Shown: positions 1 to 64,000 of the stretch, piece by piece
Layout of the letters: every line of letters starts with the position of its first letter
Numbering within the stretch: the first letter of the stretch is position 1
Source of the DNA: an uncultured Nitrospirales bacterium
GTDB lineage: Bacteria; UBA10199; JADGCS01
DNA length: 64,000 bases
Assembly (NCBI GenBank): GCA_964609965.1
Contig: CAZSTS010000011.1
Span: 5,099 to 69,098, forward strand
Direction of reading: 5' to 3'
Translations under genes and position numbers: made by a program
The notes under the pieces: generated by a model
Told to the model about the DNA's origin: nothing
The model's database searches: none
The model's input: the letters and a program-made list of their open reading frames with translations, nothing else

Positions 1-270
1 GCCAAAATGCCCTGTTTTTTCTTCATACCGCTTATTATGTAAATGATTCACTTGGGCTGAAATGCGTCCCACTGGCTTATCCTCTTTCATAGCTAGAAAA
101 AACTGAACATCAGCGTTGAGAAAAAATGGATTCTTTTTGGGATCTAAGAACTCTTTTCTTTCTAATTTTAGAGGAGGAACCCAATGAGGGTGGTTTTTGT
201 AGAAAGCATAAGGAAGATTGAGAAAGACTTTCTTTTGTTTACGCGTTTTAACGGGAATAATTGAAATCAT
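1..270 (-). CDS. GNAT-family N-acyltransferase, likely bacterial ceramide synthase (partial; runs off the window edge; not in ORF track)
   Basis: ATG at 270 opens 90 uninterrupted codons: MISIIPVKTRKQKKVFLNLPYAFYKNHPHWVPPLKLERKEFLDPKKNPFF...VGRISAQVN...GHFG. The WVPPL, NPFF, GRI and GHFG motifs match the bCerS-like GNAT family, and the gene lies directly downstream of spt. Confidence 0.8.
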   Translation of the reverse strand, partial: MISIIPVKTRKQKKVFLNLPYAFYKNHPHWVPPLKLERKEFLDPKKNPFFLNADVQFFLAMKEDKPVGRISAQVNHLHNKRYEEKTGHFG

Positions 271-334
271 ACTATTAGACCTTTCGACCTTCTATCCCAG
301 AGGCCCCTAGACCCTGAGGACCATAGGCCCAATC

Positions 335-1594
335 CTACCATCCATGTTTCTTTTTGAGTTTCACTAAAATCTCAATGGCTTTATCTAGATCTTCTTTTGT
401 GTGATCCGATGTATAACTAGTTCTCAAAAGCGCTCGATCCTTTGGCACTGCGGGATGAACAACAGCATTCACATAAACACCTGCGTCTAAAAGCTCTCGC
501 CATAAAGTGAGAGTGAGGATTTCGTCACTCACAACAATGGGAACAATGGGCGTTTCAGAAGCACCAACATCAAACCCAAGAGATTTAAGATTTTCTCTCA
601 TATAGAGACCGTTAGCTTGTACGCGATCCACTCGTTCAGGTTCTCTTTTTAAAATATTTAAGGCTGTGTGAGCTGCGGCTACTGAAGAAGGTGGTAAGCT
701 TGCCGAAAAAACAATCGAACGACCATAATGCCTGATAAAATCAATGACTTTATAATCGCCAACAACAAATCCCCCTATTGAAGCCAGTGTTTTACTAAAT
801 GTTCCAACAATGAGATCAACTTGATCTTGGAGTCCAAAATGATGGGCTGTTCCTCGGCCACCAGGACCTAAAATCCCTACACTATGTGCATCATCAATCG
901 CTAGTCTTGTTTGATATTTTTCTTTAAGCTTAGCAACGCCTGGCAAATCAATAATGTCCCCTTCCATGCTAAATACACCATCAGTCATGATCATTTTTCC
1001 TGCATTTGGATCAAGCTCTTTAAGAACGTTTTCGAGATCTTCGGTGGAATTATGTTTAAAACTAACAGCATCACCTTTTGCGACCCTGGAGCCATCATAA
1101 ATACTCGCGTGATTCATTTTATCCATGACAAGAACATTGCCCTTAGAAATGAGCGCGGAAATCACACCAATATTAACCTGATAACCTGTAGCAAAAACCA
1201 GGCAGTCTTCCTTGTTAAAAAATGCGGCAAGATCTTCTTCTAAGGCCAGATGTGATTTGTGAGTTCCATTAAGAAGTCGTGAACCCGTCAGACTAGTGCC
1301 GTGTTCTGCAACGGCCTTCATGGAAGCCTCTCTCACCTCAGGATGCGTAGTAAGACCTAGGTAATTATTTGACCCTAACATGATAACTTCTTTGCCATCG
1401 ACGATGCACCTAGGCCCTTCATTTGAATCAATTGTGAGATAACAAGGATATATATTCATCTGCCTAGCTAGTTCAGCCTCGATGAAATCTTTTGTCTTTT
1501 GAAAAACATCTTTCCCGCCCTTGTTGAATAATTCCATGCGCCCATCAAGTGTGGGTTGCGTATTATCTTTCACTAATTTGATTTTTTCGTTCAT
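335..1594 (-). CDS. spt: Serine palmitoyltransferase (alpha-oxoamine synthase family, PLP-dependent)
   Basis: GSNNYLGL, GSRLLNGT, NHASI, DDAH and the PLP-lysine motif GTFSKTLASIGG, as in bacterial SPTs; adjacent ceramide-synthase-like gene. Confidence 0.8.
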   Translation of the reverse strand: MNEKIKLVKDNTQPTLDGRMELFNKGGKDVFQKTKDFIEAELARQMNIYPCYLTIDSNEGPRCIVDGKEVIMLGSNNYLGLTTHPEVREASMKAVAEHGTSLTGSRLLNGTHKSHLALEEDLAAFFNKEDCLVFATGYQVNIGVISALISKGNVLVMDKMNHASIYDGSRVAKGDAVSFKHNSTEDLENVLKELDPNAGKMIMTDGVFSMEGDIIDLPGVAKLKEKYQTRLAIDDAHSVGILGPGGRGTAHHFGLQDQVDLIVGTFSKTLASIGGFVVGDYKVIDFIRHYGRSIVFSASLPPSSVAAAHTALNILKREPERVDRVQANGLYMRENLKSLGFDVGASETPIVPIVVSDEILTLTLWRELLDAGVYVNAVVHPAVPKDRALLRTSYTSDHTKEDLDKAIEILVKLKKKHGW

Positions 1595-1796
1595 AAGATA
1601 AACTCCTCTAACGTAGTTCTCCTGAAGCTTGGTTCAATTAATCAGTATAAAAAGGAAAAGCAATACCCGCTTTTTGGAGGGTAATTCTCTCCTATATAAT
1701 AAGGAATAACCTGAATTTGAGCATAAAGGATACAATATCGACTCTATCTATTTGTATTTATTAGTGAATTATTTTGAAAACTTTTAATAATAATAC

Positions 1797-1823
1797 GAAA
1801 CTTTTTCCCAAAACTCTCGATAA
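1797..1823 (+). promoter_or_regulatory. Putative sigma28/FliA-WhiG-like promoter
   Basis: GAAACTTT-N11-CTCGATAA ending 76 nt upstream of ATG 1900; same architecture at 22670-22696 and 34383-34409. Confidence 0.55.
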
Positions 1824-1899
1824 AGAGCATGTAAGATTAATGTGATGGTGGGCACATATATAAAGCTTTTATTTCCCTATCATAAAAAAAGAGGCTTTT

Positions 1900-4146
1900 A
1901 TGTCTACAAAAACATACTATATTTCACGTTTAATTATGCTTATTATACTAGTTGTTTTCATCTTTTTGGGAACAACAGGTTGTGATAGCAATGAATCCAT
2001 AAAGTATGATGATGACGAAATTATAACTCCTGACATCATACCAGATCCACCTGCAGATGATGACGATGGTTCAACGACCACGATCACTGATACAGATGGT
2101 GATGGAATTTTGGATGAAAACGATAATTGTGTTTATTATATTAATGCTGATCAACTAGACACAGATGCTGATGGTGTAGGAGATGAATGTGATACCGATG
2201 ATGACGGTGACGGAGTCAAAGATGGCATAGATGCCTGTCCTACTGATCCTACTGAAACGACAGACACTGATGCTGATGGCATCTGTGATAACACTGATAA
2301 TTGTGTTGATCTTGAAAACGAAGACCAAGCAGACGACGACGGTGATGGCGTAGGAGATCTCTGTGACACATCTGATGATGATCCTGATGAAGATGGTCTG
2401 CCAAATTCAGAAGACAATTGTCCAGCTGATGCTAATGAAGACCAAGCAGACATTGACGAAGATGGTGCAGGTGATGCCTGTGACAATTGCCTTAATGATC
2501 CCAATGAAGACCAAGCTGATTTAGATGCTGATGATATTGGTGATATTTGTGACGAAGACATTGATGGCGACGGTGATCTGGCAATAGACTTTGGCGGAAC
2601 AGATTGTGATGATGAAAATGCTAACACTTATGTGGATGATGGCACAGGTGTGAGCGCTGCAGAAATTTTTGACCTTGCTGACAATGACTGTGACGCCCTT
2701 GTAGACGAAGACATAGATCTCGCTACACAAGGAAACTACATTGATGGTACCAGCGACTACGATAATTTTGGACTTAATATGGCTGGTGTTGGTGATGTGA
2801 ATGGCGATGGCTATGATGATATTTTAATCAGCTCACCTTGGAATGATAATGCTAAAGGAAAAATTTATCTCTTCCTTGGACATGAAGACTTTAGTGGAGA
2901 GCTCCTATCAGATAGCGCTGATGTTATTTTCACTGGTGAAAATGATGGCGACCTTGCTGGACTATCAGTTGCCGCTGCAGGAGACGTAAACAATGATGGG
3001 TATGATGATATTCTCATTGGAGCCCCTTTTAACGATGAAGGTGGAAGCGGTGCTGGAAAAGCATACCTCATATACGGCGCCAACTTTACCTCTGGTTCAC
3101 TTGTTAATTTAGCCTCTGCAGATATTTCTTTCACAGGGTCTAATACTAATGACGTTTTAGGTATTGCTGTTTCAACAGCTGGCGATGCTGATGAAGATAA
3201 AAAAGCCGACATCCTCATTTCTGCTCCAGGATTTGATTCTTCATTAACAGGAACTAATGTAGGTAAGATTTATCTCTTTTACGGCAAAAATCTTACAAGC
3301 ACATCTACGTTATCAGACGCTGATAAAAAATATATTGGTGAAAAACCTAATGATTACGCTGGAACAAAGCTTGCTACAGCCGGCGACTTTAACGGCGATG
3401 GTGCGGATGATTTTATTGTTGGAGCCCCTTTTAATGATGATAGTGGCATAGATGCTGGTAAAATCTATGTTGTTTTTGGTGAAGGAAAAGTAACCGCTAA
3501 TGAAGCTCAAGTAGGAAATTTTCAATCAAGAAATTTTCTCCCTCTCACTATCGTTCCAACAAACCTTGATACAGCTGATATATCTTATACAGGCCTTGCT
3601 GATTATAACTATATTGGCACGACTATTTCAGGAGGCGGTGTTGATGTAAATGGTGATGGCTTAGATGATTTTGCAGTAGGTGTGAGATATAACGATGAAG
3701 CAGGCCTCAATGCTGGTAAAACATATTTCATCTATGGCAGCGAAAGCCTTTCTGGATCTTACACACTCTATAATGCCAATACAGCCTACACCGGCGAACA
3801 TTCCAGTGATTACTCAGGAACATCAGTTGCCCTGATAAATGATTTGAATGACGATGGCTATGGAGAAGTCCTTATCGGTGCATCAGGATACGATGCTACA
3901 TACATAAACAGTGGTAAACTCTACCTTGTATTAGGCGAAGAAGACTCTTTAATACTAACAACATTTTCACTTGAAGATGCTGCAGCTACTTTTCTGGGCA
4001 GCAGCTCCACAGAAAGTGTTGGAGGAAAAGTTACTAATGCCGGCGATGTTAATGGAGATGGCAAAGAAGAAATCATTACGAGTGGCTACGGCTATGATGG
4101 ATCTGGCACTGCCGTGGGAAGAGCTTATATTATTTTCTTACAATAA
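1900..4146 (+). CDS. Surface lipoprotein with thrombospondin type-3 Ca-binding repeats, a putative metal-binding DCDD motif and an FG-GAP (integrin-alpha-like) beta-propeller
   Basis: Lipobox-like LGTTGC; repeated DxDxDGxxDxxDNC..NxDQxDxDxDGxGDxCD; DCDD...AAEIFDLADNDCD; several GDxNGDGxDD..GAP..G++Y repeats. Confidence 0.88.
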   Translation: MSTKTYYISRLIMLIILVVFIFLGTTGCDSNESIKYDDDEIITPDIIPDPPADDDDGSTTTITDTDGDGILDENDNCVYYINADQLDTDADGVGDECDTDDDGDGVKDGIDACPTDPTETTDTDADGICDNTDNCVDLENEDQADDDGDGVGDLCDTSDDDPDEDGLPNSEDNCPADANEDQADIDEDGAGDACDNCLNDPNEDQADLDADDIGDICDEDIDGDGDLAIDFGGTDCDDENANTYVDDGTGVSAAEIFDLADNDCDALVDEDIDLATQGNYIDGTSDYDNFGLNMAGVGDVNGDGYDDILISSPWNDNAKGKIYLFLGHEDFSGELLSDSADVIFTGENDGDLAGLSVAAAGDVNNDGYDDILIGAPFNDEGGSGAGKAYLIYGANFTSGSLVNLASADISFTGSNTNDVLGIAVSTAGDADEDKKADILISAPGFDSSLTGTNVGKIYLFYGKNLTSTSTLSDADKKYIGEKPNDYAGTKLATAGDFNGDGADDFIVGAPFNDDSGIDAGKIYVVFGEGKVTANEAQVGNFQSRNFLPLTIVPTNLDTADISYTGLADYNYIGTTISGGGVDVNGDGLDDFAVGVRYNDEAGLNAGKTYFIYGSESLSGSYTLYNANTAYTGEHSSDYSGTSVALINDLNDDGYGEVLIGASGYDATYINSGKLYLVLGEEDSLILTTFSLEDAAATFLGSSSTESVGGKVTNAGDVNGDGKEEIITSGYGYDGSGTAVGRAYIIFLQ

Positions 4147-4173
4147 TAGAGTTTTTACATTCTATTTCTTATT

Positions 4174-4201
4174 AAGGGCGCTCTCAAAGCGCCTTTTTTT
4201 T
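4174..4201 (+). terminator. Rho-independent terminator
   Basis: GGCGCT-ctcaa-AGCGCC followed by a T run after the adhesin gene. Confidence 0.7.
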
Positions 4202-4229
4202 GTGCCTGTGATCCCATGCACCTGTGAAC

Positions 4230-4991
4230 CTAACACACCCTAAATCTAAATTCTTTTTCTTCATACTTAGCAGGATTTTTCCTATATACCCTTTCTGCAA
4301 AATAAATATTATCATCATAATCCCAAGTCATAATAGTTGAGCTCACTGTACGAAATTTTTCAGATTGTATAAAAATGGGGCTCAAGAGTCTTTCCCAGTC
4401 AAGCCCTACACCTGTATCAGGAAGATCTATGTCATCAGGTTCTTTTTTATCTGCAAGCATACCAAACAAATCCTTTGGTTTAAAAAGATCATTATTGATA
4501 GTGTCTTCAAATAATTGTTTACCCTTTGTTACCTTTGGCCAGGGAACGTCTAAGAAAGAATTGCTCAAAGCATGTACACCAGAAGGCACCTCTTCGATTT
4601 CTCTTTGTTTGTTTGAAAAGAAGAAGAGTTTGTGACGATCACCAACGAGAAGATTAAAAGGGTCATACTCTCCAGTCTGCTCATTGATATCAAAAAGATA
4701 AGTGAAAGGTTCTTTCTTGCCTGTTAAAAAATCTTTTGTCAGCACACCACGTGAGTGTAATTTTGAAAGCGGCTCACCATCACGATAATTTGTTACAGCA
4801 GAAAATCGACCACCCTTCGTCACACCCAACCAGGTACCTTGATGTTTTATATCTTTTCCTGCCAAAACATCTGGGTAGTCTTTCCAAAAATGAACTGGCA
4901 ATGCTGAACGATCACTAAACTCATCCCTATTTGAGGCTAAAATGAATTTATATTTAGGATGTTCATTGTAGGCAAAGATGATGAGACACAT
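4230..4991 (-). CDS. NRDE/TANGO2 family protein (Ntn-hydrolase-like)
   Basis: N-terminal MCLI, NRDE motif, GTWLG, SRG.L, PWPKV. Confidence 0.92.
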   Translation of the reverse strand: MCLIIFAYNEHPKYKFILASNRDEFSDRSALPVHFWKDYPDVLAGKDIKHQGTWLGVTKGGRFSAVTNYRDGEPLSKLHSRGVLTKDFLTGKKEPFTYLFDINEQTGEYDPFNLLVGDRHKLFFFSNKQREIEEVPSGVHALSNSFLDVPWPKVTKGKQLFEDTINNDLFKPKDLFGMLADKKEPDDIDLPDTGVGLDWERLLSPIFIQSEKFRTVSSTIMTWDYDDNIYFAERVYRKNPAKYEEKEFRFRVC

Positions 4992-5114
4992 GATTTTGGA
5001 CTCATGGCATTGTTTTACTGTGAAATCAATTTCTCTTCGTCTACGAGAAAACCCTTCCTATAAGCAGCTTTAGGCTTGATTTCAAGGCCCAAGATAGAAT
5101 AACACTCCTCAAAC

Positions 5115-6131
5115 ATGCTAGCTATCGAAACCAATACAAACAGCACCTCAAAAGTCATTGAACTCGAAAAACCTCAGATTTCTTCAAAAGAAGTGCTTAT
5201 TCAAACAATTGGTTGTGGTCTCTGTGGCACAGACCTTCTAAAAATCAATCTTAAACTCCTCAAACAACCAACAGTACTTGGACACGAAATCGTGGGCCGC
5301 GTTGTTGAAAAAGGAGACGCTGTTTCAGATTTTGAGCTTGGAGACTTTATCGTTGTTGCTCATCACGCGCCTTGTTTTGAATGTCATTTTTGTCAGCACA
5401 AAAGCTATTCAATGTGTGAAACATTCAAAAAAACAAACTTAGATCCTGGCGGTTTTACAGAATTTGTTCGCATTTCTGAGCTGCATTTAAAACACACTGC
5501 TTTCAAAGTTCCCAAAAGCATGCCCTGGCAAGAAGCCTTATTCACAGAACCTTTGGCCTGCTGTGTGCGATCTGTAGATCAATTAAGTCTATGTAATAAT
5601 GACACAGCGATTGTTATAGGTCTTGGTTCGATTGGTCTAATGATGACAAAACTCCTTAAACGTTTTTCTTGTCACATCATTGGCGTAGACACAGATCCAG
5701 CCCGCTGTGAAAACGCAATAAAATATGGCGTGGATGAAGTTTTCTCTAATGTAGACAGTGCCTTTGTCGACAGCATAAAAAAAGCCTCGAACAATCGCGG
5801 CGCTGATGGCGTTGTCTTTAGTGCTGGTCCAGCTACAATGCTCAATGAGTCTCTTAGCTGGATTCGAAATGGGGGATTTATAAACCTCTTTAGCCATCTT
5901 GCAGGAGAGATCGGCAATATAGACACATCAGAGCTTTATCACCGCGAATTACAAATTATCACATCCTACTCTGCTTCTCCCGAATCTTTGAAAAAGTCTT
6001 TTGAAATACTCCGTGATGAAAACTTAAACCTAAGAATGATGTTCGCTGAGCCCTATTCGTTGAATGATTTTGAAAAAGCTGTAAATGATATGAATGAAAG
6101 ACGTGTTTTAAAAGCCCTGATTGAGTTCTAA
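5115..6131 (+). CDS. Zn-dependent alcohol/polyol dehydrogenase (MDR family)
   Basis: CGTD, GHE, structural-Zn motif CxxCxxCx7C, EPLAC, GxGxxG. Confidence 0.9.
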   Translation: MLAIETNTNSTSKVIELEKPQISSKEVLIQTIGCGLCGTDLLKINLKLLKQPTVLGHEIVGRVVEKGDAVSDFELGDFIVVAHHAPCFECHFCQHKSYSMCETFKKTNLDPGGFTEFVRISELHLKHTAFKVPKSMPWQEALFTEPLACCVRSVDQLSLCNNDTAIVIGLGSIGLMMTKLLKRFSCHIIGVDTDPARCENAIKYGVDEVFSNVDSAFVDSIKKASNNRGADGVVFSAGPATMLNESLSWIRNGGFINLFSHLAGEIGNIDTSELYHRELQIITSYSASPESLKKSFEILRDENLNLRMMFAEPYSLNDFEKAVNDMNERRVLKALIEF

Positions 6132-6151
6132 AACAATCTACACTTATGATT

Positions 6152-6240
6152 GACGAAGAACGAGGAACGAGGAACAAGAAACAACCTACGACCCTGCGAC
6201 CCCACGACCCAACGACCCATTCTCCACAACCCACAATTCG
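6152..6240. repeat. Degenerate 7/8-nt tandem array overlapping the carB 3' end
   Basis: GAAGAAC GAGGAAC GAGGAAC AAGAAAC followed by CGACCC units at 8-nt period (CTACGACC CTGCGACC CCACGACC CAACGACC). Confidence 0.75.
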
Positions 6241-9200
6241 CGAAGCCTTTGCTGCTCAAAGTATTCTTGTAAAGATTTAACATTCATCGAAGTTTTACGA
6301 AGCTCTGAGATTCCCATAACTGCTGCCTCTGCTGCAGCCAGCGTTGTAAAATAAGGCGTGTTCGTCATCAACGCTGTTCTTCTGAGCTCAATAGAATCAA
6401 CAGCAGAAAGCTTGCCTTCATGTGTATTGATCACCATGGCAATCTTGCTATTCATGAGAGGATCCAAGATATTGGGATCTCCCTCGTAATGTTTTTTTAC
6501 ATTAAAGGCATCAAGCCCGTGTCTTTGTAAATATCTTCCCGTTCCCCCTGTAGCAATAATCTTAAAACCATAATCAATGAGCCTAGCAGCAATGGAAACA
6601 ATTGCCTTTTTATCTTTATCTGTAACCGAAATAAAAGCGAGCCCTGTTAAGGGCAAAGGATTCTTTGCCGCGAGCTCAGCTTTAGCAAAACTCATCCCAA
6701 ATTTTGTGTCTATCCCCATAACTTCGCCTGTTGAACGCATTTCTGGACCAAGCAAAGTATCAACTCCTGGAAACTTATTGAAAGGAAAAACAGCTTCTTT
6801 TACACACACATGTTCTGTATCTATTTTTTCTACAAAGCCTATTTCTTTTAAGGTTTTTCCTACCATCAATTTTGCTGCTGCCTTTGCTAGAGGCTGCCCA
6901 ATGGCCTTAGAAACAAAAGGAACAGTACGTGATGCTCTGGGATTAACTTCTAAAACGTAGAGAGTATCATCTTGCAAAGCAAATTGCACATTCATGAGAC
7001 CAACAACTTTTAACTCGAGGGCCATGCGTCTTGTTTGTTCTACAATTTTTTCTATTGTTTTTGGTAAAAGTGATTTTGGCGGCAAACAACAAGCAGAATC
7101 ACCAGAGTGAATTCCAGCACACTGCACATGCTCCATAATCCCGCCAATTTTAACATCCTGACCATCACAAAGAGCATCCACATCAATCTCAACAGCATTT
7201 TCTAAAAAACGATCTACAAGAACAGGACGATCTTCCGAAACTTGAACAGCTTTATGCATATATTCAGACAAACTTTCTTGATCATAAACAATTTCCATGG
7301 CTCGACCACCCAAAACATAGGAGGGGCGTACAAGAACAGGGTAACCAATCCGCTTAGCAATAAACAAAGCTTCACTATAGCTTTTTGCTAATCCATTTTC
7401 TGGCTGTCTCAACTCGAGCTTATCGATGAATGCTGCAAATCGCTTACGATCTTCAACACGATCAATGCTGTCTGAAGATGTTCCTAATATTTTGGCACCC
7501 CAGTTCTCTAAGGGCACTGAAAGCTTTAAGGGCGTTTGCCCACCAAATTGTACAATGATACCTTCTGGTTTTTCTTCTCGAAGAATATGTACGACATCTT
7601 CTTTTGTAAGAGGCTCAAAATACAACCTATCTGACGTGTCATAATCTGTGCTCACTGTCTCTGGGTTACAATTAACCATAATCACTTCATAACCTTCTTC
7701 CTGAAGCGAATAACTAGCATGGCAGCAACAGTAATCAAACTCAATGCCTTGGCCAATACGATTAGGCCCACCACCCAGAATGACCACCTTCTTTTTGCTT
7801 GTAGGCTTAGCTTCATTCTCTTCTTCATAGGTGGAGTACATATAAGGAGTATAGGCTTCGAATTCTGCGGCACATGTATCAACACGTTTATAAACTGGAA
7901 GTATTTTTTTCTTTTCTCTAAAGCTTCTTATTTTTTTTGATTTTGTATTGAGAAGTTTTGCTAGCCTTTTATCAGAAAAACCCATTTTTTTGGCCGTGAT
8001 CAGCATATCTGCTGGAATTTTAGGCATGGCATTGCCTGGTTTTTTACAAGCATACTTTTTAAGCTGCTTTTCAAAATCAATAATCTGGCTGATTTGATGC
8101 AAAAACCATAAATCAATATTTGTGAGCTCATTTAATTTTTGAATTGTATAACCTTTTCTTAAAGCCTCGCCAACCCACCACAATCGGTCTGGCCCAGCTT
8201 TTGTAAGGTTCTTGTTGATTTCGTTTTTAAGGCCTTTTTTCTGTGAAATCAGGACCTCATCAAAACCATGCATGCCTATCTCTAAAGAGCGAATAGCTTT
8301 TTGCAGACTCTCTTTAAATGTTCGGCCAATACCCATGACCTCACCAACAGACTTCATTTGAGTGCCCAAAACTTTTTCGGCCATGGGAAATTTTTCGAAA
8401 GTAAACCTTGGGATTTTAGTAACAACATAATCAATAGAAGGCTCAAAACTAGCAGGCGTATCCTTTGTGATATCATTTTTAAGCTCATCTAATGTATAAC
8501 CAACAGAAAGCTTTGCTGCGATTTTTGCTATGGGAAAACCTGTAGCCTTACTAGCAAGGGCGGATGACCTGGAAACACGGGGGTTCATTTCGATCACCAT
8601 CACTTCACCGGTTTGGGGACTCACACCAAATTGAATATTAGAACCGCCTGTGTCTACGCCTATCTCTCTCATCACAGCAATGGAGGCATTACGCAGGTCT
8701 TGATACTCTTTGTCTGTTAATGTCTGTGCGGGAGCCACAGTAATAGAATCACCAGTATGAATTCCCATGGGATCTAGGTTTTCTATTGAACAAATAATAA
8801 CAACATTATCGTTTTTATCTCTCACCACTTCTAGTTCATATTCTTTCCAGCCAAGAAGAGATTGCTCAACAAGCACTTGTTTTTTTGGTGAAGCATCAAT
8901 CGCCCATTTAATATGTTCTTTATATTCTTCTAAATCATAAGAAACGTTTCCACCTGTGCCACCTAATGTAAAAGCAGGTCGCAAGATTGCTGGAAATCCA
9001 ATTTTTTTCACAGCATCAAGAGCCTCCTTCATATTGCCTACAATGGCAGATTTTGGCACTGACAAACCTATTTTTTCCATGGCGGTTCTGAACAGGTAAC
9101 GATCTTCTGCTTTTTTAATTGATTTTAAATTAGCGCCTATGAGCTCAACACCAAATTCCTGTAAAACACCCATCTCATGGAGAGCGATCGTGACATTAAG

Positions 9201-9485
9201 AGCTGTTTGTCCTCCTAATGTGGGGAGAAGAGCGTCTGGTTTTTCTTTTTTGATAATGCTGGCAACTATTTCTGGAGTGATAGGCTCAATGTATGTGCTA
9301 TCAGCCATTTCTGGATCGGTCATGATAGTGGCCGGGTTTGAGTTGATCAAGACGACCTTATACCCTTCGGCCTTAAGCGCTTTAATTCCCTGAGTCCCAG
9401 AATAATCAAACTCACATGCTTGCCCAATGATAATAGGGCCAGCACCAATGACGAGGACTTTATTTATGTCTGTTCTTTTTGCCAT
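6186..9485 (-). CDS. carB: Carbamoyl-phosphate synthase large subunit
   Basis: [17 protein letters not shown], two ATP-grasp halves, [14 protein letters not shown]-terminal MGS domain. Confidence 0.98.
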
Positions 9486-9486
9486 C

Positions 9487-10596
9487 CTATAACCTTTTAC
9501 CCCCTTTTTTCATGAGCGCCACAAACTTATGGAAAAGATATCGACTATCATGTGGTCCTGGACTTGCCTCTGGATGATATTGAACTGAAAATGCTGGGAG
9601 TGTTTTATGTTCAATTCCAGAAACAGTGTGATCATTTAAATGCATGTGCGTAATTCTAACATCGTGAGGCAGGCTATTAGGGTCAACAGCAAATCCATGG
9701 TTCTGACTTGTAATTTCTACTGCTTTTGAATCAATATTTTTTACAGGTTGATTGCCGCCACGATGCCCAAACCTCAGTTTATAAGTTTTAGCTCCTAAGG
9801 CAAGGGAGAGGATTTGATGACCGAGACAAATTCCAAAAATGGGTTTTTTACCGATAAGCTTTTTCACATTTTCGATAGCCTCAGTGCAAGCCGCAGGATC
9901 CCCTGGTCCATTTGATAAAAAGACACCATCGATTTTTTCTTTTGATTTAAGTATTTTTTCTGCGCTGTACTCATAGGGAACAACTTTGACTTGGCACCCA
10001 TTTTCTTTGAGTAGATTAAGAATGTTTTGTTTGATCCCAAAGTCGTATGCAATAACTTTGTATCCTGAGCCTTGTGACTTGTGACTTGCAACCTGTTGTG
10101 CCACCTCTTTAGCCAGGTTCTGTCCCTTCATTGATGGCAATTCCTTCGCCTTCTTCTTTAAAGCCGCAACCGAAAGCTGAGACCCAACAGCCAAAACACC
10201 TGGCATAGCGCCCTTTTCTCGAATATGGCGTACGAGCGCTCTTGTATCAATATCTTGTAATGCAGGGACACCTTCTTTTTTAAGGTAATCTCCCAAAGAG
10301 CCTGTTGCTCTGTGATTTGAATAGAGTTCTGAATATTCTTTAACCACAAAACCTTTGGCATGGACTTTTTTTGATTCAAGATCTTCTTTGTTAACCCCAT
10401 AATTACCGATATGGGGATAAGTCATAACGATTATTTGATTAGCATAGGAAGGATCAGTGAGAATTTCTTGATAACCTGTGATGGAAGTATTGAAGACAAC
10501 CTCACCAGAGGTCATGCCAGAGGCACTAAAACCACGTCCTTTAAAGATTTTACCGTCTTGAAGTACAAGATATGCTGGTTTTGATGCTTTATTCAT
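9487..10596 (-). CDS. carA: Carbamoyl-phosphate synthase small subunit
   Basis: [32 protein letters not shown]. Confidence 0.98.
10061..10095. repeat. Heptamer array inside carA
   Basis: TATCCTG AGCCTTG TGACTTG TGACTTG CAACCTG; encodes [12 protein letters not shown] in the interdomain linker. Confidence 0.65.
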
Positions 10597-10704
10597 GTAA
10601 ATTGGTCAGTATATATAGATGAGCAATTGAAAAGACAAACTATTTCTTTCTAAGCCAGCAATATCAAGCCTTTCCCGCCATCTCCCCCTCCTCCTCAACC
10701 CCAC

Positions 10705-10863
10705 AAACTAATCTTTCAAGATTAATTTTGAAGTTGCAAAGCCAGCCTGACGCTCATGTGACTTGCAATAAAATGAATTTTCAATTGAAATGAAGAAGTG
10801 AAAACTACTACGAATTAGCGGCGTGCTGCCGCAACGAAAAGATTAATCTAGAAAGATTAGTTT
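10705..10863. mobile_element. MITE-like or long-hairpin element with ~25 bp terminal inverted repeats
   Basis: Left end AAACTAATCTTTCAAGATTAATTTT; reverse complement of right end AAACTAATCTTTCTAGATTAATCTT. No ORF inside and no clear target-site duplication. Confidence 0.55.
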
Positions 10864-13800
10864 CCGTAACCACAGGTAGAACTCCCATAAGGATCATTCC
10901 CATAATCAAACTTATTTGCATTATCATAGTAGTTCTTATAACGATCGCGATCAAAGTCGTTGATCATGAAATCAACACACGTCATGTATTTATAAACATC
11001 ATAATCAGGATTATCTAAATCCGCAAAACCAGGATCTTCTAAATTACTACAATCAGCCGCATCAACATAACCATTTGGCAACATGCCTAGATCTGTATAC
11101 ACATCAATAATAGGTGTACCATTTGGCATCACCCCATCATCACGATGAAAATCAAAGCACCCTTGGGTACTGCTTGCAATGCCTGGAATCAAACAACCAT
11201 GAAACGAAAAATAAAGTGGTTTTCCTTGTCCTGTGGCAGCATCAGCCTTGGCAAAGGATGGCGCTGTATTTCCTTTTCCATTAAAGACTCCAATACCAAC
11301 AAATAATAAGAGATTATTCTCATCAAAATTCACAGGCCAACCAGCAAACACAATTGATTTTGAATTAAAATCCTGATCCATAAACCGGTAATTACCTTTA
11401 CCATAACCACCATAATTGATTCCTGAATGCGCAAGTGAACTATAATCAATCAAATTACTAAACTCTTCATTCCACCCATCTTCGCGCCAAAACTTAGCAG
11501 TATCATATCTCTCACCATCCTTAAGATAAATCTGGTTTTTATCTAAGTGAGGTCTTGTTGTTACTGCAATACGCTGCTGCCAATCACCATTATACCATTC
11601 ATCTTCTGCCACTCTCTTTGTTGTAATGGTCACATTCATATCAGTGTATATAAGGTGACCAGGATGACTAAAAAAGATGGAGCGATCACCTGCACCTAAA
11701 ACAATAGCTTTAAAATGCGCATTATAGATTGTGATATCATACTTTGTTTCATGTGTTTCACCATCATCATCCACGTGGGGCTCATATGTGCCAAAGCCCT
11801 CCCAGGAATCATAGTCTGGATTTTCAGAATCAACATCATCTGGCACAACACCTTCATCTTCTAGGAGAAATACAAAATAAGAGCATTCATCCACAAACCC
11901 ATCTTGTCTCTTTGTATCTGACTTAGAGGCGATGGATTTGTAGCAATCTTTTACCTCATCAGGGTCATTGATAGTTTGAATTGTGCTAGGACCATAATTA
12001 TTTCCTGCACACTTTGTGTCATCCAAGAAAGTAATATACGATCCAAATTGAAAAGCCCCATAAACACCTTCATAAAAAGATTCGCTTTCATTGGGATCTT
12101 CTTCTGCTCGTTCAAACACATCTGAAACAGTTTCTACATCTGGTCGATACGCAAATGTGGCAATCCGTCCATAATACTCTACGTTGCAACTATCGAATTT
12201 TGTAAACTCATGATAGACAACCATCCACCTGGTCCCATCATCATCAATGTATTCTTCGCCTCCATTTGTTGGCATGCAAGCTGTATCAGAATCCAAAAGT
12301 CGTTCTTCACCTTCTGGTGTTGTGTATTCAATCGTCCCCACACCATCATCTGCGCATTCAATCCCTGTACCTGTGTGACTTCCTTTTTGAAATTCAAGGC
12401 GATAAGGATCTGTAGGCAAGGGTGAGCAGCCTTTAATATTAGTAGCCTGATGCAAGTATGAACGAATAGACGTAAGGTAATTAAGGTTATCTTTATCAAA
12501 CTGTAACTCAATGGGTTCTGCCAAGCGAGCCGTCCCTTGTTCGCGGTTTAGTTCGAGCGCTAGATGAAATCTAAATGGAGGAGGGTTATGGGCTGACTCA
12601 ATCAGGTCTGTCATAACCATGGTAATACGATCCATCACAAACGTTACACGTTGCGTGCCATCATCACCCAAAACACCTGTGTTGCATAAATTACTCTCAC
12701 CTGATTCCGAAGACATGGCCTGAAAGGGAACTGTGAATGTTCTTGGAGTCATACCTGTAAGCAGGGACGCATAGGCACTCTCTTTTTCGGGAAAGGTCGT
12801 TTCAACTACAAGCTCCCCAGCAAGCATCTGTCCAATTGAAGCCACGGAACCGTAGAACTCAACAGTAAAGCTTTGTGAAGAATCAGGCTCAATGCTAAAA
12901 GAATCACTTGATGGAGTCACTGTAAGAGACGCATCACTAGTGACAGACCAATTCACATTCATTGTATCTTCTTTATTATTATTATAAACCTTAAAAGTAG
13001 CTGAGGTAGGCGTTGAGGAATCTGTTGAAAACACGCAAAGGTTTTGATTACGGCCTTCGGCATATTCTCTTTCTAACTTTGTACCTCCATACAAAAGCTC
13101 AACAGCATAGCCTGAATCCTGTTCGCCAACTAAAGAAACCTTTCCTTGTGGGCCATTGCCACCTGTGTGTTGGAAATAGAACTGTCCAAAATCAAAACTC
13201 GCTTCAAAATCTCCATTGAGTTCTGCTGATGTAGAGGGCAAATACTGAATTGAAAAAGTTGCTTCTGCACCAGCCACGAGCTCTAAAGGAAAACTTAATT
13301 CTGTCTCTTCCCAAGTATACTCAAAAAAACCATTAATAGAACCGCCATAGAATTCTAATGTTTTTGATCCTGTCCCTGCATTTATAATCTTAATCTGAGC
13401 TGTTGAAGAATTTGTTGAAACCCAATCAAGGAAAATATCAACAGAACCATAATAGATTGCAGCACCATCAGATGTAAGATCAACTGATCGCCAGGCTTCC
13501 TCATCTGAAAAACGATAAGCCATTTCCAAAATCGGCTCTACACCACTGGTAGCAGCCACAAGAGGCAGGCGAATTATCCCGAGAGAGGTGTGAAGATTGA
13601 CTACAGCATTCATAGCTAAAGAATTGTATAGATATCCGTCATCAGCCTCAATATCCAGTGTTGGGCTGAACTCCATATCGAGTCTTAATATTTTTCCAGC
13701 TTCTAGGAGGATGTTTTGTACTTCTTGACCTGTGTGATACACGCTCACACTGTATCCACCAGCAGGATTATCAACAGGACCTGTGTAATCAATAAATGTA

Positions 13801-14633
13801 GGCTCTGAAAAAGTACTTGTGTTGTTTGGTTCCAGACCAAATGAGAAACTGCTATCTATTTCATCAGAGACCTGCCAAATAAAATCTTCGAATGAATTGT
13901 TGTCCATGGCTGCTGACAAAAGAACATCATCATTGTTATCAATGCTCACAGAGGTAATCTTAATATCTTCTCCGCCAGTGTTACAAATTTTAATTCCCTC
14001 TGTTCTTGTTTGTCCATACGCAACTTTATAAAAGTCTAGATAATCAACTTCGGGAGCATCATCATCTGAGCAAAAATAACCTGTTGGAATAATTTTAAAA
14101 TCACTAGGACCAGTGACAGAAGCCCTCAGAGGAAGACGAATATAGCCATCGATGTCTGCTGTTATGGAAACATAGCTTGTTTGTGTGCCAAAAACCCACG
14201 CATTGAACTGAACATAGAAAGTTTTCGTCTCACCATGACCAACTTCGATTTCACTATACCCACCGATATTTTGTTCGTTTTCGTCTAGGATCGAAAAACC
14301 AGTTGAAACAGAATATATTGTAAATTTAAAATACCGAGTTTCTCCTGAATTGTTTGAGATAGTAAAGGCCTCTTTGATTTCATCATCTTGTGAAATCTCT
14401 CCATTGAGATCATTAAAATCAATGTATTCAGGATCTGTTGTGATGCTTACACCATTATCTACAAACGTATTAACCACCATATCAGCAAGACTTGTGTCAG
14501 CCGAAGGAGTAAAATCTGGGGAAATATCGAAATCTGCTTCGACGTCAGCTGAATCCCCACCACAGGCAGTCGCTGCTAGAATTAAAAAAAGAACTAATAG
14601 ATGAGGAATGTGTTTTTTAAGCAATGTTTTCAT
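10857..14633 (-). CDS. Large acidic lipoprotein with several Ig-like (ASH/choice-of-anchor-D-like) domains and a Cys-rich C-terminal domain
   Basis: Lipobox AATAC; recurring I.N.G..(L/I) and F.P strand motifs; Asp/Glu-rich. The domain call is inference. Confidence 0.75.
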   Translation of the reverse strand: MKTLLKKHIPHLLVLFLILAATACGGDSADVEADFDISPDFTPSADTSLADMVVNTFVDNGVSITTDPEYIDFNDLNGEISQDDEIKEAFTISNNSGETRYFKFTIYSVSTGFSILDENEQNIGGYSEIEVGHGETKTFYVQFNAWVFGTQTSYVSITADIDGYIRLPLRASVTGPSDFKIIPTGYFCSDDDAPEVDYLDFYKVAYGQTRTEGIKICNTGGEDIKITSVSIDNNDDVLLSAAMDNNSFEDFIWQVSDEIDSSFSFGLEPNNTSTFSEPTFIDYTGPVDNPAGGYSVSVYHTGQEVQNILLEAGKILRLDMEFSPTLDIEADDGYLYNSLAMNAVVNLHTSLGIIRLPLVAATSGVEPILEMAYRFSDEEAWRSVDLTSDGAAIYYGSVDIFLDWVSTNSSTAQIKIINAGTGSKTLEFYGGSINGFFEYTWEETELSFPLELVAGAEATFSIQYLPSTSAELNGDFEASFDFGQFYFQHTGGNGPQGKVSLVGEQDSGYAVELLYGGTKLEREYAEGRNQNLCVFSTDSSTPTSATFKVYNNNKEDTMNVNWSVTSDASLTVTPSSDSFSIEPDSSQSFTVEFYGSVASIGQMLAGELVVETTFPEKESAYASLLTGMTPRTFTVPFQAMSSESGESNLCNTGVLGDDGTQRVTFVMDRITMVMTDLIESAHNPPPFRFHLALELNREQGTARLAEPIELQFDKDNLNYLTSIRSYLHQATNIKGCSPLPTDPYRLEFQKGSHTGTGIECADDGVGTIEYTTPEGEERLLDSDTACMPTNGGEEYIDDDGTRWMVVYHEFTKFDSCNVEYYGRIATFAYRPDVETVSDVFERAEEDPNESESFYEGVYGAFQFGSYITFLDDTKCAGNNYGPSTIQTINDPDEVKDCYKSIASKSDTKRQDGFVDECSYFVFLLEDEGVVPDDVDSENPDYDSWEGFGTYEPHVDDDGETHETKYDITIYNAHFKAIVLGAGDRSIFFSHPGHLIYTDMNVTITTKRVAEDEWYNGDWQQRIAVTTRPHLDKNQIYLKDGERYDTAKFWREDGWNEEFSNLIDYSSLAHSGINYGGYGKGNYRFMDQDFNSKSIVFAGWPVNFDENNLLLFVGIGVFNGKGNTAPSFAKADAATGQGKPLYFSFHGCLIPGIASSTQGCFDFHRDDGVMPNGTPIIDVYTDLGMLPNGYVDAADCSNLEDPGFADLDNPDYDVYKYMTCVDFMINDFDRDRYKNYYDNANKFDYGNDPYGSSTCGYGN

Positions 14634-14700
14634 TTTTGTTTTATGTCTTATGTTTTATGATTTGAAATGGCATTAAACATAAAACATTTAACGTAGTACG
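14634..14700. repeat. Direct then inverted heptamer array (hairpin-forming) between lipoprotein genes
   Basis: TTTTATG TCTTATG TTTTATG ... CATTAAA CATAAAA CATTTAA. Confidence 0.65.
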
Positions 14701-14707
14701 TTATACA

Positions 14708-15955
14708 TTAATAAATCTCCTGTGTAATCTCCCCTTCCAAATGAAGAAAATAATAGGCTTCGTTATCAACTAGGGCCTGATAGGCCTCGTTAGACATTTT
14801 TGTATCATCTTCTCCTGCAAATGTAGCAATGCCAACCAAGGTGATTGTACCATGCCTGATATCTTTACCTATTAAACGATCATCAATAATATTAAACATG
14901 GGCACACCAAAATCATCTGATACATCTGGAATTTCTTCAATATAAGGATGTGACACTTCGCCTGTTGTTAATATTTCTAAATTTAAAAAAGCATTAAAAA
15001 GCCCATCAGAATCCTGTATGAGTGAATTTGAATTGTTGATATATGAAGAAATACTAAACAATAAATTATTAATTTCAAGTCGACCCGGCGTCTCTACACG
15101 ATCTATTGTTCCATAGGCCTCGTTAGGAGCACCAAGAATCAAATCAGCACCAAGAAAAAACGTGTCTGTAATGGCGGTTGGCACATCAAAGCGCGTACAT
15201 TCATCAAAACTGAGTAAAGTTACCGTTCCGTCTTCGTCTATTTTTAAAATAAGATAAACAGGGCTATACCATTCATCTTCTGGAATGATATCAAGATCAA
15301 TATGAGTGCTAATATCAAAAGAATAACTAGCAAAAGCTCCTGTATTCTTAAGATAGGCATTCAGCTGAGTTACTTTTAAATAATAATACTCTCCTTCTGG
15401 CAAGGCAGGCAATGTGCGTTCCGTAGGATTATCGTATTCATCATAGTAAACTCTTTCATTGGAATCACAAAGCAAGGCATCTGGGGCATTGTCATTCACA
15501 GTCGTCACGAGAGAAACTGTATTGGAGAGACTCTCTTCTAATGTGAGATAATAAATAATAAATATCGTCGTGTATTCTGTGACTGAACATGAGGTAGGGC
15601 TAAACTGAAGATTAACGTTGATAGAAGCCCCTGGAACCACGCTAATAGAGACGGCATCTCCTGTTTGATAAAGCATGTTTCCTGCTTCATCTAATATATT
15701 ATAAACTGAATAAGCCCCACAATCATTGTCCGCAAATGCCATGTTATAAATTTCATAGTTTTCTTCTTCTGAATTATTAGTAAATGTAATTGTTCTGTAT
15801 GACGTTGTATTCAAATCACCACTTATCTGCATCTCAGTTGGAGAAGCAGAAATGCTCTGATCACCTTCAGAGTTAACAGAAGGACCGTAAAGAGAGGAGC
15901 AGTTTATCATGAACAGTGTTATGAGGATTGTTATGAATAGTTTCTTATTATTCAT
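14708..15955 (-). CDS. Acidic lipoprotein with one Ig-like domain and a C-terminal domain resembling that of the 1258-aa neighbour
   Basis: Lipobox FMINC; ITFTNNS...FSPT Ig-like motifs; LTTGEV/ITTKRV and LVGIATFAG/FVGIGVFNG similarities to the neighbour. Confidence 0.75.
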   Translation of the reverse strand: MNNKKLFITILITLFMINCSSLYGPSVNSEGDQSISASPTEMQISGDLNTTSYRTITFTNNSEEENYEIYNMAFADNDCGAYSVYNILDEAGNMLYQTGDAVSISVVPGASINVNLQFSPTSCSVTEYTTIFIIYYLTLEESLSNTVSLVTTVNDNAPDALLCDSNERVYYDEYDNPTERTLPALPEGEYYYLKVTQLNAYLKNTGAFASYSFDISTHIDLDIIPEDEWYSPVYLILKIDEDGTVTLLSFDECTRFDVPTAITDTFFLGADLILGAPNEAYGTIDRVETPGRLEINNLLFSISSYINNSNSLIQDSDGLFNAFLNLEILTTGEVSHPYIEEIPDVSDDFGVPMFNIIDDRLIGKDIRHGTITLVGIATFAGEDDTKMSNEAYQALVDNEAYYFLHLEGEITQEIY

Positions 15956-15962
15956 TTTAATT

Positions 15963-16000
15963 TCTGATAGCTGTCAGCAGTCAGCTGTCAGCCGTCAGCT
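15963..16000. repeat. Heptamer array (GCTGTCA-like)
   Basis: GCTGTCA GCAGTCA GCTGTCA GCCGTCA GC. Confidence 0.75.
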
Positions 16001-16002
16001 TA

Positions 16003-19000
16003 TTATTTAACCCAACTCTCCAACTCAATAATGATATCCGAAGATACATGAATGTACCCTTCATCATTATCAAATTCTATTGTTGGGTTTAGAATCACAT
16101 CCTTTATTCCAAAATCACAGAGAGCGTCACGAATAGGATCTTCTTCTCTTTCTAAATTTCCATCATCATCTCTTACATAAGGCGTGGGATACAGCATCGT
16201 ACAGGGATCCATAGGAAAATACTCAGTGCTCGCTACCAAAGTCATTTGTGGTGCTTCATTTTCATCATCCGCAACACCCTCTTCTTCCTCTTCCTCAGCT
16301 TGGCTTTGTCCATAATTGATAATATCTGGATTAAGAACAGGCTCTATCGTCATAGATTCTGGAGTAAAGCCCATGGGGGACTCCCCAGCATAATAAGGAA
16401 TATCATCACCACAAGAAGCATTCTCTGCTGCATCTACCTTTAATTCAAATTCAAACTCATCAAGTGTAGCAGCGCTTATATTGCCAGCAGCATAGTTTTC
16501 ACTCCCTTTAATTTTAATCACAATAGTAGGATTGGCCAGACTTGGATCAATAATAGGATCTCCATCATCGTTTTCTTCGATGTCTTCGTAAATGTCTTTG
16601 CCCATCTTATCGAACAAGGCTTTGACAACACCGTCTAACACATCTGTCACAACATTCACGTCATCATAAGTCGCCCCACCTTTGCCCGAAGGAACGCTGG
16701 CATGAATGTTCTGTTCTGCATAACCAGGTATATAGAGATGAATTTCGCCAGACTCTTTGTGATAAACAACCCTGAGCTTGATCGTCCCGTCTAATCTAAG
16801 ACGAACGACTTCTGATTGATACTTTGGATCTGTATAAATATTGGAAACAGTTTCTCCGTTTTCTGTGTGAGACTTAAGTTCTTTAATACCAAGCTGAAGG
16901 TCTGTTACACCTATTTGGATTTCGGAAGCATTATCTAAACCATCAACAGGATTAAGTGATAATGTAACAGGATAACCTGGGTCTAAAATCAAATCTACGT
17001 GTAAGGAAGATTCATTAAACTGAGATTGAATTGTGGCAAACAAGAGCGATGGGGGAAGGTCAGAAGGAATGAGACCTGCAATATCACAAATATCAAAGCG
17101 CCCTAAAACGACCTTATCAATCCCTACACTCCAGTTATTATTTTTTTCGATATCTTCTATTTCAAAGGTTTCTAGAAGAGACATTGGACCTTTTCTGAAA
17201 ATAAGATAAGCTGCAGCATTCACGATCTCTTCAATATTGAGAGATACCCCTAAAAAGGCCTCTCCTGCAGGATTACCTGAAGTGAGAGGGTATTCAATTA
17301 AACCTTCATTGCTAGAACCACGCCTTAAATGGCCGTTTCTATGGGCATGAGTGTATGAAACTTGCTGTACGGATTCAGCTTCATCCAGCCCTAGATGGAA
17401 TGTCTCTCTAAAACTTGCAAATGTGAAAACAGGAACCCCATCAACACCAACGCTTAGAGGAAGTCTTAATGTGATACCCCCATCAAAGACATTGAGATCA
17501 GCGTTTTCAACATTTGCACCAAAGTTAAATTCTTCCCAGTCAAAATCAGTTGAAAAAGCATTGCCTTCCCAAACCCATGCTGGATAATCATATTGAGACG
17601 AAATCATGGGATTGACCATCTCTTTATCCATGCAAGCAATCATCTTTTGAAAGGTCTCCATAACCCCTTGCCAGATAATTCCCAAGAAAGAAGCGTTTGT
17701 ACCATTGATGGTGAGATCACTGTAAATTGCCTGACCTTGAACTGAGTTTCGATCGAGAACTACTGGAAAAGTTTTTGCTGTTTCCTCACTACAACCAAAA
17801 GGAACAAAATACCCTGGATGTTTGGACTGAAAATAAGCTTTACAATTTTGAAAAGGCTCAATCTGAATTGATTTTTCTTCCATCTCTGAACTATCAAAAA
17901 GTGATGAGAGATTATTATTTGTGATTATTTCTTGTCCGTAAATTTTGATTTTACTGCCATCAAGAATAACTTTATTTGTCCACGTCCCGTTAATCTCTTC
18001 TTTTGTGACACGAATCACGTCTTTGAGTTTAAGTCTGATTTTTCCTACAGACCAAATAAGAGGGATTGTATCATCATTAATGGAGTACTCAAATCCTAAC
18101 ATCTCTTGCTGACCTAATAGACCTTTTTCAACAAGATTGTAGGCAATGAGGCTTCCCCAAAAAGCAGGCACAGAGGCAGATGAGACATCAGCGTCACAGC
18201 CCTTTTCAAGGTATTCATCTTCAAGATCTGGGTCATCTGGAACTAAACAAACATCAGCATCTACATAACCCTTTTCATTATAGCTATCTTCTTTTTCTTT
18301 CAGGTCTAAGCTTTGAACAATCCACTTTCCAGAAACATAGTCATTGAAATCATAAGAATCCGCATAAAGAGGCCAGTCATCGTTATCTGTATAAGTCTCA
18401 GGATCCTTTCCAAAGGCCTCAAAAAGATATTGTTTGTCCCCCACAGGCACAAAGGCTGTTGTGATCACACCGGTGCTGTTTTCTGTGCCCGCACAGGCAT
18501 CGAGAGCCACGTTGAATTCTTCTTGAGGATCACCTTCTCTTTCAAAATAACAATGCTCAGGATCTTGAGAACAATCGCCACTCGTGTTTTCTTTGAGCCA
18601 TTGACGATAGCGCCACAAAGCCCAATACTTTGTAATCATGATATTGCTATGAAGGCCTTGATGAATAAATTTTTCTTGCCACTCAGGAGAGAGGTCCTCG
18701 AAAGCATCATAGCGCTCACCACCATTATCTTCCATGTATTGTCTTTGAAAATCTGCTTCGAGATCAATATTATCATTGTCGTCTTTGGTCCAATTCATCC
18801 AACCATTGGCAACATCACCAAAACTAATGTTCTCATTAAGATAGTGTTCAACGACCTTAAGAATATTTCTGCCTTGTACTGAGTCACGGCTAATCACACC
18901 TTCTGAGAGATTGAGCATCACAGGGGCCCGATCAACACAAGCATCGTCTGTTAACGCACAGGAACCCGCTACCAAACCAAGCTGGCCTGCTGTAAGCGTT

Positions 19001-20913
19001 GCTGATCGTATAAGAGATTCACCTGGCGTAAAAGTTCTTGAATGTGGGCTTTCTTCTCCCATTTGGAAAGTCGTTACCTCGATTGTACGATGGCCTTTTG
19101 TGCTTTCACCCTGAAGCTGCAAAGCGTTTGTGTATAAATTGAGATGAGCGTGGTGGTCTTCTGAGGGTACTTGCAACGTAAAATCAAAACTTGCTTCAGG
19201 CACATCACAAACAATGCGATCAGTTGACGTCTCTGTGCCATCATCGTTTTCAATGGTTGTGGTTTGCGTATAGCAGTTTCCATGAAATGCGCTCTCACCT
19301 TCCATATAGGCCTCAGCGGCCTCTTCAGTAACAGTAGAATAACTGTCTGTATATTCTGGATAGATATATATAGGATAGTTGTCATCGCTGGTGGAAACAT
19401 TAAGCCACATCTTAATACTCGAAGCAGGACAATCTGGATCGTCTTCTTTATCAGGCTGACAATAACTTCCTGTTTCACCACTCTTTGGCGCAGGAACACT
19501 AGCTACATAATCCGCATCAATGGGCGCAAAATATTTTACTGTACCAGAAACCTTGATAGTTGTTTTTCCTGGTGCAAAAAGTTCATTTTCCCTTGGCTGA
19601 GTAATCGTTATAATGGGTTTATCATTATCAATGATAAGAGTCATCTCTGCACTAGTTTCACCAAGAACATTGCTAGCCTTAGCCGAAATAGTATTAATAC
19701 CATCTTGAAGTTCAGTGATGTGACTTAGAGAAATACACAACGTATTTGTATCATCAAAACCCTTGCCATCATCGTATTCAAGCTCAGAGTTTGTGCACCA
19801 TGACCACCCTTCTTCATACCAAATCTCAGTATCAGGGTGAAGCTCTTCGCCATTGAATTGAATATCGTACAAAGTCACTGGCATCTCTGCTTCACTAGAA
19901 CCAGAGGCATAAAGATTAGGCACGCGAATACCTACAGTAAGATAAGAAACATCTGTAGGTGCCGAGGTATCAACCTCGTTTTCTGATGAATCACGAACCT
20001 CAATCTCAAGGCTCGGAACATTTGCCACAACAACGTTTACTGTCTTTGTGAGCGTGAGATCTTTGTTTGTGTTAATGGTCAAAGAGATCGCATACACACC
20101 TTCAACTTGAGGCACGCCAACTTGCTTTGAAAAGTATCCATTAGAATCAAACGTGGTTTTGTATTTTACTCCTGCTGAATTAATATAGATATTACTTGAA
20201 AGACCCTCTTCAAAAATCGATTGCAGTTCTAAATTAACTGAGCCAGTCACTGTTACAAGGTAATCACCTTCGGCATCATCAACACCTTCATGATGGCCTG
20301 TCCGACTATCTATAATCAGGCCTTCTGTTGGTGCTGTAATTGTAAACAACGTTGCTAAAGTTTGACCTTGGACTTTGATGATGTAGGCATAGGCTGACGA
20401 AGAACTTCCAGAATTGAGAAGAATTTTGACCTGCCCTGTGTGAGACCCAATGGCTGTTCGCATGTAACAAATCGTGATGTCACCAGAACCCATAACGCGT
20501 TCATCTGAATAATCACCATTCGCATTATAAATCTGAAATTCATACTCTCCATCCACTTCACTTGTATTGTCTTTATCAATTTCTGCTTCATATGTGACAC
20601 TGCTCGGAAGTCCAATGGAGAGACATTCGATAGAATCCACATCACTTAGACCGTAATCGATAAGTTGATTAGAGAGCATGATAGAAGAAATATCTGTGCT
20701 ATCAATACAGTTACCTTCCTCATCTTTTTCGCAAATATTTGTAGACCCATCAGCTCCAGGATAATACGCCCCGCCATCACCAATGTTTATGGAGCTGTCT
20801 GCCGTTTCATCAAGATAAATATCTGGATTATCAGAGGAACAATTTACCAATGCGATGATACAAAAAAGAAAAACTATGTTGAGGATAAATATTTTTGTTA
20901 GCTTACTTTTCAT
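16003..20913 (-). CDS. Giant (1636 aa) acidic lipoprotein with N-terminal bacterial Ig-like domains
   Basis: Lipobox ALVNC; ITAP/ITQP...V.G.V and G.NTI.A.A.N.LG Big-type motifs; many Cys pairs; poly-Glu stretch near the C-terminus. Confidence 0.78.
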   Translation of the reverse strand: MKSKLTKIFILNIVFLFCIIALVNCSSDNPDIYLDETADSSINIGDGGAYYPGADGSTNICEKDEEGNCIDSTDISSIMLSNQLIDYGLSDVDSIECLSIGLPSSVTYEAEIDKDNTSEVDGEYEFQIYNANGDYSDERVMGSGDITICYMRTAIGSHTGQVKILLNSGSSSSAYAYIIKVQGQTLATLFTITAPTEGLIIDSRTGHHEGVDDAEGDYLVTVTGSVNLELQSIFEEGLSSNIYINSAGVKYKTTFDSNGYFSKQVGVPQVEGVYAISLTINTNKDLTLTKTVNVVVANVPSLEIEVRDSSENEVDTSAPTDVSYLTVGIRVPNLYASGSSEAEMPVTLYDIQFNGEELHPDTEIWYEEGWSWCTNSELEYDDGKGFDDTNTLCISLSHITELQDGINTISAKASNVLGETSAEMTLIIDNDKPIITITQPRENELFAPGKTTIKVSGTVKYFAPIDADYVASVPAPKSGETGSYCQPDKEDDPDCPASSIKMWLNVSTSDDNYPIYIYPEYTDSYSTVTEEAAEAYMEGESAFHGNCYTQTTTIENDDGTETSTDRIVCDVPEASFDFTLQVPSEDHHAHLNLYTNALQLQGESTKGHRTIEVTTFQMGEESPHSRTFTPGESLIRSATLTAGQLGLVAGSCALTDDACVDRAPVMLNLSEGVISRDSVQGRNILKVVEHYLNENISFGDVANGWMNWTKDDNDNIDLEADFQRQYMEDNGGERYDAFEDLSPEWQEKFIHQGLHSNIMITKYWALWRYRQWLKENTSGDCSQDPEHCYFEREGDPQEEFNVALDACAGTENSTGVITTAFVPVGDKQYLFEAFGKDPETYTDNDDWPLYADSYDFNDYVSGKWIVQSLDLKEKEDSYNEKGYVDADVCLVPDDPDLEDEYLEKGCDADVSSASVPAFWGSLIAYNLVEKGLLGQQEMLGFEYSINDDTIPLIWSVGKIRLKLKDVIRVTKEEINGTWTNKVILDGSKIKIYGQEIITNNNLSSLFDSSEMEEKSIQIEPFQNCKAYFQSKHPGYFVPFGCSEETAKTFPVVLDRNSVQGQAIYSDLTINGTNASFLGIIWQGVMETFQKMIACMDKEMVNPMISSQYDYPAWVWEGNAFSTDFDWEEFNFGANVENADLNVFDGGITLRLPLSVGVDGVPVFTFASFRETFHLGLDEAESVQQVSYTHAHRNGHLRRGSSNEGLIEYPLTSGNPAGEAFLGVSLNIEEIVNAAAYLIFRKGPMSLLETFEIEDIEKNNNWSVGIDKVVLGRFDICDIAGLIPSDLPPSLLFATIQSQFNESSLHVDLILDPGYPVTLSLNPVDGLDNASEIQIGVTDLQLGIKELKSHTENGETVSNIYTDPKYQSEVVRLRLDGTIKLRVVYHKESGEIHLYIPGYAEQNIHASVPSGKGGATYDDVNVVTDVLDGVVKALFDKMGKDIYEDIEENDDGDPIIDPSLANPTIVIKIKGSENYAAGNISAATLDEFEFELKVDAAENASCGDDIPYYAGESPMGFTPESMTIEPVLNPDIINYGQSQAEEEEEEGVADDENEAPQMTLVASTEYFPMDPCTMLYPTPYVRDDDGNLEREEDPIRDALCDFGIKDVILNPTIEFDNDEGYIHVSSDIIIELESWVK

Positions 20914-20919
20914 TATTCA

Positions 20920-22644
20920 TTACCATCGTCCACTAACTCCAACGCCTACACCAAGCCCCTGTGGGCCAGGCTCAATCCCTGGCATTCCAGTTTGCAGACC
21001 AGGCATATCAGGACCAAAACTAGGAATTCCACTTGCCGCTCTTGGCATTCCAAGCTCAAGATTTAGATCTGAAATCTTCCATCGATTTGGACCTCCTGTT
21101 GCTCTAGGATCAAAATTTTCATTAATACCATCAAGTATTCTTCCCACTTTTGTGTTGCTTATCAACGCCCCCAAAAGAGCTCCTAAAAGATACGCGCCCC
21201 AGTTAAGAGCGTAATCACCCCAGACTTCATCGCTCATCTCTGAAGCCACTGCTGTACTTACCGTGTTAGCTGTCCAACCCACAACAGGAGCGGCCACAAG
21301 ACCAACTCTTTCTGCAGTGTCTAAGGACTCCCAATCTTTTATTTGATCAATAAGCCAATAACCACCTCTCATGGCCGGGATAATGTTTACTACAGGCAGC
21401 AAACCGCTGAACATGCCCGCTACTTCAGAATTTCCATCATCAAGATTTACAGAATCTAATAAACCCATGGCTAGAGGAGCAAAAATACCCACACTGAAGA
21501 AAGCGTTGTGAGCTGTATAAAAAGCAATCATCTCTGGATCATTTGTAGAAATAGCCTCTAGTGCTCCCAAACCAAAACCCCCAACTGACATTGCTATATT
21601 TTCTCCTGTGAGCGGACTTCCTTCACCACGAGGATTAGGGTTAACATTAGCTGCAGCCGCCATACCAAATTGAGCTGGAATCATGAGAGCTCCAACAGCA
21701 AGACCTAACCAAGGCTTACCATCGATCTCAAAGGCCTGAACACCTACGAGGTTTCCATTAATCATAGCAGCAAAAGACCAAGCCTGACCTTCTAATTCAA
21801 AAGCAGTGATAGCCCTTGATAGTTCTGATGTTCCTGGTGTGAGTCTTTCTGCAAGATCTTTTTCTGCTTCACCTTCTTCTTCATCGCAAATGCCTAGATC
21901 TTCACAATCAGAATCACCCTCTGTATCTTCTGCTCTTTCTTGAAGCTCTTCACACACCTCTGGATCAACCCCTTCTTCACAAGGGATCACGTTATTCATG
22001 TTATTTGATGTGACTTGCATAGAAGCAGGCAAGGCTGAAAGGCCTGCAAAGGCTAAAGCACCATCTGTAAAACGAATAATCAGCACACCAGGATCACTGC
22101 CATCGTACGTAAGCACAGGATTAGTTGAAACACCCCTTACAATAGAAGCATAACCTAAAGGTCCGGTATATTTCCCCGCAAGATCTGTTGTGAGCTCTCC
22201 CATTTCCATGGCGTAAATTGCTGGGGGATTAAGTGTGCGCATAATCAAACTCAAATCAGCATGACCATACAAGAGTGATTCAGAAACACTCATACCAACA
22301 AGCTCGCCAGGAGTTTCAGCCCATTGACGCGCTAGGTTTGTTGGTACAACATCAAAAGGAATTTTAAAAACTGGCCGATTCATGCCATCATCATCAAGCT
22401 CATATTCTCTAGCATCGACTGAAATCGCGTAGACAAGAATACCAGCATCAGCTGCAACAGAAAAACCAATACCCAGTTTTTCAAAAACAGTAGCAACTTC
22501 TTCTTTAGTTGGGCCTGTGTTTGTGCCAGAAGTCGGGGATGTAGAAGATGCGCGTCGTTCCAAAGCCACATCTAATGAAGTCAACTCAGATGGAGATCTT
22601 TCTGAAACTGGTGCCTGACCGGTTGTTGGGATTAAATCGCTCAT
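20920..22644 (-). CDS. Orphan protein with an S/T/P-rich N-terminus and several Gly-rich hydrophobic segments; no signal peptide
   Basis: Long ORF 6 nt upstream of the giant lipoprotein gene. Start moved to ATG 22644 because the track's TTG start overlaps the promoter element. Confidence 0.75.
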   Translation of the reverse strand: MSDLIPTTGQAPVSERSPSELTSLDVALERRASSTSPTSGTNTGPTKEEVATVFEKLGIGFSVAADAGILVYAISVDAREYELDDDGMNRPVFKIPFDVVPTNLARQWAETPGELVGMSVSESLLYGHADLSLIMRTLNPPAIYAMEMGELTTDLAGKYTGPLGYASIVRGVSTNPVLTYDGSDPGVLIIRFTDGALAFAGLSALPASMQVTSNNMNNVIPCEEGVDPEVCEELQERAEDTEGDSDCEDLGICDEEEGEAEKDLAERLTPGTSELSRAITAFELEGQAWSFAAMINGNLVGVQAFEIDGKPWLGLAVGALMIPAQFGMAAAANVNPNPRGEGSPLTGENIAMSVGGFGLGALEAISTNDPEMIAFYTAHNAFFSVGIFAPLAMGLLDSVNLDDGNSEVAGMFSGLLPVVNIIPAMRGGYWLIDQIKDWESLDTAERVGLVAAPVVGWTANTVSTAVASEMSDEVWGDYALNWGAYLLGALLGALISNTKVGRILDGINENFDPRATGGPNRWKISDLNLELGMPRAASGIPSFGPDMPGLQTGMPGIEPGPQGLGVGVGVSGRW

Positions 22645-22669
22645 AAATACCCTAATTACCTCTGCACTA

Positions 22670-22696
22670 TTATCGGGCAAAGCCCTAATAAGTTGC
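22670..22696 (-). promoter_or_regulatory. Putative sigma28/FliA-WhiG-like promoter of the lipoprotein operon
   Basis: Minus strand GCAACTTA-N11-CCCGATAA, ending 25 nt upstream of ATG 22644. Confidence 0.65.
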
Positions 22697-22798
22697 TTAA
22701 ATCATAGACTTTATGGCGGGGTGCGGCAGACACTCTGCGGGCACTTATTTGCTGTAATATCAAGAACTTGTAGCTATTGAGATTTAGCTTAGTTTTAA

Positions 22799-22843
22799 TA
22801 TAGGTCCTATGGGGCCTATAGGACTTATAAGACCTATATTGGG
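22799..22843. repeat. Quasi-palindromic 9-mer array (TATAGGTCC/GGACCTATA)
   Basis: TATAGGTCC TATGGGGCC TATAGGACT TATAAGACC TATATTGGG; near-copy at 25447-25494. Confidence 0.8.
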
Positions 22844-22935
22844 CTCCGAAGAACCTCATAGCAACCCTACCTTGCACGAACTATAATAATACTCCCCATT
22901 CTCTCCCATATTGAGAAAACCGTTAGATCTTTGAC

Positions 22936-22944
22936 TGTGGATAA
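22936..22944 (-). promoter_or_regulatory. Single consensus DnaA box
   Basis: TGTGGATAA (TTATCCACA on the minus strand) in a divergent intergenic region; could be a chance match. Confidence 0.3.
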
Positions 22945-23007
22945 CCATATAAATTCGCGCACTTGCCTAATATCACCCACTTAGAGAGGCCATTTTCCAA
23001 TCAGCTT

Positions 23008-23023
23008 TGGCACTATGTTTGCT
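23008..23023 (+). promoter_or_regulatory. Sigma54 (-24/-12) promoter
   Basis: TGGCACTATGTTTGCT with exact GG-N10-GC spacing, ~100 nt upstream of ATG 23125. Confidence 0.7.
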
Positions 23024-23124
23024 TGTTAGAAATGTAGAAAGAAGACAACCCAAGTTAAGGGCTGTCATAAATGCCACGCCAGATTTTCTGTCAATCTGGC
23101 AAGGCAAAAACAAAGGCATAAATT

Positions 23125-23631
23125 ATGAGCAAAGGCATCATAGACATTCTCTACAATCCTGGATCTGTCAGCACACCAGGAACAGGGACGCAAACCGAAG
23201 CTTTTACAGACACGGTTACTTGTTATGATGATAAAGCAAGCCAGCTTAGTTTTAATGAAATGGATAGTGAGTTGCTCAGCAATTTAGAAGAACTTGTTCA
23301 AGCAGGCAACGAGGCTACTGTGAGACAGGCTCTTATTGCATTTAAACAAAAGCTCATTTTTGGCAGTTCATTGGAAATAAGGCCCACGATTTTGAGAGAA
23401 TTTAATAATTATCTCTTTCAGGCCTCTCAAAGATTCCCGCAGTCTCCTGATATTTTTCAAAGTAGTTTAGAAATTATTTTAGAATTTAAACATCAAATGG
23501 ATAAACAAGCTCAAATGCTTGGCCATTTAAGCCAAATCGAGTGGGTAGAATTGGAAAGATCTCTCTACTCTCTTACGGTTTGGGAGGAAGGGTTAGAGCA
23601 GAAACAAGGTTTTTCATTTCTCTCTCCATAA
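23125..23631 (+). CDS. Hypothetical protein (helical, S/T/G-rich N-terminus)
   Basis: 168-aa ORF with an upstream sigma54 site and downstream hairpins. Confidence 0.65.
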   Translation: MSKGIIDILYNPGSVSTPGTGTQTEAFTDTVTCYDDKASQLSFNEMDSELLSNLEELVQAGNEATVRQALIAFKQKLIFGSSLEIRPTILREFNNYLFQASQRFPQSPDIFQSSLEIILEFKHQMDKQAQMLGHLSQIEWVELERSLYSLTVWEEGLEQKQGFSFLSP

Positions 23632-23652
23632 AAAGGGTTAGACCTTTTTAAT

Positions 23653-23715
23653 AAAGACGCGCTCTCAGCAACAAACGTTAGGAGACATCAATGACTTTGG
23701 GAGCGCGTTTTTTTT
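23653..23715 (+). terminator. Long-loop hairpin with T tail (terminator or small RNA)
   Basis: AAAGACGCGCTCTCA - 30-nt loop containing AGGAGA - TGGGAGCGCGTTTT plus T run. Confidence 0.5.
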
Positions 23716-23718
23716 ATT

Positions 23719-23781
23719 TGTAGCTAGTAGTTTGTAGTTTGAAACCTGTGACCCTGTGACCCTGGGAACCCAAGAACCAAT
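23719..23781. repeat. 7/8-nt tandem array after the nuclease stop codon
   Basis: GTAGCTA GTAGTTT GTAGTTT; CCTGTGAC CCTGTGAC CCTGGGAA CCCAAGAA. Confidence 0.7.
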
Positions 23782-24338
23782 TACCTGTTCTTGCTTCTAT
23801 AAAGACATGGAAGAATATTCTTTCCAGCGCCCCAAATCCCTAATCCCTTCTCTTTTGCTTTCTTCTCCGCCTCAACATATTTTACAGGATCATAGTTATA
23901 ATGTTCTAGATAGCGAGGATACTCTGTACAAAAGGGACGGTAATAAGTAGCTAGTCCTTGTTTTATCATGACCAAGGACACATCCTGCTCGTCGACAAAA
24001 ACATGCCCCAAAACACGACCGTATTTATCTAGTCCCTCACCCACCATTTGAATGCGCACTTTCTTATCCTTAATTTCTTTCCTGAGTTGATACGTCGCCC
24101 TCTTGCCATAAGCTTGCTTATATTCAGGGGCATCCATGCCTGCGATTCGAACTCGGACAACATGGCTTCCATTTGTTGCCTCAAACGTATCACCATCAAT
24201 GACTTTTGTGACTGTGTAATAGTTTTGAACAGCCTGACCTACCTTTACTGTTTCATTTTTTTGCACTGATGGAGAGGAACAAGCAATGAATAGAAACAAA
24301 AGAAGGGAAAGAATAAATTTTAATCTTATTGTCTTCAT
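23781..24338 (-). CDS. Thermonuclease (staphylococcal nuclease family) lipoprotein
   Basis: VIDGDT, RIAGMDAPE, DKYGRVLG, A+...GIW; lipobox FIAC from ATG 24338. The track's upstream extension is repeat-derived. Confidence 0.9.
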   Translation of the reverse strand: MKTIRLKFILSLLLFLFIACSSPSVQKNETVKVGQAVQNYYTVTKVIDGDTFEATNGSHVVRVRIAGMDAPEYKQAYGKRATYQLRKEIKDKKVRIQMVGEGLDKYGRVLGHVFVDEQDVSLVMIKQGLATYYRPFCTEYPRYLEHYNYDPVKYVEAEKKAKEKGLGIWGAGKNILPCLYRSKNR

Positions 24339-24397
24339 ATCTAGCATCCAGCATCCTGTAGCCCGAGAACCTGGGAACCAGAGAACCCGAGACCCCA
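24339..24397. repeat. 7/8-nt tandem array before the nuclease start codon
   Basis: ATCTAGC ATCCAGC ATCCTGT; GAGAACCT GGGAACCA GAGAACCC GAGACCCC. Confidence 0.7.
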
Positions 24398-24444
24398 TAA
24401 CATATTTGCCTTTCCCCTCCTAAACAGATATCAACAATCCATCA

Positions 24445-25077
24445 ATGAATAAGCTAAAAGACAAACGGTTACCCAACATTCCCATTCGGTGTCATCATTG
24501 CCGTATGCACATCAACCTTTGTTTCTGTGACCTTCTTTTTAAAAAAGAACTTAACACTAAAGTCACTGTTTTGATGCAGTGGCGCGAGCAAATCATCACA
24601 ACAAATACAGCGCATTTGCTTCCAAAGCTTTTGACGAACGCAGAAATCCGCTTTCACGGCCATGAAAACAGAAAATCCTTGGACATAAAAGACCTGCTCG
24701 AATCTGAGGGAACGCCTTTGCTTCTTTATCCTTTTTCTGGTGCCACAGAATTGAGCCTGGATTATGTTTCGACTTTGAAAAAGCCTATTAAACTCTTTGT
24801 GCCTGATGGTAATTGGCACCAGTCATTAAAAATGATTAAAAGAACACCAGATCTTTTGAGCATGAAAAAAGTCACGCTCCCTCCAGGCCCGCCCTCCTCG
24901 TACAAATTGAGACAAGGCCCTACGCCAGATCACCTCTGTACGTTTGAAGCTATTTCACGCGCGTTAGGGATTATTGAAGGAATTGAAATTCAAAATAGAA
25001 TGGAGAATGTTTTCAAAGTAATGGTGGATCGGGTTTTATGGACCAGGGGAAAAGTAGCTTTGAAGGATATTGCCTAA
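24445..25077 (+). CDS. DTW-domain tRNA-uridine aminocarboxypropyltransferase (TapT/YfiP-like)
   Basis: RCxxC...CxC zinc motif, TNTA, DGNW (DTW-like), LCTFEA. Confidence 0.88.
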   Translation: MNKLKDKRLPNIPIRCHHCRMHINLCFCDLLFKKELNTKVTVLMQWREQIITTNTAHLLPKLLTNAEIRFHGHENRKSLDIKDLLESEGTPLLLYPFSGATELSLDYVSTLKKPIKLFVPDGNWHQSLKMIKRTPDLLSMKKVTLPPGPPSSYKLRQGPTPDHLCTFEAISRALGIIEGIEIQNRMENVFKVMVDRVLWTRGKVALKDIA

Positions 25078-25084
25078 TTTTGGG

Positions 25085-25216
25085 CTAAAAGATTTCATTT
25101 CTCATGCAGAAATCAAGAAAAGTACGATCTTTTGAAAAGATAAGCTTAAGAGCAGCTTTTACACCAAAAGCCTTTAAGACCTGCCAGAAGTTTTGTTTTT
25201 TTATTAAGCCACTCAT
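25085..25216 (-). CDS. Small 43-aa protein (below the ORF-track cutoff)
   Basis: MSGLIKKQNFWQVLKAFGVKAALKLIFSKDRTFLDFCMRNEIF*; amphipathic; immediately downstream of a sigma54 site. Confidence 0.55.
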   Translation of the reverse strand: MSGLIKKQNFWQVLKAFGVKAALKLIFSKDRTFLDFCMRNEIF

Positions 25217-25228
25217 GCCTCTCTAATA

Positions 25229-25244
25229 TGCATAAGCCGTGCCA
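25229..25244 (-). promoter_or_regulatory. Sigma54 (-24/-12) promoter
   Basis: Minus strand TGGCACGGCTTATGCA; IHF-like TAACAACTTGAAAT at 25260-25273 just upstream. Confidence 0.7.
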
Positions 25245-25446
25245 AGCCTGAAAACTTTATAACAACTTGAAATTACTCGATATTTTTAGAAAATAAGCCC
25301 CCTAAACAGAGCACGACTGGGGTATTTTGGAGACATTTAGGGGAAAATACTGGGGGGCGTGTCACTAGCATTATAGCAAGAAATGTTAATGATTTTTTGG
25401 GGTTGCGTCTATTTGTTAAGGCATGTTTGCTATTGTCCTGCCTTGT

Positions 25447-25494
25447 TATAGGTCTTATAGGTCCTATAAGACTTATAGGACCTATATTAGGACC
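25447..25494. repeat. Quasi-palindromic 9-mer array supplying the valS stop codon
   Basis: TATAGGTCT TATAGGTCC TATAAGACT TATAGGACC TATATTAGG; the valS TAA is at 25487-25489. Confidence 0.8.
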
Positions 25495-28369
25495 ACGCAC
25501 TAATTTCTTGCAAAAGACTTCTCAACTTCTCCACCCGTCCTTGGCTGGCTTCAAACGTTGCCCGCTGCTCTTCCACAACTTCTGGTTTAGCATTTTCAAC
25601 GAAGTTTCGGTTTTGAAGCCTTTTGTTGAGCGAAGCAATATGTGAATCGAGCTTTTCAATTTCTTTTTGAAGCCTTGTGGTTTCTGTTGCCACATCAATG
25701 TACTCTGAGATGTCCAAATAGATTTCAAAACTCTTTTCAATGATAGCCACAGTCTTTTTTGGTTTGTCTTTACGGTCTGAAATAATTTGCAAATCTTTCA
25801 AGTATGCCAAACGACAAATCGTAGGCAAAGATTTATCCATCATTTGCTTTGCAGGCTCATCAAGAGCCAAAGCATGGGCTTTAAGTTTTTGTGCTTCTTT
25901 GATGTTATACGCTTTACGCAAAGCCCTGACATCAGAAACAAACTTTTTGAGTCTATCAAAACGTTCTAAGATGATTTTTTCTTTCTTTGAAACAGCTTTC
26001 TTTGGTGGGAAAGCCGCCAGCATAAGAATCTCTGATTTAGGTTTGTCTTTGCCCCACAGATCAAATTTATCTGCCAATGGCAATAACCTGCTCCAAAGCT
26101 CTTCTGTAATATGCGGAACAAGAGGGCATAAGACGGTTAGGGTTTTTGCAAACGCTGTTACCAAACTATGCAAGGCTGTTTTTCTTTGTAGGGGATCATC
26201 AGAAATAAGTCGCACTTTACATTGTTCAATGTACCAGTCACAAAAATCATTCCAAACATATTGATAATAATATTGTCCAAGATTTGTAAAATCGTGGTTA
26301 TCAAAACACTCTCTGATTTTATTGGCTGCCAACTGAGCTCTGGCATGAATCCATCGGTCTTCGTCCGTTAATAGTTTTGAAAAATCTTTTGGTGCATCAC
26401 CACCCTTTTCTTCTTCTTGTTCTATGTACATGAAAATAAACCGCGCTGCATTCCAAAGCTTTGTCATAAAGCGACGGCCTAATTCCTGAAAAGAATCAAG
26501 AGAGACCTTGAGCTGCTGTCCGCTGGAACTTAAGTATACAAGCGTATATCTTAAGGCATCAGCGCCAACACCTTCATACCCATTGGGAAAAGCTTTTTCG
26601 ATGCGACGCAAAATCTCTTTCAGGTTTGAAGGCCTCGCCTCCATCACTGGACCTTCGAGATCCTTTAATGTAGCGCCATCAATAACAACCAAAGGATCAA
26701 TACCATTGCCCTTTGACTTACTCATGGTCTCGCCTCTTTCATCGAGTACAATGGGATTGATAAAAACATTTTTGTAAGGAAGCTTGCCTTCAAAATGTGT
26801 AGCCATCATATTCATGCGCGCTACCCAGAAAAATATGATGTCCTTTCCTGTTACCAGTGTTGAAGTCGGAAAATAGCGTTTAAAATCTGGCGTTTTTTCG
26901 GGCCAACCTAGAGTTGACATGGGCCAAAGTGACGATGAGAACCACGTATCCAAAACATCATCTTCTTGATGCAAATCCGAACTTCCACAATGCGGACACT
27001 TGTCTGGAATTGTCTCGCTAACTATTGGTGGACATTTTGATTCATGTCTTTGACCTTTGACCTTTGACCTTTGACCTTCCCCAAGACAATACCAAACGGG
27101 TATACGATGTCCCCACCAAATTTGACGCGACACACACCAATCACGAATGTTATTTAGCCACTCTAAATAAACTTTATTCCACCGAGGAGGCACAATATTT
27201 AGTTTATCATGCACAGTGAGAACTTTTTTAGCCAACGGCTTCATTTTGACAAACCATTGGTGTGAAAGACGATATTCAATAGCGGCCTTTGAGCGGTAAG
27301 AACGTCCAATAGGTGTCATGCGAGGTTCTTCTTTTTCTAAAAGACTATTTTCTTTTAATTCTTCTACGGCTTTTTTGCGACACGCGTCTCTGTCTAAACC
27401 TTGATAGCGTTCGGGCACAACCTCATTCATAGTCGCGTCTTCATTCATCACATTAATAGGCTCTAAACCATGTCTTGTGCCTACTTCGAAGTCATTGGCA
27501 TCATGAGCTGGTGTGATTTTGAGACAACCTGTGCCAAATTCCATGTCCACGTATTCATCAGCGATCACAGGGATCACACGCTCTTGCAAAGGAAGAATAA
27601 CATTTTTTCCAATGAGTTTTTTATATCTTTTGTCTTCTGGATTGACCGCAACTGCCACATCACCAAACAAAGTTTCGGGCCTTGTTGTAGCTACAACAAC
27701 ATACCCAGAACCATCTGCATGAGGGTATTTAATATGCCATAAAAAGCCAGGCTCGCCACCCTCTTTTGTTTCGACTTCGTCATCAGACAAAGCTGTGCGA
27801 TCGACTGGACACCAGTTGACTATTCGTTTTCCGCGATAGATTAACCCTTCATCGTAGAGAGTCTTAAATGTTTTAGAAACAGCGCGCGACAATCCTTCGT
27901 CCATAGTAAATCGTGTACGGTCCCAATCACAACTACACCCAAGCTTCATAAGCTGCCTGAGAATCATGTCGCCATATTTTTCTTTCCACTCCCAAATTTT
28001 TTCAATAAACTTTTCGCGGCCCAATTCGCGGTAATCAATGCCTTCGGCATCGAGCATTTTTTTCACAACTGTTTGTGTCGCAATTCCAGCGTGATCTGTG
28101 CCAGGCACCCAGAGAGCATCATAGCCATCCATGCGTTTGTATCGAATGAGAATGTCCTGAAAGCCATTATTCAAAGCGTGCCCCATGTGCAGGCGTCCTG
28201 TCACATTAGGCGGAGGAATAGAAATAACATAAGTCCCTTTTTTTGAACGCTCTTTATCAAGAACCTTGCCTTCAGAATCCACAGCAGATTTAAAACAACC
28301 TTTGTCTTGCCACATTTTATAAATGCGCGCTTCAATCTCAGCAAAATTAAAACGTTTCTCTTTTGTCAT
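25487..28369 (-). CDS. valS: Valine--tRNA ligase
   Basis: PPPNVTGRLHMGHA, GTDHAGIATQ, DWCVSRQIWWGH, TMSKS (KMSKS variant), C-terminal coiled coil. Confidence 0.98.
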   Translation of the reverse strand: MTKEKRFNFAEIEARIYKMWQDKGCFKSAVDSEGKVLDKERSKKGTYVISIPPPNVTGRLHMGHALNNGFQDILIRYKRMDGYDALWVPGTDHAGIATQTVVKKMLDAEGIDYRELGREKFIEKIWEWKEKYGDMILRQLMKLGCSCDWDRTRFTMDEGLSRAVSKTFKTLYDEGLIYRGKRIVNWCPVDRTALSDDEVETKEGGEPGFLWHIKYPHADGSGYVVVATTRPETLFGDVAVAVNPEDKRYKKLIGKNVILPLQERVIPVIADEYVDMEFGTGCLKITPAHDANDFEVGTRHGLEPINVMNEDATMNEVVPERYQGLDRDACRKKAVEELKENSLLEKEEPRMTPIGRSYRSKAAIEYRLSHQWFVKMKPLAKKVLTVHDKLNIVPPRWNKVYLEWLNNIRDWCVSRQIWWGHRIPVWYCLGEGQRSKVKGQRHESKCPPIVSETIPDKCPHCGSSDLHQEDDVLDTWFSSSLWPMSTLGWPEKTPDFKRYFPTSTLVTGKDIIFFWVARMNMMATHFEGKLPYKNVFINPIVLDERGETMSKSKGNGIDPLVVIDGATLKDLEGPVMEARPSNLKEILRRIEKAFPNGYEGVGADALRYTLVYLSSSGQQLKVSLDSFQELGRRFMTKLWNAARFIFMYIEQEEEKGGDAPKDFSKLLTDEDRWIHARAQLAANKIRECFDNHDFTNLGQYYYQYVWNDFCDWYIEQCKVRLISDDPLQRKTALHSLVTAFAKTLTVLCPLVPHITEELWSRLLPLADKFDLWGKDKPKSEILMLAAFPPKKAVSKKEKIILERFDRLKKFVSDVRALRKAYNIKEAQKLKAHALALDEPAKQMMDKSLPTICRLAYLKDLQIISDRKDKPKKTVAIIEKSFEIYLDISEYIDVATETTRLQKEIEKLDSHIASLNKRLQNRNFVENAKPEVVEEQRATFEASQGRVEKLRSLLQEISAWS
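27048..27078. repeat. Perfect heptamer array (CTTTGAC x4) inside valS
   Basis: Four exact copies at 27048-27075 encoding GQRSKVKGQR. Confidence 0.9.
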
Positions 28370-31300
28370 TTGGAGTCTCCCCTGTCACGGCGAAGCTTTA
28401 GTGAAGACGGACTTGAAACTGTGAGAGCTATAGTTAGTTCTTTTTTCTCGATTTGACAGACTTCACTTGCCTTGCCTGCTGGCTTTTCCTTTGCAGTGAA
28501 TTCAACAGCAAGCGTTTGCTCTTTAATATAATCAATATTGCCACTGATAGCTTTTTCAACCTCCCCTGCTGCCGCGTATTCTACATTAATGCGATCACTT
28601 AATTTAAGGTCAGCTGTTTTTCTCAACTTTTGAATTCTATTAACCACTTCACGAGCCAAACCTTCTAATATTTGATCTTCATCCAGTGTTGTATCGAGCT
28701 CAACAGTAATAAAAGCATCAGACACAAGGTGCTCATGTCCTTTTTTAGGTTTGCGATAAATGATTAGATCTTGACTCGTAAGCTCCTCACCCTGCACTGT
28801 AAGCGATTCGCCATGTTCGACTTTGACAAGAGTTTCTGTGTCTATTCCCATTATCGCTTTGTTAATTTCACCAAACTTCTTACCCAGTCTTTTGCCTAAA
28901 GCAGCACCATTAGCCTTGGCAGAAAGCTCAACAAAATCATCTTCATTGGTAAGATACTCAACATTCTTTATATTGAGCTCTTCTTTGACGTAACTTTCGA
29001 GTGTTTTTAATCGATCTAAAAGTGCGGCATTGCGGTGAATCACAGTGAGTTTTTTTAACGGCACTTTCACTTTGATATTTTTCTTTTCGCGCATATTGCG
29101 AACAATAAGTATAACGCGTTCTATGAGGCTAACTGATTCTTCAAGGTCGCTGCTAATAAGGCCTTCGTTAGCAACAGGAAAGTCGTTTAAATGAACACTT
29201 TCTGCTGCACCCTCTTCTTTTAAGTTTTGGTACATGAGCTCTGCTAAAAATGGGGTAAACGGTGCCATAACATTAGCCATTGTGAACAAAACATAATACA
29301 AAGTTTGATAGGCTGATTCTTTGTCTTTTGTGCTTTTTTCGTCCCAAAAACGTTTACGATTTAATCGAATGTACCAATTTGTAAGGTCTTCGATAAAATC
29401 AAGAAGAGCAGGAACCACATTGTTGAGATGGTACTCTGCCATTTCTTTTTCTGTAATGGAGAGAAGTGTTTGCGTTTTTGAAATGATCCAGCGATCAAGA
29501 ATGTTATCTGATTTTGGCACAATGTTTTTCTTTGGCTCCCATTTATCAATAACCGCATAGCTGATAAAAAAGGTATAAGCATTCCACCATTTGAGTAATA
29601 TTCTTCTAACAATATCTTTTACGCCTGATTCTGAAAACCTAAGCTCTTCAGCTTTAACAACCGGTGATTGAATCATGTAAAGCCTGAGGGCATCTGCGCC
29701 GTGGGCATCAAGAACATCACCAGGATCAGGGTAATTTTTGAGGCGCTTACTCATCTTCTTGCCATCTTCGGCCAGCACCATCCCATTAACCACTACATTT
29801 TTGAAAGGAGGTTTATTAAAAAGAGCTGTGCCTAAAATCATTAGTGTGTAAAACCACCCGCGAGTCTGATCGAGTCCTTCTGCAATAAAATCTGCTGGAA
29901 AACCTTTTTCGAACTCCTCTTTGTTCTCAAAAGGATAGTGACACTGGGCATAAGGCATGGCCCCAGACTCAAACCAACAGTCAAGAACCTCTGGAATACG
30001 TTTGTAAACACCCTTCCCATCTTTGGCTGGAATCTCTAAATCGTCAAGATGCTCTCGATGGAGATCTGTAATCTTCTGGCCACAAAGCTCTTCAAGTTCT
30101 TTTATGCTTCCCACACAAACACACTCATCTGTTTCTGTGTTTTTCCAAATAGGAATTGGATTTCCCCAATAACGATTACGCGAAATATTCCAGTCACGGG
30201 CATTTTCGAGCCAATTTCCAAAACGTCCATCACGCAGAGTCTCAGGCACCCAATGTGTTTTTTGATTAGCCGCGATCATGGCTTCTTTGATTTTTTCTAC
30301 ATTCACAAACCAAGATGAAATAGCACGATAGATAAGTGGCGTGTCTGACCGCCAACAAAAGGGATAGCTGTGTTTTATGGTTTCTTGCTTTACTATCTTG
30401 CCTTGCTTTTTGAGCATGCGGATAATTTCTTTGTCGGCATCTTTTACATATTGGCCAACAAAATCACTAACAGGTTCTGTAAACTTGCCATCAGCATCAA
30501 CAGGCATAACAAGCTCTATTTTATTTTTCTTACACACATCGTAATCATCTTCACCAAAAGCAGGGGCCGTGTGCACAACACCTGTACCATCCTCAGTTGT
30601 GACAAAATCACCGAGAACAACTCGAAACGCGCCCTTTGCTGCTTGATCAGAAAAATAATCAAAGAGAGGTTCATAGCGCTTATTTTCTAAATCTTTTCCT
30701 TTGTAACGTTGAATGATTTTATATTCTTCTTCACTACGAAAATACGCTGGCAACCGAGCTTCAGCTAAAATGAAATTTTTCTTAGCATCAGGGTCAAAAA
30801 TCTTAACATAGTCAATATCAGCACCGACAGTGAGCGCTAAATTGCTGGGCAGAGTCCATGGAGTGGTTGTCCATGCCAATAAACTGGCATTGTCTTCTTC
30901 GAGAACTTTAAAAACAAGTGTGAGTGAAGGGTCTTGAACGTCTTTATAGTTTTGGCCTGCTTCAAAATTAGACAAGGGAGTACAGACGGCTGTTGAGTAA
31001 GGCATCACACGATGCCCTTGATAAACGAGTCCCTTATCCCAAAGTTGTTTAAACACCCACCAAACAGATTCCATAAACTCAGGATCCATTGTCTTATAGT
31101 CATTTCTAAAATCTACCCAACGCCCAATACGGTTGACCGTTTTTTCCCATTCCGCAGTAAAACGAAGAACAATGCTACGACATTCTTTATTATAATTCGC
31201 TATCCCAAACTTTTCGACACCTGCACTGCCACTGATCCCAAGTTTTTTATCAATTTCGTATTCAATAGGTAAGCCATGACAGTCCCAACCAAAACGACGC

Positions 31301-31542
31301 TCAACACGATAACCCTTCATAGTCCAATAACGAGGAATAATGTCCTTTAAAATTCCAGCCAAGAGGTGTCCATAATGAGGCAATCCAGTAGCAAAAGGAG
31401 GGCCATCATAGAAGGTATAAACCTTTTTTTGAGAACGATTATCGATACTCTTTTGAAACAATGAATTCTTTTTCCAGAAAGAGAGAATCTTTTCTTCTTC
31501 TTTTGCAAAACCAATCTGTGGATTAACTTCTTTAAATGCCAT
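28366..31542 (-). CDS. ileS: Isoleucine--tRNA ligase, type 2 (eukaryote/archaea-like)
   Basis: DGPPFATGLPHYGH, WTTTPWTLPSN, AEGLDQTRGWFY, KMSKR; type-2 C-terminus (EGLAREVVNRIQKLRK) with no C-terminal Zn finger; ATGA overlap with valS. Confidence 0.97.
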   Translation of the reverse strand: MAFKEVNPQIGFAKEEEKILSFWKKNSLFQKSIDNRSQKKVYTFYDGPPFATGLPHYGHLLAGILKDIIPRYWTMKGYRVERRFGWDCHGLPIEYEIDKKLGISGSAGVEKFGIANYNKECRSIVLRFTAEWEKTVNRIGRWVDFRNDYKTMDPEFMESVWWVFKQLWDKGLVYQGHRVMPYSTAVCTPLSNFEAGQNYKDVQDPSLTLVFKVLEEDNASLLAWTTTPWTLPSNLALTVGADIDYVKIFDPDAKKNFILAEARLPAYFRSEEEYKIIQRYKGKDLENKRYEPLFDYFSDQAAKGAFRVVLGDFVTTEDGTGVVHTAPAFGEDDYDVCKKNKIELVMPVDADGKFTEPVSDFVGQYVKDADKEIIRMLKKQGKIVKQETIKHSYPFCWRSDTPLIYRAISSWFVNVEKIKEAMIAANQKTHWVPETLRDGRFGNWLENARDWNISRNRYWGNPIPIWKNTETDECVCVGSIKELEELCGQKITDLHREHLDDLEIPAKDGKGVYKRIPEVLDCWFESGAMPYAQCHYPFENKEEFEKGFPADFIAEGLDQTRGWFYTLMILGTALFNKPPFKNVVVNGMVLAEDGKKMSKRLKNYPDPGDVLDAHGADALRLYMIQSPVVKAEELRFSESGVKDIVRRILLKWWNAYTFFISYAVIDKWEPKKNIVPKSDNILDRWIISKTQTLLSITEKEMAEYHLNNVVPALLDFIEDLTNWYIRLNRKRFWDEKSTKDKESAYQTLYYVLFTMANVMAPFTPFLAELMYQNLKEEGAAESVHLNDFPVANEGLISSDLEESVSLIERVILIVRNMREKKNIKVKVPLKKLTVIHRNAALLDRLKTLESYVKEELNIKNVEYLTNEDDFVELSAKANGAALGKRLGKKFGEINKAIMGIDTETLVKVEHGESLTVQGEELTSQDLIIYRKPKKGHEHLVSDAFITVELDTTLDEDQILEGLAREVVNRIQKLRKTADLKLSDRINVEYAAAGEVEKAISGNIDYIKEQTLAVEFTAKEKPAGKASEVCQIEKKELTIALTVSSPSSLKLRRDRGDSK
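28385..28411. repeat. REP-like palindrome within the ileS 3' end
   Basis: TCACGGCGAAGCTTTAGTGAAGACGGA; encodes part of the SPSSLKLRRD tail. Confidence 0.55.
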
Positions 31543-31792
31543 GCCAACTCCTAAAAAATAAAAGAAATGCGCTAACTTGCATCCAAACGCAAATAATACT
31601 GACTGATCAATATGTCAAAAAAACTTTTTAATTTTATAATGTTACAACCTGACCACATCAAACCAGCGCTCCTTATGATTTGCACATGAAATCTAGAAGT
31701 TGAAATTTGTGTTAGATTTGTCAAATTACAAAAAAACAACTATATAACTGCCTCATTACGCAACCTAAATGGATTAAAAACCGGAGTTACTC

Positions 31793-32350
31793 ATGACAGT
31801 AGCCACAAAAATAAAAAAGGGAAACATCGTCAAACTCAACAACGAGCTTTATCGAATCATCAACCTCATGCACATCACCCCAGGTAAAGGCAACGCTATT
31901 GTACAGGCTGATATGCGAAACATCAAAACAGGGGTCAAAACAAACAAGCGTTACAGATCAGCCGAAGATGTTGAAACAGCCGAAGTTTTTAACCGCAAAA
32001 TGCAATACCTATACAAAGATGGTGATGTTTATCATTTTATGGATCAAGAAAACTTTGAGCAATATGAACTCAGCGATGAACTGCTTGCAGAAACCGCACA
32101 CTACATTGTTCCAGAGCATAATTACGACGTGATGCTTTACGAAGAAGCGCCTATTGGCGTTGAACTTCCTATTAATGTGACGCTAAAAATCACCGAAACC
32201 GCACCAGGACAAAAAGGCATACAAGGAAAAACAAAAGACGCCATTTTAGAAACGGGATTTCGTATTCAAATCCCTCTTTTTCTCGAAGAAGGAGAACGCG
32301 TTGTTGTAAACACAGATACAAATGAATACATAGAAAGGGCCAAAAAATAA
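31793..32350 (+). CDS. efp: Elongation factor P
   Basis: TPGKG loop with Lys, YLY.DG, FMD..FEQ, P.F...GE...V.T....Y..R. Confidence 0.95.
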
Positions 32351-32844
32351 TGACTAAAATAGATATACTTTCTCCCTGCCCCTGTGACTCTGGTGTTAAC
32401 TATGAAAACTGCTGCCAGCCCCATCACCTAGGATCAGAAACCCCTGACACCGCCGAAAAGCTTCTCCGCGCCAGGTATACAGCTTATGTGGTAGGACAAA
32501 CTGATTACGTAGTTGAAACACATCACCCTGAAAAAGCCAAAGAACTAGACAAAGAAGGTGTCGAAGAATGGTCAGAAAGCTCCACATGGCAAGGATTAGA
32601 AATACTAAATGTTGATGATTCAAAGGCAAAAGAAGGTGAAACCGCTATTGAATTTATTGTGAGATACACCCAAGACGGCTCAAGCTATGCCCATCAAGAA
32701 ACATCCATTTTTAAAAAAGAAGCTGAAAAGTGGTTTTTTTATGACGTGAAAAAGAATGTCCCTATAAAGAAAGATAATAAAGTGGGAAGAAACGACCCCT
32801 GCCCTTGTGGAAGTGGAAAGAAATTCAAAAAATGTTGTGGATGA
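32350..32844 (+). CDS. YchJ-family SEC-C protein
   Basis: N-terminal CPC.SG..Y..CC, L.R.RY.AY, C-terminal [19 protein letters not shown]. Confidence 0.92.
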
Positions 32845-32856
32845 GTGGAAACCAGA

Positions 32857-33261
32857 TCAAACTTTTTTGACATCACCAATAATCATTGCCAAAAACATCC
32901 CAGCAATAATTGCTTTTACAACAGCTCCTAAAAACCAAACAAAAGCCATTGTAAACGTAATGGGCATCACAGCATAAGAGCCAAAACCCATGAACATACC
33001 TGTGGCAAGACCAAAGAGAAGACCGTATTGCAAGGCTGTGCTTTTGTTTTTAAACTCAAAAAAGTTGTCGAAAATGAGAACAAAGACTAAGGCGCCAACC
33101 ATGGTCACAGCATAGGTAAGGCCCATATTCATTTCTAAGAGAGGTCTCCAAAGCTGAGATGTGAGTTGGTAGTCATCATAAAGAAGTAGTCCATGGATAA
33201 CAAAATCAAGAACCACCCAAGTAACAAAAATACATAAAACAGACATGGCTTGTTTTTTCAT
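32857..33261 (-). CDS. Small four-helix membrane protein
   Basis: Four hydrophobic segments; GGAG ribosome-binding site upstream. Confidence 0.75.
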   Translation of the reverse strand: MKKQAMSVLCIFVTWVVLDFVIHGLLLYDDYQLTSQLWRPLLEMNMGLTYAVTMVGALVFVLIFDNFFEFKNKSTALQYGLLFGLATGMFMGFGSYAVMPITFTMAFVWFLGAVVKAIIAGMFLAMIIGDVKKV

Positions 33262-33334
33262 ACGGTTCTCCTTAGATGAAGCGGAGTTTAAGATAAGTTA
33301 CGAGAATTGCCAAGGATTTTTTTGGAATGGTTCA

Positions 33335-34345
33335 TTATTCAGATGTACAATAACGATCAAATTGCTTTTGCGCACCCTGATGAGAAGAACATTGCTCAAG
33401 TGCCTCTTGAAAATCTTCACAAGCACCCTCTTGATCTTTAATGTTCAAATTATAAAAACCTTGGATATACGAAAACTGTGCTGATTCATAACCTTGAGAA
33501 GAAACTTGGTCGATTAATTCACCAGCAGGACCAAGATCCTCATTGCCCATGTAAACACCAGCAGCATTCAACATTGGAATTGGTCGACAAGAACATATTT
33601 CTGAAGACTGCGTATATTCGTCTAACGCAAGCGAGTAATCTCCTTCAAGATCAGCCTTCACACCTCGACCATTATGAATAACAGATAAGAATTCAGCGTC
33701 TGACAAAGCATACCATTCTCTGTGGTCGATACCAAAGCCTTCTTCAAAACTAGCATCCACTAAAATCGTTTCACCATCATCACCTTGAATACCCAGGCAA
33801 TAGTGATTCATGTTTCCATCTATTGTCTCATGCACATAAACAGGAAAACTCTCGATTTCAAAATACTGAAATAAGGCGTACAATAAATTAGTTACATCAA
33901 CACAATTTCCAACTGGTGTTTCTAAAATATCCGCACAGCTTAGTCCTGATGGTGTGTAATTAAAAGTCCAATCTAGAGATGTTACAGCATGATAAATAAC
34001 CCAAGCCTTTTCAAGCTGTGATGCCTGAGCTGGCAAGCCTCCCATTTCCCATTCTATTAAACCTACAAAATTTGAAGCTTCTGATGAGAAATCTTCTAAG
34101 GCTGCAGCCAAATCCCAAGGCAAGATATTTTCAAATAACGACTCTGGCAAATCCTTACATTCTTGAGCACTTTGCCATAATGGCTGTGGACAAGCGACAA
34201 GACCTCCTTCTTGCCGTTCTTGAACCAAGGTGTAAGCAGCACTTCCAGTGATTTTCGTTTGCGTTTTGCCTGGATAAGATCCTTGATCAACCGGATCAAG
34301 GCGTTGAATTATTGTAGATACTATTGTGTCTAAACCAAGTGCCAT
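33335..34345 (-). CDS. Transglutaminase-like (Cys-His-Asp) protein with C-terminal TPRs; no signal peptide
   Basis: GNC...LLYAL, HYCLGI, LVD; TPR-like helices in the last ~110 aa. Confidence 0.75.
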   Translation of the reverse strand: MALGLDTIVSTIIQRLDPVDQGSYPGKTQTKITGSAAYTLVQERQEGGLVACPQPLWQSAQECKDLPESLFENILPWDLAAALEDFSSEASNFVGLIEWEMGGLPAQASQLEKAWVIYHAVTSLDWTFNYTPSGLSCADILETPVGNCVDVTNLLYALFQYFEIESFPVYVHETIDGNMNHYCLGIQGDDGETILVDASFEEGFGIDHREWYALSDAEFLSVIHNGRGVKADLEGDYSLALDEYTQSSEICSCRPIPMLNAAGVYMGNEDLGPAGELIDQVSSQGYESAQFSYIQGFYNLNIKDQEGACEDFQEALEQCSSHQGAQKQFDRYCTSE

Positions 34346-34382
34346 AAAATATTAGTATTGTTCATTTTGTGATTGGTTCTTT

Positions 34383-34409
34383 ATATCGAAGGATTGATTG
34401 AAAAGTTGC
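34383..34409 (-). promoter_or_regulatory. Putative sigma28/FliA-WhiG-like promoter
   Basis: Minus strand GCAACTTT-N11-TTCGATAT, ending 37 nt upstream of ATG 34345. Confidence 0.6.
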
Positions 34410-34456
34410 TGGAAAAACAAAAATGAAATATCTTAATGATTTTATCTGGTTGGAGC

Positions 34457-35671
34457 CTATTTTGCTGCCCCTTCATGTATTCTGATAGCTTTTTCCATTT
34501 GCACATCAAAGTCATAGTGAGCAAGAACCTGTTCTCGCCTTTCTGTCGTACCGACTTTGTCCATTTCTATCCGCGCCTCATCCATCAGAACACCCATTAA
34601 TAGGTCTTCGGCATACCCATAGCTCGACCTGTATAAATAAGTATCTCTTTCTGTTCCTGCGGGCACCCCAAGAGATCCTGTATAGATTTCTTGGATATCG
34701 GCAATAGGCATAGCTAAATCATATTCAAGAGCCAGCTCCATCTGAAACAACAAAGGCGGCCTATCTACATCACCAAACTGCTCAAGCCAACTGTCAACCC
34801 GACTAGTGCTAATAATATCATTAACCGCGCTTACCCCTTCCATTTCATAATAAAGCTCGTCTATATGAGCTCTAATAAACTCATCCCAGCCAACACGTAC
34901 TCCAACCTCAAGATCCTCTAATCTTGTCTGATTCTCTGGTGAAAGACCTCTTGTCTTATCTATAACTTTGAGATGTGCGCAACGATTTAAATCTCTTTTT
35001 AGTCGCATCCATGCGCCAGCAACACCTTTAGCTGCTTTTTGAGCTTCTTCACCCCTTATTGCTTTAATACGATGTTCACCATTTATGGAAAATTCAGATT
35101 GAGCTCTTTTAGCTCTTTCTTTTGAATCATGAACATCATATAGTTTTGAGCGAAAAAAAGAACCAATAATAGCCTGTTGAATATTTGTTTGTGCCAGCCA
35201 GACAGGCAAACCATGTGTTGGCCGATTGTCAGCAGGTATGTATGTCCCCTGTATGGCTGGATCAGGCCGGCCAGGATCACCTGTATAACCAGAGGCATCA
35301 GCACCAAACCTTCGGCCCCCACCTTCTACGGAGCTCCCTACTGTCTCGTCTCTTGATTGTGTATGTCTTTCAAGTAAAGCAAGATCACTTGGAGACGCAT
35401 CATAGCGATCACCAACAGCATCGGTGATCCATTGTGGTACAGTAATTGTTGTAGGAGATTCCCCAGCATCTAAAGTACCTAGTTCTCTCGTCCCTGGAGC
35501 TTCTCTGCCTTCTTCAAATTTTTGGCTGGCTATAAATTCTGAAAGGTCTCTTGGATCAGATATATCATTATCTTCTAAAACCTGAGCATCGATGTTATCA
35601 AAAAGATCCCTGGCCACTGTATCGATTTTATCACCTGCATTGAAGTACATCTGTTGGTTATGAATAAACAT
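34457..35671 (-). CDS. Orphan protein with a degenerate LysM-like N-terminal domain and a helical C-terminus
   Basis: The N-terminal ~85 aa align by eye with the 106-aa neighbour. Confidence 0.7.
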   Translation of the reverse strand: MFIHNQQMYFNAGDKIDTVARDLFDNIDAQVLEDNDISDPRDLSEFIASQKFEEGREAPGTRELGTLDAGESPTTITVPQWITDAVGDRYDASPSDLALLERHTQSRDETVGSSVEGGGRRFGADASGYTGDPGRPDPAIQGTYIPADNRPTHGLPVWLAQTNIQQAIIGSFFRSKLYDVHDSKERAKRAQSEFSINGEHRIKAIRGEEAQKAAKGVAGAWMRLKRDLNRCAHLKVIDKTRGLSPENQTRLEDLEVGVRVGWDEFIRAHIDELYYEMEGVSAVNDIISTSRVDSWLEQFGDVDRPPLLFQMELALEYDLAMPIADIQEIYTGSLGVPAGTERDTYLYRSSYGYAEDLLMGVLMDEARIEMDKVGTTERREQVLAHYDFDVQMEKAIRIHEGAAK

Positions 35672-35677
35672 AGTCTA

Positions 35678-35998
35678 TCACTCTCTATAAGTACACATAC
35701 ACGACGCGGTAAGGGCCGTGCTGTCATAATATTCAGTCAGAAAAGGATCCATCCAATCTGGTAAGGCAAGCGTATGCGGCGTGCCTGATTCTGTATCAAC
35801 AGTGCAGAGATTCATTATTTCGGGATCTTCGATTCCCAGATACCCATTGTCTTCTGCAATTTTATCCGCCAAGGTATGATGATCTTCAAATCCTCTTTCT
35901 AAGAGAATTTCTTGACCAATTTCTCTTGTGATTTCTTGAACGCATTCAAGCAGCGTGTCTCCCGAATGAAGTTGCAATGTTCCTTGATGAATAATCAT
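35678..35998 (-). CDS. Small protein with a degenerate LysM-like domain
   Basis: SGDTL...IAEDNG..IEDP...LALP; AGGGGA ribosome-binding site. Confidence 0.65.
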   Translation of the reverse strand: MIIHQGTLQLHSGDTLLECVQEITREIGQEILLERGFEDHHTLADKIAEDNGYLGIEDPEIMNLCTVDTESGTPHTLALPDWMDPFLTEYYDSTALTASCMCTYRE

Positions 35999-36264
35999 AA
36001 TCCATTCCCCTTTGTTAAAGTCACTGTCTTGCCACTATTCCTGCTTATGAGATGAAATGCTTATTACCATTGTAGCATGCTGATTACCTGTGTGAAAGAC
36101 GGTTTAATAAGTATTTTTCGAAGAGATGTTTGATGATGTTAATTGATGTTAATCTTTGTTAATGATTGCTTTAGAGTTATTTCGGACAATAAAATCAAAA
36201 CACTGAGAAGATTGACCTCTAAACAGGTTTTTTCTATTACTCTTATATATAATATAAGTTAAAC

Positions 36265-36741
36265 ATGATAAAACGACCAAACTACCTCACCCCTCAAGGG
36301 CTCAAAAAAATCCAAAAAGAGCTACATCTGCTTTTGCACAAAGAAAGGCCTCAGATCGTAAAAACAGTCTCCTGGGCAGCAGAAAATGGTGACCGATCAG
36401 AAAACGCTGATTACATCTATGGCAAAAGAAGGTTAAGGGAAATTGATAAACGAATCCGTCATCTACAATCACGACTTGATAATATTGAAGTTATTGACCC
36501 TGCCACTGTCAAAAGTGATTGTGTAAGTTTTGGCGCCACAGTGAGCATTGAGGATGAAAACGGTGAAAAATCTACTTTTCAAATTGTGGGACCAGATGAA
36601 TATGAGCCTGAATCAGGAAAGATCAGCTGGAAAGCTCCCATGGCCAGCGCTTTGATGGGAAAAAAAGAGGGGGAGACTGTTAAAGTGAAAAGACCTCGAG
36701 GAATTCTTGAGGTCGAAATCATCAAGATAGAATACAAGTAA
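36265..36741 (+). CDS. greB: Transcription elongation factor GreB
   Basis: WAAENGDRSENADYIYGKRRLREIDKRIR. Confidence 0.97.
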   Translation: MIKRPNYLTPQGLKKIQKELHLLLHKERPQIVKTVSWAAENGDRSENADYIYGKRRLREIDKRIRHLQSRLDNIEVIDPATVKSDCVSFGATVSIEDENGEKSTFQIVGPDEYEPESGKISWKAPMASALMGKKEGETVKVKRPRGILEVEIIKIEYK

Positions 36742-36745
36742 GAAA

Positions 36746-37960
36746 TTACCCTAACATCGCATCACTCATATTCCAGATCGGCAAGAACACAGCCAAAGCA
36801 AAAACCAAAACAACACCAAAAATTACAAAAAGCAAAAGAGGCTCGATCATAGAGGACAGGTTTTTTAATGTATAGCCAATTTCAGAATCATAATGGCCAC
36901 CAATGCTCGAAAGCATTGTATCAAGAGAACCAGATTTTTCACCAATATTTGTGGCTTCAACAATCAAAGGTGAAAAATACGTTAACCGCCTCATGCTATC
37001 AGAAATGCTATGTCCTTTTTCAACATCAGCCTGCAACACCCTCACATCTCGCATAAAAGCTTCGTTCCCAATGGTTTCGGCGGTAATACTCAAAGCCTTT
37101 GTGACGGGCAAACCACTTCGGTAAAGACAAGAAAGGATATTTGCAAAACGAGCATTCGCGACCTTTAAATTAAGAGGACCAAAAATAGGCGGCTTAAAAA
37201 CAAATTTATCAACGGCAAACTTACCTTTTGGTGTATTATACCATCTTTTATACAGATAAATGAGTACGCCAAAACCTATGGCAACAAAGATAAAATAATC
37301 ATTTAGAATCTGGCTCGCCCAAAGCAGTATTTGAGTTGGCAGAGGCAAAGCAGCATCTAATGATTCGTACAGGCTTTCAAACTTGGGAATCACAAGATAA
37401 AGCATGCATGTGCAGGCTAAAATGAGAGCTGCAATAACAATTTTTGGATAAAGCATGGCAGTTTTAATGCCCTTGCGCATGGAATAATCTTTTTCCAATA
37501 CATCTGACAGCTGGTCTAGCACTTCTTCGAGAACACCAGCTTCTTCACCACTAGCCACCATATTAACATACAGGTCATCGAACACATGACTTTGTTTTGT
37601 AAAAGCCTTGGCCAAACTAGCGCCTTGCTGAACATCATTTCTGATTGATTCAAGAACCTCTTTCATTGTTGGGTTTTCTGTTTGCAAGAGAAGTGTATGC
37701 AAAATGTTTTCCATGCCCATGCCAGCCTTAAAAAGAGTAGAAAACTGCCTTGTAAAAAGAAGGATTTCGTCAGGCTTTACTTTCTTCTTAAAAAAGCCAC
37801 CCATCTTAATGTCTATTCCGCCCTTGGATGCTGCGACAGAAATGGGAATAAGGCCTTGTTCAGACAATTTTTTCTTAGCTGTTACAATGCTATCAGCATC
37901 AATAAATCCCTTAACGAGAGAACCTTTAGTACTTCTGGCTTTGTATGAATATTTTGGCAT
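36746..37960 (-). CDS. pilC: Type IV pilus/T2SS inner-membrane platform protein (PilC/MshG/GspF)
   Basis: FTRQFSTL, GEEAG.L, YP, GEKSGSLD, IEP..., LPIW. Confidence 0.92.
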   Translation of the reverse strand: MPKYSYKARSTKGSLVKGFIDADSIVTAKKKLSEQGLIPISVAASKGGIDIKMGGFFKKKVKPDEILLFTRQFSTLFKAGMGMENILHTLLLQTENPTMKEVLESIRNDVQQGASLAKAFTKQSHVFDDLYVNMVASGEEAGVLEEVLDQLSDVLEKDYSMRKGIKTAMLYPKIVIAALILACTCMLYLVIPKFESLYESLDAALPLPTQILLWASQILNDYFIFVAIGFGVLIYLYKRWYNTPKGKFAVDKFVFKPPIFGPLNLKVANARFANILSCLYRSGLPVTKALSITAETIGNEAFMRDVRVLQADVEKGHSISDSMRRLTYFSPLIVEATNIGEKSGSLDTMLSSIGGHYDSEIGYTLKNLSSMIEPLLLFVIFGVVLVFALAVFLPIWNMSDAMLG

Positions 37961-37973
37961 AGATTACCTGTGA

Positions 37974-39692
37974 CTAATCCTCTATCACAACTCGCATGAC
38001 ATCATCAAGGCTAGCAATTCCCATTTCGACTTTGGCTATACCATCTTCGAGAAGAAGAGGCATGTTGTTATTTCGCATGTACTTCATGATTTCATTTGAA
38101 CCTGCATTATTGTGAATCAGTTTGCGAACATCAGCATTAATAGGCAACATTTCAAAAACACCAACACGACCGCTTTTGTATCCTGTGAAATTACATTCTT
38201 CACATCCTTTTGAAATATAATTTTTCTTGAGTGGAATATTATACGCATTTTCTGTGCTACACTCTTGGCGACAGCTTGGGCATATGTTTCTCACAAGCCT
38301 TTGGGCCAAAACACCTTTAAGTGAACTAGCGATCATAAAAGATTCAATCCCAATATCTCTGAGACGATCAACCGCACCCGCAGCTGTGTTTGTATGAAGC
38401 GTTGATAAAACCATATGGCCTGTGATGGCTGCACGAGCAGCAATCTCTGCAGTCTCAGCATCACGAATTTCACCAATCATAATAATGTCTGGATCCTGCC
38501 TGAGGGCCGCACGAAGAACCTTAGCAAATGTGAGCCCTGTTTTTTCGCTTACACTAATTTGATTAACGCCTTCTATTTCATTTTCGACAGGATCTTCGAT
38601 TGTCATAATATTAACTTCGGGTGAGTTAATTCTCATGAGGCCTGCGTACATGGTTGTTGTTTTACCAGATCCTGTTGGGCCTGTTACTAAGAAAATCCCA
38701 TGTGGCTTTGAAATAATGTCAGTAAATATTTTACGGTCTCGTTCTACAAAGCCCAATCCCTCAATGGTTTTTACTGTGTCCTTTGAAAACAATCTCATAC
38801 ATACTTTTTCACCAAACTGTGTGGGACAAGTATTCACACGCATATCTAATGGTTTTCCCATGAGCTTAACACGCGCTCTACCATCTTGTGGAATACGATG
38901 TTCGGCAATATTGAGTGAGCACATAATTTTGATGCGGCTCACCACACCCATATGCATGGTCTTTGGAACGGCACCGCGCTCTCTCATCACCCCATCAATG
39001 CGATAGCGAATGCGGCAACTCTCTCGAAATGGTTCAACGTGAATATCACTCGCTCCCTCTTTTTTTGCTCGAGCGATAATGTTGTTTACAGTGGCTATGA
39101 TCTTTGGTCCAGATGCCATTTCTCGGATTTTTTTTGTTTCGACCTCAGCTTCAACTTCCTCTGAGTCTGTAAGCTCCATCGTTACACTAGAGCTATCTAC
39201 AGTGCTAGAACGTGAATGGTGTTTTTCTAGCATCTCAAGTATGCTATGTGCTGAACCAAGTTTTTTATCTATACCCGCTGGAAAATATCCCCTTAAATCT
39301 TCCATGGCAGAAGGATCATTTGGATCGGCCATCACAACAACAACTTCACCATCCTCTTTTTTGTACATGGGCAATGCCAAATGTTTTTTTGAAAGGTGAA
39401 ATGGCATGCTCCTTAATATTTCTACATCGATTTCCTCAGAAGTGGGCTTGTGAACAGGAAGGCCGAGTTTTCGTGACAAAAACTGAATCAGGGCATCTTC
39501 CTCTATAAAGCCACGAGAAATAAGAATCTGCCCCAAATCATGACCCAAGTGATCGGAACTTGCTTGAGCGAGAGCGAGTTGGTCCTTTGTGACCAGATTC
39601 TCTTTCACCAAACCCTTGGCAAAAGCTTCGATCATATGACCAGTGACTGCAACTCGCTTCTTCTTTTTTAATTGGTCCGAGCTATTCTTCAT
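37974..39692 (-). CDS. pilB: Type IV pilus assembly ATPase (PilB/MshE/GspE)
   Basis: ASDIHVEP, GPTGSGKTTT, LRQDPD, GHMVLSTLHTN, CxxC...CxxC; degenerate MshEN-like N-terminus. Confidence 0.93.
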   Translation of the reverse strand: MKNSSDQLKKKKRVAVTGHMIEAFAKGLVKENLVTKDQLALAQASSDHLGHDLGQILISRGFIEEDALIQFLSRKLGLPVHKPTSEEIDVEILRSMPFHLSKKHLALPMYKKEDGEVVVVMADPNDPSAMEDLRGYFPAGIDKKLGSAHSILEMLEKHHSRSSTVDSSSVTMELTDSEEVEAEVETKKIREMASGPKIIATVNNIIARAKKEGASDIHVEPFRESCRIRYRIDGVMRERGAVPKTMHMGVVSRIKIMCSLNIAEHRIPQDGRARVKLMGKPLDMRVNTCPTQFGEKVCMRLFSKDTVKTIEGLGFVERDRKIFTDIISKPHGIFLVTGPTGSGKTTTMYAGLMRINSPEVNIMTIEDPVENEIEGVNQISVSEKTGLTFAKVLRAALRQDPDIIMIGEIRDAETAEIAARAAITGHMVLSTLHTNTAAGAVDRLRDIGIESFMIASSLKGVLAQRLVRNICPSCRQECSTENAYNIPLKKNYISKGCEECNFTGYKSGRVGVFEMLPINADVRKLIHNNAGSNEIMKYMRNNNMPLLLEDGIAKVEMGIASLDDVMRVVIED

Positions 39693-39944
39693 ATCATTAT
39701 CAATTTGTACGATTACCTTTCCTCACATTAGAAAAGGGATGTAATCATGATTCATAAGTGCTATAAATGAATCACCATCTTCTATTGTAAGGTAGAAAAA
39801 GGGTATGGCCAAGAGATTTTTATTGCTAGAAAATTTAATATAAGCAAAAATAATAGGTAAAGCTGTAATACTAAGCGTCAAAAAAACAACGCTTACGGAT
39901 ATTGATAGAATTACATCTTATTTTATAGTGAGTTAGGAGATACT

Positions 39945-41021
39945 ATGGCTAACAATATTTCATTCGACACTCTGCTACAAGAAGTTCTCGATAAGAAAGC
40001 AAGTGACCTACATATTTCTGAAGGCGCACAAGCAATGATTCGTGTAGATGGCGAATTAATACCTTCAGAGCATGCAAGCAAAACTATCCTAACAGGAGAA
40101 GACTCTTCAAAACTGTGCATGACTTACTGTGATGAGAACATGCGAAAGGATTTAGAGGAAAAACGTGAGCTAGATTTTTCATTTGATTTTCAAAACAAAG
40201 CTCGTTTCAGAGCAAATATTTTTTTTCAAACAGGGTACATGACAGGCGCCTTTAGGCCAATCCCTTCAGTGATTCCTACTATGGAAGAGCTGAAGTTACC
40301 TACTGCCCTTCAAGAGCTCACAAAAATACCACGAGGACTGATCTTGGTAACAGGCCCAACAGGGTCTGGTAAATCAACAAGCATGGCTGCCATGATTGGA
40401 CATATTAACCAAACACGTGGTGATCATATTATTACAGTTGAAGATCCAATTGAATTTGTACATTCATCGGCTAAGTCTCTTGTTGCACAAAGAGAAGTTG
40501 GAAAAGACACCCTTAGTTTTGTAAATGCCCTTAAGTACGCTCTCCGCCAAGACCCTGATACAGTGCTCATCGGCGAAATGAGAGATTACGAAACCATCGG
40601 AGCTGCCATCACTATTTCAGAAACAGGTCACCTTGTTTTTGGAACACTGCACACAAATACTGCTGTACAAACAATTAACAGAATCATCGATGTTTTTCCT
40701 TCTCACCAGCAATCACAAATCAGAACACAGCTTTCTTTTATTTTGCAGGCCGTCATTTCACAACAACTCGTCCCCAAAATTGGAGGAGGAAGACAGCTCG
40801 TGCAAGAAATCATGATTCCCAATCACGCCATCCGCAATCTTATTCGTGAAGAAAAGATCCATCAGCTCTATACGTCTATGCAAATTGGCCAATCTACTAC
40901 TGGTATGGTCACCATGAATCAAAGTCTGGCCAAGGCTTTCAAAGCCGGTCAAATTACCAAGGAAAGCGCATTCGAATTTGGTACAGACTATGATGAACTC
41001 AAAAAACTAATAGGGGCATAA
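39945..41021 (+). CDS. pilT: Type IV pilus retraction ATPase
   Basis: ASDLH, GPTGSGKST, EDPIE, GEMRD and the PilT AIRNLIRE motif. Confidence 0.96.
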   Translation: MANNISFDTLLQEVLDKKASDLHISEGAQAMIRVDGELIPSEHASKTILTGEDSSKLCMTYCDENMRKDLEEKRELDFSFDFQNKARFRANIFFQTGYMTGAFRPIPSVIPTMEELKLPTALQELTKIPRGLILVTGPTGSGKSTSMAAMIGHINQTRGDHIITVEDPIEFVHSSAKSLVAQREVGKDTLSFVNALKYALRQDPDTVLIGEMRDYETIGAAITISETGHLVFGTLHTNTAVQTINRIIDVFPSHQQSQIRTQLSFILQAVISQQLVPKIGGGRQLVQEIMIPNHAIRNLIREEKIHQLYTSMQIGQSTTGMVTMNQSLAKAFKAGQITKESAFEFGTDYDELKKLIGA

Positions 41022-41244
41022 TTTACGTAGAGCAAAAAATTCCTGCTTAAATAAATCTTCCAGCCATTTATACAAGGGTATAAAACAACCTACTTTTTAG
41101 ACATCTTAATTGATGCGTCGCAGCATATGTATTATGCTGTTATTTGGCCCCTTTTTTGAAAGCGGGTATTTTTTACCCTTTTTTATGCTTTTTAGATTGT
41201 CGTTTAACGTAAATTGGGTTTATCATTATTAATACGTTTGTTTT

Positions 41245-41271
41245 TGTATCAGGGAGGGGGTCCCTAATACA
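41245..41271 (+). promoter_or_regulatory. Conserved leader hairpin upstream of pilin 1
   Basis: TGTATCAGGGA-GGGGG-TCCCTAATACA; GGGA starts 51 nt before the ATG. Confidence 0.55.
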
Positions 41272-41302
41272 TTTAATAAACTATTAACCAAGGGGTATTT
41301 AT

Positions 41303-41665
41303 ATGAATAACAAAGGTTTTACACTAGTCGAATTGATCCTTGTGATCTCTATTATTGGTATTTTAGCTGTAACAGCTATTCCTAAATTCTATGACCTAAC
41401 AGCAAGCGCCCAACAGGCTGCTGAAGACGGCATAGTTGCTGCTGTTCGTGCGGGTATCAATAACGCTTACATGAACAACCTAGCTGCTGGTAATGACTCA
41501 TTCCCAGCAAACCTAGATGGTAACGCTACTGCAGCGTGTGCCACTTGTTTTGACACAGTGTTAAAGAACGGTATCTCTGATGGTTGGTCAAGAGCTGGTC
41601 AAGTTTACACAGCTCCTGATACCACAACTTATACATACACTCCAGCTAATGGTACCTTCCAATAA
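41303..41665 (+). CDS. Type IV pilin, MshA-like (probable major pilin)
   Basis: KG|FTLVEL class III signal peptide; PKF.DL...A; followed by its own terminator. Confidence 0.93.
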   Translation: MNNKGFTLVELILVISIIGILAVTAIPKFYDLTASAQQAAEDGIVAAVRAGINNAYMNNLAAGNDSFPANLDGNATAACATCFDTVLKNGISDGWSRAGQVYTAPDTTTYTYTPANGTFQ

Positions 41666-41690
41666 GCTTAGTGTTTAAAATATCTAATTT

Positions 41691-41725
41691 AAAGCCCGTT
41701 CAGTTTTCTGAGCGGGCTTTTTTTT
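41691..41725 (+). terminator. Rho-independent terminator
   Basis: AAAGCCCGTTCAG-tttt-CTGAGCGGGCTTT plus T run. Confidence 0.88.
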
Positions 41726-41919
41726 GACAATTTTCTATAACACGCGCTCATGCTAACTAGAAAAAGCCTCACAAGATTCACCGAGAAACAAATCCTGTAT
41801 TACACGACAAAAGACAGCTAAACCCATGTTTTATAGCCTTTATTTTGATTAACCATTTTTTTTAAAATTCCTCTATCACAACGCCAAGGAATAGCTTATA
41901 ATAGAATAGTGTTTGCATT

Positions 41920-41947
41920 TTGCCAAAGGGAGGGGTCCCCAAAGCAA
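41920..41947 (+). promoter_or_regulatory. Conserved leader hairpin upstream of pilin 2
   Basis: TTGC-CAAA-GGGA-GGGG-TCCC-CAAA-GCAA; GGGA starts 51 nt before the ATG; TATAAT at 41897-41902. Confidence 0.55.
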
Positions 41948-41978
41948 TTATCAAACACAAGATGTGAGGAAAAACAAA

Positions 41979-42350
41979 ATGAGCAACAAAGGATTCACAC
42001 TAATAGAATTAGTCCTGGTGATCTCTATTATTGGCATTCTGGCCATCATAGCCTACCCAAAATTCTATGACCTTACTGATAAAGCACAGCAAGCCTCAGA
42101 AGACGGAGTTTCAGCTGCCGTACGCTCAGGCATCAACAATGCCTATATGAATAATCTTGCAAGCGGCAACAATGCTTTCCCGACTTCTTTAGGCACTGCT
42201 CTTAACGGCAACTGCACCCCATTGAACCCATGTTTTGATGGAGTGTTAGATGTTGGCATTACTGAAAACTGGTCAAAGGTAGGCAATATATATACTGGGC
42301 CAACTGGACACCCGTACACTTTTGATAATGCGCTTGGGCTATTTCAATAA
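41979..42350 (+). CDS. Second MshA-like type IV pilin (paralog of pilin 1)
   Basis: ATG 41979 with GAGG; KG|FTLIEL; shares GINNAYMNNLA and the terminal G.FQ with pilin 1. Confidence 0.92.
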   Translation: MSNKGFTLIELVLVISIIGILAIIAYPKFYDLTDKAQQASEDGVSAAVRSGINNAYMNNLASGNNAFPTSLGTALNGNCTPLNPCFDGVLDVGITENWSKVGNIYTGPTGHPYTFDNALGLFQ

Positions 42351-42436
42351 AAGAAAATACATTTTTCCTAATTTAATCTGATCATATTTAATAATTTTCT
42401 TTTGAACCAGTTTACCTTCTTATTCCATCACCTCTC

Positions 42437-42646
42437 TGTGGAAAAAACAATTACCTGAAAATTTTCAATGGTTTACTTTCCTTTTTATTCATTGTATAGT
42501 ACAAACGATTTTGATTACATAACCAAAATCCATATTTTGTTGTTTGTGTAAAACCTAATATGGATAGTGGATTAATGTGCAGCGGGACTTATCCACACAT
42601 AGCTTTACAGCAAAACTGCGCATTAACCGCTCTTGTTTGTGGAAAA
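42437..42646. promoter_or_regulatory. Cluster of DnaA-box-like sequences
   Basis: Perfect TTATCCACA at 42589; TGTGGAAAA at 42437 and 42638; weaker TGTGTAAAA at 42545 and TATGGATAG at 42559. Confidence 0.5.
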
Positions 42647-42650
42647 ACCT

Positions 42651-43469
42651 ATGTATGATACCTATTTTGGTTTTGATGAAAAACCTTTTACGCATACGCC
42701 AAACACCAAGTTTCTCTACCTCTCTGATCAACATGAAGGCGTATTAAAAACACTGCTCTATGGCCTAGAATGCCGTATTGGCTTTATGCTGCTTACTGGT
42801 GAAGTTGGCTCTGGCAAAACAACCATTATCAGAACTCTACTTAATCTCACTGGAAACTCAATTGAAACATGTTTCATTTTTAACCCTCTCTTTAACACCC
42901 TCGACCTTGTAAGAAGTATTAACAGGGACTTTGGGAACGACTGGGAAACAAACTCTTTGCAAAAACAGATTGATGTCCTCAATCAATATCTTCTAAAAAT
43001 AAACCAAGAAGGAAAAACAGCCACACTCATCATCGATGAAAGCCAAAACCTTTCATTTGAAGCCCTCGAAATGATAAGAATGCTTTCCAACCTAGAAACC
43101 GAATCTGACAAGCTTCTCAACATCATCTTGGTTGGCCAGCCAGAGCTAGAGGAAAAACTAGCCGCAAAAAGCCTTCGACAACTCTCACAACGCATTCAAA
43201 TTCATGTAAAATTGAAACCATTAGATTATCAACAAACAAGTGGGTATATTCAGCACCGTCTTAATATTTCAGGATCAAAAGTCGCCGCCTATTTTGAAAA
43301 AGACGCTATTAAAAAAATATATAAAAAATCTCGTGGAATTCCTAGGCTCATTAATAGTATCTGTGATTTGAGTCTTATGGCGGCTTATTGTTTAAATACA
43401 CGTGTCATTGATAATAAAGTAATTAACCGAGCCCTAAAAGAGGTCCCAAGTTATGTCGCTCATCCTTGA
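42651..43469 (+). CDS. ExeA/MshM-family AAA ATPase
   Basis: MY..YFG...PF, GEVGSGKT, IIDESQ, GQPEL, GIPRLIN. Confidence 0.92.
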   Translation: MYDTYFGFDEKPFTHTPNTKFLYLSDQHEGVLKTLLYGLECRIGFMLLTGEVGSGKTTIIRTLLNLTGNSIETCFIFNPLFNTLDLVRSINRDFGNDWETNSLQKQIDVLNQYLLKINQEGKTATLIIDESQNLSFEALEMIRMLSNLETESDKLLNIILVGQPELEEKLAAKSLRQLSQRIQIHVKLKPLDYQQTSGYIQHRLNISGSKVAAYFEKDAIKKIYKKSRGIPRLINSICDLSLMAAYCLNTRVIDNKVINRALKEVPSYVAHP

Positions 43470-44289
43470 TGCTTTAAAAAAAACCGAATCCTCCAAAGAT
43501 AAAACTGAAACCCAACTAGAATCCCAGGAAGAAATCACTGGATCGTCCACAGGAACCTTTAATCCACAACCAGAAACAAACAACACGGCAAAAGCCCCTT
43601 TTCTAGATAATACAAAAAAGCGTATTTTGCTTTTTGCTGGGCTTGCTTTACTTGGGTTTGGTATTATTATTTACATAGCCTTTAGCCGAGGACTGACCGC
43701 TCTTTTCCAATTTGGAAAATCGAACACCCCTCAGGTTTCGAGCACCATAACCGTTAAAAAAACACCTCTCACAAATCCCATTGATGAAAAAAAGAAAAAA
43801 GACCAAGAAGTCATTAATCTTAAAAAAGAAGCTATAGCACTCTATCAATCATCAAAATACCTCGAAAGCTCTGAGGTCTATAAAAAGCTAGTTAACATCT
43901 TACCAGCCAACCCCGAAATCTATAACAACTATGGCCTAAGCTTAAAAAAGGCAGGAAAAACATCCGAAGCAAAACAAGTCTACCAAATTGCACTGGCCTT
44001 GAATGAGAACTACCCTGAAGGACTAAATAATCTCGCTACTATTGAAATCTCTGAGCAAAAATACAACGAAGCCAAACGACACCTAGAAAAGGCATTAGAA
44101 ATAAAATCTAATTATATTGATGCACACCTACACTTGGCAATTTGTCTAGAAAAAATGGGCGACCTCTATGATGCCATTACGCATTATCAAAACTTTCTTG
44201 ATTATTCTGAGGGCAAAGTTAGTCGAACAATTAGATTACAAGTAGAAAACAGGCTCTCGACATTAAGAGATGAACTTGTAGCCAAGTAG
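43453..44289 (+). CDS. Membrane-anchored TPR protein (ExeB/MshN-like)
   Basis: MSLILDALKK N-terminus, one transmembrane helix, TPRs (YNNYG, LNNLA, HLHLA). Confidence 0.82.
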   Translation: MSLILDALKKTESSKDKTETQLESQEEITGSSTGTFNPQPETNNTAKAPFLDNTKKRILLFAGLALLGFGIIIYIAFSRGLTALFQFGKSNTPQVSSTITVKKTPLTNPIDEKKKKDQEVINLKKEAIALYQSSKYLESSEVYKKLVNILPANPEIYNNYGLSLKKAGKTSEAKQVYQIALALNENYPEGLNNLATIEISEQKYNEAKRHLEKALEIKSNYIDAHLHLAICLEKMGDLYDAITHYQNFLDYSEGKVSRTIRLQVENRLSTLRDELVAK

Positions 44290-44306
44290 AAGGAGCTCCC
44301 TAGAAC

Positions 44307-45233
44307 ATGCTTAGTCTGAAAAAACAAAAAAACATTCTTGGCCTTGATATAGGAAGCAAGGTCACAAAAGCAGTTCAAATTTCATTTATTGGCGCAGAAA
44401 AACCTGCCATTCATATCTGTAAAATGATGCCCTCTGGATTATTAGACGAGGGATTTGAAGGAAATCTCAAAACATTTCTTAAAGACAACAAAATCTCAAC
44501 CCCTCTCGTTGCCTGTTCTGTAGATGATGCTTCTATTAAAATTCGAAAAATGGAACTCCCTAAAATGCCCGAAGCAGACCTAAAAGAGGCTATCAAGTGG
44601 AACCTAAGAGACCTTGTAGAGGGTGAAACCGATAACTTTATAGTTAATTATTCCATTATTTCCGAAATCCCCGATGATGATTCAGCTCCTATGGACATTG
44701 TGGCTTACGCAATAATGCAAGATGTTATCGTAGAGTACAAAGAAAGATTGCTACGCTTGGGACTAGAACCTTTCTTTATTGAACCTGCTGCTGTCACACT
44801 AGCTTCAACCTTGGATCGCTGCCATGGCGATGACGATAATTATATTGCAGGCATTAATATTGGTTATAAAACATCTCTTTTCTATGTTATTGGAAAACGT
44901 CTTTTTCTTTTTTCAAGACCCATGCCTGGCATCAACATCGAAACGCAAAAAAAAGAAAGTGAAACCTTTAATCAAAAGCTCGGTTTAGAAATTCAAAAGT
45001 CGATCGATACCTTTAAAGTAAATTTTAAGATGGAAGACATCAACCACCTTTATTTATCTGGTGGTGGCGCAACGCTTCCGGGGCTCGCTGACTATTTAAA
45101 ACAAAACCTTGGCTTAGCTGTAGACATATTAAACCCTTTTATCTCCTTGAGCTATGCAGACACACTTGACAAAGATATAATACCGTCAATGTTTGTACAA
45201 GCTGTTGGACTATCTTACATACAATCACAATGA
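44307..45233 (+). CDS. pilM: Type IV pilus assembly protein PilM (actin-like)
   Basis: GLDIGS, LPKM...L..AI, LSGGGA.LPGL, LNPF, AVGL. Confidence 0.88.
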   Translation: MLSLKKQKNILGLDIGSKVTKAVQISFIGAEKPAIHICKMMPSGLLDEGFEGNLKTFLKDNKISTPLVACSVDDASIKIRKMELPKMPEADLKEAIKWNLRDLVEGETDNFIVNYSIISEIPDDDSAPMDIVAYAIMQDVIVEYKERLLRLGLEPFFIEPAAVTLASTLDRCHGDDDNYIAGINIGYKTSLFYVIGKRLFLFSRPMPGINIETQKKESETFNQKLGLEIQKSIDTFKVNFKMEDINHLYLSGGGATLPGLADYLKQNLGLAVDILNPFISLSYADTLDKDIIPSMFVQAVGLSYIQSQ

Positions 45234-45865
45234 TTAAACGAATCAACCTAATAGAAAAACAGCCCTTTTCCTTTACTTATCTCAGACTTATTCAGATAGG
45301 CATGATATTCGTTCTTTTTACAGCCGTTTTGGTTGGTTACGAAATATTCCACACCAAACTATTAGAAGGTAAAATTAAAAACGCAAACACTGTTATTAAA
45401 AACCTTGAGGAACAACGCGATCAACTCATGAAAAAACCTGTAAAAGAAAAAGTTTCTGTCGGAGAGTACCAGGAGCTTCTCTACCGTATAGAACATGTAC
45501 CCTCATGGTCTAAGCTTGTTCTTAATGTTACAAGAAGCCTCCCAAACACACTTTGGTTAACAAATTTTAAATCCGTAGGGGGCTTTTCTTTGTCGAGTGA
45601 CCCTGCATCAACCAAAGGCAAAAAAAACAAATCAAAATCTAAAAAAGACAAAAAAAACTCAAAACCCGAAACCTCAAACAAAACCATTACAACCAATTAT
45701 AAGCTCGAAATTAGCGGACTGAGTTCTTCAATGAAGCATGTGACTGAACTGTCATCAACGCTTACACAAACAAAACACTTAAAGAACATTAAGGCTGAAT
45801 CTCAAAAACAGTCTTATGGATATTCTTTTATAATTATTGGAGAAATAGATACCGATGTTAAGTAG
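45230..45865 (+). CDS. pilN: PilN-like protein
   Basis: N-terminal RINL motif, transmembrane helix, coiled coil, LP..LWL; position after pilM. Confidence 0.8.
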   Translation: MIKRINLIEKQPFSFTYLRLIQIGMIFVLFTAVLVGYEIFHTKLLEGKIKNANTVIKNLEEQRDQLMKKPVKEKVSVGEYQELLYRIEHVPSWSKLVLNVTRSLPNTLWLTNFKSVGGFSLSSDPASTKGKKNKSKSKKDKKNSKPETSNKTITTNYKLEISGLSSSMKHVTELSSTLTQTKHLKNIKAESQKQSYGYSFIIIGEIDTDVK

Positions 45866-46460
45866 CCAACTGTCAAAACAAGCAAAAGTGAGAGAAACCA
45901 TTATGATTCTAGCTATCATAGCTGGAATACTTTATCTTGCTTTTGATTATCTGTATTTTCCAAAAAAAGAAAAAAACACTGAGCTCATCGAACAAATCAG
46001 CGCCCTAACAGAACGAGAAGCCTCTATTAGAAAGCTCATGAAAGCCCTAGAGCAACGACACACAAAAATGCAAGACGAGGTAAAACAACAATCTCTTACA
46101 ACAAAATCAAAAGACACACGAATTCTCATGATAACAAAATATAAAAAGTCTCTTTATAAAAACGTGTCGGACTTTTTAAACTCTGTCATGCAACAAACGT
46201 ATCAGTCTTCTGTAAATGTTGACGCCATAAAACAAGATACCCCCAAAGAAAAAAAGGGATATGAAGAAACGGGATTTTCCCTAAAATTTAATGGTAGATT
46301 CCCAAATATTATAGATTTTATACAGAACTTAGAGTCAATTCCCGCTCTCATTACACTCGATACGCTTGAAATTCGTGTGAGCAAATTAGACGTGAACATG
46401 GTCAATGTAGATATTGCGGGAACCTTTTTTAAACTGGAGAATGCCAATGCATTATATTAA
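45855..46460 (+). CDS. pilO: PilO/MshJ-like protein
   Basis: RE + transmembrane helix, coiled coil, G.F..I..FI..LE; position after pilN. Confidence 0.8.
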   Translation: MLSSQLSKQAKVRETIMILAIIAGILYLAFDYLYFPKKEKNTELIEQISALTEREASIRKLMKALEQRHTKMQDEVKQQSLTTKSKDTRILMITKYKKSLYKNVSDFLNSVMQQTYQSSVNVDAIKQDTPKEKKGYEETGFSLKFNGRFPNIIDFIQNLESIPALITLDTLEIRVSKLDVNMVNVDIAGTFFKLENANALY

Positions 46461-48228
46461 AAACAGGGGTTTTCTTATCTCCCTTTTGTTGTTTTTGCTT
46501 TTATTTACCTGTTATCAGCCATTAGCTAATGCAAAACAAAATCCACCAGACACTTCTAAACAAACACAGGCGCTCGTACAACCCAGCCAATCAACAACAC
46601 TTCAAAACACCCCCTCACAAATATCTTCCAGTGTTCCCCTAGTAACAGCCGATGAAATTTCTCTAGAAGATCTTGATAAATCATTTTCTGATCTCGCCCT
46701 TGATGAACTGACAGGAACAAAAACATCAGGAACAAGAAACCCCTTTGCTCCAGGCATTGTCGAAGAACAATCTGATCCCTCATCATTGATCATACAAGGC
46801 ATAGCTGTCGGCCCAAAAAAATCTTTTGTTCTCATATCAGGACAAATTTTTACAGTAGGTGATCGTATTGGTTATTACACTATTACCGAAATCAAACCAG
46901 GAAAGATGATATTAACCCAACTCGAAGATAAATACATTGTCAAGATGGAGGGATACTCACAATCTATAAAAAAGAGACACCTAGGAAAATATTTTATAAA
47001 ATTTAATAATGCTGACATCAAAAAAACATTAGAGCTTTTAGCTGCTGCAGGCGACATCAATATAATTGTTCCAGAAGCAACAACAGGAAAAGTTTCGGTT
47101 TCCTTTTACAATACAGATATCATGGACTCTTTGGCTTCAATACTTCGCGTCAACAGCCTTGAGTATGCTATCGAAAACGACATTTTGAGAGTTGGTCCAG
47201 CCACACAATTTACCGATGATTCAGATCTAAAAGCAATGACCATTCCACTCAATTACGCAACAGCTTCTGAAATGCAAAAGCCCATCCAAACTCTTTTATC
47301 AAAACGTGGCGCCACTATTGCAGACGACAGAACCAATACAGTCATTGTCAAAGACCATGCCAATGTTCTTGATAATATCAGAAGATTTTTGGGCAGCATC
47401 GATAAGCAAGATCCTCAGGTATCTATTGAGGCAAAGGTCATCGACGCTTCAAAAAACTTCTCGAGAGCCTTAGGCATTCAATGGGGATTTTCATCTGGAC
47501 CCAACAATGTTGTCCTGCGTGGAAATCAAGATGCTGGCGCTATTACATCAGGAGCCACGCCTGGTACAATGGTAAACCTAGGCCCTACACTAACTCCCAC
47601 AAGCGGATTTAACGTGCTAGTAGGCCGCTTACCAGGAAATACAAATCTCGAAATGCAATTAGGTGCCGCTGAATCCACAGGTCAAATCCGTATTATTTCA
47701 AAACCAAATGTAACAACGATTAATAATAAGACTGCCAAAATACGTAGTGGACTAAAAATTTATGTTAAAATCGAAGGAGGCACTGACGAAGGGCCCACTT
47801 TACAAGAAATTGAAACCGGCATTGAACTAAAAGTAACACCACAAATCACACTTAATCGTATGATCAAAATGGATCTCGAAGCCATACAAAGTGAAGCTGA
47901 CTTTTCTAGAACTGTAGATGGCATTCCCTCGATTATTGACAACACAGCTAAAACAACTGTGCTCGTTCCAGACGGCGAAACAGCCGTCATTGGTGGTCTT
48001 TTAAAGGTAAACACTAACCGAGAAAAACGAGGCGTGCCAGGCATTAGCAAGGTTCCTGTCTTAGGTTGGCTGTTTAAAAGCACCAGGCGTTCAAAAGAAA
48101 GCAAAGAGCTCATGATTTTTATCACTCCAAAAATTCTCGATGCTAAACACTTTAAAATTGAAGGAAACGAAAGCCATGACCTAACAGTGAATGACGCTAT
48201 TACCGAGATCACTGAAGTCACCCAATAA
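46447..48228 (+). CDS. pilQ: Secretin (PilQ-like) with an N-terminal PilP/MshK-like domain
   Basis: Signal peptide; RNPF...IQGI...ISG....GD.IG domain; N0/N3 domains; QVSIEAKVI, GI.L.VTP, GVPGISKVPVLGWLFK, ELMIFITP. Start ATG 46447 chosen from the upstream GGAGA. Confidence 0.9.
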   Translation: MHYIKNRGFLISLLLFLLLFTCYQPLANAKQNPPDTSKQTQALVQPSQSTTLQNTPSQISSSVPLVTADEISLEDLDKSFSDLALDELTGTKTSGTRNPFAPGIVEEQSDPSSLIIQGIAVGPKKSFVLISGQIFTVGDRIGYYTITEIKPGKMILTQLEDKYIVKMEGYSQSIKKRHLGKYFIKFNNADIKKTLELLAAAGDINIIVPEATTGKVSVSFYNTDIMDSLASILRVNSLEYAIENDILRVGPATQFTDDSDLKAMTIPLNYATASEMQKPIQTLLSKRGATIADDRTNTVIVKDHANVLDNIRRFLGSIDKQDPQVSIEAKVIDASKNFSRALGIQWGFSSGPNNVVLRGNQDAGAITSGATPGTMVNLGPTLTPTSGFNVLVGRLPGNTNLEMQLGAAESTGQIRIISKPNVTTINNKTAKIRSGLKIYVKIEGGTDEGPTLQEIETGIELKVTPQITLNRMIKMDLEAIQSEADFSRTVDGIPSIIDNTAKTTVLVPDGETAVIGGLLKVNTNREKRGVPGISKVPVLGWLFKSTRRSKESKELMIFITPKILDAKHFKIEGNESHDLTVNDAITEITEVTQ

Positions 48229-48245
48229 TTATAATACAACTTATC

Positions 48246-48280
48246 AAAAAAAAAGGCTGGCTCACATTAGAACCAGCCTT
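48246..48280 (-). terminator. Rho-independent terminator (minus strand)
   Basis: A run followed by AAGGCTGG...CCAGCCTT between convergent genes. Confidence 0.75.
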
Positions 48281-48309
48281 CTCGACTCTCTCCTTACAAA
48301 AAACCTATA

Positions 48310-49479
48310 TTAGAAACCTGCTGCTAGCTGAAGAGCAAACATACGTGATTGCTTTTGAATGGTTCTTTGAGCAATTTCTTTTCCATAAGTAGCAAGGTTC
48401 ATTTTGAAATATTTGAAGTCTAAACCAAGGCCACCTGTGACATACATTTGATTCATACCAACTCTTAAAGAAACAGATCTGAGTACTTTGCTAATTTCTG
48501 GCCATGTGACTTCGTAACCAACATGAAACTTTGTAAGAAAGTCACCACGGTACTCAAGGTCGCGAACATCGATAGCTAAAATTGATTTGAATTTATAGAA
48601 ATCAGGGTGAACAGCCATACCAAATGTCATTGATTCATTTTGTCTTCCAACAGGATCACCTGCAAAAAAACGGGTGTGGCCGATATCTTGGACAGTAAAA
48701 GCAAACATTGGTTTTAAGTAATCCCAAACCTTACCCCTAAAAGGAGGTGAGCCTTTAAAACCTACATCAACACCAATACCAAAACCAAATGACATGTAAT
48801 CAATGATGTCATTAAAGTTGGCTGTTGAAATCACATCTCTTTGTGTAATGGTTTCGTCCACAAGATAGCGCTCCATAAATTTGACCGCTATACCGGCTTG
48901 TAGGTGATCGTCAAAAAAACTATAGGCTGTCCCTAATTGCAATCCTGCCTGTCCAAGAATTTCGATATCGACTGTGCTAGAAGCAGGGTTAAGTAGAGCC
49001 ACAACACCGTGAGCTTCGTAAAAAAGTGATGCTGAAATGTATTTATACATCATAGTTACGATATTGCCGCGAGCAGCAACTTCTTCGTAACGACCTGTGT
49101 TGGCAGCTGCAAAAGCATCTAAAACATTGATTTTGGCCGCGTCGCCAGCAGCATCATCAATATTATTAGCCAAATTAGGGACATCATTAATTAAATAGTC
49201 TAGTGATTTGTATGAAAATTCTACTGTGGGCAATAGGAATTGAAAATGAAACTCTTGTGGAAAATCATTAATAGCTGCTGGATTATAAAAGATCGCATTT
49301 TCATCTGTGCCCTTTACAGCAACAAAAGCCCCTCCCATACCTTGAGGCCTAACTCCTTGCATCATACGAGGTGTTGAGCGCAAAACCATGGTTTGAGCTT
49401 CTGCTGATTGGCTTGTTATCAAATTAATCGAAAAAACAAAGCCAAGTACAAGTGTGATTAATATTACTTTTCTAAACAT
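48310..49479 (-). CDS. Outer-membrane beta-barrel, TraF_2/PorV/FadL-like
   Basis: Signal peptide; R..GMGGAFVA...A.FYNPA plug motif; alternating beta-strands; terminal Phe. Confidence 0.75.
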   Translation of the reverse strand: MFRKVILITLVLGFVFSINLITSQSAEAQTMVLRSTPRMMQGVRPQGMGGAFVAVKGTDENAIFYNPAAINDFPQEFHFQFLLPTVEFSYKSLDYLINDVPNLANNIDDAAGDAAKINVLDAFAAANTGRYEEVAARGNIVTMMYKYISASLFYEAHGVVALLNPASSTVDIEILGQAGLQLGTAYSFFDDHLQAGIAVKFMERYLVDETITQRDVISTANFNDIIDYMSFGFGIGVDVGFKGSPPFRGKVWDYLKPMFAFTVQDIGHTRFFAGDPVGRQNESMTFGMAVHPDFYKFKSILAIDVRDLEYRGDFLTKFHVGYEVTWPEISKVLRSVSLRVGMNQMYVTGGLGLDFKYFKMNLATYGKEIAQRTIQKQSRMFALQLAAGF

Positions 49480-49500
49480 GAGGAATCCCCCTTTTAATTA

Positions 49501-50313
49501 TTAAAGCGCTGTATCTACGTCATAGTTTGCTTGTACAGTTGCATTTTGGTTGTCTGGGTTAATAGCATCACAATCAGCAATGTCTGCTGAATAAGTCACT
49601 GTGGTAAAAGTGCTTGCATCATCCGCTAATTGGCAACCTACAAAGGCTCGATACTCTCCCGCGGTAAAACCAGCAGCAGCAGAAATTGGTTCGAGAATCC
49701 AGAAAGTTTGTCGTATTTGTGAGACCCAAGACTCTTCAGCGGTATCAACACCAGCACCAACTAGACGGTTGTCGAAAGCAAGTAAATCAGCCTGTACATT
49801 GGCTGCGTCTGTTTCTGATATGTCTGCTACATCAAATGTACCATTATAATCAGATCCATAAACACCAATCGAAAAATGCTCAATAATTTGCATAAGAGCC
49901 AAATCAAAAGCAGCATCAGCCAAGACTTCGTCAGTAATGGTTGTTGCTGTTATGCCTGTTACACCTTCTAGTACTTCAATGGCACTGCGCAAATCAGCCT
50001 CAGTAGCAGTCGCAGGGAGCACTGCAGCTATCTGTTGGAAATTTGAATCAGTACTACTATCTAGATCTATGATACCTTCGGCAAGATTAAAGTAATCCAT
50101 ACCGCTTCTTGCAAAATAGGCACTTGCCAAAACTCGAGCGGCCTCAGCATTGGCAGCATCTGCATCAACCACTATGGTTGCTTTGGTGATAGCCTCTGTG
50201 TAGTTACCTTTATCTAAGGCAAATTTAGCTGCCTCGAGATTGCTCGTTCCAGATGTTGCACAGCCATATAAAAATACCGTGAATAGAATTAAGATAATGT
50301 TGATTTTTCTCAC
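49501..50313 (-). CDS. Acidic helical lipoprotein (TPR-like), probable partner of the barrel
   Basis: GTG start, lipobox LYGC, A..ALD.G.Y..A TPR-like motif; upstream of the barrel gene in the same direction. Confidence 0.78.
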   Translation of the reverse strand: MRKINIILILFTVFLYGCATSGTSNLEAAKFALDKGNYTEAITKATIVVDADAANAEAARVLASAYFARSGMDYFNLAEGIIDLDSSTDSNFQQIAAVLPATATEADLRSAIEVLEGVTGITATTITDEVLADAAFDLALMQIIEHFSIGVYGSDYNGTFDVADISETDAANVQADLLAFDNRLVGAGVDTAEESWVSQIRQTFWILEPISAAAGFTAGEYRAFVGCQLADDASTFTTVTYSADIADCDAINPDNQNATVQANYDVDTAL

Positions 50314-50487
50314 ATTAACCCCCTCTAAAATTAAACTAAAACTAAACTATATATGAAAAAATATTTAATTCAGTTTTTCTAATAATACCAGTATAATTTT
50401 GTATTTATATCAACTAGATAATACCTCATCAGCTTTTGAGCCCAAAATACCTTAGCAAGCTATGAAAAATCAATTTAGGTCAACTCG

Positions 50488-50521
50488 TCCTCCGTAGTCA
50501 GCCCAGGCGGACGAAGGAGGA
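50488..50521. repeat. REP-like palindrome
   Basis: TCCTCCGTAG-TCAGCCCAGGCGGA-CGAAGGAGGA. Confidence 0.6.
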
Positions 50522-50575
50522 TTGATTTTTTCATAAAGGCGCCCTAAAAAGATTAATTCTGAAAGCTAATAAATT

Positions 50576-51457
50576 ATGAAACAAAAAAATATTTTACAAA
50601 TAGGCATTCCTAAAGGGAGTCTACAAGAAGCTACATTGAGACTTTTTAAAAAAGCTGGTTTTCTCATCGAAGCTAATTCAAGATCTTATTTTCCATCAGT
50701 GGATGATACAGAGCTCTCACCCATGCTTATCCGAGCCCAAGAAATGGCTAGGTATGTAAGTCTGGGCATCCTTGACTGTGGGCTTACCGGCCGTGACTGG
50801 ACATTGGAACAAGGCGCTAGCGTTGTTGACGTTGCTGAACTTAAATATGCAAAAGCTGGTCTGAGACCTGTACGATGGGTGATCGCTGTCCCAAACAACT
50901 CAAAAATAAGAAAACTAAAAGACCTTAATGGTAAACGCATAGCCACGGAGCTCGTCGGTTTTACAAAAAAGTATCTCAAACAGAATAAAATCAAAGCTGA
51001 AGTCGAATTTTCTTGGGGGGCAACAGAGGTAAAACCTCCTCTTTTAGCTGATGCAATCGTTGAGCTAACCGAAACAGGCTCATCACTAAAAGCCAATAAT
51101 TTACGCATAGTTAAAACAATCCTGGAGTCAAACACCCTGCTCATTGCCAACAAAAAAGCCTGGAAAAATAAATGGAAACGTCAAAAAATTGAAAACCTCC
51201 ACATGCTTCTTCAGAGCGCTATCGAAGCCCAAAAAAAGGTAGGTCTTAAGCTCAATGCCCCTGATTCCAAATTAAAAGACATTCTTTCACTCTTACCTGC
51301 GCTCAACAAACCAACCATGGCACCCCTTGCTGGCTCTAAATGGCACAGCATTGAGGTCATTATTGACGAAACCATCGTCCGTGACCTTATTCCTAAACTC
51401 AAAAGAAAAGGCGCCAAAGGAATTATTGAATACCCTTTAAATAAGGTGATATATTAA
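50576..51457 (+). CDS. hisG: ATP phosphoribosyltransferase, long form
   Basis: IPKGSL, GLTG.D, GATE, DAIVE.TETGSSL.AN.L, C-terminal regulatory domain. Confidence 0.96.
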
Positions 51458-51501
51458 TCCTATGGCTCCAAGGCCCTATGGTCTTAAGGACCCTATAATC
51501 G

Positions 51502-52491
51502 ATGAATCTTTCAATCTATATAAATACAGTTTTTCAATACAAAGAATTTGTTATAGCAGGCATTTTATTACTCGCCTTGGTCTTGATTCTTTTTTTGAGA
51601 AGAAAGAAAAAAAAACCAACCCAACGCCATAAAAAAAACTTTGTAACTTCAATTAAAGCTGCATTACTTGGTTCATCAAAAGAACTTAAGGACATTGTCC
51701 CTGAGCTCGAAGAAATACTTCTCACCGCTGACGTGGGAATAACTGCCACTGAAAAGCTTATTAACAAAATCATAGACGAAACACCTTTAGTTTCAAAAGA
51801 GAATTTCACTCAACATTTAAAACAAGAAATCAAAAACATCTTGATCCCAAAAGATGAGCTCAGGCTTGATCTCACAAAAAAACCTTATGTCATTTATCTG
51901 GCCGGCGTTAATGGAAGTGGAAAAACAACAACAATCGGCAAATTGGCCTGTCAGTTTAAAAACCAAGGTCAAAAAGTCATGCTCATTGCGGCTGATACTT
52001 TTCGGGCTGCTGCGATTGATCAACTCAAAATATGGGCTGAAAAAAATCAAGTCGCTTTTGTGGGAGGAAAACCTCAGGCCGATCCTTCAAGTGTTATTAT
52101 AGATGGCCTACGTTCTGCAAAAGCAAAAGAAATCGACATTGTGCTCGTGGACACAGCTGGACGCCTTCAGACAAAAACGAACCTCATGAATGAGCTTAAA
52201 AAAATGGTTCGCATGTCAGACAAGGAATTGGGACGAGGTCCTGATCAGATTTTTCTCGTTGTGGATGCTATCACAGGTCAAAACGGTTTTTCTCAGGCAA
52301 AAATATATTTAGAAGCCATCCCTCTTACTGGTTTTATTCTTACAAAATACGATGCCACAGCCAAAGGAGGAATTATTATTTCTATTGTTGAACAAACAGG
52401 CCTTCCCATCCGCTATGTTGGTTTTGGTGAAGGCGTGAATGATTTAAAGGAATTTGATGCGGAAAAGTTTGTAGAAAAGATATTTGGATAA
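51502..52491 (+). CDS. ftsY: SRP receptor FtsY with an N-terminal transmembrane helix
   Basis: ADVG, GVNGSGKTT, DTFRAAA, DTAGR, TKYD.TAKGG, GEG..DL. Confidence 0.95.
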   Translation: MNLSIYINTVFQYKEFVIAGILLLALVLILFLRRKKKKPTQRHKKNFVTSIKAALLGSSKELKDIVPELEEILLTADVGITATEKLINKIIDETPLVSKENFTQHLKQEIKNILIPKDELRLDLTKKPYVIYLAGVNGSGKTTTIGKLACQFKNQGQKVMLIAADTFRAAAIDQLKIWAEKNQVAFVGGKPQADPSSVIIDGLRSAKAKEIDIVLVDTAGRLQTKTNLMNELKKMVRMSDKELGRGPDQIFLVVDAITGQNGFSQAKIYLEAIPLTGFILTKYDATAKGGIIISIVEQTGLPIRYVGFGEGVNDLKEFDAEKFVEKIFG

Positions 52492-52566
52492 TGTGCAAAT
52501 CAATTACGCCATCAAATAATATTAACCCAACTTGATGTCATCTAGATTTTTGACTATAGGGACCTC

Positions 52567-52962
52567 ATGTTAATCAAACGTCATTTTCACTCTGTTCTTA
52601 TTTTATTTCTTATTATTTTCCTCGCCCTCATCATGACAGATTGCGGTGGCAGAAAAACTATCTCTTATAAGAGATCTTTTACAGGCAATGCTTCTTGGTA
52701 TGGAAAAAGATTTCATGGAAGAAAAACCGCCAATGGCGAACGTTTTAACATGTATAAAATGACGGCCGCACACAAGAAGCTGCGATTTGGCACGATCCTC
52801 TTGGTAACCAATTTGAAAAACGGCAAATCTGTGAAAGTGCGTGTAAATGACAGGGGGCCTTATGCTCGAGGCCGAGTGCTTGACCTGTCCTATGCAGCAG
52901 CCAAAAGACTGGGCTTTATCCAGAGTGGCCATACAAGAGTAAGGGTAAAAGTCCTTAGATGA
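52567..52962 (+). CDS. rlpA: RlpA-family lytic transglycosylase lipoprotein (DPBB domain)
   Basis: GNASWYG..FHG..TANGE, TAAH, VNDRGP, DLS.AAA. Confidence 0.92.
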
Positions 52963-52980
52963 AAAAAACAATGATTATCC

Positions 52981-53008
52981 GTAGGGGTACGGCGTGCCGT
53001 GCCCCTAC
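52981..53008. repeat. GTAG-type REP palindrome
   Basis: GTAGGGGTACGGC-GT-GCCGTGCCCCTAC, near-perfect hairpin. Confidence 0.75.
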
Positions 53009-53041
53009 ATCAAACAATGAACTAAAACGAAAGAAGGTATT

Positions 53042-53284
53042 ATGAATTCATTTGAAACCGATAACACCGATAACATGGCGCCTGCTACTACAACAGATTC
53101 GTTTCAGGTAGACACACTTGTTGTTGTCTCCAAGGTCAAAGCCTTTATTAAAGAACAGTCTGGATTTAACACAGGCAAATGCGCCATTGATGCCATCTCA
53201 CAAGCTGTGGCTAGAGAATGTGTAAGAGCTATCGAACAAACACGTGAGGCAGGCAGAAAAACAGTGATGGGAAGAGATTTCTAA
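53042..53284 (+). CDS. Bacterial histone-fold protein (Bd0055-like) with an acidic N-terminal extension
   Basis: LVVVSKVKAFIKEQSGFNTG..AIDAIS..V...C.RA....REAGRKTVMGRDF parallels Bdellovibrio Bd0055 (LVVTSKVKKLIKE...GRKTVMARD); AGAAGG ribosome-binding site. Confidence 0.9.
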   Translation: MNSFETDNTDNMAPATTTDSFQVDTLVVVSKVKAFIKEQSGFNTGKCAIDAISQAVARECVRAIEQTREAGRKTVMGRDF

Positions 53285-53320
53285 TCCCTCTCTCATCACC
53301 CATCACTCATCGCTCATTAC
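53285..53320. repeat. Heptamer array between the histone and astB stop codons
   Basis: CTCATCA CCCATCA CTCATCG CTCATTA. Confidence 0.7.
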
Positions 53321-54669
53321 TTTCTTTGAAACTCATACACAGACCCTAGTTTTAAAATCTGTGTAAGTTCATCTAATGCAGTGCGGCCCTCTAACAAAAG
53401 CTGATAATCAGCCAGATCTTCAGGAATAAGTTTATCACGATAGTGTTTTTCTACCCAAGAAGTGAGTTTTTGATAAAGTTTTTCATTAAAGAGAACAGAT
53501 TGGTTTATGCTTTTGAGCTCCTCTTCTGTTAAAACAACCCTAAGCCTTAAACAAGCAGGCCCTCCCCCATTTTTCATACTTTGCCTTAAGCCCAAGTAAT
53601 GTACTTCTGATATTGGATTTTCTGAACTACCCACAATTCTATCAATACATTTTCCTACAATCTTATTCTCCCTACACTCTTCAGGAGCAATCAAGGCCAT
53701 TTGAGAATCATTCACATCGACAAGTTGCGAGTTAAACAAAAATGTCTGAACAGCCTCTGATAATGTAACTTCATGAACTCTGACACTCACTAAGCAAAGG
53801 TTTTTTCCACTCACTTTCTTATACTTTTCTTGAAGCTCTCCAACAACCTTCTGAGTGTCTAAAAAAGCCTGCTCATGATAAAGTAAAACATGCTTGTTTC
53901 CAACAGCAATCATATCATTATGAAAAACCCCGGCATCAATAGCAATGGGACTCTGTTGTGCAAGCACCACATGATTTGGATTCAGACCATGCATTCTCGC
54001 AATGGTTTGAACGGCCTCATAAGTTTGTCTGGCAGGAAAATATTTGGGCTTAGGCATGGCTTGTCTAAACATGTATTTGCCAAAAACAAAAAACTCCATG
54101 CCAGGCTCCCCGTAAAAAGAACAAAAACGCATGTGATTAGACGCCCCCTCATCACCAAAGGTTTGGCAAGAAGGCAATGCTGGATGATGAACAAAATAAC
54201 GCTCGTCATTGAAAACAGCCTTAAAAACCTGCCTGGTTGTTTTACGCTCAAAAGAACGATGAAATTTATTAGAAAGATTGGCTGGAGTAAAATGGGTTTT
54301 GCCATCTTCTGTGTCAACAGAGGGAGATGTTGTCGCTGCATTCGCTGTCCACATCGCCGCAGCAGAAGAACACGCAGACAAGATAGTAGGGTTTTGTTTT
54401 GAAGCCTTGTTGATGACATCTTCATCCGTTCCTGTAAAACCAAGCCTTCTCAAGACAGGAACAGACGGCCTCTCGTGTGGTGGCAAAACAGCCTGTCTAA
54501 GGCCCCTATCAGCTAAAAACTTCATTTTTTTTAACCCCTGTAAGGCAGCTTCTTTTGGATTAGAAAATTCTTCGGTAAAAGTGATAGGAGCAATATTCCC
54601 TGGGGATAATTTACAATAATTATGAGTAGGGCCAACAAGGCCGTCAAAGTTGATTTCGTGGGCTATCAT
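53317..54669 (-). CDS. astB: N-succinylarginine dihydrolase
   Basis: E.NFDGLVGPTHNY, MWTANAAT, GDEGA.NH, GVFHND, NGGGPACLRLRV; start moved to ATG 54669. Confidence 0.93.
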   Translation of the reverse strand: MIAHEINFDGLVGPTHNYCKLSPGNIAPITFTEEFSNPKEAALQGLKKMKFLADRGLRQAVLPPHERPSVPVLRRLGFTGTDEDVINKASKQNPTILSACSSAAAMWTANAATTSPSVDTEDGKTHFTPANLSNKFHRSFERKTTRQVFKAVFNDERYFVHHPALPSCQTFGDEGASNHMRFCSFYGEPGMEFFVFGKYMFRQAMPKPKYFPARQTYEAVQTIARMHGLNPNHVVLAQQSPIAIDAGVFHNDMIAVGNKHVLLYHEQAFLDTQKVVGELQEKYKKVSGKNLCLVSVRVHEVTLSEAVQTFLFNSQLVDVNDSQMALIAPEECRENKIVGKCIDRIVGSSENPISEVHYLGLRQSMKNGGGPACLRLRVVLTEEELKSINQSVLFNEKLYQKLTSWVEKHYRDKLIPEDLADYQLLLEGRTALDELTQILKLGSVYEFQRK

Positions 54670-54902
54670 GCGAAATGTATAGCATTTATAATAGATAAAT
54701 TTCAAACAACAAGAACCAAAAGCCTAGTAATCTCTTGGGATTTGAGATTTGGAATTTGGAATTTTGCCCAATGAAAGACAGGGCTTTACGTCGAAAATAA
54801 GATATGATACCCATCCGACACGCCGTTAAATTATAATAGTTATCATGTGGTTTTTTTGACTGAATTTAGTCGATTTTTTTATCAAACAGGGAGGAAAGTA
54901 AG

Positions 54903-57021
<2,119 letters not shown>

Positions 57022-57033
57022 TAGGAGAATAAA

Positions 57034-58350
57034 ATGACTCAAAACGTACTCATCATGGGAGCTGCTGGCCGAGACTTTCACAACTTTAATGTTTTTTTAA
57101 GAAATAACCCTGAATACAATGTTGTGGCTTTCACAGCGACTCAAATCCCAAACATCGAAGGACGCGTTTACCCTGCGTCTTTGAGTGGAGAAAAGTATCC
57201 AGAAGGAATTCCCATTTATCCAGAGACAGAGCTGTTGAAACAAATCAAAGAAAAGAAAGTCGATCTTGTTGTCTTTTCTTACAGCGACATTCCTCATACC
57301 GAAGTCATGCAAAAGGCTTCTATTGCCAATGCTGCAGGCGTCCACTTCATGCTTTTGTCAGCACCAGACACCATGATCAAATCAACCAAAACTGTGATAT
57401 CGATTTGTGCTGTACGCACAGGCTGCGGTAAATCACAAACAGGCCGCCTTGTTTTAGGTTTATTAAAAGACTTAGGGAAAAAGGTTGTCACTATTCGTCA
57501 CCCCATGCCCTACGGAGAACTACCCGATCAAATCGTGCAGAGATTTTCAAAGTATGAAGATTTTGAAAAGCATCATTGCACTATTGAAGAACGAGAAGAA
57601 TACGAACCCATCGTTGATGCTGGAGGCATTGTTTATGCAGGTGTCGACTATGAACAAATTCTTAGAGAAGCCGAAAAAGAAGCTGACGTTATTATTTGGG
57701 ATGGTGGAAACAACGACACACCTTTCATCGCCCCAAATCTTAACATAGTTGTTTTTGACCCTCATAGACCTGGCCATGAGCTCGCTTATTACCCAGGCGA
57801 AACTAATATGAGACTAGCTGACATTGCCATAATCAACAAAGTGGATAGCGCGGAGAAGGAAAACATCGAGATCGTCAGAAAAAACATTCAGAAAAATAAT
57901 CCTGATTGTGAAATCCTTCTGGCTGATTCAGAAATACTCGTTGACGATCCAGACGCCATCAAAGGCAAAAGAGTTCTTGTTGTTGAGGACGGCCCCACTC
58001 TCACACATGGTGAAATGAAATACGGTGCCGGACTTATTGCTGCTAAGAGATTTGATGCAGCAGAAATAATTGACCCAAGAGGCTCTCTTGTAGGGACCAT
58101 TAAAGACACTTTTGAAAAATACCCCCATATTGGGCCGCTCTTACCAGCAATGGGCTATGGAAAACAGCAGATCAAAGACATGCAAGAAACGATTAATAAC
58201 TGTGACTGTGATCTGGTTCTTTTTGGAACACCTATAAATCTTACAAATCTGATTTCTATAAACAAGCCAACTATTCGCGTTAAGTATGAATACAAAAATC
58301 ATGATGATCAAACGCTCGAAAATGCCATAAAAAAGCGATTGGATCTGTAA
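57034..58350 (+). CDS. Arginine synthetase ArcE-like protein (cyclic 2,3-diphosphoglycerate synthetase-like P-loop NTPase)
   Basis: GAAGRDFHNFN, RTGCGKSQT, RHPMPYG, TIEEREEYE, WDGGNND, EDGPTLTHG, PAMGY; directly after argF. Confidence 0.8.
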   Translation: MTQNVLIMGAAGRDFHNFNVFLRNNPEYNVVAFTATQIPNIEGRVYPASLSGEKYPEGIPIYPETELLKQIKEKKVDLVVFSYSDIPHTEVMQKASIANAAGVHFMLLSAPDTMIKSTKTVISICAVRTGCGKSQTGRLVLGLLKDLGKKVVTIRHPMPYGELPDQIVQRFSKYEDFEKHHCTIEEREEYEPIVDAGGIVYAGVDYEQILREAEKEADVIIWDGGNNDTPFIAPNLNIVVFDPHRPGHELAYYPGETNMRLADIAIINKVDSAEKENIEIVRKNIQKNNPDCEILLADSEILVDDPDAIKGKRVLVVEDGPTLTHGEMKYGAGLIAAKRFDAAEIIDPRGSLVGTIKDTFEKYPHIGPLLPAMGYGKQQIKDMQETINNCDCDLVLFGTPINLTNLISINKPTIRVKYEYKNHDDQTLENAIKKRLDL

Positions 58351-58373
58351 GAAGAGTTATTAAGGAAGATATC

Positions 58374-60101
58374 ATGAAAACCTCAATTACATTAGATCTC
58401 AGAAAAACGGGGCAGAAATACCTCAACATTACTTATCACATCTCTGATCTTACGGACAAAAACCTTGTTCTTAACTTTCCTTCTTGGGCACCAGGAAGCT
58501 ATCTCTTAAGAGAATACCAGGGCCATGTCGAAGATATTGCTATGCGTGACTCTCAAGGCCGTATCGTTAAACACGAAAAACTCAACAAGAACCAATGGAA
58601 GTTTCAAAACATCAAGACAAAAAGCGTCACCCTCACTTACCGCCTGTATGCCAATGATTTAAGTGTGCGGGGAGCTTACGCTGATCACGAACTTGTGTGT
58701 GTCACACCTTGCACTGCATTTTTTTATCCCGACAAAAAACAAGGCCTTAACTTAAGTCTTAAGATTCAGCTGCCTTCAGGGTGGAAGCTTGCCCTAGCAA
58801 AAAAAACCACAAAGGAAATCTATTCATTCAAAAGCTTTGATGATTTTTTTGACACCCCTCTTCTTGCTGCAAAAGATCTCATCATCAAACAATTCAAAAC
58901 GCAAAACACAAACTACAAGATGGCCTTTTGGGGAACTTGTTTTACTGACATCAATAAGATTGTAGAAGATGTGAAAAAAGCTGTTGCAAAACAAAACAGC
59001 CTTTTCAGAGAAAACCCCTGCAAAGAATATCTTTTTCAAGTTATTTTTACTTCAAATGTCAAAGCAGGTGTTTCTGGTGGGGCTGGCGGATTAGAGCACC
59101 GCCTGTGTTCTCTTAATATTTTTGATGGTTCCTCGCTTGACTCTGACAAACAATACAAAAAACTCTTGGCATTGCTTTCACACGAACACTTTCACCTCTG
59201 GAATGTTAAGCGCATCAAACCTCGTATCTTTGATAAATACGATTACACTAAAGAAATGTATACAAAAGACCTTTGGATGGTTGAGGGCATCACGAGCTAT
59301 TATGATGACCACAGCTTGTTCAGGGCAGGCATTTATACAAAAGAAGATTATCTCGCTGTCATTTCTGATTTTATCACAAAACTCGAAGTCAACAAGGCTG
59401 CCAAAGTAAATACGATGTCTGAATCAAGCTTTGATGCCTGGACGAGGTGGTACAGACCAAATGAAAACACTTTTAACAGAACTGTGAGTTATTACCTTAA
59501 AGGCGGTTTGGTGATGATGCTCTTGGACCTAAAAATCATCAATCACACAAAGGGCAAACAAACACTCGATGATGTGATGAGAGCCCTTTACAAATTCTAC
59601 AAAAAACGCCCAAAACTCGGCATCACACGCAAAGAGTTTTTTGAAACTGTTGAAAAAATCACAGGGTTTTCAACAAAGAACTTTGTTGCTAATTACCTAG
59701 ACAACACGACCAAAATCCATTGGAAAAAAGAGCTAGAACCTTTTGGCATCAAAATCTCACTCAAGCGCGAAGCCGACCAAGGCTATCTGGGAATCACGCT
59801 CAAACAAAGAGCTGACAGGGTTTATATCCAGCACGTTGCCGAAGACAGCCCCGCCTATTTTTCAAACCTCCAGGCCGAAGATGAGGTCATTGCCCTCAAC
59901 AAAGAATGCCTGACCAATACGGAACAATTCGAATATTTCTTAACAAAAAAGACCTTGAACGTTATCTATAATCGTCGCGGAAGGATTTATGAAACAGAAG
60001 TGAAATTGGCCGACAAATCAAATCCTGCACATATCTTAGAGATTAAAGATAAAATGACAGCTAAGCAGAAGCGGTATTTAGCTAAATTTCTTAGAAAATA
60101 A
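58374..60101 (+). CDS. M61 family glycyl aminopeptidase with PDZ domain
   Basis: P.W.PGSY, GGLEH, HEHFHLWNVKRIKP, EG.TSYY, SYY.KG, C-terminal DSPA PDZ motif. Confidence 0.93.
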   Translation: MKTSITLDLRKTGQKYLNITYHISDLTDKNLVLNFPSWAPGSYLLREYQGHVEDIAMRDSQGRIVKHEKLNKNQWKFQNIKTKSVTLTYRLYANDLSVRGAYADHELVCVTPCTAFFYPDKKQGLNLSLKIQLPSGWKLALAKKTTKEIYSFKSFDDFFDTPLLAAKDLIIKQFKTQNTNYKMAFWGTCFTDINKIVEDVKKAVAKQNSLFRENPCKEYLFQVIFTSNVKAGVSGGAGGLEHRLCSLNIFDGSSLDSDKQYKKLLALLSHEHFHLWNVKRIKPRIFDKYDYTKEMYTKDLWMVEGITSYYDDHSLFRAGIYTKEDYLAVISDFITKLEVNKAAKVNTMSESSFDAWTRWYRPNENTFNRTVSYYLKGGLVMMLLDLKIINHTKGKQTLDDVMRALYKFYKKRPKLGITRKEFFETVEKITGFSTKNFVANYLDNTTKIHWKKELEPFGIKISLKREADQGYLGITLKQRADRVYIQHVAEDSPAYFSNLQAEDEVIALNKECLTNTEQFEYFLTKKTLNVIYNRRGRIYETEVKLADKSNPAHILEIKDKMTAKQKRYLAKFLRK

Positions 60102-60119
60102 CACACCTATTATAAATTC

Positions 60120-60262
60120 TATCGCCTATCGTTTGCCCTGAGTATAGTCGAAGGGCCTATCGATTATCGTCTATCGTATCTTCGCATCCTCGTTTTTTCG
60201 TTCCTAGTATCCAGCATCTAGCATCCGGAATCCAGCAATCTGTATCTTGTAACCTGAGACCC
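60120..60262. repeat. Composite heptamer array with an embedded REP-like palindrome
   Basis: TATCGCC/TATCGTT/TATCGAT/TATCGTC units; GCCCTGAGTATAGTCGAAGGGC at 60135-60156; ATCCAGC ATCTAGC ATCCGGA ATCCAGC. Confidence 0.75.
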
Positions 60263-60271
60263 TCTCCCCAA

Positions 60272-61558
60272 TCATCCCCTTTCCGAAAAAGGCACGTAAT
60301 GTCTTTCGGTCTCACCAGTGTAAATCTGACGTGGACGGGCAATACGGCGTGTTTCGTCGAGCAGCATTTCTTTATAATTTGCCAACCAACCTGGTACACG
60401 ACCAATACTAAAAAGAACCGTAAACATTTGATCGTTAAAGCCCATAGCACTGTAAAGAATGCCTGAATAAAAATCCACGTTAGGATAAAGTTTGCGTTCT
60501 ACGAAGAAATCGTCATTAAGTGCCGCTTCTTCTAATTCTTTAGCAATATCCAATCTTGGATCTTTGATATGTTGTTTTTGTAAAAAGCTATCGCAGGCTT
60601 TTTTCAAAATAATAGCTCGAGGATCAAAGTTTTTATAAACTCTGTGTCCAAAACCCATGAGTTTAAAGTCATTATTCTTGTCCTTGGCTGCTGCCAAAAC
60701 ATCTTTTACAGATTTGCCTGAGTGAAGAATTTCTTCGAGCATCTTCATCACAGCCTGGTTAGCACCTCCATGCAAAGGACCCCACAAAGCACTGATCCCT
60801 GAAGAAATAGCTGTAAACACGTTTGCGTGTGATGAACCCACAAGCCTAACCGCAGAAGTTGAGCAGGCTTGTTCATGGTCAGCGTGCAGAATAAAAAGCA
60901 TATTGAGAAGCTTTACCATTTCGGCGTCTATTTCGTAAGGCTCTGTAGGCAAAGAAAATGCCATATTCAAAAAATTCGCACAGTAATCTAAGTCGTTACG
61001 TGGATAAATGATAGGCATACCATTGTATCGACGGAAAGCCACGGCTGCGATAGTCGTGATCTTTGCAATCAATCGAGCGTAATTTTCTTCATTGAGACCA
61101 GGGTCCACGCCAAGATGGTCTGAATAAAAAGCAGACAATGTACAAACCATTGAAGAAAGAAGTGCCATGGGATGTGCATTATAAGGAAAGTTTGGAAACA
61201 AACGCCTCATGCCTTCGTGAATAAGCGTGTGTCGCCTAATACGATTTTCAAAAGCATCTAATTGATCTCTTGTTGGCAGGTCACCATACATGAGAAGATA
61301 AGAAACCTCGATAAAAGAAGCCTTTTCTGCAAGTTCCTGAATAGGGTACCCACGATATCTCAAAATACCTTTTTCACCATCTAAATAGGTAATTGATGAT
61401 TTGCACGGCCCTGTATTTGCACAACCTGCATCTAGTGTAATAAAACCTGTTTCGGCTCTTAGCTTTGATATATCTATGCCTTTATCTGTTTCTGTGCCTC
61501 TTACAACAGGGAATTCATATTCTTTATCTTCAAGAGTAATTTTAGCTCTTTCAGTCAT
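60272..61558 (-). CDS. gltA: Citrate synthase (type II-like)
   Basis: DG.KG.LRYRGY, HADHEQ, LWGPLHGGAN, GFGHRVYK.FDPR, YPNVDFYSG; start ATG 61558 with GAGG. Confidence 0.97.
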   Translation of the reverse strand: MTERAKITLEDKEYEFPVVRGTETDKGIDISKLRAETGFITLDAGCANTGPCKSSITYLDGEKGILRYRGYPIQELAEKASFIEVSYLLMYGDLPTRDQLDAFENRIRRHTLIHEGMRRLFPNFPYNAHPMALLSSMVCTLSAFYSDHLGVDPGLNEENYARLIAKITTIAAVAFRRYNGMPIIYPRNDLDYCANFLNMAFSLPTEPYEIDAEMVKLLNMLFILHADHEQACSTSAVRLVGSSHANVFTAISSGISALWGPLHGGANQAVMKMLEEILHSGKSVKDVLAAAKDKNNDFKLMGFGHRVYKNFDPRAIILKKACDSFLQKQHIKDPRLDIAKELEEAALNDDFFVERKLYPNVDFYSGILYSAMGFNDQMFTVLFSIGRVPGWLANYKEMLLDETRRIARPRQIYTGETERHYVPFSERG

Positions 61559-61844
61559 ACATAACCTCATTTCTTATATTTAACCTATCCCATAAACATG
61601 ACATTTGTCACAAAAAAAAGTAAATTTACCAAGAAATCTTATTTAGATGCTTACTAATTGTCTATCACTATTTAGATAAAATGCCCATAACCTTATAAAA
61701 TCATTGTGCCCATTCAGTACACACACCCCCCTCTATCAAAGAAAGAAATAAGGATCAAAATATAATAATGAGCTCTTTTGTTACCCCTCGGCACCCAGCC
61801 CCCCAACCTTTGACTCCTCACACCAATAATGATATCAACCCCCT

Positions 61845-63158
61845 ATGAATATATCCCTACTACAAGAAGTTTTTTTGTCGCCTGGAGTTATTGTTCAAGA
61901 CAACACACAGCTCCTCTTAAGATTATTGGTTGCTGTGGCTATTGGCATGCTCCTTGGCCTTGAGCGCGAATACACTCATAAAGAAGACCAGGAACTCTTT
62001 GCAGGAATCAGAACATTTCCTATAGTTGCTGCATTTGGTTTTTTGGCCATATTTATAGCAAATCAATTTGCCCCCTGGATCTTTATTGCCAGCCTCTTTG
62101 GTCTCATGTCTTTTATTATTGTTTCGCATTACGTACGGGCAAAAAAAGGTGAGTATGGTGGCACCACAGACTTTACACTCATTATCTCATTTATATTAGG
62201 CGCTCTCGTTTACCTGGGCTTTTTACACATAGCCATCGCTGCTACTGTTTTGATCCTCATCTTACTCTCTCTCAAAATCAGAATTAAAAAACTCATGGGC
62301 AAAATCGACTACAATGACATTGCCTCATTAATAAAATTTTGTATCATTTCACTGATTATTCTTCCTTTGCTCCCAAACCAAACTTTTGGCCCTTACAATG
62401 TACTTAACCCGCACACGATTTGGTTCTTTGTTGTTCTGATAGCCTCTATTAATTTTATAGCTTATTTGTTCATGCGCTTTATTGGGGGCAACCGTGGCAT
62501 ACTGCTCACAGGTGTTGCTGGAGGGCTTTTATCCAGCACAGCTGTTTCGCTTTCTTTTTCTCAAAAAAGTCGCGACGACTCTCATCCTTATTCCCGTTAT
62601 TACGCTGTGGCCATTGTCCTTGCCTCATCCATTATGTTTTTGAGGGTTATTGCCATTACCTATATATTTAACACTGCTGTTGTTAAAGAACTCTACCTCC
62701 CTCTTGTTCTCATGACACTCGCGGGACTTGTGGCTAGTTTTTTGCTTATTAAAAGTCAGAAAAAGATAAAATCAAAACAAGACATGGAATTTAAAAACCC
62801 CCTTAACCTTGGTGGCGCCATCATGTTTGGTCTTGTCTTTGCCATCATCATGGTCTTGGTGAGTCTAGCCAAAGAATTCCTAGGAGACCGTGGGGTTTAT
62901 TTAGTGAGCGCCCTCTCAGGTTTGCACGATGTGGACGCTATCACAGTATCAGTGGCAAAGCTTGCTGAAACAAAATTGACAATCGATGTTGTTAAAAATG
63001 CCATCATCACCGGCGCCCTTGCCAACACCTTCGTTAAATTTCTCATTACACTTTTTGTAGGGGATAGAAAATTAAAGAAATATTCAGCCTATGGATTTGG
63101 TAGCATCTTTGCTATGGGCATTCTTTATTTAGTCATTACAAACTTTGTCGCTCTTTAA
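61845..63158 (+). CDS. MgtC/SapB-family membrane protein with a DUF4010-like domain
   Basis: G..LGLERE, AGIRTF, G.TT, GG..SSTA, NPL.L, GL.DVDA. Confidence 0.88.
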   Translation: MNISLLQEVFLSPGVIVQDNTQLLLRLLVAVAIGMLLGLEREYTHKEDQELFAGIRTFPIVAAFGFLAIFIANQFAPWIFIASLFGLMSFIIVSHYVRAKKGEYGGTTDFTLIISFILGALVYLGFLHIAIAATVLILILLSLKIRIKKLMGKIDYNDIASLIKFCIISLIILPLLPNQTFGPYNVLNPHTIWFFVVLIASINFIAYLFMRFIGGNRGILLTGVAGGLLSSTAVSLSFSQKSRDDSHPYSRYYAVAIVLASSIMFLRVIAITYIFNTAVVKELYLPLVLMTLAGLVASFLLIKSQKKIKSKQDMEFKNPLNLGGAIMFGLVFAIIMVLVSLAKEFLGDRGVYLVSALSGLHDVDAITVSVAKLAETKLTIDVVKNAIITGALANTFVKFLITLFVGDRKLKKYSAYGFGSIFAMGILYLVITNFVAL

Positions 63159-63997
63159 TGAATCGTTTTTGATGACGACTTCATAATCTCTTTCATTTCT
63201 TCGTCGGTGACCACCCATTCTTTGTGACAATAATCACATTTGGTCTTAACACCCTCTCCTTTGACAAAAATATCTGTCAAATCAGCTTCGGGTAAATACT
63301 TAAGCGCCTCTGTGATCCTTTCTTTTGAGCAAGAGCAGTATAGGACTGGTTTTGTGACGACTAATATACGAACCTTTTCAGGAAAAAGGCTTTGAATAAT
63401 TTGATCTGGATCTTCGGTGTTAGCAAAACTTTTATTGAAATACGCATCATTAAATTTTTGGGTTATTAAAAGCCATTCTTTCTCTGTGGCACCAGGCAAT
63501 CTATCAATCCAAAGAGAGTAGTTATTTTCAAAGTTCTTTGTATCAATATGGACAAACAACAATGATTCCGTTTGTTCGCTTTCTTTGAGATAAGAGCGAA
63601 ATGCATTTAATATTGTTGAGCCCTTAGTTTGAACAACACTTTGATAAACTTCTTGGCTCTTTTTTACGCGCACAACTTTTAGCTGTCCCTTTTGTAGAAT
63701 AGCTCTGTTATCAGCTTTACCAATAATAGCTGAGCGAAAGGTCCCTTTTGGTGAAACCTCAGCATTATAGCCTGCTTTGCCCGAAGCATCTCTTAATTTG
63801 AACAAGGTTGCCTCTTGTCCGCTGTACAGGCTCCCCATCAGCACGCTCAACATCAGAAAACCTGCAAAGTCATCTGACTGTTTTTCTTCTGGTTTATGTA
63901 ACTCAAGCGAGTCTTTTACTCCCTTTTGTAAAGAGAGAAAACGAACCGAAGCTTTTGTATTTATATCTGTGGCTATGATGAGATAGTCTTCTTTCAT
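63155..63997 (-). CDS. hslO: Hsp33 redox-regulated chaperone
   Basis: Y...SEQ motif; C-terminal CSC...CDYC zinc centre. Confidence 0.88.
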   Translation of the reverse strand: MKEDYLIIATDINTKASVRFLSLQKGVKDSLELHKPEEKQSDDFAGFLMLSVLMGSLYSGQEATLFKLRDASGKAGYNAEVSPKGTFRSAIIGKADNRAILQKGQLKVVRVKKSQEVYQSVVQTKGSTILNAFRSYLKESEQTESLLFVHIDTKNFENNYSLWIDRLPGATEKEWLLITQKFNDAYFNKSFANTEDPDQIIQSLFPEKVRILVVTKPVLYCSCSKERITEALKYLPEADLTDIFVKGEGVKTKCDYCHKEWVVTDEEMKEIMKSSSKTIH

Positions 63998-64000
63998 GGT

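Follow-up and report, generated by a model that had tools for sequence, protein, structure and literature searches.

From comparisons of sequence, we consider it likely that three intergenic sites in the window, the whole 64,000-nt stretch of DNA analysed here, function as promoters within a single large regulon under an alternative sigma, probably a dedicated sigma factor of the FliA/WhiG family. The host is an uncultured marine bacterium with a genome of 2.82 Mb that is 98.4% complete. The promoter type combines sigma-28 geometry and the sigma-28 -10 box with a -35 element, (G/A)CAAC(T/A)TT, that replaces the FliA element TAAAGTTT. In the mechanism that we propose, a FliA/WhiG-family sigma heading a type III secretion cluster would read (G/A)CAAC(T/A)TT-N11/12-(C)CGATAA promoters, and its altered region 4.2 helix would shift the -35 preference while the sigma-28 reading of the -10 box is kept.

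Three sites in the window and the genes behind them

The initial annotation had described three sites built of two 8-mers separated by 11 nt and correctly oriented 25-76 nt upstream of a gene. The letters and positions of all three match exactly, and the ATG lies 76 nt (P1), 25 nt (P2) and 37 nt (P3) past the end of the -10 box. The sites and the genes behind them are as follows.

1797-1823 (+), putative promoter P1: -35 GAAACTTT at 1797-1804, N11, -10 CTCGATAA at 1816-1823
1900..4146 (+), gene behind P1: 748-aa lipoprotein with FG-GAP and thrombospondin type 3 repeats
22696-22670 (-), putative promoter P2: -35 GCAACTTA at 22696-22689, N11, -10 CCCGATAA at 22677-22670
10857..22644 (-), four co-directional genes behind P2, from ORF calls, with gaps of 6, 47 and 74 nt
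20920-22644 (-), P2 gene 1: 574 aa, without signal peptide
16003-20913 (-), P2 gene 2: 1636 aa, lipobox
14708-15955 (-), P2 gene 3: 415 aa, lipobox
10857-14633 (-), P2 gene 4: 1258 aa, lipobox
34409-34383 (-), putative promoter P3: -35 GCAACTTT at 34409-34402, N11, -10 TTCGATAT at 34390-34383
33335..34345 (-), gene behind P3: 336 aa, without signal peptide
32857-33261, membrane-protein ORF: 134 aa, 73 nt past the P3 gene

The pattern GMAACTTW-N11-YYCGATAW matches the window three times, compared with a mean of 0.01 matches in 100 dinucleotide-preserving shuffles of it, none of which held three or more. When scored with a position weight matrix, P1 (21.0), P2 (24.5) and P3 (21.3) are the only window sites that reach at least 21, and the weaker matches (14.3, 15.2 and 18.8) all lie deep within genes. 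Transcription is predicted to start near 1831 at P1, where T and G occupy the 8th and 9th base past CGATA, near 22662 at P2, which would leave a leader of about 18 nt, and near 34374-34375 at P3. No sigma-70-like promoter was found around P2 in 22500-23200.

For the P1 gene, the original lipoprotein label agrees with its Pfam matches (FG-GAP, 1.8e-32; TSP_3, 8.3e-13) and with an N-terminus ending in ...FLGTTGC. The genes behind P2 had been labelled a giant lipoprotein operon; genes 2-4 do have lipoboxes, but gene 1 lacks a signal peptide. Pfam assigns no family above its curated cut-off to three of the four, and the 1258-aa gene has two weak, sub-threshold matches. The matrix scan finds no further copy of the motif within this unit, and the four genes may form one operon. 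The P3 gene had been called a transglutaminase-TPR protein. It matches no Pfam family at E<=1e-3, and "transglutaminase" has no support. Its ten best feature matches in the ESM Atlas are all TPR clusters (scores 0.93-0.94); this TPR likeness, taken from language-model features, is a lead only.

A genome-wide motif with sigma-28 geometry and a different -35 element

The genome-wide motif (A/C)(G/A)CAAC(T/A)TT-N11/12-(C)CGATAA is present in about 190 copies. With the cores fixed, AACTT-N14-CGATA occurs 57 times and the N15 form 15 times, while each of 16 other spacings (6-13 and 16-23) gives 2-10. An iterated matrix, seeded on fixed cores and applied at a score of at least 16, returns 152 matches with the 11-nt spacer that sigma-28 promoters have between their 8-mers and 66 with a 12-nt spacer, compared with 7-17 for 12 control spacers. 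These matches lie outside genes in 171 of 218 cases (about 80%), although ORF calls, which like our signal-peptide rule are crude, cover 90% of the genome. Enrichment upstream of genes and orientation bias, both proposed as a check in the initial annotation, are strong: in the first scan 126 of the 132 intergenic matches aimed at the start of the next gene and 5 at a gene end, with a median distance of 51 nt from motif to ORF. Of 186 promoter-like sites, 99 have T as the 8th base past CGATA, and 147 have a purine as the 9th. This T-purine step falls where a sigma-28 start is expected, so that transcription would begin 9 nt after CGATA.

The downstream element is the sigma-28 -10 box GCCGATAA, with matrix columns of C 313, G 319, A 326, T 266, A 297 and A 222 over 328 sites, preceded by columns with a weak preference for G/C. 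The upstream element is not the canonical one, as AAGTT occurs at the canonical distance from CGATA only 6 times (0-10 elsewhere); when CGATA is fixed, the count for GCAAC is 61, compared with a median of 3.5. Fixing GCAAC or AACTT instead yields a single class of -10 box. Other dispersed CGATA elements are also found in this genome, namely heptamers in tandem arrays and a ~60-nt repeat.

A candidate sigma factor with an altered region 4.2 helix

The genome encodes two sigma factors of interest.

G000:C6:69964-70812, outside the window: FliA/WhiG-family sigma, 282 aa, best candidate reader of the motif
G000:C2:113664-114317: second, shorter sigma paralogue, 217 aa, helix LSKSWASRLH

The top family for the 282-aa sigma is FliA_WhiG (TIGR02479), at 132.2 bits, which falls short of the curated cut-off of 189.6; SigB/F/G follows at 75 bits, and the NCBIfam sigma-28 model PRK05911 gives 100 bits against a cut-off of 378. 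Its architecture is that of a group-3 sigma, with profile positions 1-219 of 224 aligned and Pfam regions 2 and 4 present. The best PDB chains are FliA (9wsm, 4e-24; 6pmi; 1rp3), with the P. aeruginosa and E. coli proteins the closest solved, and the WhiG structure (PDB 7LQ4) is also among its solved relatives.

The region 4.2 helix of this protein reads LSKSWTSRLH, compared with SESRVSQLH in canonical FliA. In sigma-28 of P. aeruginosa, residues S224 and Q228 contact the -35 element in a base-specific manner (PMC12784957). In the alignment S224 is kept, Q228 becomes Arg and a neighbouring helix residue changes from Arg to Trp; a FliA/WhiG-family sigma with altered -35 specificity had been anticipated in the initial annotation, and a group-3 sigma with Arg at the Q228 position is indeed present. 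Of 52 related loci, 51 have the helix LSKSW(T/V)SRLH in place of the canonical S-E-S-R-V-S-Q-L-H, and among the best 150 representative clusters 119 have an S-W-x-(S/C/A/T)-R core, 1 has SRVSQ and 28 are unmatched by the pattern used. An orthologue is found in 91 of the 93 phylum genomes, including all 63 of high quality. Judged from these sequences, the 282-aa sigma is most likely the reader of the motif, and we infer that the Gln-to-Arg and Arg-to-Trp changes would cause the new -35 preference. The matrix scan shows no motif copy before the sigma's own gene.

It is improbable that the 217-aa paralogue reads some or all of these promoters in the genus, instead of or together with the 282-aa sigma. 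In its favour, the recognition helix is the same, all three genomes of the genus encode the paralogue, and the best 150 representative clusters contain many KSW-SR proteins 215-255 aa long. Against it stand the enrichment of the motif across all 93 genomes, where this paralogue type was seen only in the three of the genus and in G010, and the single class of -10 box obtained with GCAAC or AACTT fixed.

An ECF (group 4) sigma is a somewhat less probable reader. Its case is that the GCAAC-N16-CGATA geometry is that of AAC...CGT-type ECF promoters, and the core (G/A)CAAC does resemble AAC-type boxes such as GGAACTT of E. coli sigma-E and AAC-N16/17-CGT of B. subtilis sigma-W/X/M. The genome also contains an ECF gene with an adjoining putative anti-sigma, along with two more ECF-like matches. 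Yet an ECF-type match at E<=1e-5 is absent from 5 of 21 genomes (G013, G015, G016, G018 and G020; 92-99% complete), and these five keep the excess of the motif (70 v 5, 56 v 5, 24 v 5, 23 v 8 and 16 v 4). ECF sigmas usually autoregulate, but no motif copy precedes the ECF gene in the matrix scan, so the pattern of a cognate, autoregulated ECF wherever the motif occurs is not seen here. The extended -10 box CCGATAA, moreover, is a sigma-28 signature.

We give very little credence to the idea that the boxes, instead of being a promoter, belong to a dispersed repeat or make up a bipartite operator bound by a transcription factor. The heptamer arrays and the ~60-nt repeat are precedents for dispersed CGATA elements, but strict 11/12-nt spacing, the orientation of 126 of 132 matches toward gene starts, the 51-nt median and the T-purine step at the expected +1 are promoter properties. 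The spacers and flanks of the motif copies are not conserved, and the motif is therefore not a repeat.

The sigma gene heads a type III secretion cluster

The gene for the 282-aa sigma is the first in a conserved, flagellum-derived type III secretion cluster that contains YscI/FliE-like, FliG-like, FliH, FliI, YscO/FliJ, FliM/N-like and FliOPQR components. The order sigma, YscI-like, FliG-like, FliH, FliI is kept in 43-45 of 52 loci, with the remainder mostly cut at contig ends. Two FHIPEP genes and one SctJ/FliF-family frame of 312 aa are present in the genome. The components covered by the search, namely core export genes including FliH/SctL and FliI/SctN, together with the lack of flagellin and rod/hook genes, fit a non-flagellar, injectisome-like system. 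It is speculative that the activity of the sigma is coupled to the secretion machine, as that of FliA is via FlgM, and also that part of the regulon is secreted by this type III machine.

In line with the non-flagellar programme claimed in the initial annotation, no flagellin and no rod/hook (C-terminal) domain was found in this genome, and none of the 54 Pfam-annotated genes downstream of the motif is flagellar. A search for a FlgM-like anti-sigma gave no PF04316 match at E<=0.1 and no candidate anti-sigma, FlgM proteins being short and divergent. Flagellin is found in 11 of the 93 phylum genomes, and exactly those 11 have an extra FliA-like gene (25-31% identity), which lies on the flagellin contig in 8 and carries the canonical helix in 9 (2 not extractable); no GCAAC...CGATA occurs upstream of the flagellin genes. 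Because flagellated members of the phylum carry both genes, the 282-aa sigma is a paralogue of flagellar FliA, not an orthologue. That the sites are ordinary flagellar class 3 (FliA) promoters, left from a lost flagellum, is the least probable alternative: the sites do share their -10 box and spacing with FliA promoters and some relatives are flagellated, but a 98.4% complete genome shows no flagellin, rod/hook or FlgM matches and no enrichment of the canonical -35, flagellated relatives possess a canonical FliA of their own and flagellin genes without the motif, and about 190 conserved sites here, with the motif in 93 of 93 genomes, contradict a relic.

Conservation and content of the proposed regulon

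Matches to CAACTT-N14-CGATA number 6-93 per genome in 93 of 93 phylum genomes, compared with 0-3 for the reversed control. In two genomes of the same genus, all five assessable orthologues of the three window genes (protein identities of 29-52%) keep a site scoring 21-26 amid diverged flanks. At P1 the orthologues retain ACGAAACTTTT...CGATAA or CCGAAAA between flanks that have diverged, the P2 orthologue promoters score 23.3 and 26.4 in the two genomes, and the P3 site scores 21.1 in one, the contig of the other ending before the upstream region. Regulon membership at the family level is poorly conserved; DUF4423 genes in relatives have an upstream site of at least 16 in only 4 of 26 assessable cases.

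By sequence matches, the regulon would comprise some 170-200 promoters and roughly 220 of about 2,440 ORFs. A Pfam family is assigned to 54 of 169 downstream genes, compared with 92 of 120 random neighbours (Fisher p=5e-14), and the downstream genes are thus mostly orphans (115 of 169 without a family, against 28 of 120 controls); the genes switched on are apparently for the most part fast-evolving and of no known family. The downstream genes are overwhelmingly non-housekeeping, as had been claimed, whereas the accompanying "surface" label fits a minority, promoter-proximal genes being depleted in signal-peptide-like N-termini. The "host- or prey-contact stage" suggested for the regulon is conjecture.

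With a simple sequence rule, about 7-9% of the genes in each member of this little-studied phylum would be recognised as belonging to a single co-regulated programme, giving a functional handle on hundreds of genes without known relatives. It would also provide a natural case in the sigma-28 family in which the reading of the -10 box is kept and that of the -35 element is changed via a few residues in one helix. As the canonical paralogue in the same phylum is an internal control, the rules by which group-3 sigma factors recognise the -35 element and the insulation of paralogue promoters are directly testable. The physical linkage of the sigma gene with a flagellum-like secretion cluster, in cells that lack a flagellum, is relevant to the evolutionary re-use of type III systems and their checkpoints.

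A broader reading, which on balance we doubt, is that of a phylum-wide second, orthogonal "sigma-28 circuit" serving a programme of contact, attack or interaction with a host. The first gene of a flagellum-derived type III machine would encode a FliA paralogue whose -35 preference is ECF-like, and the machine would release or activate this sigma in the way that export of FlgM does for FliA. The sigma would then turn on about 200 genes that evolve fast and mostly lack signal peptides or known relatives, and many of their products would be the machine's own substrates. The circuit would extend over the whole of an uncultured, mostly non-flagellate phylum (the motif is in 93 of 93 genomes); where members are flagellated, the difference between their promoters (GCAAC...CCGATAA versus TAAAGTTT...CCGT(T/C)A) would keep the two sigma-28 systems insulated. 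If true, this would point to predation or host association as the lifestyle of the lineage.

Comparison with known systems

Chlamydial sigma-28, which serves late genes such as hctB, and Streptomyces WhiG, which acts in sporulation, are family members that run developmental, non-flagellar programmes, and in Chlamydiae, whose cells have no flagellum, sigma-28 likewise occurs together with type III secretion genes. Both have near-canonical sigma-28 promoters and small regulons, and to our knowledge neither has been reported with a GCAAC -35 element or at the head of a secretion cluster. The likeness to ECF systems lies in the -35 core (G/A)CAACTT and the Ser-Arg pair of the helix, which resemble the ECF solution for an AAC box; the sigma is a three-domain group-3 protein and the -10 box is that of sigma-28, and therefore this looks like a hybrid promoter grammar and not an ECF system.

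With the FliA-FlgM control of class 3 genes in E. coli, Salmonella and P. aeruginosa (6PMI, 9WSM; bioRxiv 10.1101/2020.01.02.893370, PMC12784957), the present system shares the sigma family, the -10 box, the 11-nt spacer and the linkage of the sigma gene with a type III export apparatus. It differs in its -35 element, in the change of Q228 to Arg and of the neighbouring Arg to Trp, in that no FlgM was found and in its non-flagellar regulon. The FliA regulon of Bdellovibrio bacteriovorus HD100 accounts for 92 of 140 mapped attack-phase promoters and is mostly non-flagellar, its products including proteases, proteins of the cell surface and many of unknown function (Karunker et al. 2013, PMC3627812). 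Bdellovibrio is flagellated and uses the canonical -35 TTAAG with a single flagellar FliA, whereas here we find GCAAC, a distinct paralogue whose region 4.2 helix is altered, a sigma gene heading a secretion-machine cluster and no flagellum; common to both are a large, mostly non-flagellar sigma-28-type programme, the -10 sequence CCGATA and the spacing.

Promoter sites of the window

The three sites proposed in the initial annotation are present in the window exactly as noted.

P1: 1797 (+), ATG 76 nt past the -10 box
P2: 22696 (-), ATG 25 nt past the -10 box
P3: 34409 (-), ATG 37 nt past the -10 box

Each is oriented to the next gene. Within the 64 kb of the window, GMAACTTW-N11-YYCGATAW has three matches, against a mean of 0.01 in 100 dinucleotide-preserving shuffles, none of which reached three, and P1-P3 are the only sites in the window that score at least 21 with the iterated position weight matrix. 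A simple scan found no sigma-70-like promoter in the intergenic region at 22.5-23.2 kb. Orthologues of the three window genes occur within the genus only, at 29-52% identity, and all five with upstream DNA have a correctly placed site (score 21.1-26.4); in alignments of these upstream regions both boxes are kept and the flanks have diverged. Eight runs are listed for window 20001-30000, all of them DNA-type marine or seawater metagenomes from two studies.

About 13 nt upstream of the P2 -35 box lies a block, CGCCATAAA (window 22710-22718, -; within ...C.CGCCATAAA...). In the orthologous regions of both same-genus genomes it is kept together with P2, although the surroundings have diverged; it is a possible activator or UP-like site.

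A genome-wide promoter class with a variant -35 box

The host genome (G000; 2.82 Mb, 47 contigs, 39.7% G+C, 98.4% complete) contains AACTT-N14-CGATA 57 times on both strands, compared with 2-10 times at each of 16 other spacings and 15 times at N15. A matrix built from these seeds returns 122 N11 and 41 N12 sites at a score of at least 14, against 9-21 at control spacers; independent evidence comes only from the N12 class and from the excess outside the seeds, whose cores were fixed in advance. Crude ORF calls fill 90% of the genome, and 132 of the 163 sites are intergenic. Of these, 126 face the start of the next gene, five face an end and one has no neighbour, with a median distance to the ORF of 51 nt. 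Iteration loosens the -35 box to (A/C)(G/A)CAAC(T/A)TT and gives 152 N11 and 66 N12 sites at a score of at least 16 (7-17 at control spacers), from which there are about 190 true sites. Promoter-like placement is seen for 175 of the iterated-matrix sites, which precede 171 different genes, and the inclusion of co-directional followers (gaps of at most 60 nt) brings the regulon to 219 of 2,439 ORFs, called as longest ORFs.

The -35 box departs from the FliA consensus, as the initial annotation had claimed. With CGATA fixed, the count is 61 for GCAAC against a median of 3.5, and 43 for CAACA against 8, whereas the canonical AAGTT stays at background level, with six occurrences at the canonical distance and 0-10 at others. 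Conversely, with GCAAC or AACTT fixed, CGATA-type -10 boxes alone stand out. Downstream of CGATA, 186 promoter-like sites have T at the 8th base in 99 cases and a purine at the 9th in 147, with C there in just six. This T-purine step is a predicted pyrimidine-purine start signature at the distance expected for sigma-28; the -10 box of P. aeruginosa fliC is numbered -15 to -8 in the available text of PMC12784957.

The promoter class extends across the phylum. In each of the 21 nearest genomes AACTT-N14-CGATA is more frequent than its reversed control, and CAACTT-N14-CGATA has 6-93 matches per genome in all 93 phylum genomes (24 families; control 0-3). Related MAG records carry the submitter labels Deltaproteobacteria or UBA10199. 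We deduced no wider taxonomic range from submitter labels: of five differently labelled records, four have hits at contig numbers and coordinates identical to those of phylum-set genomes, and the fifth is a 1.9-kb contig.

Two repeat types were also observed in the genome. Arrays of NCGATAR (e.g. ACGATAGGCGATAAACGATAATCGATAG), a 7-nt unit repeated in tandem about four times, occur at about 30 places, one of them some 1.2 kb 5' of the sigma gene discussed below, and account for an excess of CGATA-N9-CGATA (58 versus 3). The second type, dispersed and about 60 nt long, reads ACGTAACC...AACCGCTAAACGATACGGGC.TCGTAACC and has at least 16 copies and flanking GTTACG-type inverted motifs.

NCGATAR arrays, examples: C6:68764, C2:142160, C4:184323
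Repeat of about 60 nt, examples: C1:30252, C1:100244, C3:239943

A FliA/WhiG-like sigma factor with an altered recognition helix

The sigma factors of the genome comprise an RpoD-like, an RpoH-like and an ECF protein, two further ECF-like matches, and two FliA/WhiG-like proteins.

G000:C6:69964-70812, 282-aa FliA/WhiG-like sigma factor
G000:C2:113664-114317 (locus L004), 217-aa paralogue

A group-3 sigma factor, on which the original proposal depended, is thus present, and its region 4.2 helix is altered from that of canonical FliA. FliA_WhiG is the top family of the 282-aa protein at 132 bits, below the curated cut-off of 189.6, and among solved structures it is closest to the FliA proteins of P. 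aeruginosa and E. coli. Its helix reads LSKSWTSRLH, compared with SESRVSQLH in these two proteins; 51 of the 52 related loci have the altered helix. Helix residues S224 and Q228 make base-specific -35 contacts in the open complex of P. aeruginosa, and their alanine substitutions impair function (PMC12784957, available text); the E. coli FliA structure shows -35 contacts via the backbone only, according to the accessible part of that report (bioRxiv 10.1101/2020.01.02.893370). Alignment to the solved FliA chain, with residues matched by a chain offset of 5 deduced from the residue letters, indicates that the 282-aa sigma retains the equivalent of S224, replaces Q228 with Arg, and has Trp in place of the Arg beside S224.

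Orthologues at 50-83% identity are found in 91 of the 93 genomes, including all 63 high-quality ones; the two genomes that lack one are 78% and 73% complete, and the motif is still present in both. Among 1.84 billion representative proteins, this sigma factor matches 83 clusters at E<=1e-30. The best 150 clusters carry an S-W-x-(S/C/A/T)-R core in 119 cases and the canonical SRVSQ in one, with 28 unmatched by the pattern, and the protein therefore belongs to a large, distinct subfamily. The 217-aa paralogue has the helix LSKSWASRLH and a divergent or short region 3, and was seen, among the 93 genomes, only in this genus and one other genome (G010). We found no second -10 class for it with GCAAC, ACAAC, GAAAC or AACTT fixed.

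That an ECF sigma factor reads the motif is a weak alternative, because five of 21 genomes show a clear motif excess without any ECF-type match and the ECF gene of G000 is not preceded by a motif site. The 282-aa FliA/WhiG-like sigma factor is the likely reader of the variant promoter, and the testable parts of the initial interpretation, namely enrichment, orientation, a group-3 sigma factor and non-flagellar gene content, are all supported. There was no sign of autoregulation in G000: the surroundings of the two FliA-like genes and of the ECF and RpoH-like genes contain no site with a score of 14 or more. An N12 site scoring 19.9 (G000:C26:34041-34069, -) lies within the co-directional gene that precedes the rpoD-like gene, at a distance of 266 nt from the latter, and perhaps serves as an internal promoter for the housekeeping sigma factor.

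Separation from the flagellar FliA

Flagellin, rod/hook domains and FlgM have no match in G000. Flagellin is found in 11 of the 93 genomes, and exactly these 11 carry an extra FliA-like gene with 25-31% identity to the universal 282-aa sigma. The extra gene is on the flagellin contig in eight of the 11, and the canonical helix (T/S)E(S/A)R(I/V)(S/C)Q(I/V)(H/R) is seen in nine, which are all those extracted. The GCAAC...CGATA site is absent from the flagellin upstream regions. From the separate canonical FliA in the flagellated genomes and the motif-free flagellin upstream regions we conclude that the universal sigma is a paralogue, coexisting with canonical FliA and having a promoter grammar of its own.

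By eye, about eight of 11 flagellin upstream regions (loci L150-L159 represent 10 flagellated relatives) show T(A/C)AAG(T/G)T(T/C)-N12/13-CCGT(T/C)(A/C/T), which combines the canonical -35 box with a -10 box that is unusual; we regard this pattern as a lead only. AAGTTT-N12/13-CCGT showed no genome-wide excess in five flagellated genomes (30 v 47, 23 v 24, 18 v 39, 12 v 20 and 15 v 28), the pattern being too short for such an excess to show.

The sigma gene stands at the head of a type III export cluster

G000:C6:69964-80176, type III export cluster with the sigma gene in first place (loci L001, L163, L166)

Directly 3' of the sigma gene is an ORF of about 165 aa, conserved in 49 of 52 loci, of which 12 of 43 members show a weak likeness to the type III inner-rod proteins YscI/HrpB/PscI (best E 3e-5, below the cut-off) and one matches FliE. 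It is followed by genes for FliG-like, FliH/SctL and FliI/SctN ATPase proteins, and then by YscO/FliJ-like, an ORF of unknown kind, FliM-like, FliN, FliO, FliP, FliQ and FliR. The order sigma, YscI-like, FliG-like, FliH, FliI is kept in 43-45 of 52 loci, most others ending at a contig edge; the gene upstream of sigma is conserved in three loci only. Two solitary FHIPEP genes (C22:22074 and C8:10082) and an SctJ/FliF-family gene (C5:1923) lie away from the cluster. The first gene of a flagellum-like export apparatus is thus the sigma gene, in an organism that lacks flagellar filament, hook or rod genes. Coupling of the sigma factor to secretion, and an effector-like character of the regulon, would be speculative.

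Gene content of the regulon

The initial annotation described the regulon as accessory surface/effector-like genes, and the word accessory holds. Pfam families at E<=1e-5 were assigned to 54 of the 169 promoter-proximal genes scanned, leaving 115 without one; the other two of the 171 lie on small contigs and were left out. Among 120 non-regulon genes drawn at random from the same loci, 92 have a family (Fisher p=5e-14). The surface label fits part of the regulon only and fails for the majority, because by a crude rule signal-peptide or TM-like N-termini are rarer in promoter-proximal genes than elsewhere (38/171 versus 704/2,089, p=0.002). Lipoboxes do not differ significantly (8/171 versus 85/2,089 others), by a rule that missed the window's own FG-GAP lipoprotein.

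Recurrent families in the regulon
MopE-type metal-binding repeats, FG-GAP
Multihaem cytochromes, FGE-sulfatase
Cell-wall enzymes M23, SLT, DPBB, YkuD
Ser/Thr kinases; CarD
DUF4423; two proteins with an RNA polymerase alpha C-terminal domain

Two paralogous proteins of about 260 aa (C1:305849-306643 and C1:307695-308456, locus L068), each behind a regulon promoter, have an RNA polymerase alpha C-terminal domain as their sole recognisable part. Genes for very large multihaem MtrC-like cytochromes (930, 1322 and 1091 aa) are clustered at C5:46561-73234 (loci L094, L095), several of them behind regulon promoters.

DUF4423 (PF14394) has 18 paralogues in G000, seven of them preceded by regulon promoters, and 12-13 in the two same-genus genomes, with none in 14 control genomes. 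As a conserved regulon core it was not retained: among relatives' genes at 30 loci, four of which have no upstream DNA, a site scoring at least 16 lies upstream in 4 of the 26 assessable.

Comparison with known systems

We found no description of the variant sigma or its promoter in the open-access papers searched, and no work on transcription in UBA10199 among the titles and abstract openings listed. Non-flagellar roles are established within the sigma-28 family, as for Chlamydia sigma-28 and Streptomyces WhiG. The nearest described system to the GCAAC...CGATAA regulon is the attack-phase FliA regulon of Bdellovibrio, in which TTAAG-N16-CCGATA is found in 92 of 140 mapped promoters, according to the available text of PMC3627812. 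Compared with these systems, what is new is the GCAAC -35 box with a matching change in the recognition helix, together with a sigma factor that is a paralogue of a co-resident canonical FliA, heads a type III cluster and is spread phylum-wide.

Follow-up and report, generated by a model that had tools for sequence, protein, structure and literature searches.

A lipoprotein operon confined to one uncultured bacterial order, candidate for an order-specific envelope assembly

The SusE/F-type glycan-binding lipoproteins of Bacteroidota are surface-exposed proteins in which Ig stalks carry a distal functional head. The DNA analyzed here, a stretch of 64,000 nucleotides referred to as the window, contains a 12-kb operon of four minus-strand genes (10857–22644; A, B, C, and D), which occupies ~0.4% of a 2.8-Mb genome. 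This operon resembles the SusE/F-type systems in encoding several lipoproteins side by side and in the layout of one of them, D, in which a predicted lipidated Cys is followed by a flexible linker, by Ig-like domains in tandem, and by a globular domain at the far end. However, it comes from another phylum, bears no sequence relation to those proteins, and is accompanied neither by a SusC/D-type transporter nor by a linked regulator. Our preferred reading, to which we assign a probability of roughly 0.45, is that the operon is old, has been inherited vertically, defines a single uncultured order, and encodes an order-specific assembly of envelope lipoproteins.

Gene A (20920–22644, minus strand) encodes 574 aa from an ATG at 22644. 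After gaps of 6, 47, and 74 nt, it is followed on the same strand by genes for three lipoproteins: B (16003–20913; 1636 aa), C (14708–15955; 415 aa), and D (10857–14633; 1258 aa). The original prediction had described four co-directional genes with these lengths and gaps, and the list of ORFs agrees. A TTG at 22680 provides an alternative start for A (20920–22680, 586 aa) and lies inside the promoter. A possible weak terminator hairpin (GCGGC-AGCAC-GCCGC; 10818–10832, minus strand), recognized by its fold, starts 25 nt past the D stop codon; a poor U-tract follows it, and a consensus terminator scan missed it. Genes B, C, and D are present in one copy each in the genome. The C gene of G002, a relative from the same genus, carries an in-frame TAA.

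Conservation of the operon in relatives, on which the original prediction depended, was found for the lipoprotein genes. B, C, and D are contiguous and co-directional in seven of the nine relatives' loci that were fetched, the other two contigs ending within B, and a metagenome contig (L024) carries them as well. All seven complete loci and L024 preserve gene order and orientation at identities of only 23 to 35%. The B stop and C start codons overlap or are separated by 1 to 15 nt in five loci, including L024; the same holds for the C stop and D start codons in these five and two more. A profile of the D C-terminal domain matches 11 of the 12 genomes of the order, among them all 10 that are at least 90% complete; the single genome that lacks a match is 78% complete. 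The same profile has no match in the phylum's 81 remaining genomes, and its 31 matches among 1,835,955,588 representative proteins are all orthologues or fragments thereof. B orthologues occur in 11 of the 12 genomes of the order and in none of the 29 sampled from other orders, and the C profile matches 10 of the 12 plus five weak relatives in other orders. Public records of the order's members are labeled "Deltaproteobacteria bacterium" or just "bacterium." As far as the compared loci go, the conserved core consists of B, C, and D only.

Gene coupling is what suggests that the products of this core form a complex. It is doubtful that they are instead unrelated lipoproteins that merely share an operon and have no joint function, given that B and D are co-distributed, with each found in all but one of the 12 genomes of the order and neither outside it, that the arrangement persists at such low identities, and that stop and start codons overlap. 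Independence would nevertheless fit the fact that coupling alone argues for a joint assembly, as well as the setting of the C-like lipoproteins of other orders, which adjoin different, unrelated giant proteins. It would also fit the ability of an inserted gene to part the upstream gene from B: a DUF4143/AAA_14 ATPase gene lies directly upstream of B in four relatives, and a motif scan of three of these found no promoter of the operon's type in front of B. Because the ATPase gene precedes B without such a promoter, A and B-C-D are apparently not always one transcription unit.

The operon had been thought to be inserted among housekeeping genes, a view that the data contradict. GC content does not set it apart from the remainder of the window, and its flanks lack mobility genes. 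The cassette occurs across the whole order, and the carA/carB neighborhood is limited to close relatives. Normal GC content, the lack of mobility genes, and order-wide presence together point to an old, vertically inherited operon and to no insertion. Because every good genome of the order keeps the genes and none elsewhere on record has them, this order-restricted, order-universal operon is probably a lineage-defining trait of the cell envelope.

All three predicted lipoboxes were recovered (B, LVNC/SS, Cys25; C, MINC/SS, Cys19; D, ATAC/GG, Cys24). In orthologue alignments, the lipobox Cys is invariant in B (8 of 8) and C (7 of 7) and is present in at least 90% of 18 D sequences; by this residue and by the N-terminal basic region and hydrophobic stretch that precede the lipobox, B, C, and D classify as lipoproteins, with lipidation itself predicted. 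Their mature parts contain 24, 4, and 16 Cys, respectively, all even counts (as are the 4 Cys of A), and many of those in B and D are invariant among orthologues, consistent with the abundance of Cys noted originally. The acidic bias is likewise real, with pI values of 4.05 to 4.15 for all four proteins (4.14 for B) versus 7.2 to 9.5 for carA, carB, and valS, but it does not single out the operon: pI is below 4.5 in 73 of 100 lipoprotein-like ORFs of the genome, picked by a crude regular expression (median 4.05), versus 155 of 1637 other ORFs. Acidity is thus a general trait of this organism's lipoproteins. LolA and BamA were both found in the genome. The expected route for B, C, and D is Sec export, lipidation of the conserved Cys, disulfide formation outside the cytoplasm, and, most probably, transfer to the outer membrane by Lol; the predicted outer-membrane or surface location follows the sorting rules of Escherichia coli, from which this lineage may deviate.

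The Ig-like strands that had been attributed to all three lipoproteins are borne out for D and for the N terminus of C but not for B, which has no Ig match and no recognized Pfam domain, either in the window copy or in seven orthologues. The N-terminal half of D (12714–14633, minus strand) contains the lipobox with Cys24, a Gly/Ser/Asp linker, and approximately four Ig domains of the ASH/Cep192_D4 type (residues ~60–640). All 18 D orthologues match PF22073 (Cep192_D4; E up to 1, best E 4.8e-15), and 15 of the 18 match PF22544; the window's own Ig copies fall below the curated Pfam and NCBIfam cut-offs (25.5 bits versus 35.5 for D against PF22073). C begins with one ASH-type Ig domain (residues ~34–131), which aligns with the first Ig domain of D at an hhalign probability of 90%, and continues into a ~270-aa domain that has no recognized fold. 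In PDB sequence-profile searches with A to D, the only match to a solved structure was human CEP192 (E 5e-4), to the Ig region of D. The N-terminal half of D and the N terminus of C are thus of the same Ig type as the ASH/Cep192_D4/HYDIN-VesB domains (PF22073, PF22544, and PF15780; PapD-like beta-sandwiches; NCBIfam "choice-of-anchor D"), generic extracellular spacer or interaction modules that are uninformative on function. B, C, and D total 3,309 residues, of which Ig domains cover less than one-fifth.

The C-terminal domain of D (residues ~641–1258; 10857–12713, minus strand, stop codon included), delimited by orthologue alignment, is family-specific and returned nothing meaningful in a PDB profile search. 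Its alignment contains invariant Cys, His, Glu, Asp, Arg, and Tyr residues, in motifs such as HQxTN, FYHEF, GxYEP, APSFA, FHGC, and DRDR. Since all of these invariant residues but Cys could make up an active site or a metal site, one may ask if the operon encodes a surface set for polymer capture or degradation, in which the D head is a new hydrolase, lyase, or binding module on an Ig stalk and B and C are accessory binding lipoproteins, similar to Bacteroidota utilization loci without the SusC/D pair. The lipid anchor, linker, Ig domains, and large conserved head of D would suit such a role, and conservation among the four proteins is highest in D, whose identity to G002 is 68.5% (versus 59.7% for B and 56.2% for C). 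We consider this reading unlikely: no catalytic family was recognized and no HExxH or GxSxG motif was found, as the original prediction of no enzyme motif had it, and no transporter, regulator, or sugar- or peptide-utilization gene is linked in any locus read. Nutrient-capture loci tend to be patchy in distribution, and strict presence throughout one order with total absence elsewhere would be unusual for them.

Gene A encodes a protein with a pI of 4.09, an Ala+Gly content of 22%, 4 Cys, and no signal peptide. It evolves fast, sharing 27.7% identity with its orthologue in G002. The original prediction had called it hydrophobic, which describes the window copy, with four Gly-rich 19-residue stretches of Kyte–Doolittle mean ≥1.5, and not the genus-mate orthologue, which has none. 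The A-like proteins found at the corresponding position in relatives measure 350 to 990 aa and are acidic, Ala/Gly-rich, and nearly Cys-free. They have diverged beyond recognition between families, and leave-family-out HMM tests did not link the families to one another; a signal peptide is absent from all eight A-like proteins read. A itself belongs to no Pfam, NCBIfam, PHROGs, or PADLOC family and has no flagellin or translocator match in Pfam. Its conservation appears to be one of position, promoter, composition, and C-terminal ending, and not one of demonstrable sequence homology.

The C terminus of A reads GLGVGVGVSGRW and ends in VGVSGRW, and A-like proteins of relatives end in GIAGEF, SVGIRF, or GVSFRF. 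The beta-signal of outer-membrane proteins is a C-terminal end in an aromatic residue, and A and the A-like proteins share a beta-signal-like ending. Of the 2110 ORFs in this genome that are 150 aa or longer, five, A included, have an ending of the form hydrophobic-x-hydrophobic-R-[FW], and at least three of the other four carry a signal peptide. Unlike outer-membrane beta-barrel proteins, the A-like proteins lack a Sec signal peptide (0 of 8), which rules against A as an outer-membrane beta-barrel; the beta-signal likeness may serve as a lead only. A was also rejected as a type I secretion substrate: it contains no repeat family in Pfam, and neither HlyD (TIGR01843; best 24.8 bits versus a cut-off of 208.65) nor HlyB (TIGR01846; best 110.6 bits versus 725.55, the match limited to the ATPase domain) was detected over cut-off.

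An acidic, Cys-free, and fast-diverging character is typical of S-layer proteins, and the downstream lipoprotein genes are conserved, so that A could be imagined as a rapidly diverging S-layer-like coat protein for which B, C, and D provide conserved anchors. Such a coat seems most improbable. No S-layer or SLH-type domain was found in A to D (Pfam, NCBIfam), A has no evident export route given its missing signal peptide and the lack of HlyD/HlyB, its Gly-rich hydrophobic stretches are atypical of coat proteins, and B and D are Cys-rich.

The original prediction of a sigma-28-like promoter was confirmed and refined. Reading of the sequence places the operon promoter at 22670–22697 (minus strand), in a block conserved in G002, with AGCAAC at 22697–22692, a 15-nt spacer, and the −10 element CCGATAA at 22676–22670, 25 nt upstream of the A start codon. 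The pattern AGCAA-N10-20-CCGATAA occurs 20 times in the genome versus 2 to 7 times in shuffled sequences (n = 5). GCAAC-N15-CCGATAA also precedes the A-like genes of G002 and three other relatives, and with the window counted, five of eight lineages have AGCAAC-N15-CCGATAA, spacing unchanged, before the A-like gene; a motif scan found no copy upstream of the A-like genes of two other relatives and L024. Promoters of sigma-28 (FliA/WhiG) have the consensus TAAA-N15-GCCGATAA. The −10 element, CCCGATAA in the window and GCCGATAA in the three relatives other than G002, agrees with this consensus, as does the fixed 15-nt spacer to an upstream hexamer, but the upstream element is (A/C)GCAAC instead of TAAA. 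By its motif, then, the operon is fronted by one promoter of an alternative-sigma class with a sigma-28-type −10 element. In contrast to sigma-28 regulons, what lies downstream of this promoter class is non-flagellar. The other products form a mixed set, with a kinase, a multihaem cytochrome lipoprotein, and also a HEAT protein and an FGE-like enzyme; one further copy precedes an SLT lytic transglycosylase gene.

The highest-scoring FliA-like sigma factor of this genome (TIGR02479; 133.2 bits versus a cut-off of 189.6) is encoded next to a FliG_M-like gene, ~8 kb from FliP. Through its promoter, the operon is tied to an alternative sigma factor whose gene neighbors those for flagellar-type export, in a genome in which a profile search did not find flagellin (PF00669). 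A could accordingly be viewed as a signal-less substrate that leaves through the phylum-wide flagellar-type gate under the same sigma-28-like factor, with B, C, and D as a lipoprotein scaffold, specific to the order, that surrounds the gate or lies beyond it in the periplasm or outer membrane, comparable to lineage-specific flagellar disk and ring lipoproteins. FliP is present in all 93 genomes of the phylum, this genome has two FHIPEP genes, and the transglycosylase gene and the signal-less, acidic, Ala/Gly-rich, Cys-poor character of the A-like proteins would also suit such an accessory role. We regard it as very unlikely because the gate is phylum-wide and B-C-D is confined to one order, leaving no co-distribution; moreover, flagellin or rod domains were not found, A matches no flagellin or translocator family, the gene set behind the promoter is mixed, and the operon is unlinked to the gate genes. 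A bolder version, which we rate as a long shot, is a new envelope machine in which A-like proteins, signal-less and preceded by a sigma-28-type promoter, pass through a flagellar-type gate that occurs phylum-wide with no recognizable flagellin. B, C, and D would receive, anchor, or display them as an order-specific lipoprotein scaffold, and the whole would be a surface appendage that is not a flagellum but reuses flagellar export parts.

Under the preferred reading of an order-specific lipoprotein assembly, the alternative-sigma-class promoter AGCAAC-N15-CCGATAA would drive all four genes, and B, C, and D would probably form one hetero-oligomeric assembly in the envelope or at the cell surface. 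D and C may use their ASH-type Ig domains as stalks or docking modules, and activity would be carried by the family-specific globular regions, which are the D C-terminal domain, most of B, and the C-terminal domain of C. That activity, which we infer, most likely consists in binding or processing a macromolecule, either external or of the envelope, with A as a fast-evolving, acidic, Cys-poor, and signal-less partner. Of the original prediction, the conserved operon, the exported lipoproteins with Ig-like modules, and the lack of a described family are supported; a single multi-subunit apparatus, a location at the surface and not in the periplasm, and a role in attachment, lipid capture, or protein delivery are hypothetical. 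Three new protein families result, namely the D head, B, and the C-terminal domain of C. Together they comprise ~2,500 residues without an annotated fold and are clear targets for structure prediction and, in uncultured lineages labeled "Deltaproteobacteria," for envelope proteomics. The motif (A/C)GCAAC-N15-CCGATAA provides a regulon marker conserved across families of the order.

Compared with described systems, A to D match no family in Pfam, NCBIfam, PHROGs, or PADLOC other than the Ig domains of D and C, in line with the original view of the operon as a candidate novel system. Gliding machineries (Bacteroidota Gld/Spr and Myxococcus Glt/Agl) were rejected in the absence of any component-family match for A to D in Pfam and NCBIfam, and an anti-phage defense or phage-derived module was rejected with 0 PADLOC and 0 PHROGs families. 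Bacterial alpha-2-macroglobulins are lipoproteins of ~1,650 aa, and the likeness of B to them ends with its size and lipid anchor; Pfam finds no A2M or MG domain in B and seven orthologues, and A to D lack a CxEQ motif. With no defining feature of any known system found in it, the operon would by exclusion be new, and a remote structural relation to a known system is possible.

Four minus-strand ORFs occupy positions 10857–22697 of the window: gene A (22644–20920, 574 aa from its ATG), gene B (20913–16003, 1636 aa), gene C (15955–14708, 415 aa) and gene D (14633–10857, 1258 aa). The ORF list bears out the original prediction of four co-directional genes with gaps of 6, 47 and 74 nt; an alternative TTG start of A at 22680, yielding 586 aa, falls within the promoter. 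The GC content of the operon (0.36–0.42) is similar to that of the remaining window. carA and carB lie downstream, and a divergent 168-aa ORF, a nuclease lipoprotein, a DTW protein, valS and ileS lie upstream. A scan for consensus terminators returned 10 sites, against 9.8 in shuffled sequences, with none between the operon genes; a weak hairpin is present 3′ of D. The sequencing runs listed as containing this stretch are eight DNA runs from two studies, six of them possibly from the source sample, and include no RNA run. Two intergenic spaces (22799–22838 and 25447–25486) carry a 40-nt palindromic element (TATAGGTC...GACCTATA) that resembles small repeats of the REP or MITE kind, with at least three further copies in the genome (contigs C1, C28 and C35) and none at the corresponding place in the genus-mate G002. 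About 25 kb from the operon, on the plus strand (47665–48138), is a secretin-domain gene (PF00263, 153 bits, ORF of ~605 aa).

The operon families are confined to one order. A search with protein B matched 11 of the 41 relatives sampled: 11 of the 12 from the same order and none of the 29 from other orders. A profile of the C-terminal domain of D (residues ~641–1258, hereafter the head) likewise matched 11 of the 12 genomes of the order, including all 10 that are at least 90% complete; the sole genome of the order lacking a match is 78% complete. The same profile found no match in 81 other genomes of the phylum and 31 among 1,835,955,588 representative proteins, of which 22 are 1,056–1,356 aa long and match at their C-terminal end and nine are fragments. 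A word-based search of 5.8 billion proteins returned 26 matches for D, 14 for B and 22 for C, every named one of them annotated as hypothetical, and a scan with a closer set of D sequences found four loci in genome contigs and five in metagenome contigs. A surface-level search of the literature (UBA10199, choice-of-anchor lipoproteins and bacterial ASH/PapD-like lipoproteins) found no such operon. Weak relatives of the C profile occur in five genomes of other orders, and the three that were compared by hhalign gave probabilities of 94–98%. Some of these C-like lipoprotein genes adjoin genes for other very large proteins (1212–1705 aa; relatives' loci L027:2731–7597, L029:8371–18305 and L028:9339–18999), which neither match a Pfam family nor show a detectable link to B or D; such loci may be parallel “dark” envelope clusters.

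We next consider gene order. B, C and D are contiguous and co-directional in seven of nine relatives' loci (G002, G003, G005, G006, G008, G010 and G011), whereas in the other two (G007 and G009) the contig stops inside B, so the synteny proposed as a check on the original prediction is present; the metagenome contig L024, at 40% identity, carries the full set. In most of these loci, the stop and start codons of successive genes overlap or lie 1–15 nt apart, which argues for coupled translation. The surroundings are less constant. carA directly adjoins D only in G002; in L019, a relative at 70% identity, carA and carB are found downstream at a distance of ~7.4 kb from D; and a trmD region is common to the flanks of G006 and G008. 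These differing flanks argue that the cassette is old and vertically inherited, and not, as had been proposed, inserted among housekeeping genes. Identity to G002 is 82.5% for carB, 71.0% for carA, 68.5% for D, 64.3% for DTW, 59.7% for B, 56.2% for C, 50.0% for the 168-aa ORF and 27.7% for A. The G002 orthologue of C has a single in-frame TAA at a conserved Glu-Tyr position (L013, ~9030–9040), which may be an assembly error or mark a real pseudogene. A gene for a DUF4143/AAA_14 ATPase stands directly upstream of B in G005, G007, G010 and G011 (two families), at L015:4936–6111 and L011:245–1423 and as matching ORFs in L014 and L016; in G010 it separates the A-like gene from B. It presumably reflects a single insertion in the ancestor of these four genomes.

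The leaders of B, C and D are basic at first, then hydrophobic, and close with a lipobox cysteine. As predicted originally, all three proteins have lipoboxes, and in orthologue alignments the cysteine is fully or almost fully invariant. BamA and LolA are both encoded in the genome, indicating that the organism has two membranes and is able to sort lipoproteins outward; B, C and D are probably located at the outer membrane. Their mature parts contain 24 (B), 4 (C) and 16 (D) cysteines, numbers that are all even, with many of the residues invariant, consistent with disulfides formed outside the cytoplasm. The acidic bias that had been singled out is real (pI 4.05–4.15 for all four products, A to D) but not special to the operon. 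Among ORFs of at least 200 aa, 73 of the 100 classed as lipoprotein-like by a crude regular expression have a pI below 4.5, against 155 of 1637 others, so that low pI is a general trait of the exported lipoproteins of this organism. By the same crude classification, B ranks second and D third in size among the lipoprotein-like ORFs of the genome.

Domain searches of the operon proteins gave Ig-type matches only. The N-terminal half of D consists of about four Ig domains of the ASH/Cep192_D4 type, which are linked internally by hhalign; PF22073 is matched in 18 of 18 D orthologues and PF22544 in 15 of 18, and a sequence-profile search of the PDB with D found CEP192 (E 5e-4). C begins with one domain of the same type, and its leads in the ESM Atlas were ASH and BACON Ig clusters only, all below 0.9. 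The Ig-like strands that had been expected in all three lipoproteins are thus supported, at the level of the family, for D and the N terminus of C and not confirmed for B, which gave no consistent domain match across its eight orthologues. The remaining regions are specific to their families: the C-terminal 620–660 residues of D, the C-terminal 270 residues of C and gene A gave no family match when compared with Pfam, NCBIfam, PHROGs and PADLOC. PDB sequence-profile searches with C, B and the head of D returned nothing meaningful, and the head had no usable match in the ESM Atlas. CxEQ, HExxH, GxSxG and RTX-like motifs are absent from A to D, and no internal paralogy was found among B, the head of D and the C-terminal domain of C.

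Gene A evolves fast, its recognizable conservation being limited to the genus. Upstream of B, an A-like gene is nevertheless found in G003, G006, G008, G009, G010 and L024. The products are 350–990 aa long, with a pI of 4.1–5.1 and 19–24% Ala+Gly; they are nearly free of cysteine and have no signal peptide. In most, the C terminus is a short strand-like motif that closes with Arg-Phe or Arg-Trp (the ends of A and its counterparts read VSGRW, IAGEF, VGIRF, VSFRF, LSFRF and TFRWGKNK). Of the 2110 ORFs in this genome that reach 150 aa or more, only nine have an R[FW] ending. Homology across the A-like families could not be demonstrated: BLASTP paired only the window with G002 and G008 with G009, hhalign across families gave a probability of 0.2%, and leave-family-out HMMs of the C-terminal 130 residues found no link in two designs and one borderline match (E 0.009) in a third. 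The hydrophobic character originally assigned to A holds for stretches of the window's protein but is absent from its closest orthologue. A type I secretion route for A was considered and rejected.

The sequence 5′ of the ATG of A reads AGCAAC, 15 nt, CCGATAA, and this block is retained in G002. Genome-wide, AGCAA-N10-20-CCGATAA occurs 20 times, against two to seven in five shuffled genomes. CCGATAAT alone shows no enrichment in the genome, and [CG]CCGATAA has 134 copies against ~146 expected by our own arithmetic from base composition; enrichment is limited to the composite motif. In G002, G006, G008 and G010 (four of seven relatives tested, or five of eight with the window), GCAAC-N15-CCGATAA recurs at unchanged spacing no more than 110 nt upstream of the A-like gene; it was not found in front of the A-like genes of G003, G009 and L024. 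Upstream of B itself, it occurs in one of six loci (G006). Of the sigma28-like promoter first proposed, the −10 element stands, but the −35 element differs. Other genes behind this promoter class are mixed and include those for a Ser/Thr kinase, a DUF4423 protein, an HDOD protein, an SLT transglycosylase, a HEAT-repeat protein, an FGE-like enzyme, a multihaem cytochrome lipoprotein and six family-less proteins. The cytochrome lipoprotein is 1322 aa long and has both multihaem cytochrome and MtrC/MtrF-like domains; its gene (contig C5:64156–68121, outside the window) lies 9 nt behind another copy of AGCAAC-N15-CCGATAA. Between A and the divergent 168-aa ORF lies a separate 18-nt block, GGTTATCCACAGTCAAAG (22929–22946, minus strand), with 17 of 18 bases the same in the window and G002. 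It includes a perfect TTATCCACA, which we take to be the DnaA-box consensus; this 9-mer has 49 copies in the genome, both strands counted.

Judged by sequence, the operon's sigma factor is likely a 282-aa sigma-70-family protein that scores 133 bits to FliA/WhiG, below the cut-off. The FliA-like sigma gene adjoins a FliG_M-like gene and is ~8 kb from FliP, outside the window (contig C6 of the same genome, ~70–79 kb). Two FHIPEP (FlhA/SctV) genes (C22:22146–24134 and C8:10226–12073) are isolated among unrelated genes, and searches of the genome for flagellin and rod domains found none; it encodes a flagellar-type export gate without a recognizable filament. All 93 genomes of the phylum have FliP; the export gate therefore does not co-vary with B, C and D.

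The best-supported statement is structural: the operon defines its order and encodes three proteins that are predicted to be exported by Sec, anchored by lipid and disulfide-bonded, and that combine Ig-type stalks with large domains specific to their families; B, C and D, with a fast-evolving partner A, are probably co-expressed from an alternative-sigma promoter. Because the genes are coupled and identically distributed, B, C and D may form one envelope or surface assembly; the one observation that speaks for a complex is the stop–start coupling. The operon is a well-bounded piece of conserved dark matter whose promoter is defined, which is not in itself astonishing for an uncultured phylum. 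Compared with the known systems tested, it has none of their defining features and shares with them only generic lipoprotein and Ig-domain features. For this reason, and because its families occur in a single uncultured order, we regard the operon as new by exclusion, and structures may yet reveal kinship to a known system.

Follow-up and report, generated by a model that had tools for sequence, protein, structure and literature searches.

A bacterial histone with a predicted acidic N-terminal tail and a fold akin to that of ZZ histones

A gene in the 64,000-nucleotide stretch of DNA analysed here (the window), which comes from a marine Bdellovibrio-like bacterium, encodes what is, judging from sequence matches and a structural model, a histone-fold protein. 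It belongs structurally with HBb/Bd0055, has a truncated α3 and is predicted to begin with an acidic N-terminal tail. According to the explanation that we favour, to which as a whole we assign a probability of roughly 0.5, this protein stems from the lineage of the ZZ histones (Bd3044-like), has lost the ZZ zinc finger together with the basic proximal linker, is translated from Met1, and carries a disordered, net-negative tail that tunes its binding to DNA. The locus is laid out as follows (window coordinates):

52567..52962, + strand: upstream neighbour, RlpA-like lipoprotein with a DPBB_1 domain (Pfam PF03330, E 1.5e-27), separated from the histone gene by a 79-nt gap
52981..53008, no strand assigned: REP-like, GC-rich palindrome of 28 nt, separating the rlpA-like and histone genes (RNA fold -24.3 kcal/mol, z -3.6)
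53033..53038, + strand: Shine-Dalgarno-like GAAGGT, 3 nt before the ATG of Met1 (from the sequence)
53042..53284, + strand: gene for the histone, 80 codons followed by a TAA stop (ORF list, PDB sequence match, AF2 model and Foldseek)
53042..53107, + strand: N-terminal tail, codons 1-22; acidic, Ser/Thr/Asn-rich, no Lys/Arg, predicted disordered
53057..53074, + strand: 9-nt tandem duplication, exact and in register with the codons (ACCGATAAC x2); its product is TDN-TDN, residues 6-11 (sequence, TRF)
53075..53077, + strand: in-frame ATG of Met12, the sole alternative start upstream of the fold
53108..53281, + strand: histone-fold core, codons 23-80 (HBb alignment; pLDDT 92-96)
53292..53321, no strand assigned: G-poor heptad tandem repeat CTCATCA, 4.3 copies, directly after the stop codon (TRF)
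53317..54705, - strand: convergent downstream neighbour, succinylarginine dihydrolase AstB (Pfam PF04996, E 1.2e-200)

The original prediction of a Bd0055-like core ending in RKTVMGRDF was borne out. When the 80-aa translation was searched against PDB sequences, core residues 23-79 matched the HBb/Bd0055 chains 8cmp_A and 8fvx_A (E 4.4e-11 and 6.2e-11, respectively), a relevant point in that sequence clustering was used to define the bacterial-dimer category. HBb entries also took the top five places when Foldseek compared the AF2 model with the PDB (TM on target 0.71-0.76, rmsd of about 2 A over 54 columns; E 2e-4 to 5e-4). The model contains helices at residues 21-40 and 46-69 and a one-turn helix at 77-79, that is, a single fold with a shortened α2 and the short α3 (3-4 residues) of HBb-type histones. 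The RKTxxxD motif with its RD clamp (R72-K73-T74...R78-D79) and the α1 lysines K31/K33/K37 correspond to R51-K52-T53, R57-D58 and K10/K12/K16 of HBb; in PMC11390915 the conserved α1 lysines of bacterial dimer histones occupy logo positions 11, 13 and 17. Eight of the ten DNA-contact residues of HBb, as named in PMC11317129, are kept in this core, N43 being among its conserved elements, as is the R72/D79 clamp, and the two altered positions are T8, here V29, and S24, here G45 (alignment to 8cmp_A/8fvx_A). HBb of Bdellovibrio bacteriovorus (8cmp, 8fvx, 9ezz, 9f0e) is therefore the best match in both sequence and structure, with the same single fold, one-turn α3, RKT...RD motif and DNA-contacting Ser/Lys of α1 and a similarly positive core charge. 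However, HBb begins only 3-4 residues before its fold, whereas the protein encoded in the window has 22 additional residues of acidic tail, and its nearest relatives are ZZ histones rather than HBb orthologues. The face-to-face (FtF) histones, formers of HLp/HTkC-type tetramers, are more distant, the match to HLp of Leptospira (9qt0_A) being far weaker in both the sequence search (E 1.2e-5 vs 4.4e-11 for HBb) and Foldseek (1.6e-2 vs 2e-4). No Pfam family, including CBFD_NFYB_HMF (PF00808), was detected in the ORF at E up to 1, and its score against the NCBIfam archaeal histone model NF043032 (17.5 bits) lies below the curated cut-off of 50.

The ORF is a genuine gene. This part of the window is identical in contigs from four sequencing runs of two studies, some of which may represent the source sample, with no variant, indel or joint affecting the gene in these DNA contigs, and the identical protein is encoded on 14 contigs. 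No RNA runs containing positions 52500-53800 were listed.

ZZ histones were described as a class by Schwab et al. 2024 (PMC11390915), and in relatives of the present organism they consist of a zinc finger, a linker and a histone fold within 164-183 aa. The best seven non-self matches of the window protein among 60 related genomes all lie in open frames of this length, each with a Cys/His-rich N-domain, and in 26 ZZ proteins the eight ligands C12, C15, C28, C33, C43, C47, H51 and H57 are invariant. In the model of the same-genus ZZ histone the C-terminal part matches HBb and the N-terminal part weakly matches the ZZ domains of p62 and HERC2 (E 0.06-0.4). The fold encoded in the window is most like the folds of these proteins: its core is 74% identical to that of the same-genus ZZ histone, with which it shares the ...NT(S/G)xC...GRKTVMGRD features and a Ser/Thr-rich segment before the fold; it scores higher with an HMM of ZZ cores than with one of tail-less cores (102.4 vs 98.0 bits, a margin of only 4.4); and in a 65-row tree it falls into a 41-row group (SH-aLRT 83) containing 12 of the 13 full ZZ forms, a branch that derives from 58 columns, bears no star, is unresolved inside and is used with caution. 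A larger tree, built with FastTree from 242 fold sequences, failed to resolve, with stars on 14 of its 236 branches, and was set aside. Kinship with the ZZ lineage thus receives moderate, not decisive, backing from the sequence comparisons. Hocher et al. 2023 (PMC10627809) say of Bd3044 no more than that it is a histone of greater length and lower conservation; its placement in the ZZ class is our own and goes beyond that source.

What distinguishes the window protein from its ZZ relatives is the N-terminal part. No Cys or His occurs before residue 47 of the ORF, so the C4 + C2H2 finger is missing, as is the basic linker motif (K/R)(K/R)x(I/V)(I/V), and neither a single ZZ histone query nor a 26-row profile retrieved a ZZ domain anywhere in this genome, which is 98.4% complete. 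Gene order is not shared with relatives, whose histone homologues do not have the genes for FtsY, the RlpA-like protein and AstB beside them. In one genome of the same genus the four genes are spread over four separate short contigs, and a convergent ORF, which we take to encode signal peptidase I, comes after the rlpA-like gene; in another relative (G001) ftsY precedes a different gene from that in the window. Since gene order is not shared, orthology with the same-genus ZZ gene is argued from similarity alone.

The gene is flanked by repeats of kinds that recur in the genome. The palindrome was found at 12 forward and 12 reverse places with up to 3 mismatches (control: 0) and at 16 sites with a looser pattern, and the 11-mer CATCACTCATC of the heptad repeat occurs 23 times. 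Neither a sigma-70-like promoter on the + strand between 52400 and 53900 nor, by scan, a terminator for the histone gene was found. A non-conserved position between two repeat elements, the lack of a promoter-like site and the loss of a domain could all be expected of a truncated ZZ-histone gene that is non-functional or silent. We nevertheless regard such a decaying remnant as highly improbable: the frame is intact, the core is modelled with a pLDDT of 92-96, the DNA-contact residues and clamp are retained as described, a Shine-Dalgarno (SD)-like motif precedes the gene, its sequence is the same in contigs of all four runs, and its divergence from the same-genus ZZ histone core is about that of the second histone of this genome, which is 77% identical to its same-genus counterpart.

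Translation most likely begins at Met1, yielding a protein of 80 residues. Met1 and Met12 are the only ATG, GTG or TTG codons of the open frame upstream of the fold; Met1 is in frame with no stop before Met12, and GAAGGT precedes it, other genes of the window having GGAG, GAGG or AAGG 5-9 nt upstream of their starts. The 18 nt before Met12, namely the two copies of ACCGATAAC, contain no SD-like motif. In four metagenomic loci encoding short tailed forms (L085, L097, L107 and L112) an in-frame stop lies shortly upstream and an SD-like motif stands at the distal Met, and in relatives whose acidic tails are longer the SD is likewise at the distal Met. Initiation at Met12 would instead produce a basic 69-residue histone with an 11-residue Thr-rich stub, codons 1-11 forming a 5' leader. 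Consistent with this, similarity to the same-genus ZZ gene in a DNA alignment is kept up to about codon 12-14 and lost upstream, and in the alignment Met12 falls where the conserved basic linker motif ends. The study of HLp judged the shorter of two annotated N-termini by SD position (PMC12701072), which calls for caution, as long N-termini can be annotation artefacts. Taken against the placement of the SD-like motifs here and in relatives, and against a 9-nt duplication that preserves both the frame and the codon register, a start at Met12 appears unlikely. The long and short isoforms envisaged earlier accordingly divide: the motif before Met1 speaks for the long form, whereas the short form lacks one. 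The start codon used inverts the calculated net charge (pI 5.3 vs 8.8): the full-length protein has a calculated pI of 5.27 and a charge of -1.5, the Met12 product a pI of 8.77 and the core by itself 9.24.

The composition of the tail was as the original prediction had read it. Counted directly in the translation, residues 1-24 include five acidic residues (E5, D7, D10, D19, D24), no Lys or Arg and seven Ser/Thr (S3, T6, T9, T16, T17, T18, S20), and codons 1-22 have a calculated charge of -4.5 at pH 7. Only 3 of 2031 N-terminal 22-mers from the long ORFs of this genome, and 0.37% of random internal 22-mers, likewise combine no K/R with 4 or more D/E and 7 or more S/T, a chance test that was devised post hoc. 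The N-terminal 22 residues are predicted to be disordered, pLDDT in the AF2 model being below 50 at residues 1-3 and 9-22; such low values are equally expected of an untranslated or neutral stretch. Beside tails of the HMGB1 type, the charge of this one (-4 over 22 residues) is small. The TDNTDN duplication and the internal Met12 were likewise where the prediction had seen them, the copies of ACCGATAAC lying at 53057-53065 (T6-D7-N8) and 53066-53074 (T9-D10-N11), with a TRF period of 9, 2.1 copies, 100% matches and a score of 38. The duplication is real, yet events of this sort are common in the genome: the 64-kb window contains five exact 9-15-nt tandem duplications, this pair included, where shuffled sequence would lead one to expect 0.3.

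The two halves of the tail appear to differ in provenance. Across 30 ZZ histones, the 12-residue segment leading into the fold contains on average 3.2 S/T and 3.8 P/A/G and is net negative in 18 cases and net positive in 2; the segment from -24 to -13 has a net positive charge in 18. Window residues 11-22 fit this Ser/Thr-rich pre-fold pattern; residues 1-10, by contrast, are acidic where ZZ linkers are basic, and residues 1-11, which hold the duplication and most of the negative charge, have no counterpart in the ZZ linker. Residues 12-22 or thereabouts look like the Ser/Thr-rich distal end of a ZZ linker. The likeness is of low complexity and could be convergent. In the scenario we favour, a ZZ-lineage ancestor would have lost the N-terminal finger and the basic proximal linker, leaving residues ~12-22 as a remainder of the distal linker, and residues 1-11 would have been newly recruited as an acidic cap that the 9-nt duplication lengthened.

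Bacterial singlet histones, and prokaryotic histones more widely, are mostly tail-less according to PMC10627809 and PMC12701072, in agreement with the earlier statement that Bd0055 has essentially no tail; the tails of FtF histones are described as mostly basic in these two sources and PMC11390915 taken as a group. Within the sections of the literature covered, negative tails are described only for archaeal coiled-coil (CC) histones, and none for bacterial histones of the dimer or ZZ type. Metagenomic relatives that have a single fold and lack both a ZZ remnant and the linker motif include 59 whose extension is 10 residues or longer; it is net negative in 40, net positive in 13 and neutral in 6. 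After exclusion of rows in which a Met lies no more than 4 residues from the fold, 32 credible tails were net negative and 8 were not (median length 21 aa); this count should be read in the light of the 'acid-tail' class being partly defined by the feature later counted. The credible tails comprise 20% D+E, 27% S+T and 4.6% K+R, the latter against 11.2% in the ORFs of this genome. Artefacts of gene calling may be included among the 32: at least one of the metagenomic 'short' proteins, P0040, corresponds to an ORF inside a full ZZ gene (L098). A tail unique to this organism was considered and rejected, as net-negative tails recur in these relatives. Relatives keep the net-negative composition of the tail but not its sequence, which is not retained even in the nearest short relative, P0006. 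The comparison shows predicted acidic tails to be recurrent on histones of the HBb/ZZ type, at least one of them apparently having arisen through loss of the ZZ finger.

These data also bear on whether the tail does anything at all. The protein could be an ordinary DNA-bending histone like HBb, its tail a remnant of the ZZ linker with a fortuitous start, tolerated because it is disordered and devoid of effect. The divergence from P0006, the resemblance of half of the tail to a pre-existing linker, the number of similar duplications in the window and the modest net charge all point this way, and we consider such a neutral relic possible, if doubtful. Drift alone does not predict the excess of net-negative over other credible tails, nor their depletion in Lys and Arg on several backbones, and the addition of residues 1-11 raised acidity in a region that is basic in ZZ linkers. 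The recurrence of net-negative tails rather argues that they are translated and kept.

On the favoured reading, that of a tail tuning DNA binding, the fold would dimerise and grip the DNA backbone non-specifically, as HBb does, via S30/K31/K33/K37, N43, R72-K73-T74 and R78. The tail would leave the fold 4-5 residues before the first turn of α1, a DNA contact in HBb, so that the tail and DNA would be electrostatic competitors for the basic ridge, and it would probably also keep dimers from packing closely along DNA. Lower affinity and/or faster exchange would be expected, a tuning and no on/off switch; the auto-inhibition put forward earlier is likewise deduced from the charge and position of the tail. 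A comparable mechanism, intramolecular inhibition by occlusion of the α1 face, has been proposed for the highly negative tails of archaeal CC histones (PMC11390915), which resemble the present tail in being disordered and negative on a histone fold; however, those histones bridge DNA, possess a C-terminal coiled-coil domain, may bear their tails at either terminus and show no tail homology to the window protein. By analogy, in the autoinhibition of HMGB1 and Hfq by acidic tails (PMC10250230 and PMC5606850), a disordered acidic region of the same chain rivals nucleic acid for a basic surface, but the folds are unrelated and the tail of HMGB1 consists of a long stretch of D/E, as opposed to 4-5 acidic residues among Ser/Thr/Asn here. 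Bacterial histones have only recently been shown to be chromatin proteins, and if the tail does tune affinity for DNA, it would represent a simple charge-based autoregulation of a bacterial chromatin protein and offer a handle on the role of the poorly understood ZZ-histone lineage.

Phosphorylation of the tail was suggested as well, and is conceivable from its seven Ser/Thr residues and the eight Pkinase-domain matches in the genome. Hanks-type kinases would modify T16-T17-T18/S20, the added negative charge bringing about regulated release from DNA, and the Ser/Thr content of the relatives' credible tails is in keeping with this. Nevertheless, the tails share no conserved phospho-motif or position, richness in Ser/Thr is typical of disordered linkers in general (the ZZ linker included), and no kinase or FHA gene lies among the neighbours examined, all of which makes a phospho-switch improbable.

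The genome encodes a second histone on another contig (C27:5236-5460), which is FtF-like, has a Lys-rich tail and carries a calculated charge of +13.6. Like the FtF histones with Lys-rich tails, such as HLp, that it resembles, it shares with the window protein the status of a tailed bacterial α3 histone, although the tail charges are opposite. This Lys-tailed protein, and not the window histone, is the one conserved across the genus and family, and the candidate assignment of the window gene as the Bd0055 orthologue or main histone was accordingly discarded. More speculatively, the acidic tail might functionally stand in for the ZZ finger in engaging another tail and bind the Lys-rich tail of the second histone, the two histones forming a charge-complementary pair whose acid-tailed member buffers, chaperones or antagonises DNA wrapping. 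We regard this as a long shot; if true, the pair would constitute a bacterial two-histone regulatory system. A general rule that acid-tailed histones are always paired with basic-tailed ones was rejected: genome G022 contains an acid-tailed histone (L011), and neither histone query found a second histone there. Finally, in several ZZ-histone genes a start codon with an SD-like motif occurs 21-27 codons upstream of the fold. Such genes might produce a ZZ-less, acid-tailed isoform by internal initiation, an isoform that the present genome might have hard-wired.

The 80-codon open reading frame at 53042-53284 on the forward strand encodes, as the original prediction had it, a Bd0055-like core ending in RKTVMGRDF, preceded by an acidic, Ser/Thr-rich tail (residues 1-24 comprise five acidic, no basic and seven Ser/Thr residues). 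The predicted kinship with Bd0055 of Bdellovibrio bacteriovorus (HBb) was borne out by sequence and by structure: residues 23-79 match solved HBb chains with E values of 4.4e-11 and 6.2e-11 (HLp, the face-to-face histone of Leptospira, is matched only at 1.2e-5), and the top five Foldseek matches in the PDB for an AF2 model of the protein are all HBb entries. In this model, built on a 52-row alignment, the fold has pLDDT values of 92-96, while residues 1-3 and 9-22 fall below 50. Pfam returned no family at E values up to 1, and the sole NCBIfam match, to the archaeal histone family, was below threshold. The available text of Hu et al. (PMC11317129) names N22, R57, S9, T53, T8, S24, K10, K12, K52 and K16 as the DNA-contacting residues of HBb. 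Eight of these ten are kept in the alignment (S30, K31, K33, K37, N43, K73, T74 and R78), the two changes being T8 to V29 and S24 to G45, and the R51-D58 clamp described in the same source is retained as R72-D79. Judged by sequence and model, the gene encodes a histone whose structural type is that of HBb/Bd0055, and we are nearly certain that the frame is a real histone gene.

Homologues were matched in 50 of 61 genomes (60 related ones and the window's own). The best seven non-self matches, from one genome of the same genus, one of the same family, two of the same order and three of the same class, sit in open frames of 164-183 aa, each with a Cys/His-rich N-terminal domain, a linker and then the histone fold. 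Eight putative zinc ligands (C12, C15, C28, C33, C43, C47, H51 and H57) are invariant in an alignment of 26 such long relatives. In an AF2 model of the same-genus relative (pLDDT 85), the C-terminal part matches HBb and the N-terminal part weakly resembles the ZZ domains of p62 and HERC2 (E 0.06-0.4). Schwab et al., in the available text of PMC11390915, describe ZZ histones as a ZZ finger with C4 and C2H2 sites followed by a bacterial-dimer-like fold, a class that the long relatives fit by their ligands, model matches and this description. The fold of the window histone is 74% identical to that of the same-genus ZZ histone, and a 65-row tree groups it with 12 of 13 full ZZ forms (SH-aLRT 83, unstarred, unresolved inside the group); a profile of ZZ cores outscores one of tail-less cores by only 4.4 bits. 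Given this small margin and the tree support, placement in the ZZ lineage is likely, short of proof. The first Cys or His of the window frame does not occur before residue 47, and no ZZ domain was found anywhere in the genome (98.4% complete) with one ZZ histone and a 26-row profile as queries. We put at roughly 0.7 the probability that the window histone descends from ZZ histones and has lost their finger.

A short basic motif, (K/R)(K/R)x(I/V)(I/V), located some 12-25 residues ahead of the fold, is common to ZZ-histone linkers (among them those of loci L003-L009 and L034); we did not find it described in the available text of six sources (PMC11390915, PMC10627809, PMC11317129, PMC12701072, PMC11789641 and bioRxiv 10.1101/2025.06.26.661778). 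Several metagenomic 'short' proteins begin just upstream of this motif. The same-genus ZZ-histone gene (L003, on contig C332 of genome G002) is flanked by pairs of small ORFs at 205-971 (65 and 186 aa) and 1728-2710 (139 and 187 aa), which by eye looked like toxin-antitoxin or nucleotidyltransferase-type pairs.

Upstream of the fold, Met1 and Met12 are the only in-frame ATG, GTG or TTG codons and hence the only possible starts. The sequence GAAGGT lies 3 nt upstream of the Met1 ATG, other window genes carrying GGAG, GAGG or AAGG 5-9 nt upstream of theirs. The internal Met12 noted earlier is indeed an in-frame ATG (53075); no Shine-Dalgarno (SD)-like motif was found in the 18 nt preceding it, which are the duplicated ACCGATAAC. 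Translation of the tail from Met1 is quite probable. Among metagenome loci with homologues (80 fetched, 76 parsed), 26 of the 76 carry the zinc-ligand motif and most of the others show an SD-like motif at an ATG located 3-5 codons ahead of the fold. Short forms with acidic tails were seen at four loci (L085, L097, L107 and L112): an in-frame stop lies 19-46 codons ahead of the fold, and a Met 14-25 codons ahead of it is accompanied by an SD-like motif. One 'short' protein, P0040, lies inside a full ZZ gene (L098) as an internal ORF, so some metagenomic short forms may be miscalls. Full-length ZZ-histone ORFs at L098, L134, L095/L096 and L099 contain, 21-27 codons ahead of the fold, an ATG or GTG accompanied by an SD-like motif, and P0040 is precisely an internal frame of this sort. 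Internal initiation there could yield a ZZ-less, acid-tailed isoform, or the motifs could be a chance product of Lys-Glu codons (AAGGAG).

The composition of the tail is unusual for this genome: N-terminal 22-mers with no K/R, at least four D/E and at least seven S/T occur in 3 of 2031 long ORFs (a post hoc test). The predicted 9-nt duplication, ACCGATAAC twice in tandem at 53057-53074, is exactly codon-aligned and gives TDN-TDN at residues 6-11. It is real but not special, being one of five exact tandem duplications of 9-15 nt in the 64-kb window (0.3 expected from shuffles). These have units of 9-10 nt and lie at window positions 533, 2238, 25446, 36134 and 53057; this genome seems prone to short tandem duplication.

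Aligned at the DNA level with the same-genus ZZ gene, the window gene is similar up to about codon 12-14, and similarity is lost upstream. Across 30 ZZ histones, the 12 residues preceding the fold average 3.2 S/T and 3.8 P/A/G, with a net negative charge in 18 proteins and a net positive one in two; further out, residues -24 to -13 carry a net positive charge in 18 of the 30 proteins, because the basic motif lies there. Window residues 11-22 (one acidic, no basic, four S/T, three P/A/G) match the distal-linker pattern, and residues 1-10 hold three acidic and no basic residues at the position where ZZ linkers are basic. About half of the tail would thus be leftover ZZ linker and the other half a newly recruited acidic cap, one aspartate of which would have been supplied by the 9-nt duplication. 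As the linker similarity is of low complexity, this two-part origin is only plausible.

Conservation of the tail was examined among 242 classified single-fold homologues (14 locus rows hand-corrected). The metagenomic extensions of at least 10 residues, without ZZ remnant or linker motif (n = 59), comprise 40 net-negative, 13 net-positive and six neutral ones. Rows with a Met at most 4 residues from the fold, likely over-extended calls, were dropped, leaving 32 net-negative rows and eight others; since the class is partly defined by the feature counted, these figures describe the pattern and are no test of it. Median tail length among the 32 is 21 aa; D+E make up 20% of the residues, K+R 4.6% and S+T 27%. 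Acidic tails are attached to several different backbones, some ZZ-like and some HBb-like. By sequence, then, acidic tails are recurrent among single-fold relatives.

Bacterial dimer and ZZ histones are already catalogued, so the acid-tailed histone is not new as a kind. The available text of PMC11390915, PMC10627809 and PMC12701072 describes bacterial or prokaryotic histones as largely tail-less or basic-tailed. In the literature on tails, comprising the accessible parts of the six sources named for the linker motif plus full-text searches, archaeal coiled-coil histones were the only ones for which we found negative tails described; other such tails may appear in the supplementary figures of PMC11390915.

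The calculated charge of the core alone is +2.7 (pI 9.24) and that of the tail -4.5; the full chain from Met1 is acidic (pI 5.27), the Met12 product basic (pI 8.77). According to the accessible portions of the respective papers, T8, S9 and K10 in the first turn of HBb helix alpha1 contact the DNA minor groove (PMC11317129), and dimers in a Bd0055 filament model exchange N-terminal residues (PMC10627809). In the window protein, the tail departs from the fold immediately ahead of the corresponding turn of alpha1. Because of this exit beside the DNA-contacting turn, together with the N-terminal exchange of Bd0055, we favour a mechanism in which the tail would compete electrostatically with DNA for the basic ridge and would also hinder close packing, acting overall as a tuning device. 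As far as the available text of PMC11390915 goes, Schwab et al. propose the same mechanism for archaeal coiled-coil histones with negative tails, and acidic tails competing for a basic surface are likewise known from HMGB1 and Hfq (available text of PMC10250230 and PMC5606850). That the tail measurably modulates DNA binding is inferred tentatively, at somewhat less than even odds.

A second histone-fold gene, the only other one found in the genome, lies on contig C27 at 5236-5460 (locus L002, 1492-1719). Its 75-aa product, with a calculated charge of +13.6, bears a Lys-rich tail at the N terminus. HLp, a tetrameric face-to-face histone, is the best solved match (E 7.2e-7), and the product is 73-77% identical to proteins of three other family genomes. 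The tails of the two histones are opposite in charge. Histone sets differ within the family among the genomes searched.

Histone sets in genomes of the family (two queries, draft genomes; absence of a gene is not thereby proven)
Window's genome (G000): acid-tailed and Lys-tailed histones
G002 (same genus): ZZ and Lys-tailed histones
G001 and G004: Lys-tailed histone only, among those found
G003: ZZ histone only, among those found

The gene order around the histone gene is not common to relatives in the loci compared.

Features around the histone gene
+ strand, same strand as the histone gene, ending 79 nt upstream of it: RlpA-like gene
52981-53008, between the RlpA-like and histone genes: perfect GC-rich palindrome of 28 nt (GTAGGGGYACGGCGYGCCGTGCCCCTAC type)
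53292-53321, directly 3' of the histone stop codon: G-poor heptad tandem repeat CTCATCA, 4.3 copies
Downstream of the histone gene, convergent: astB

A loose pattern finds the palindrome at 16 sites in the genome, which look intergenic by eye; the element is REP-like, and the GC content of the genome is 40%. An 11-mer of the heptad repeat, CATCACTCATC, occurs 23 times in the genome, and inspection by eye shows a G-poor heptad repeat directly adjoining the palindrome at about 5 of its 16 sites. The histone gene is thus flanked by two elements that lie side by side elsewhere in the genome, and these may be a trace of how it reached its non-syntenic position. Four sequencing runs, belonging to two marine or seawater studies, have contigs with the histone stretch, all without any difference; some of the runs may be the source sample, and some of the contigs bridge the rlpA-histone junction. 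The identical protein is found on 14 contigs, the sequencing runs with the DNA are marine, and the best named relative is a Bdellovibrionales MAG.
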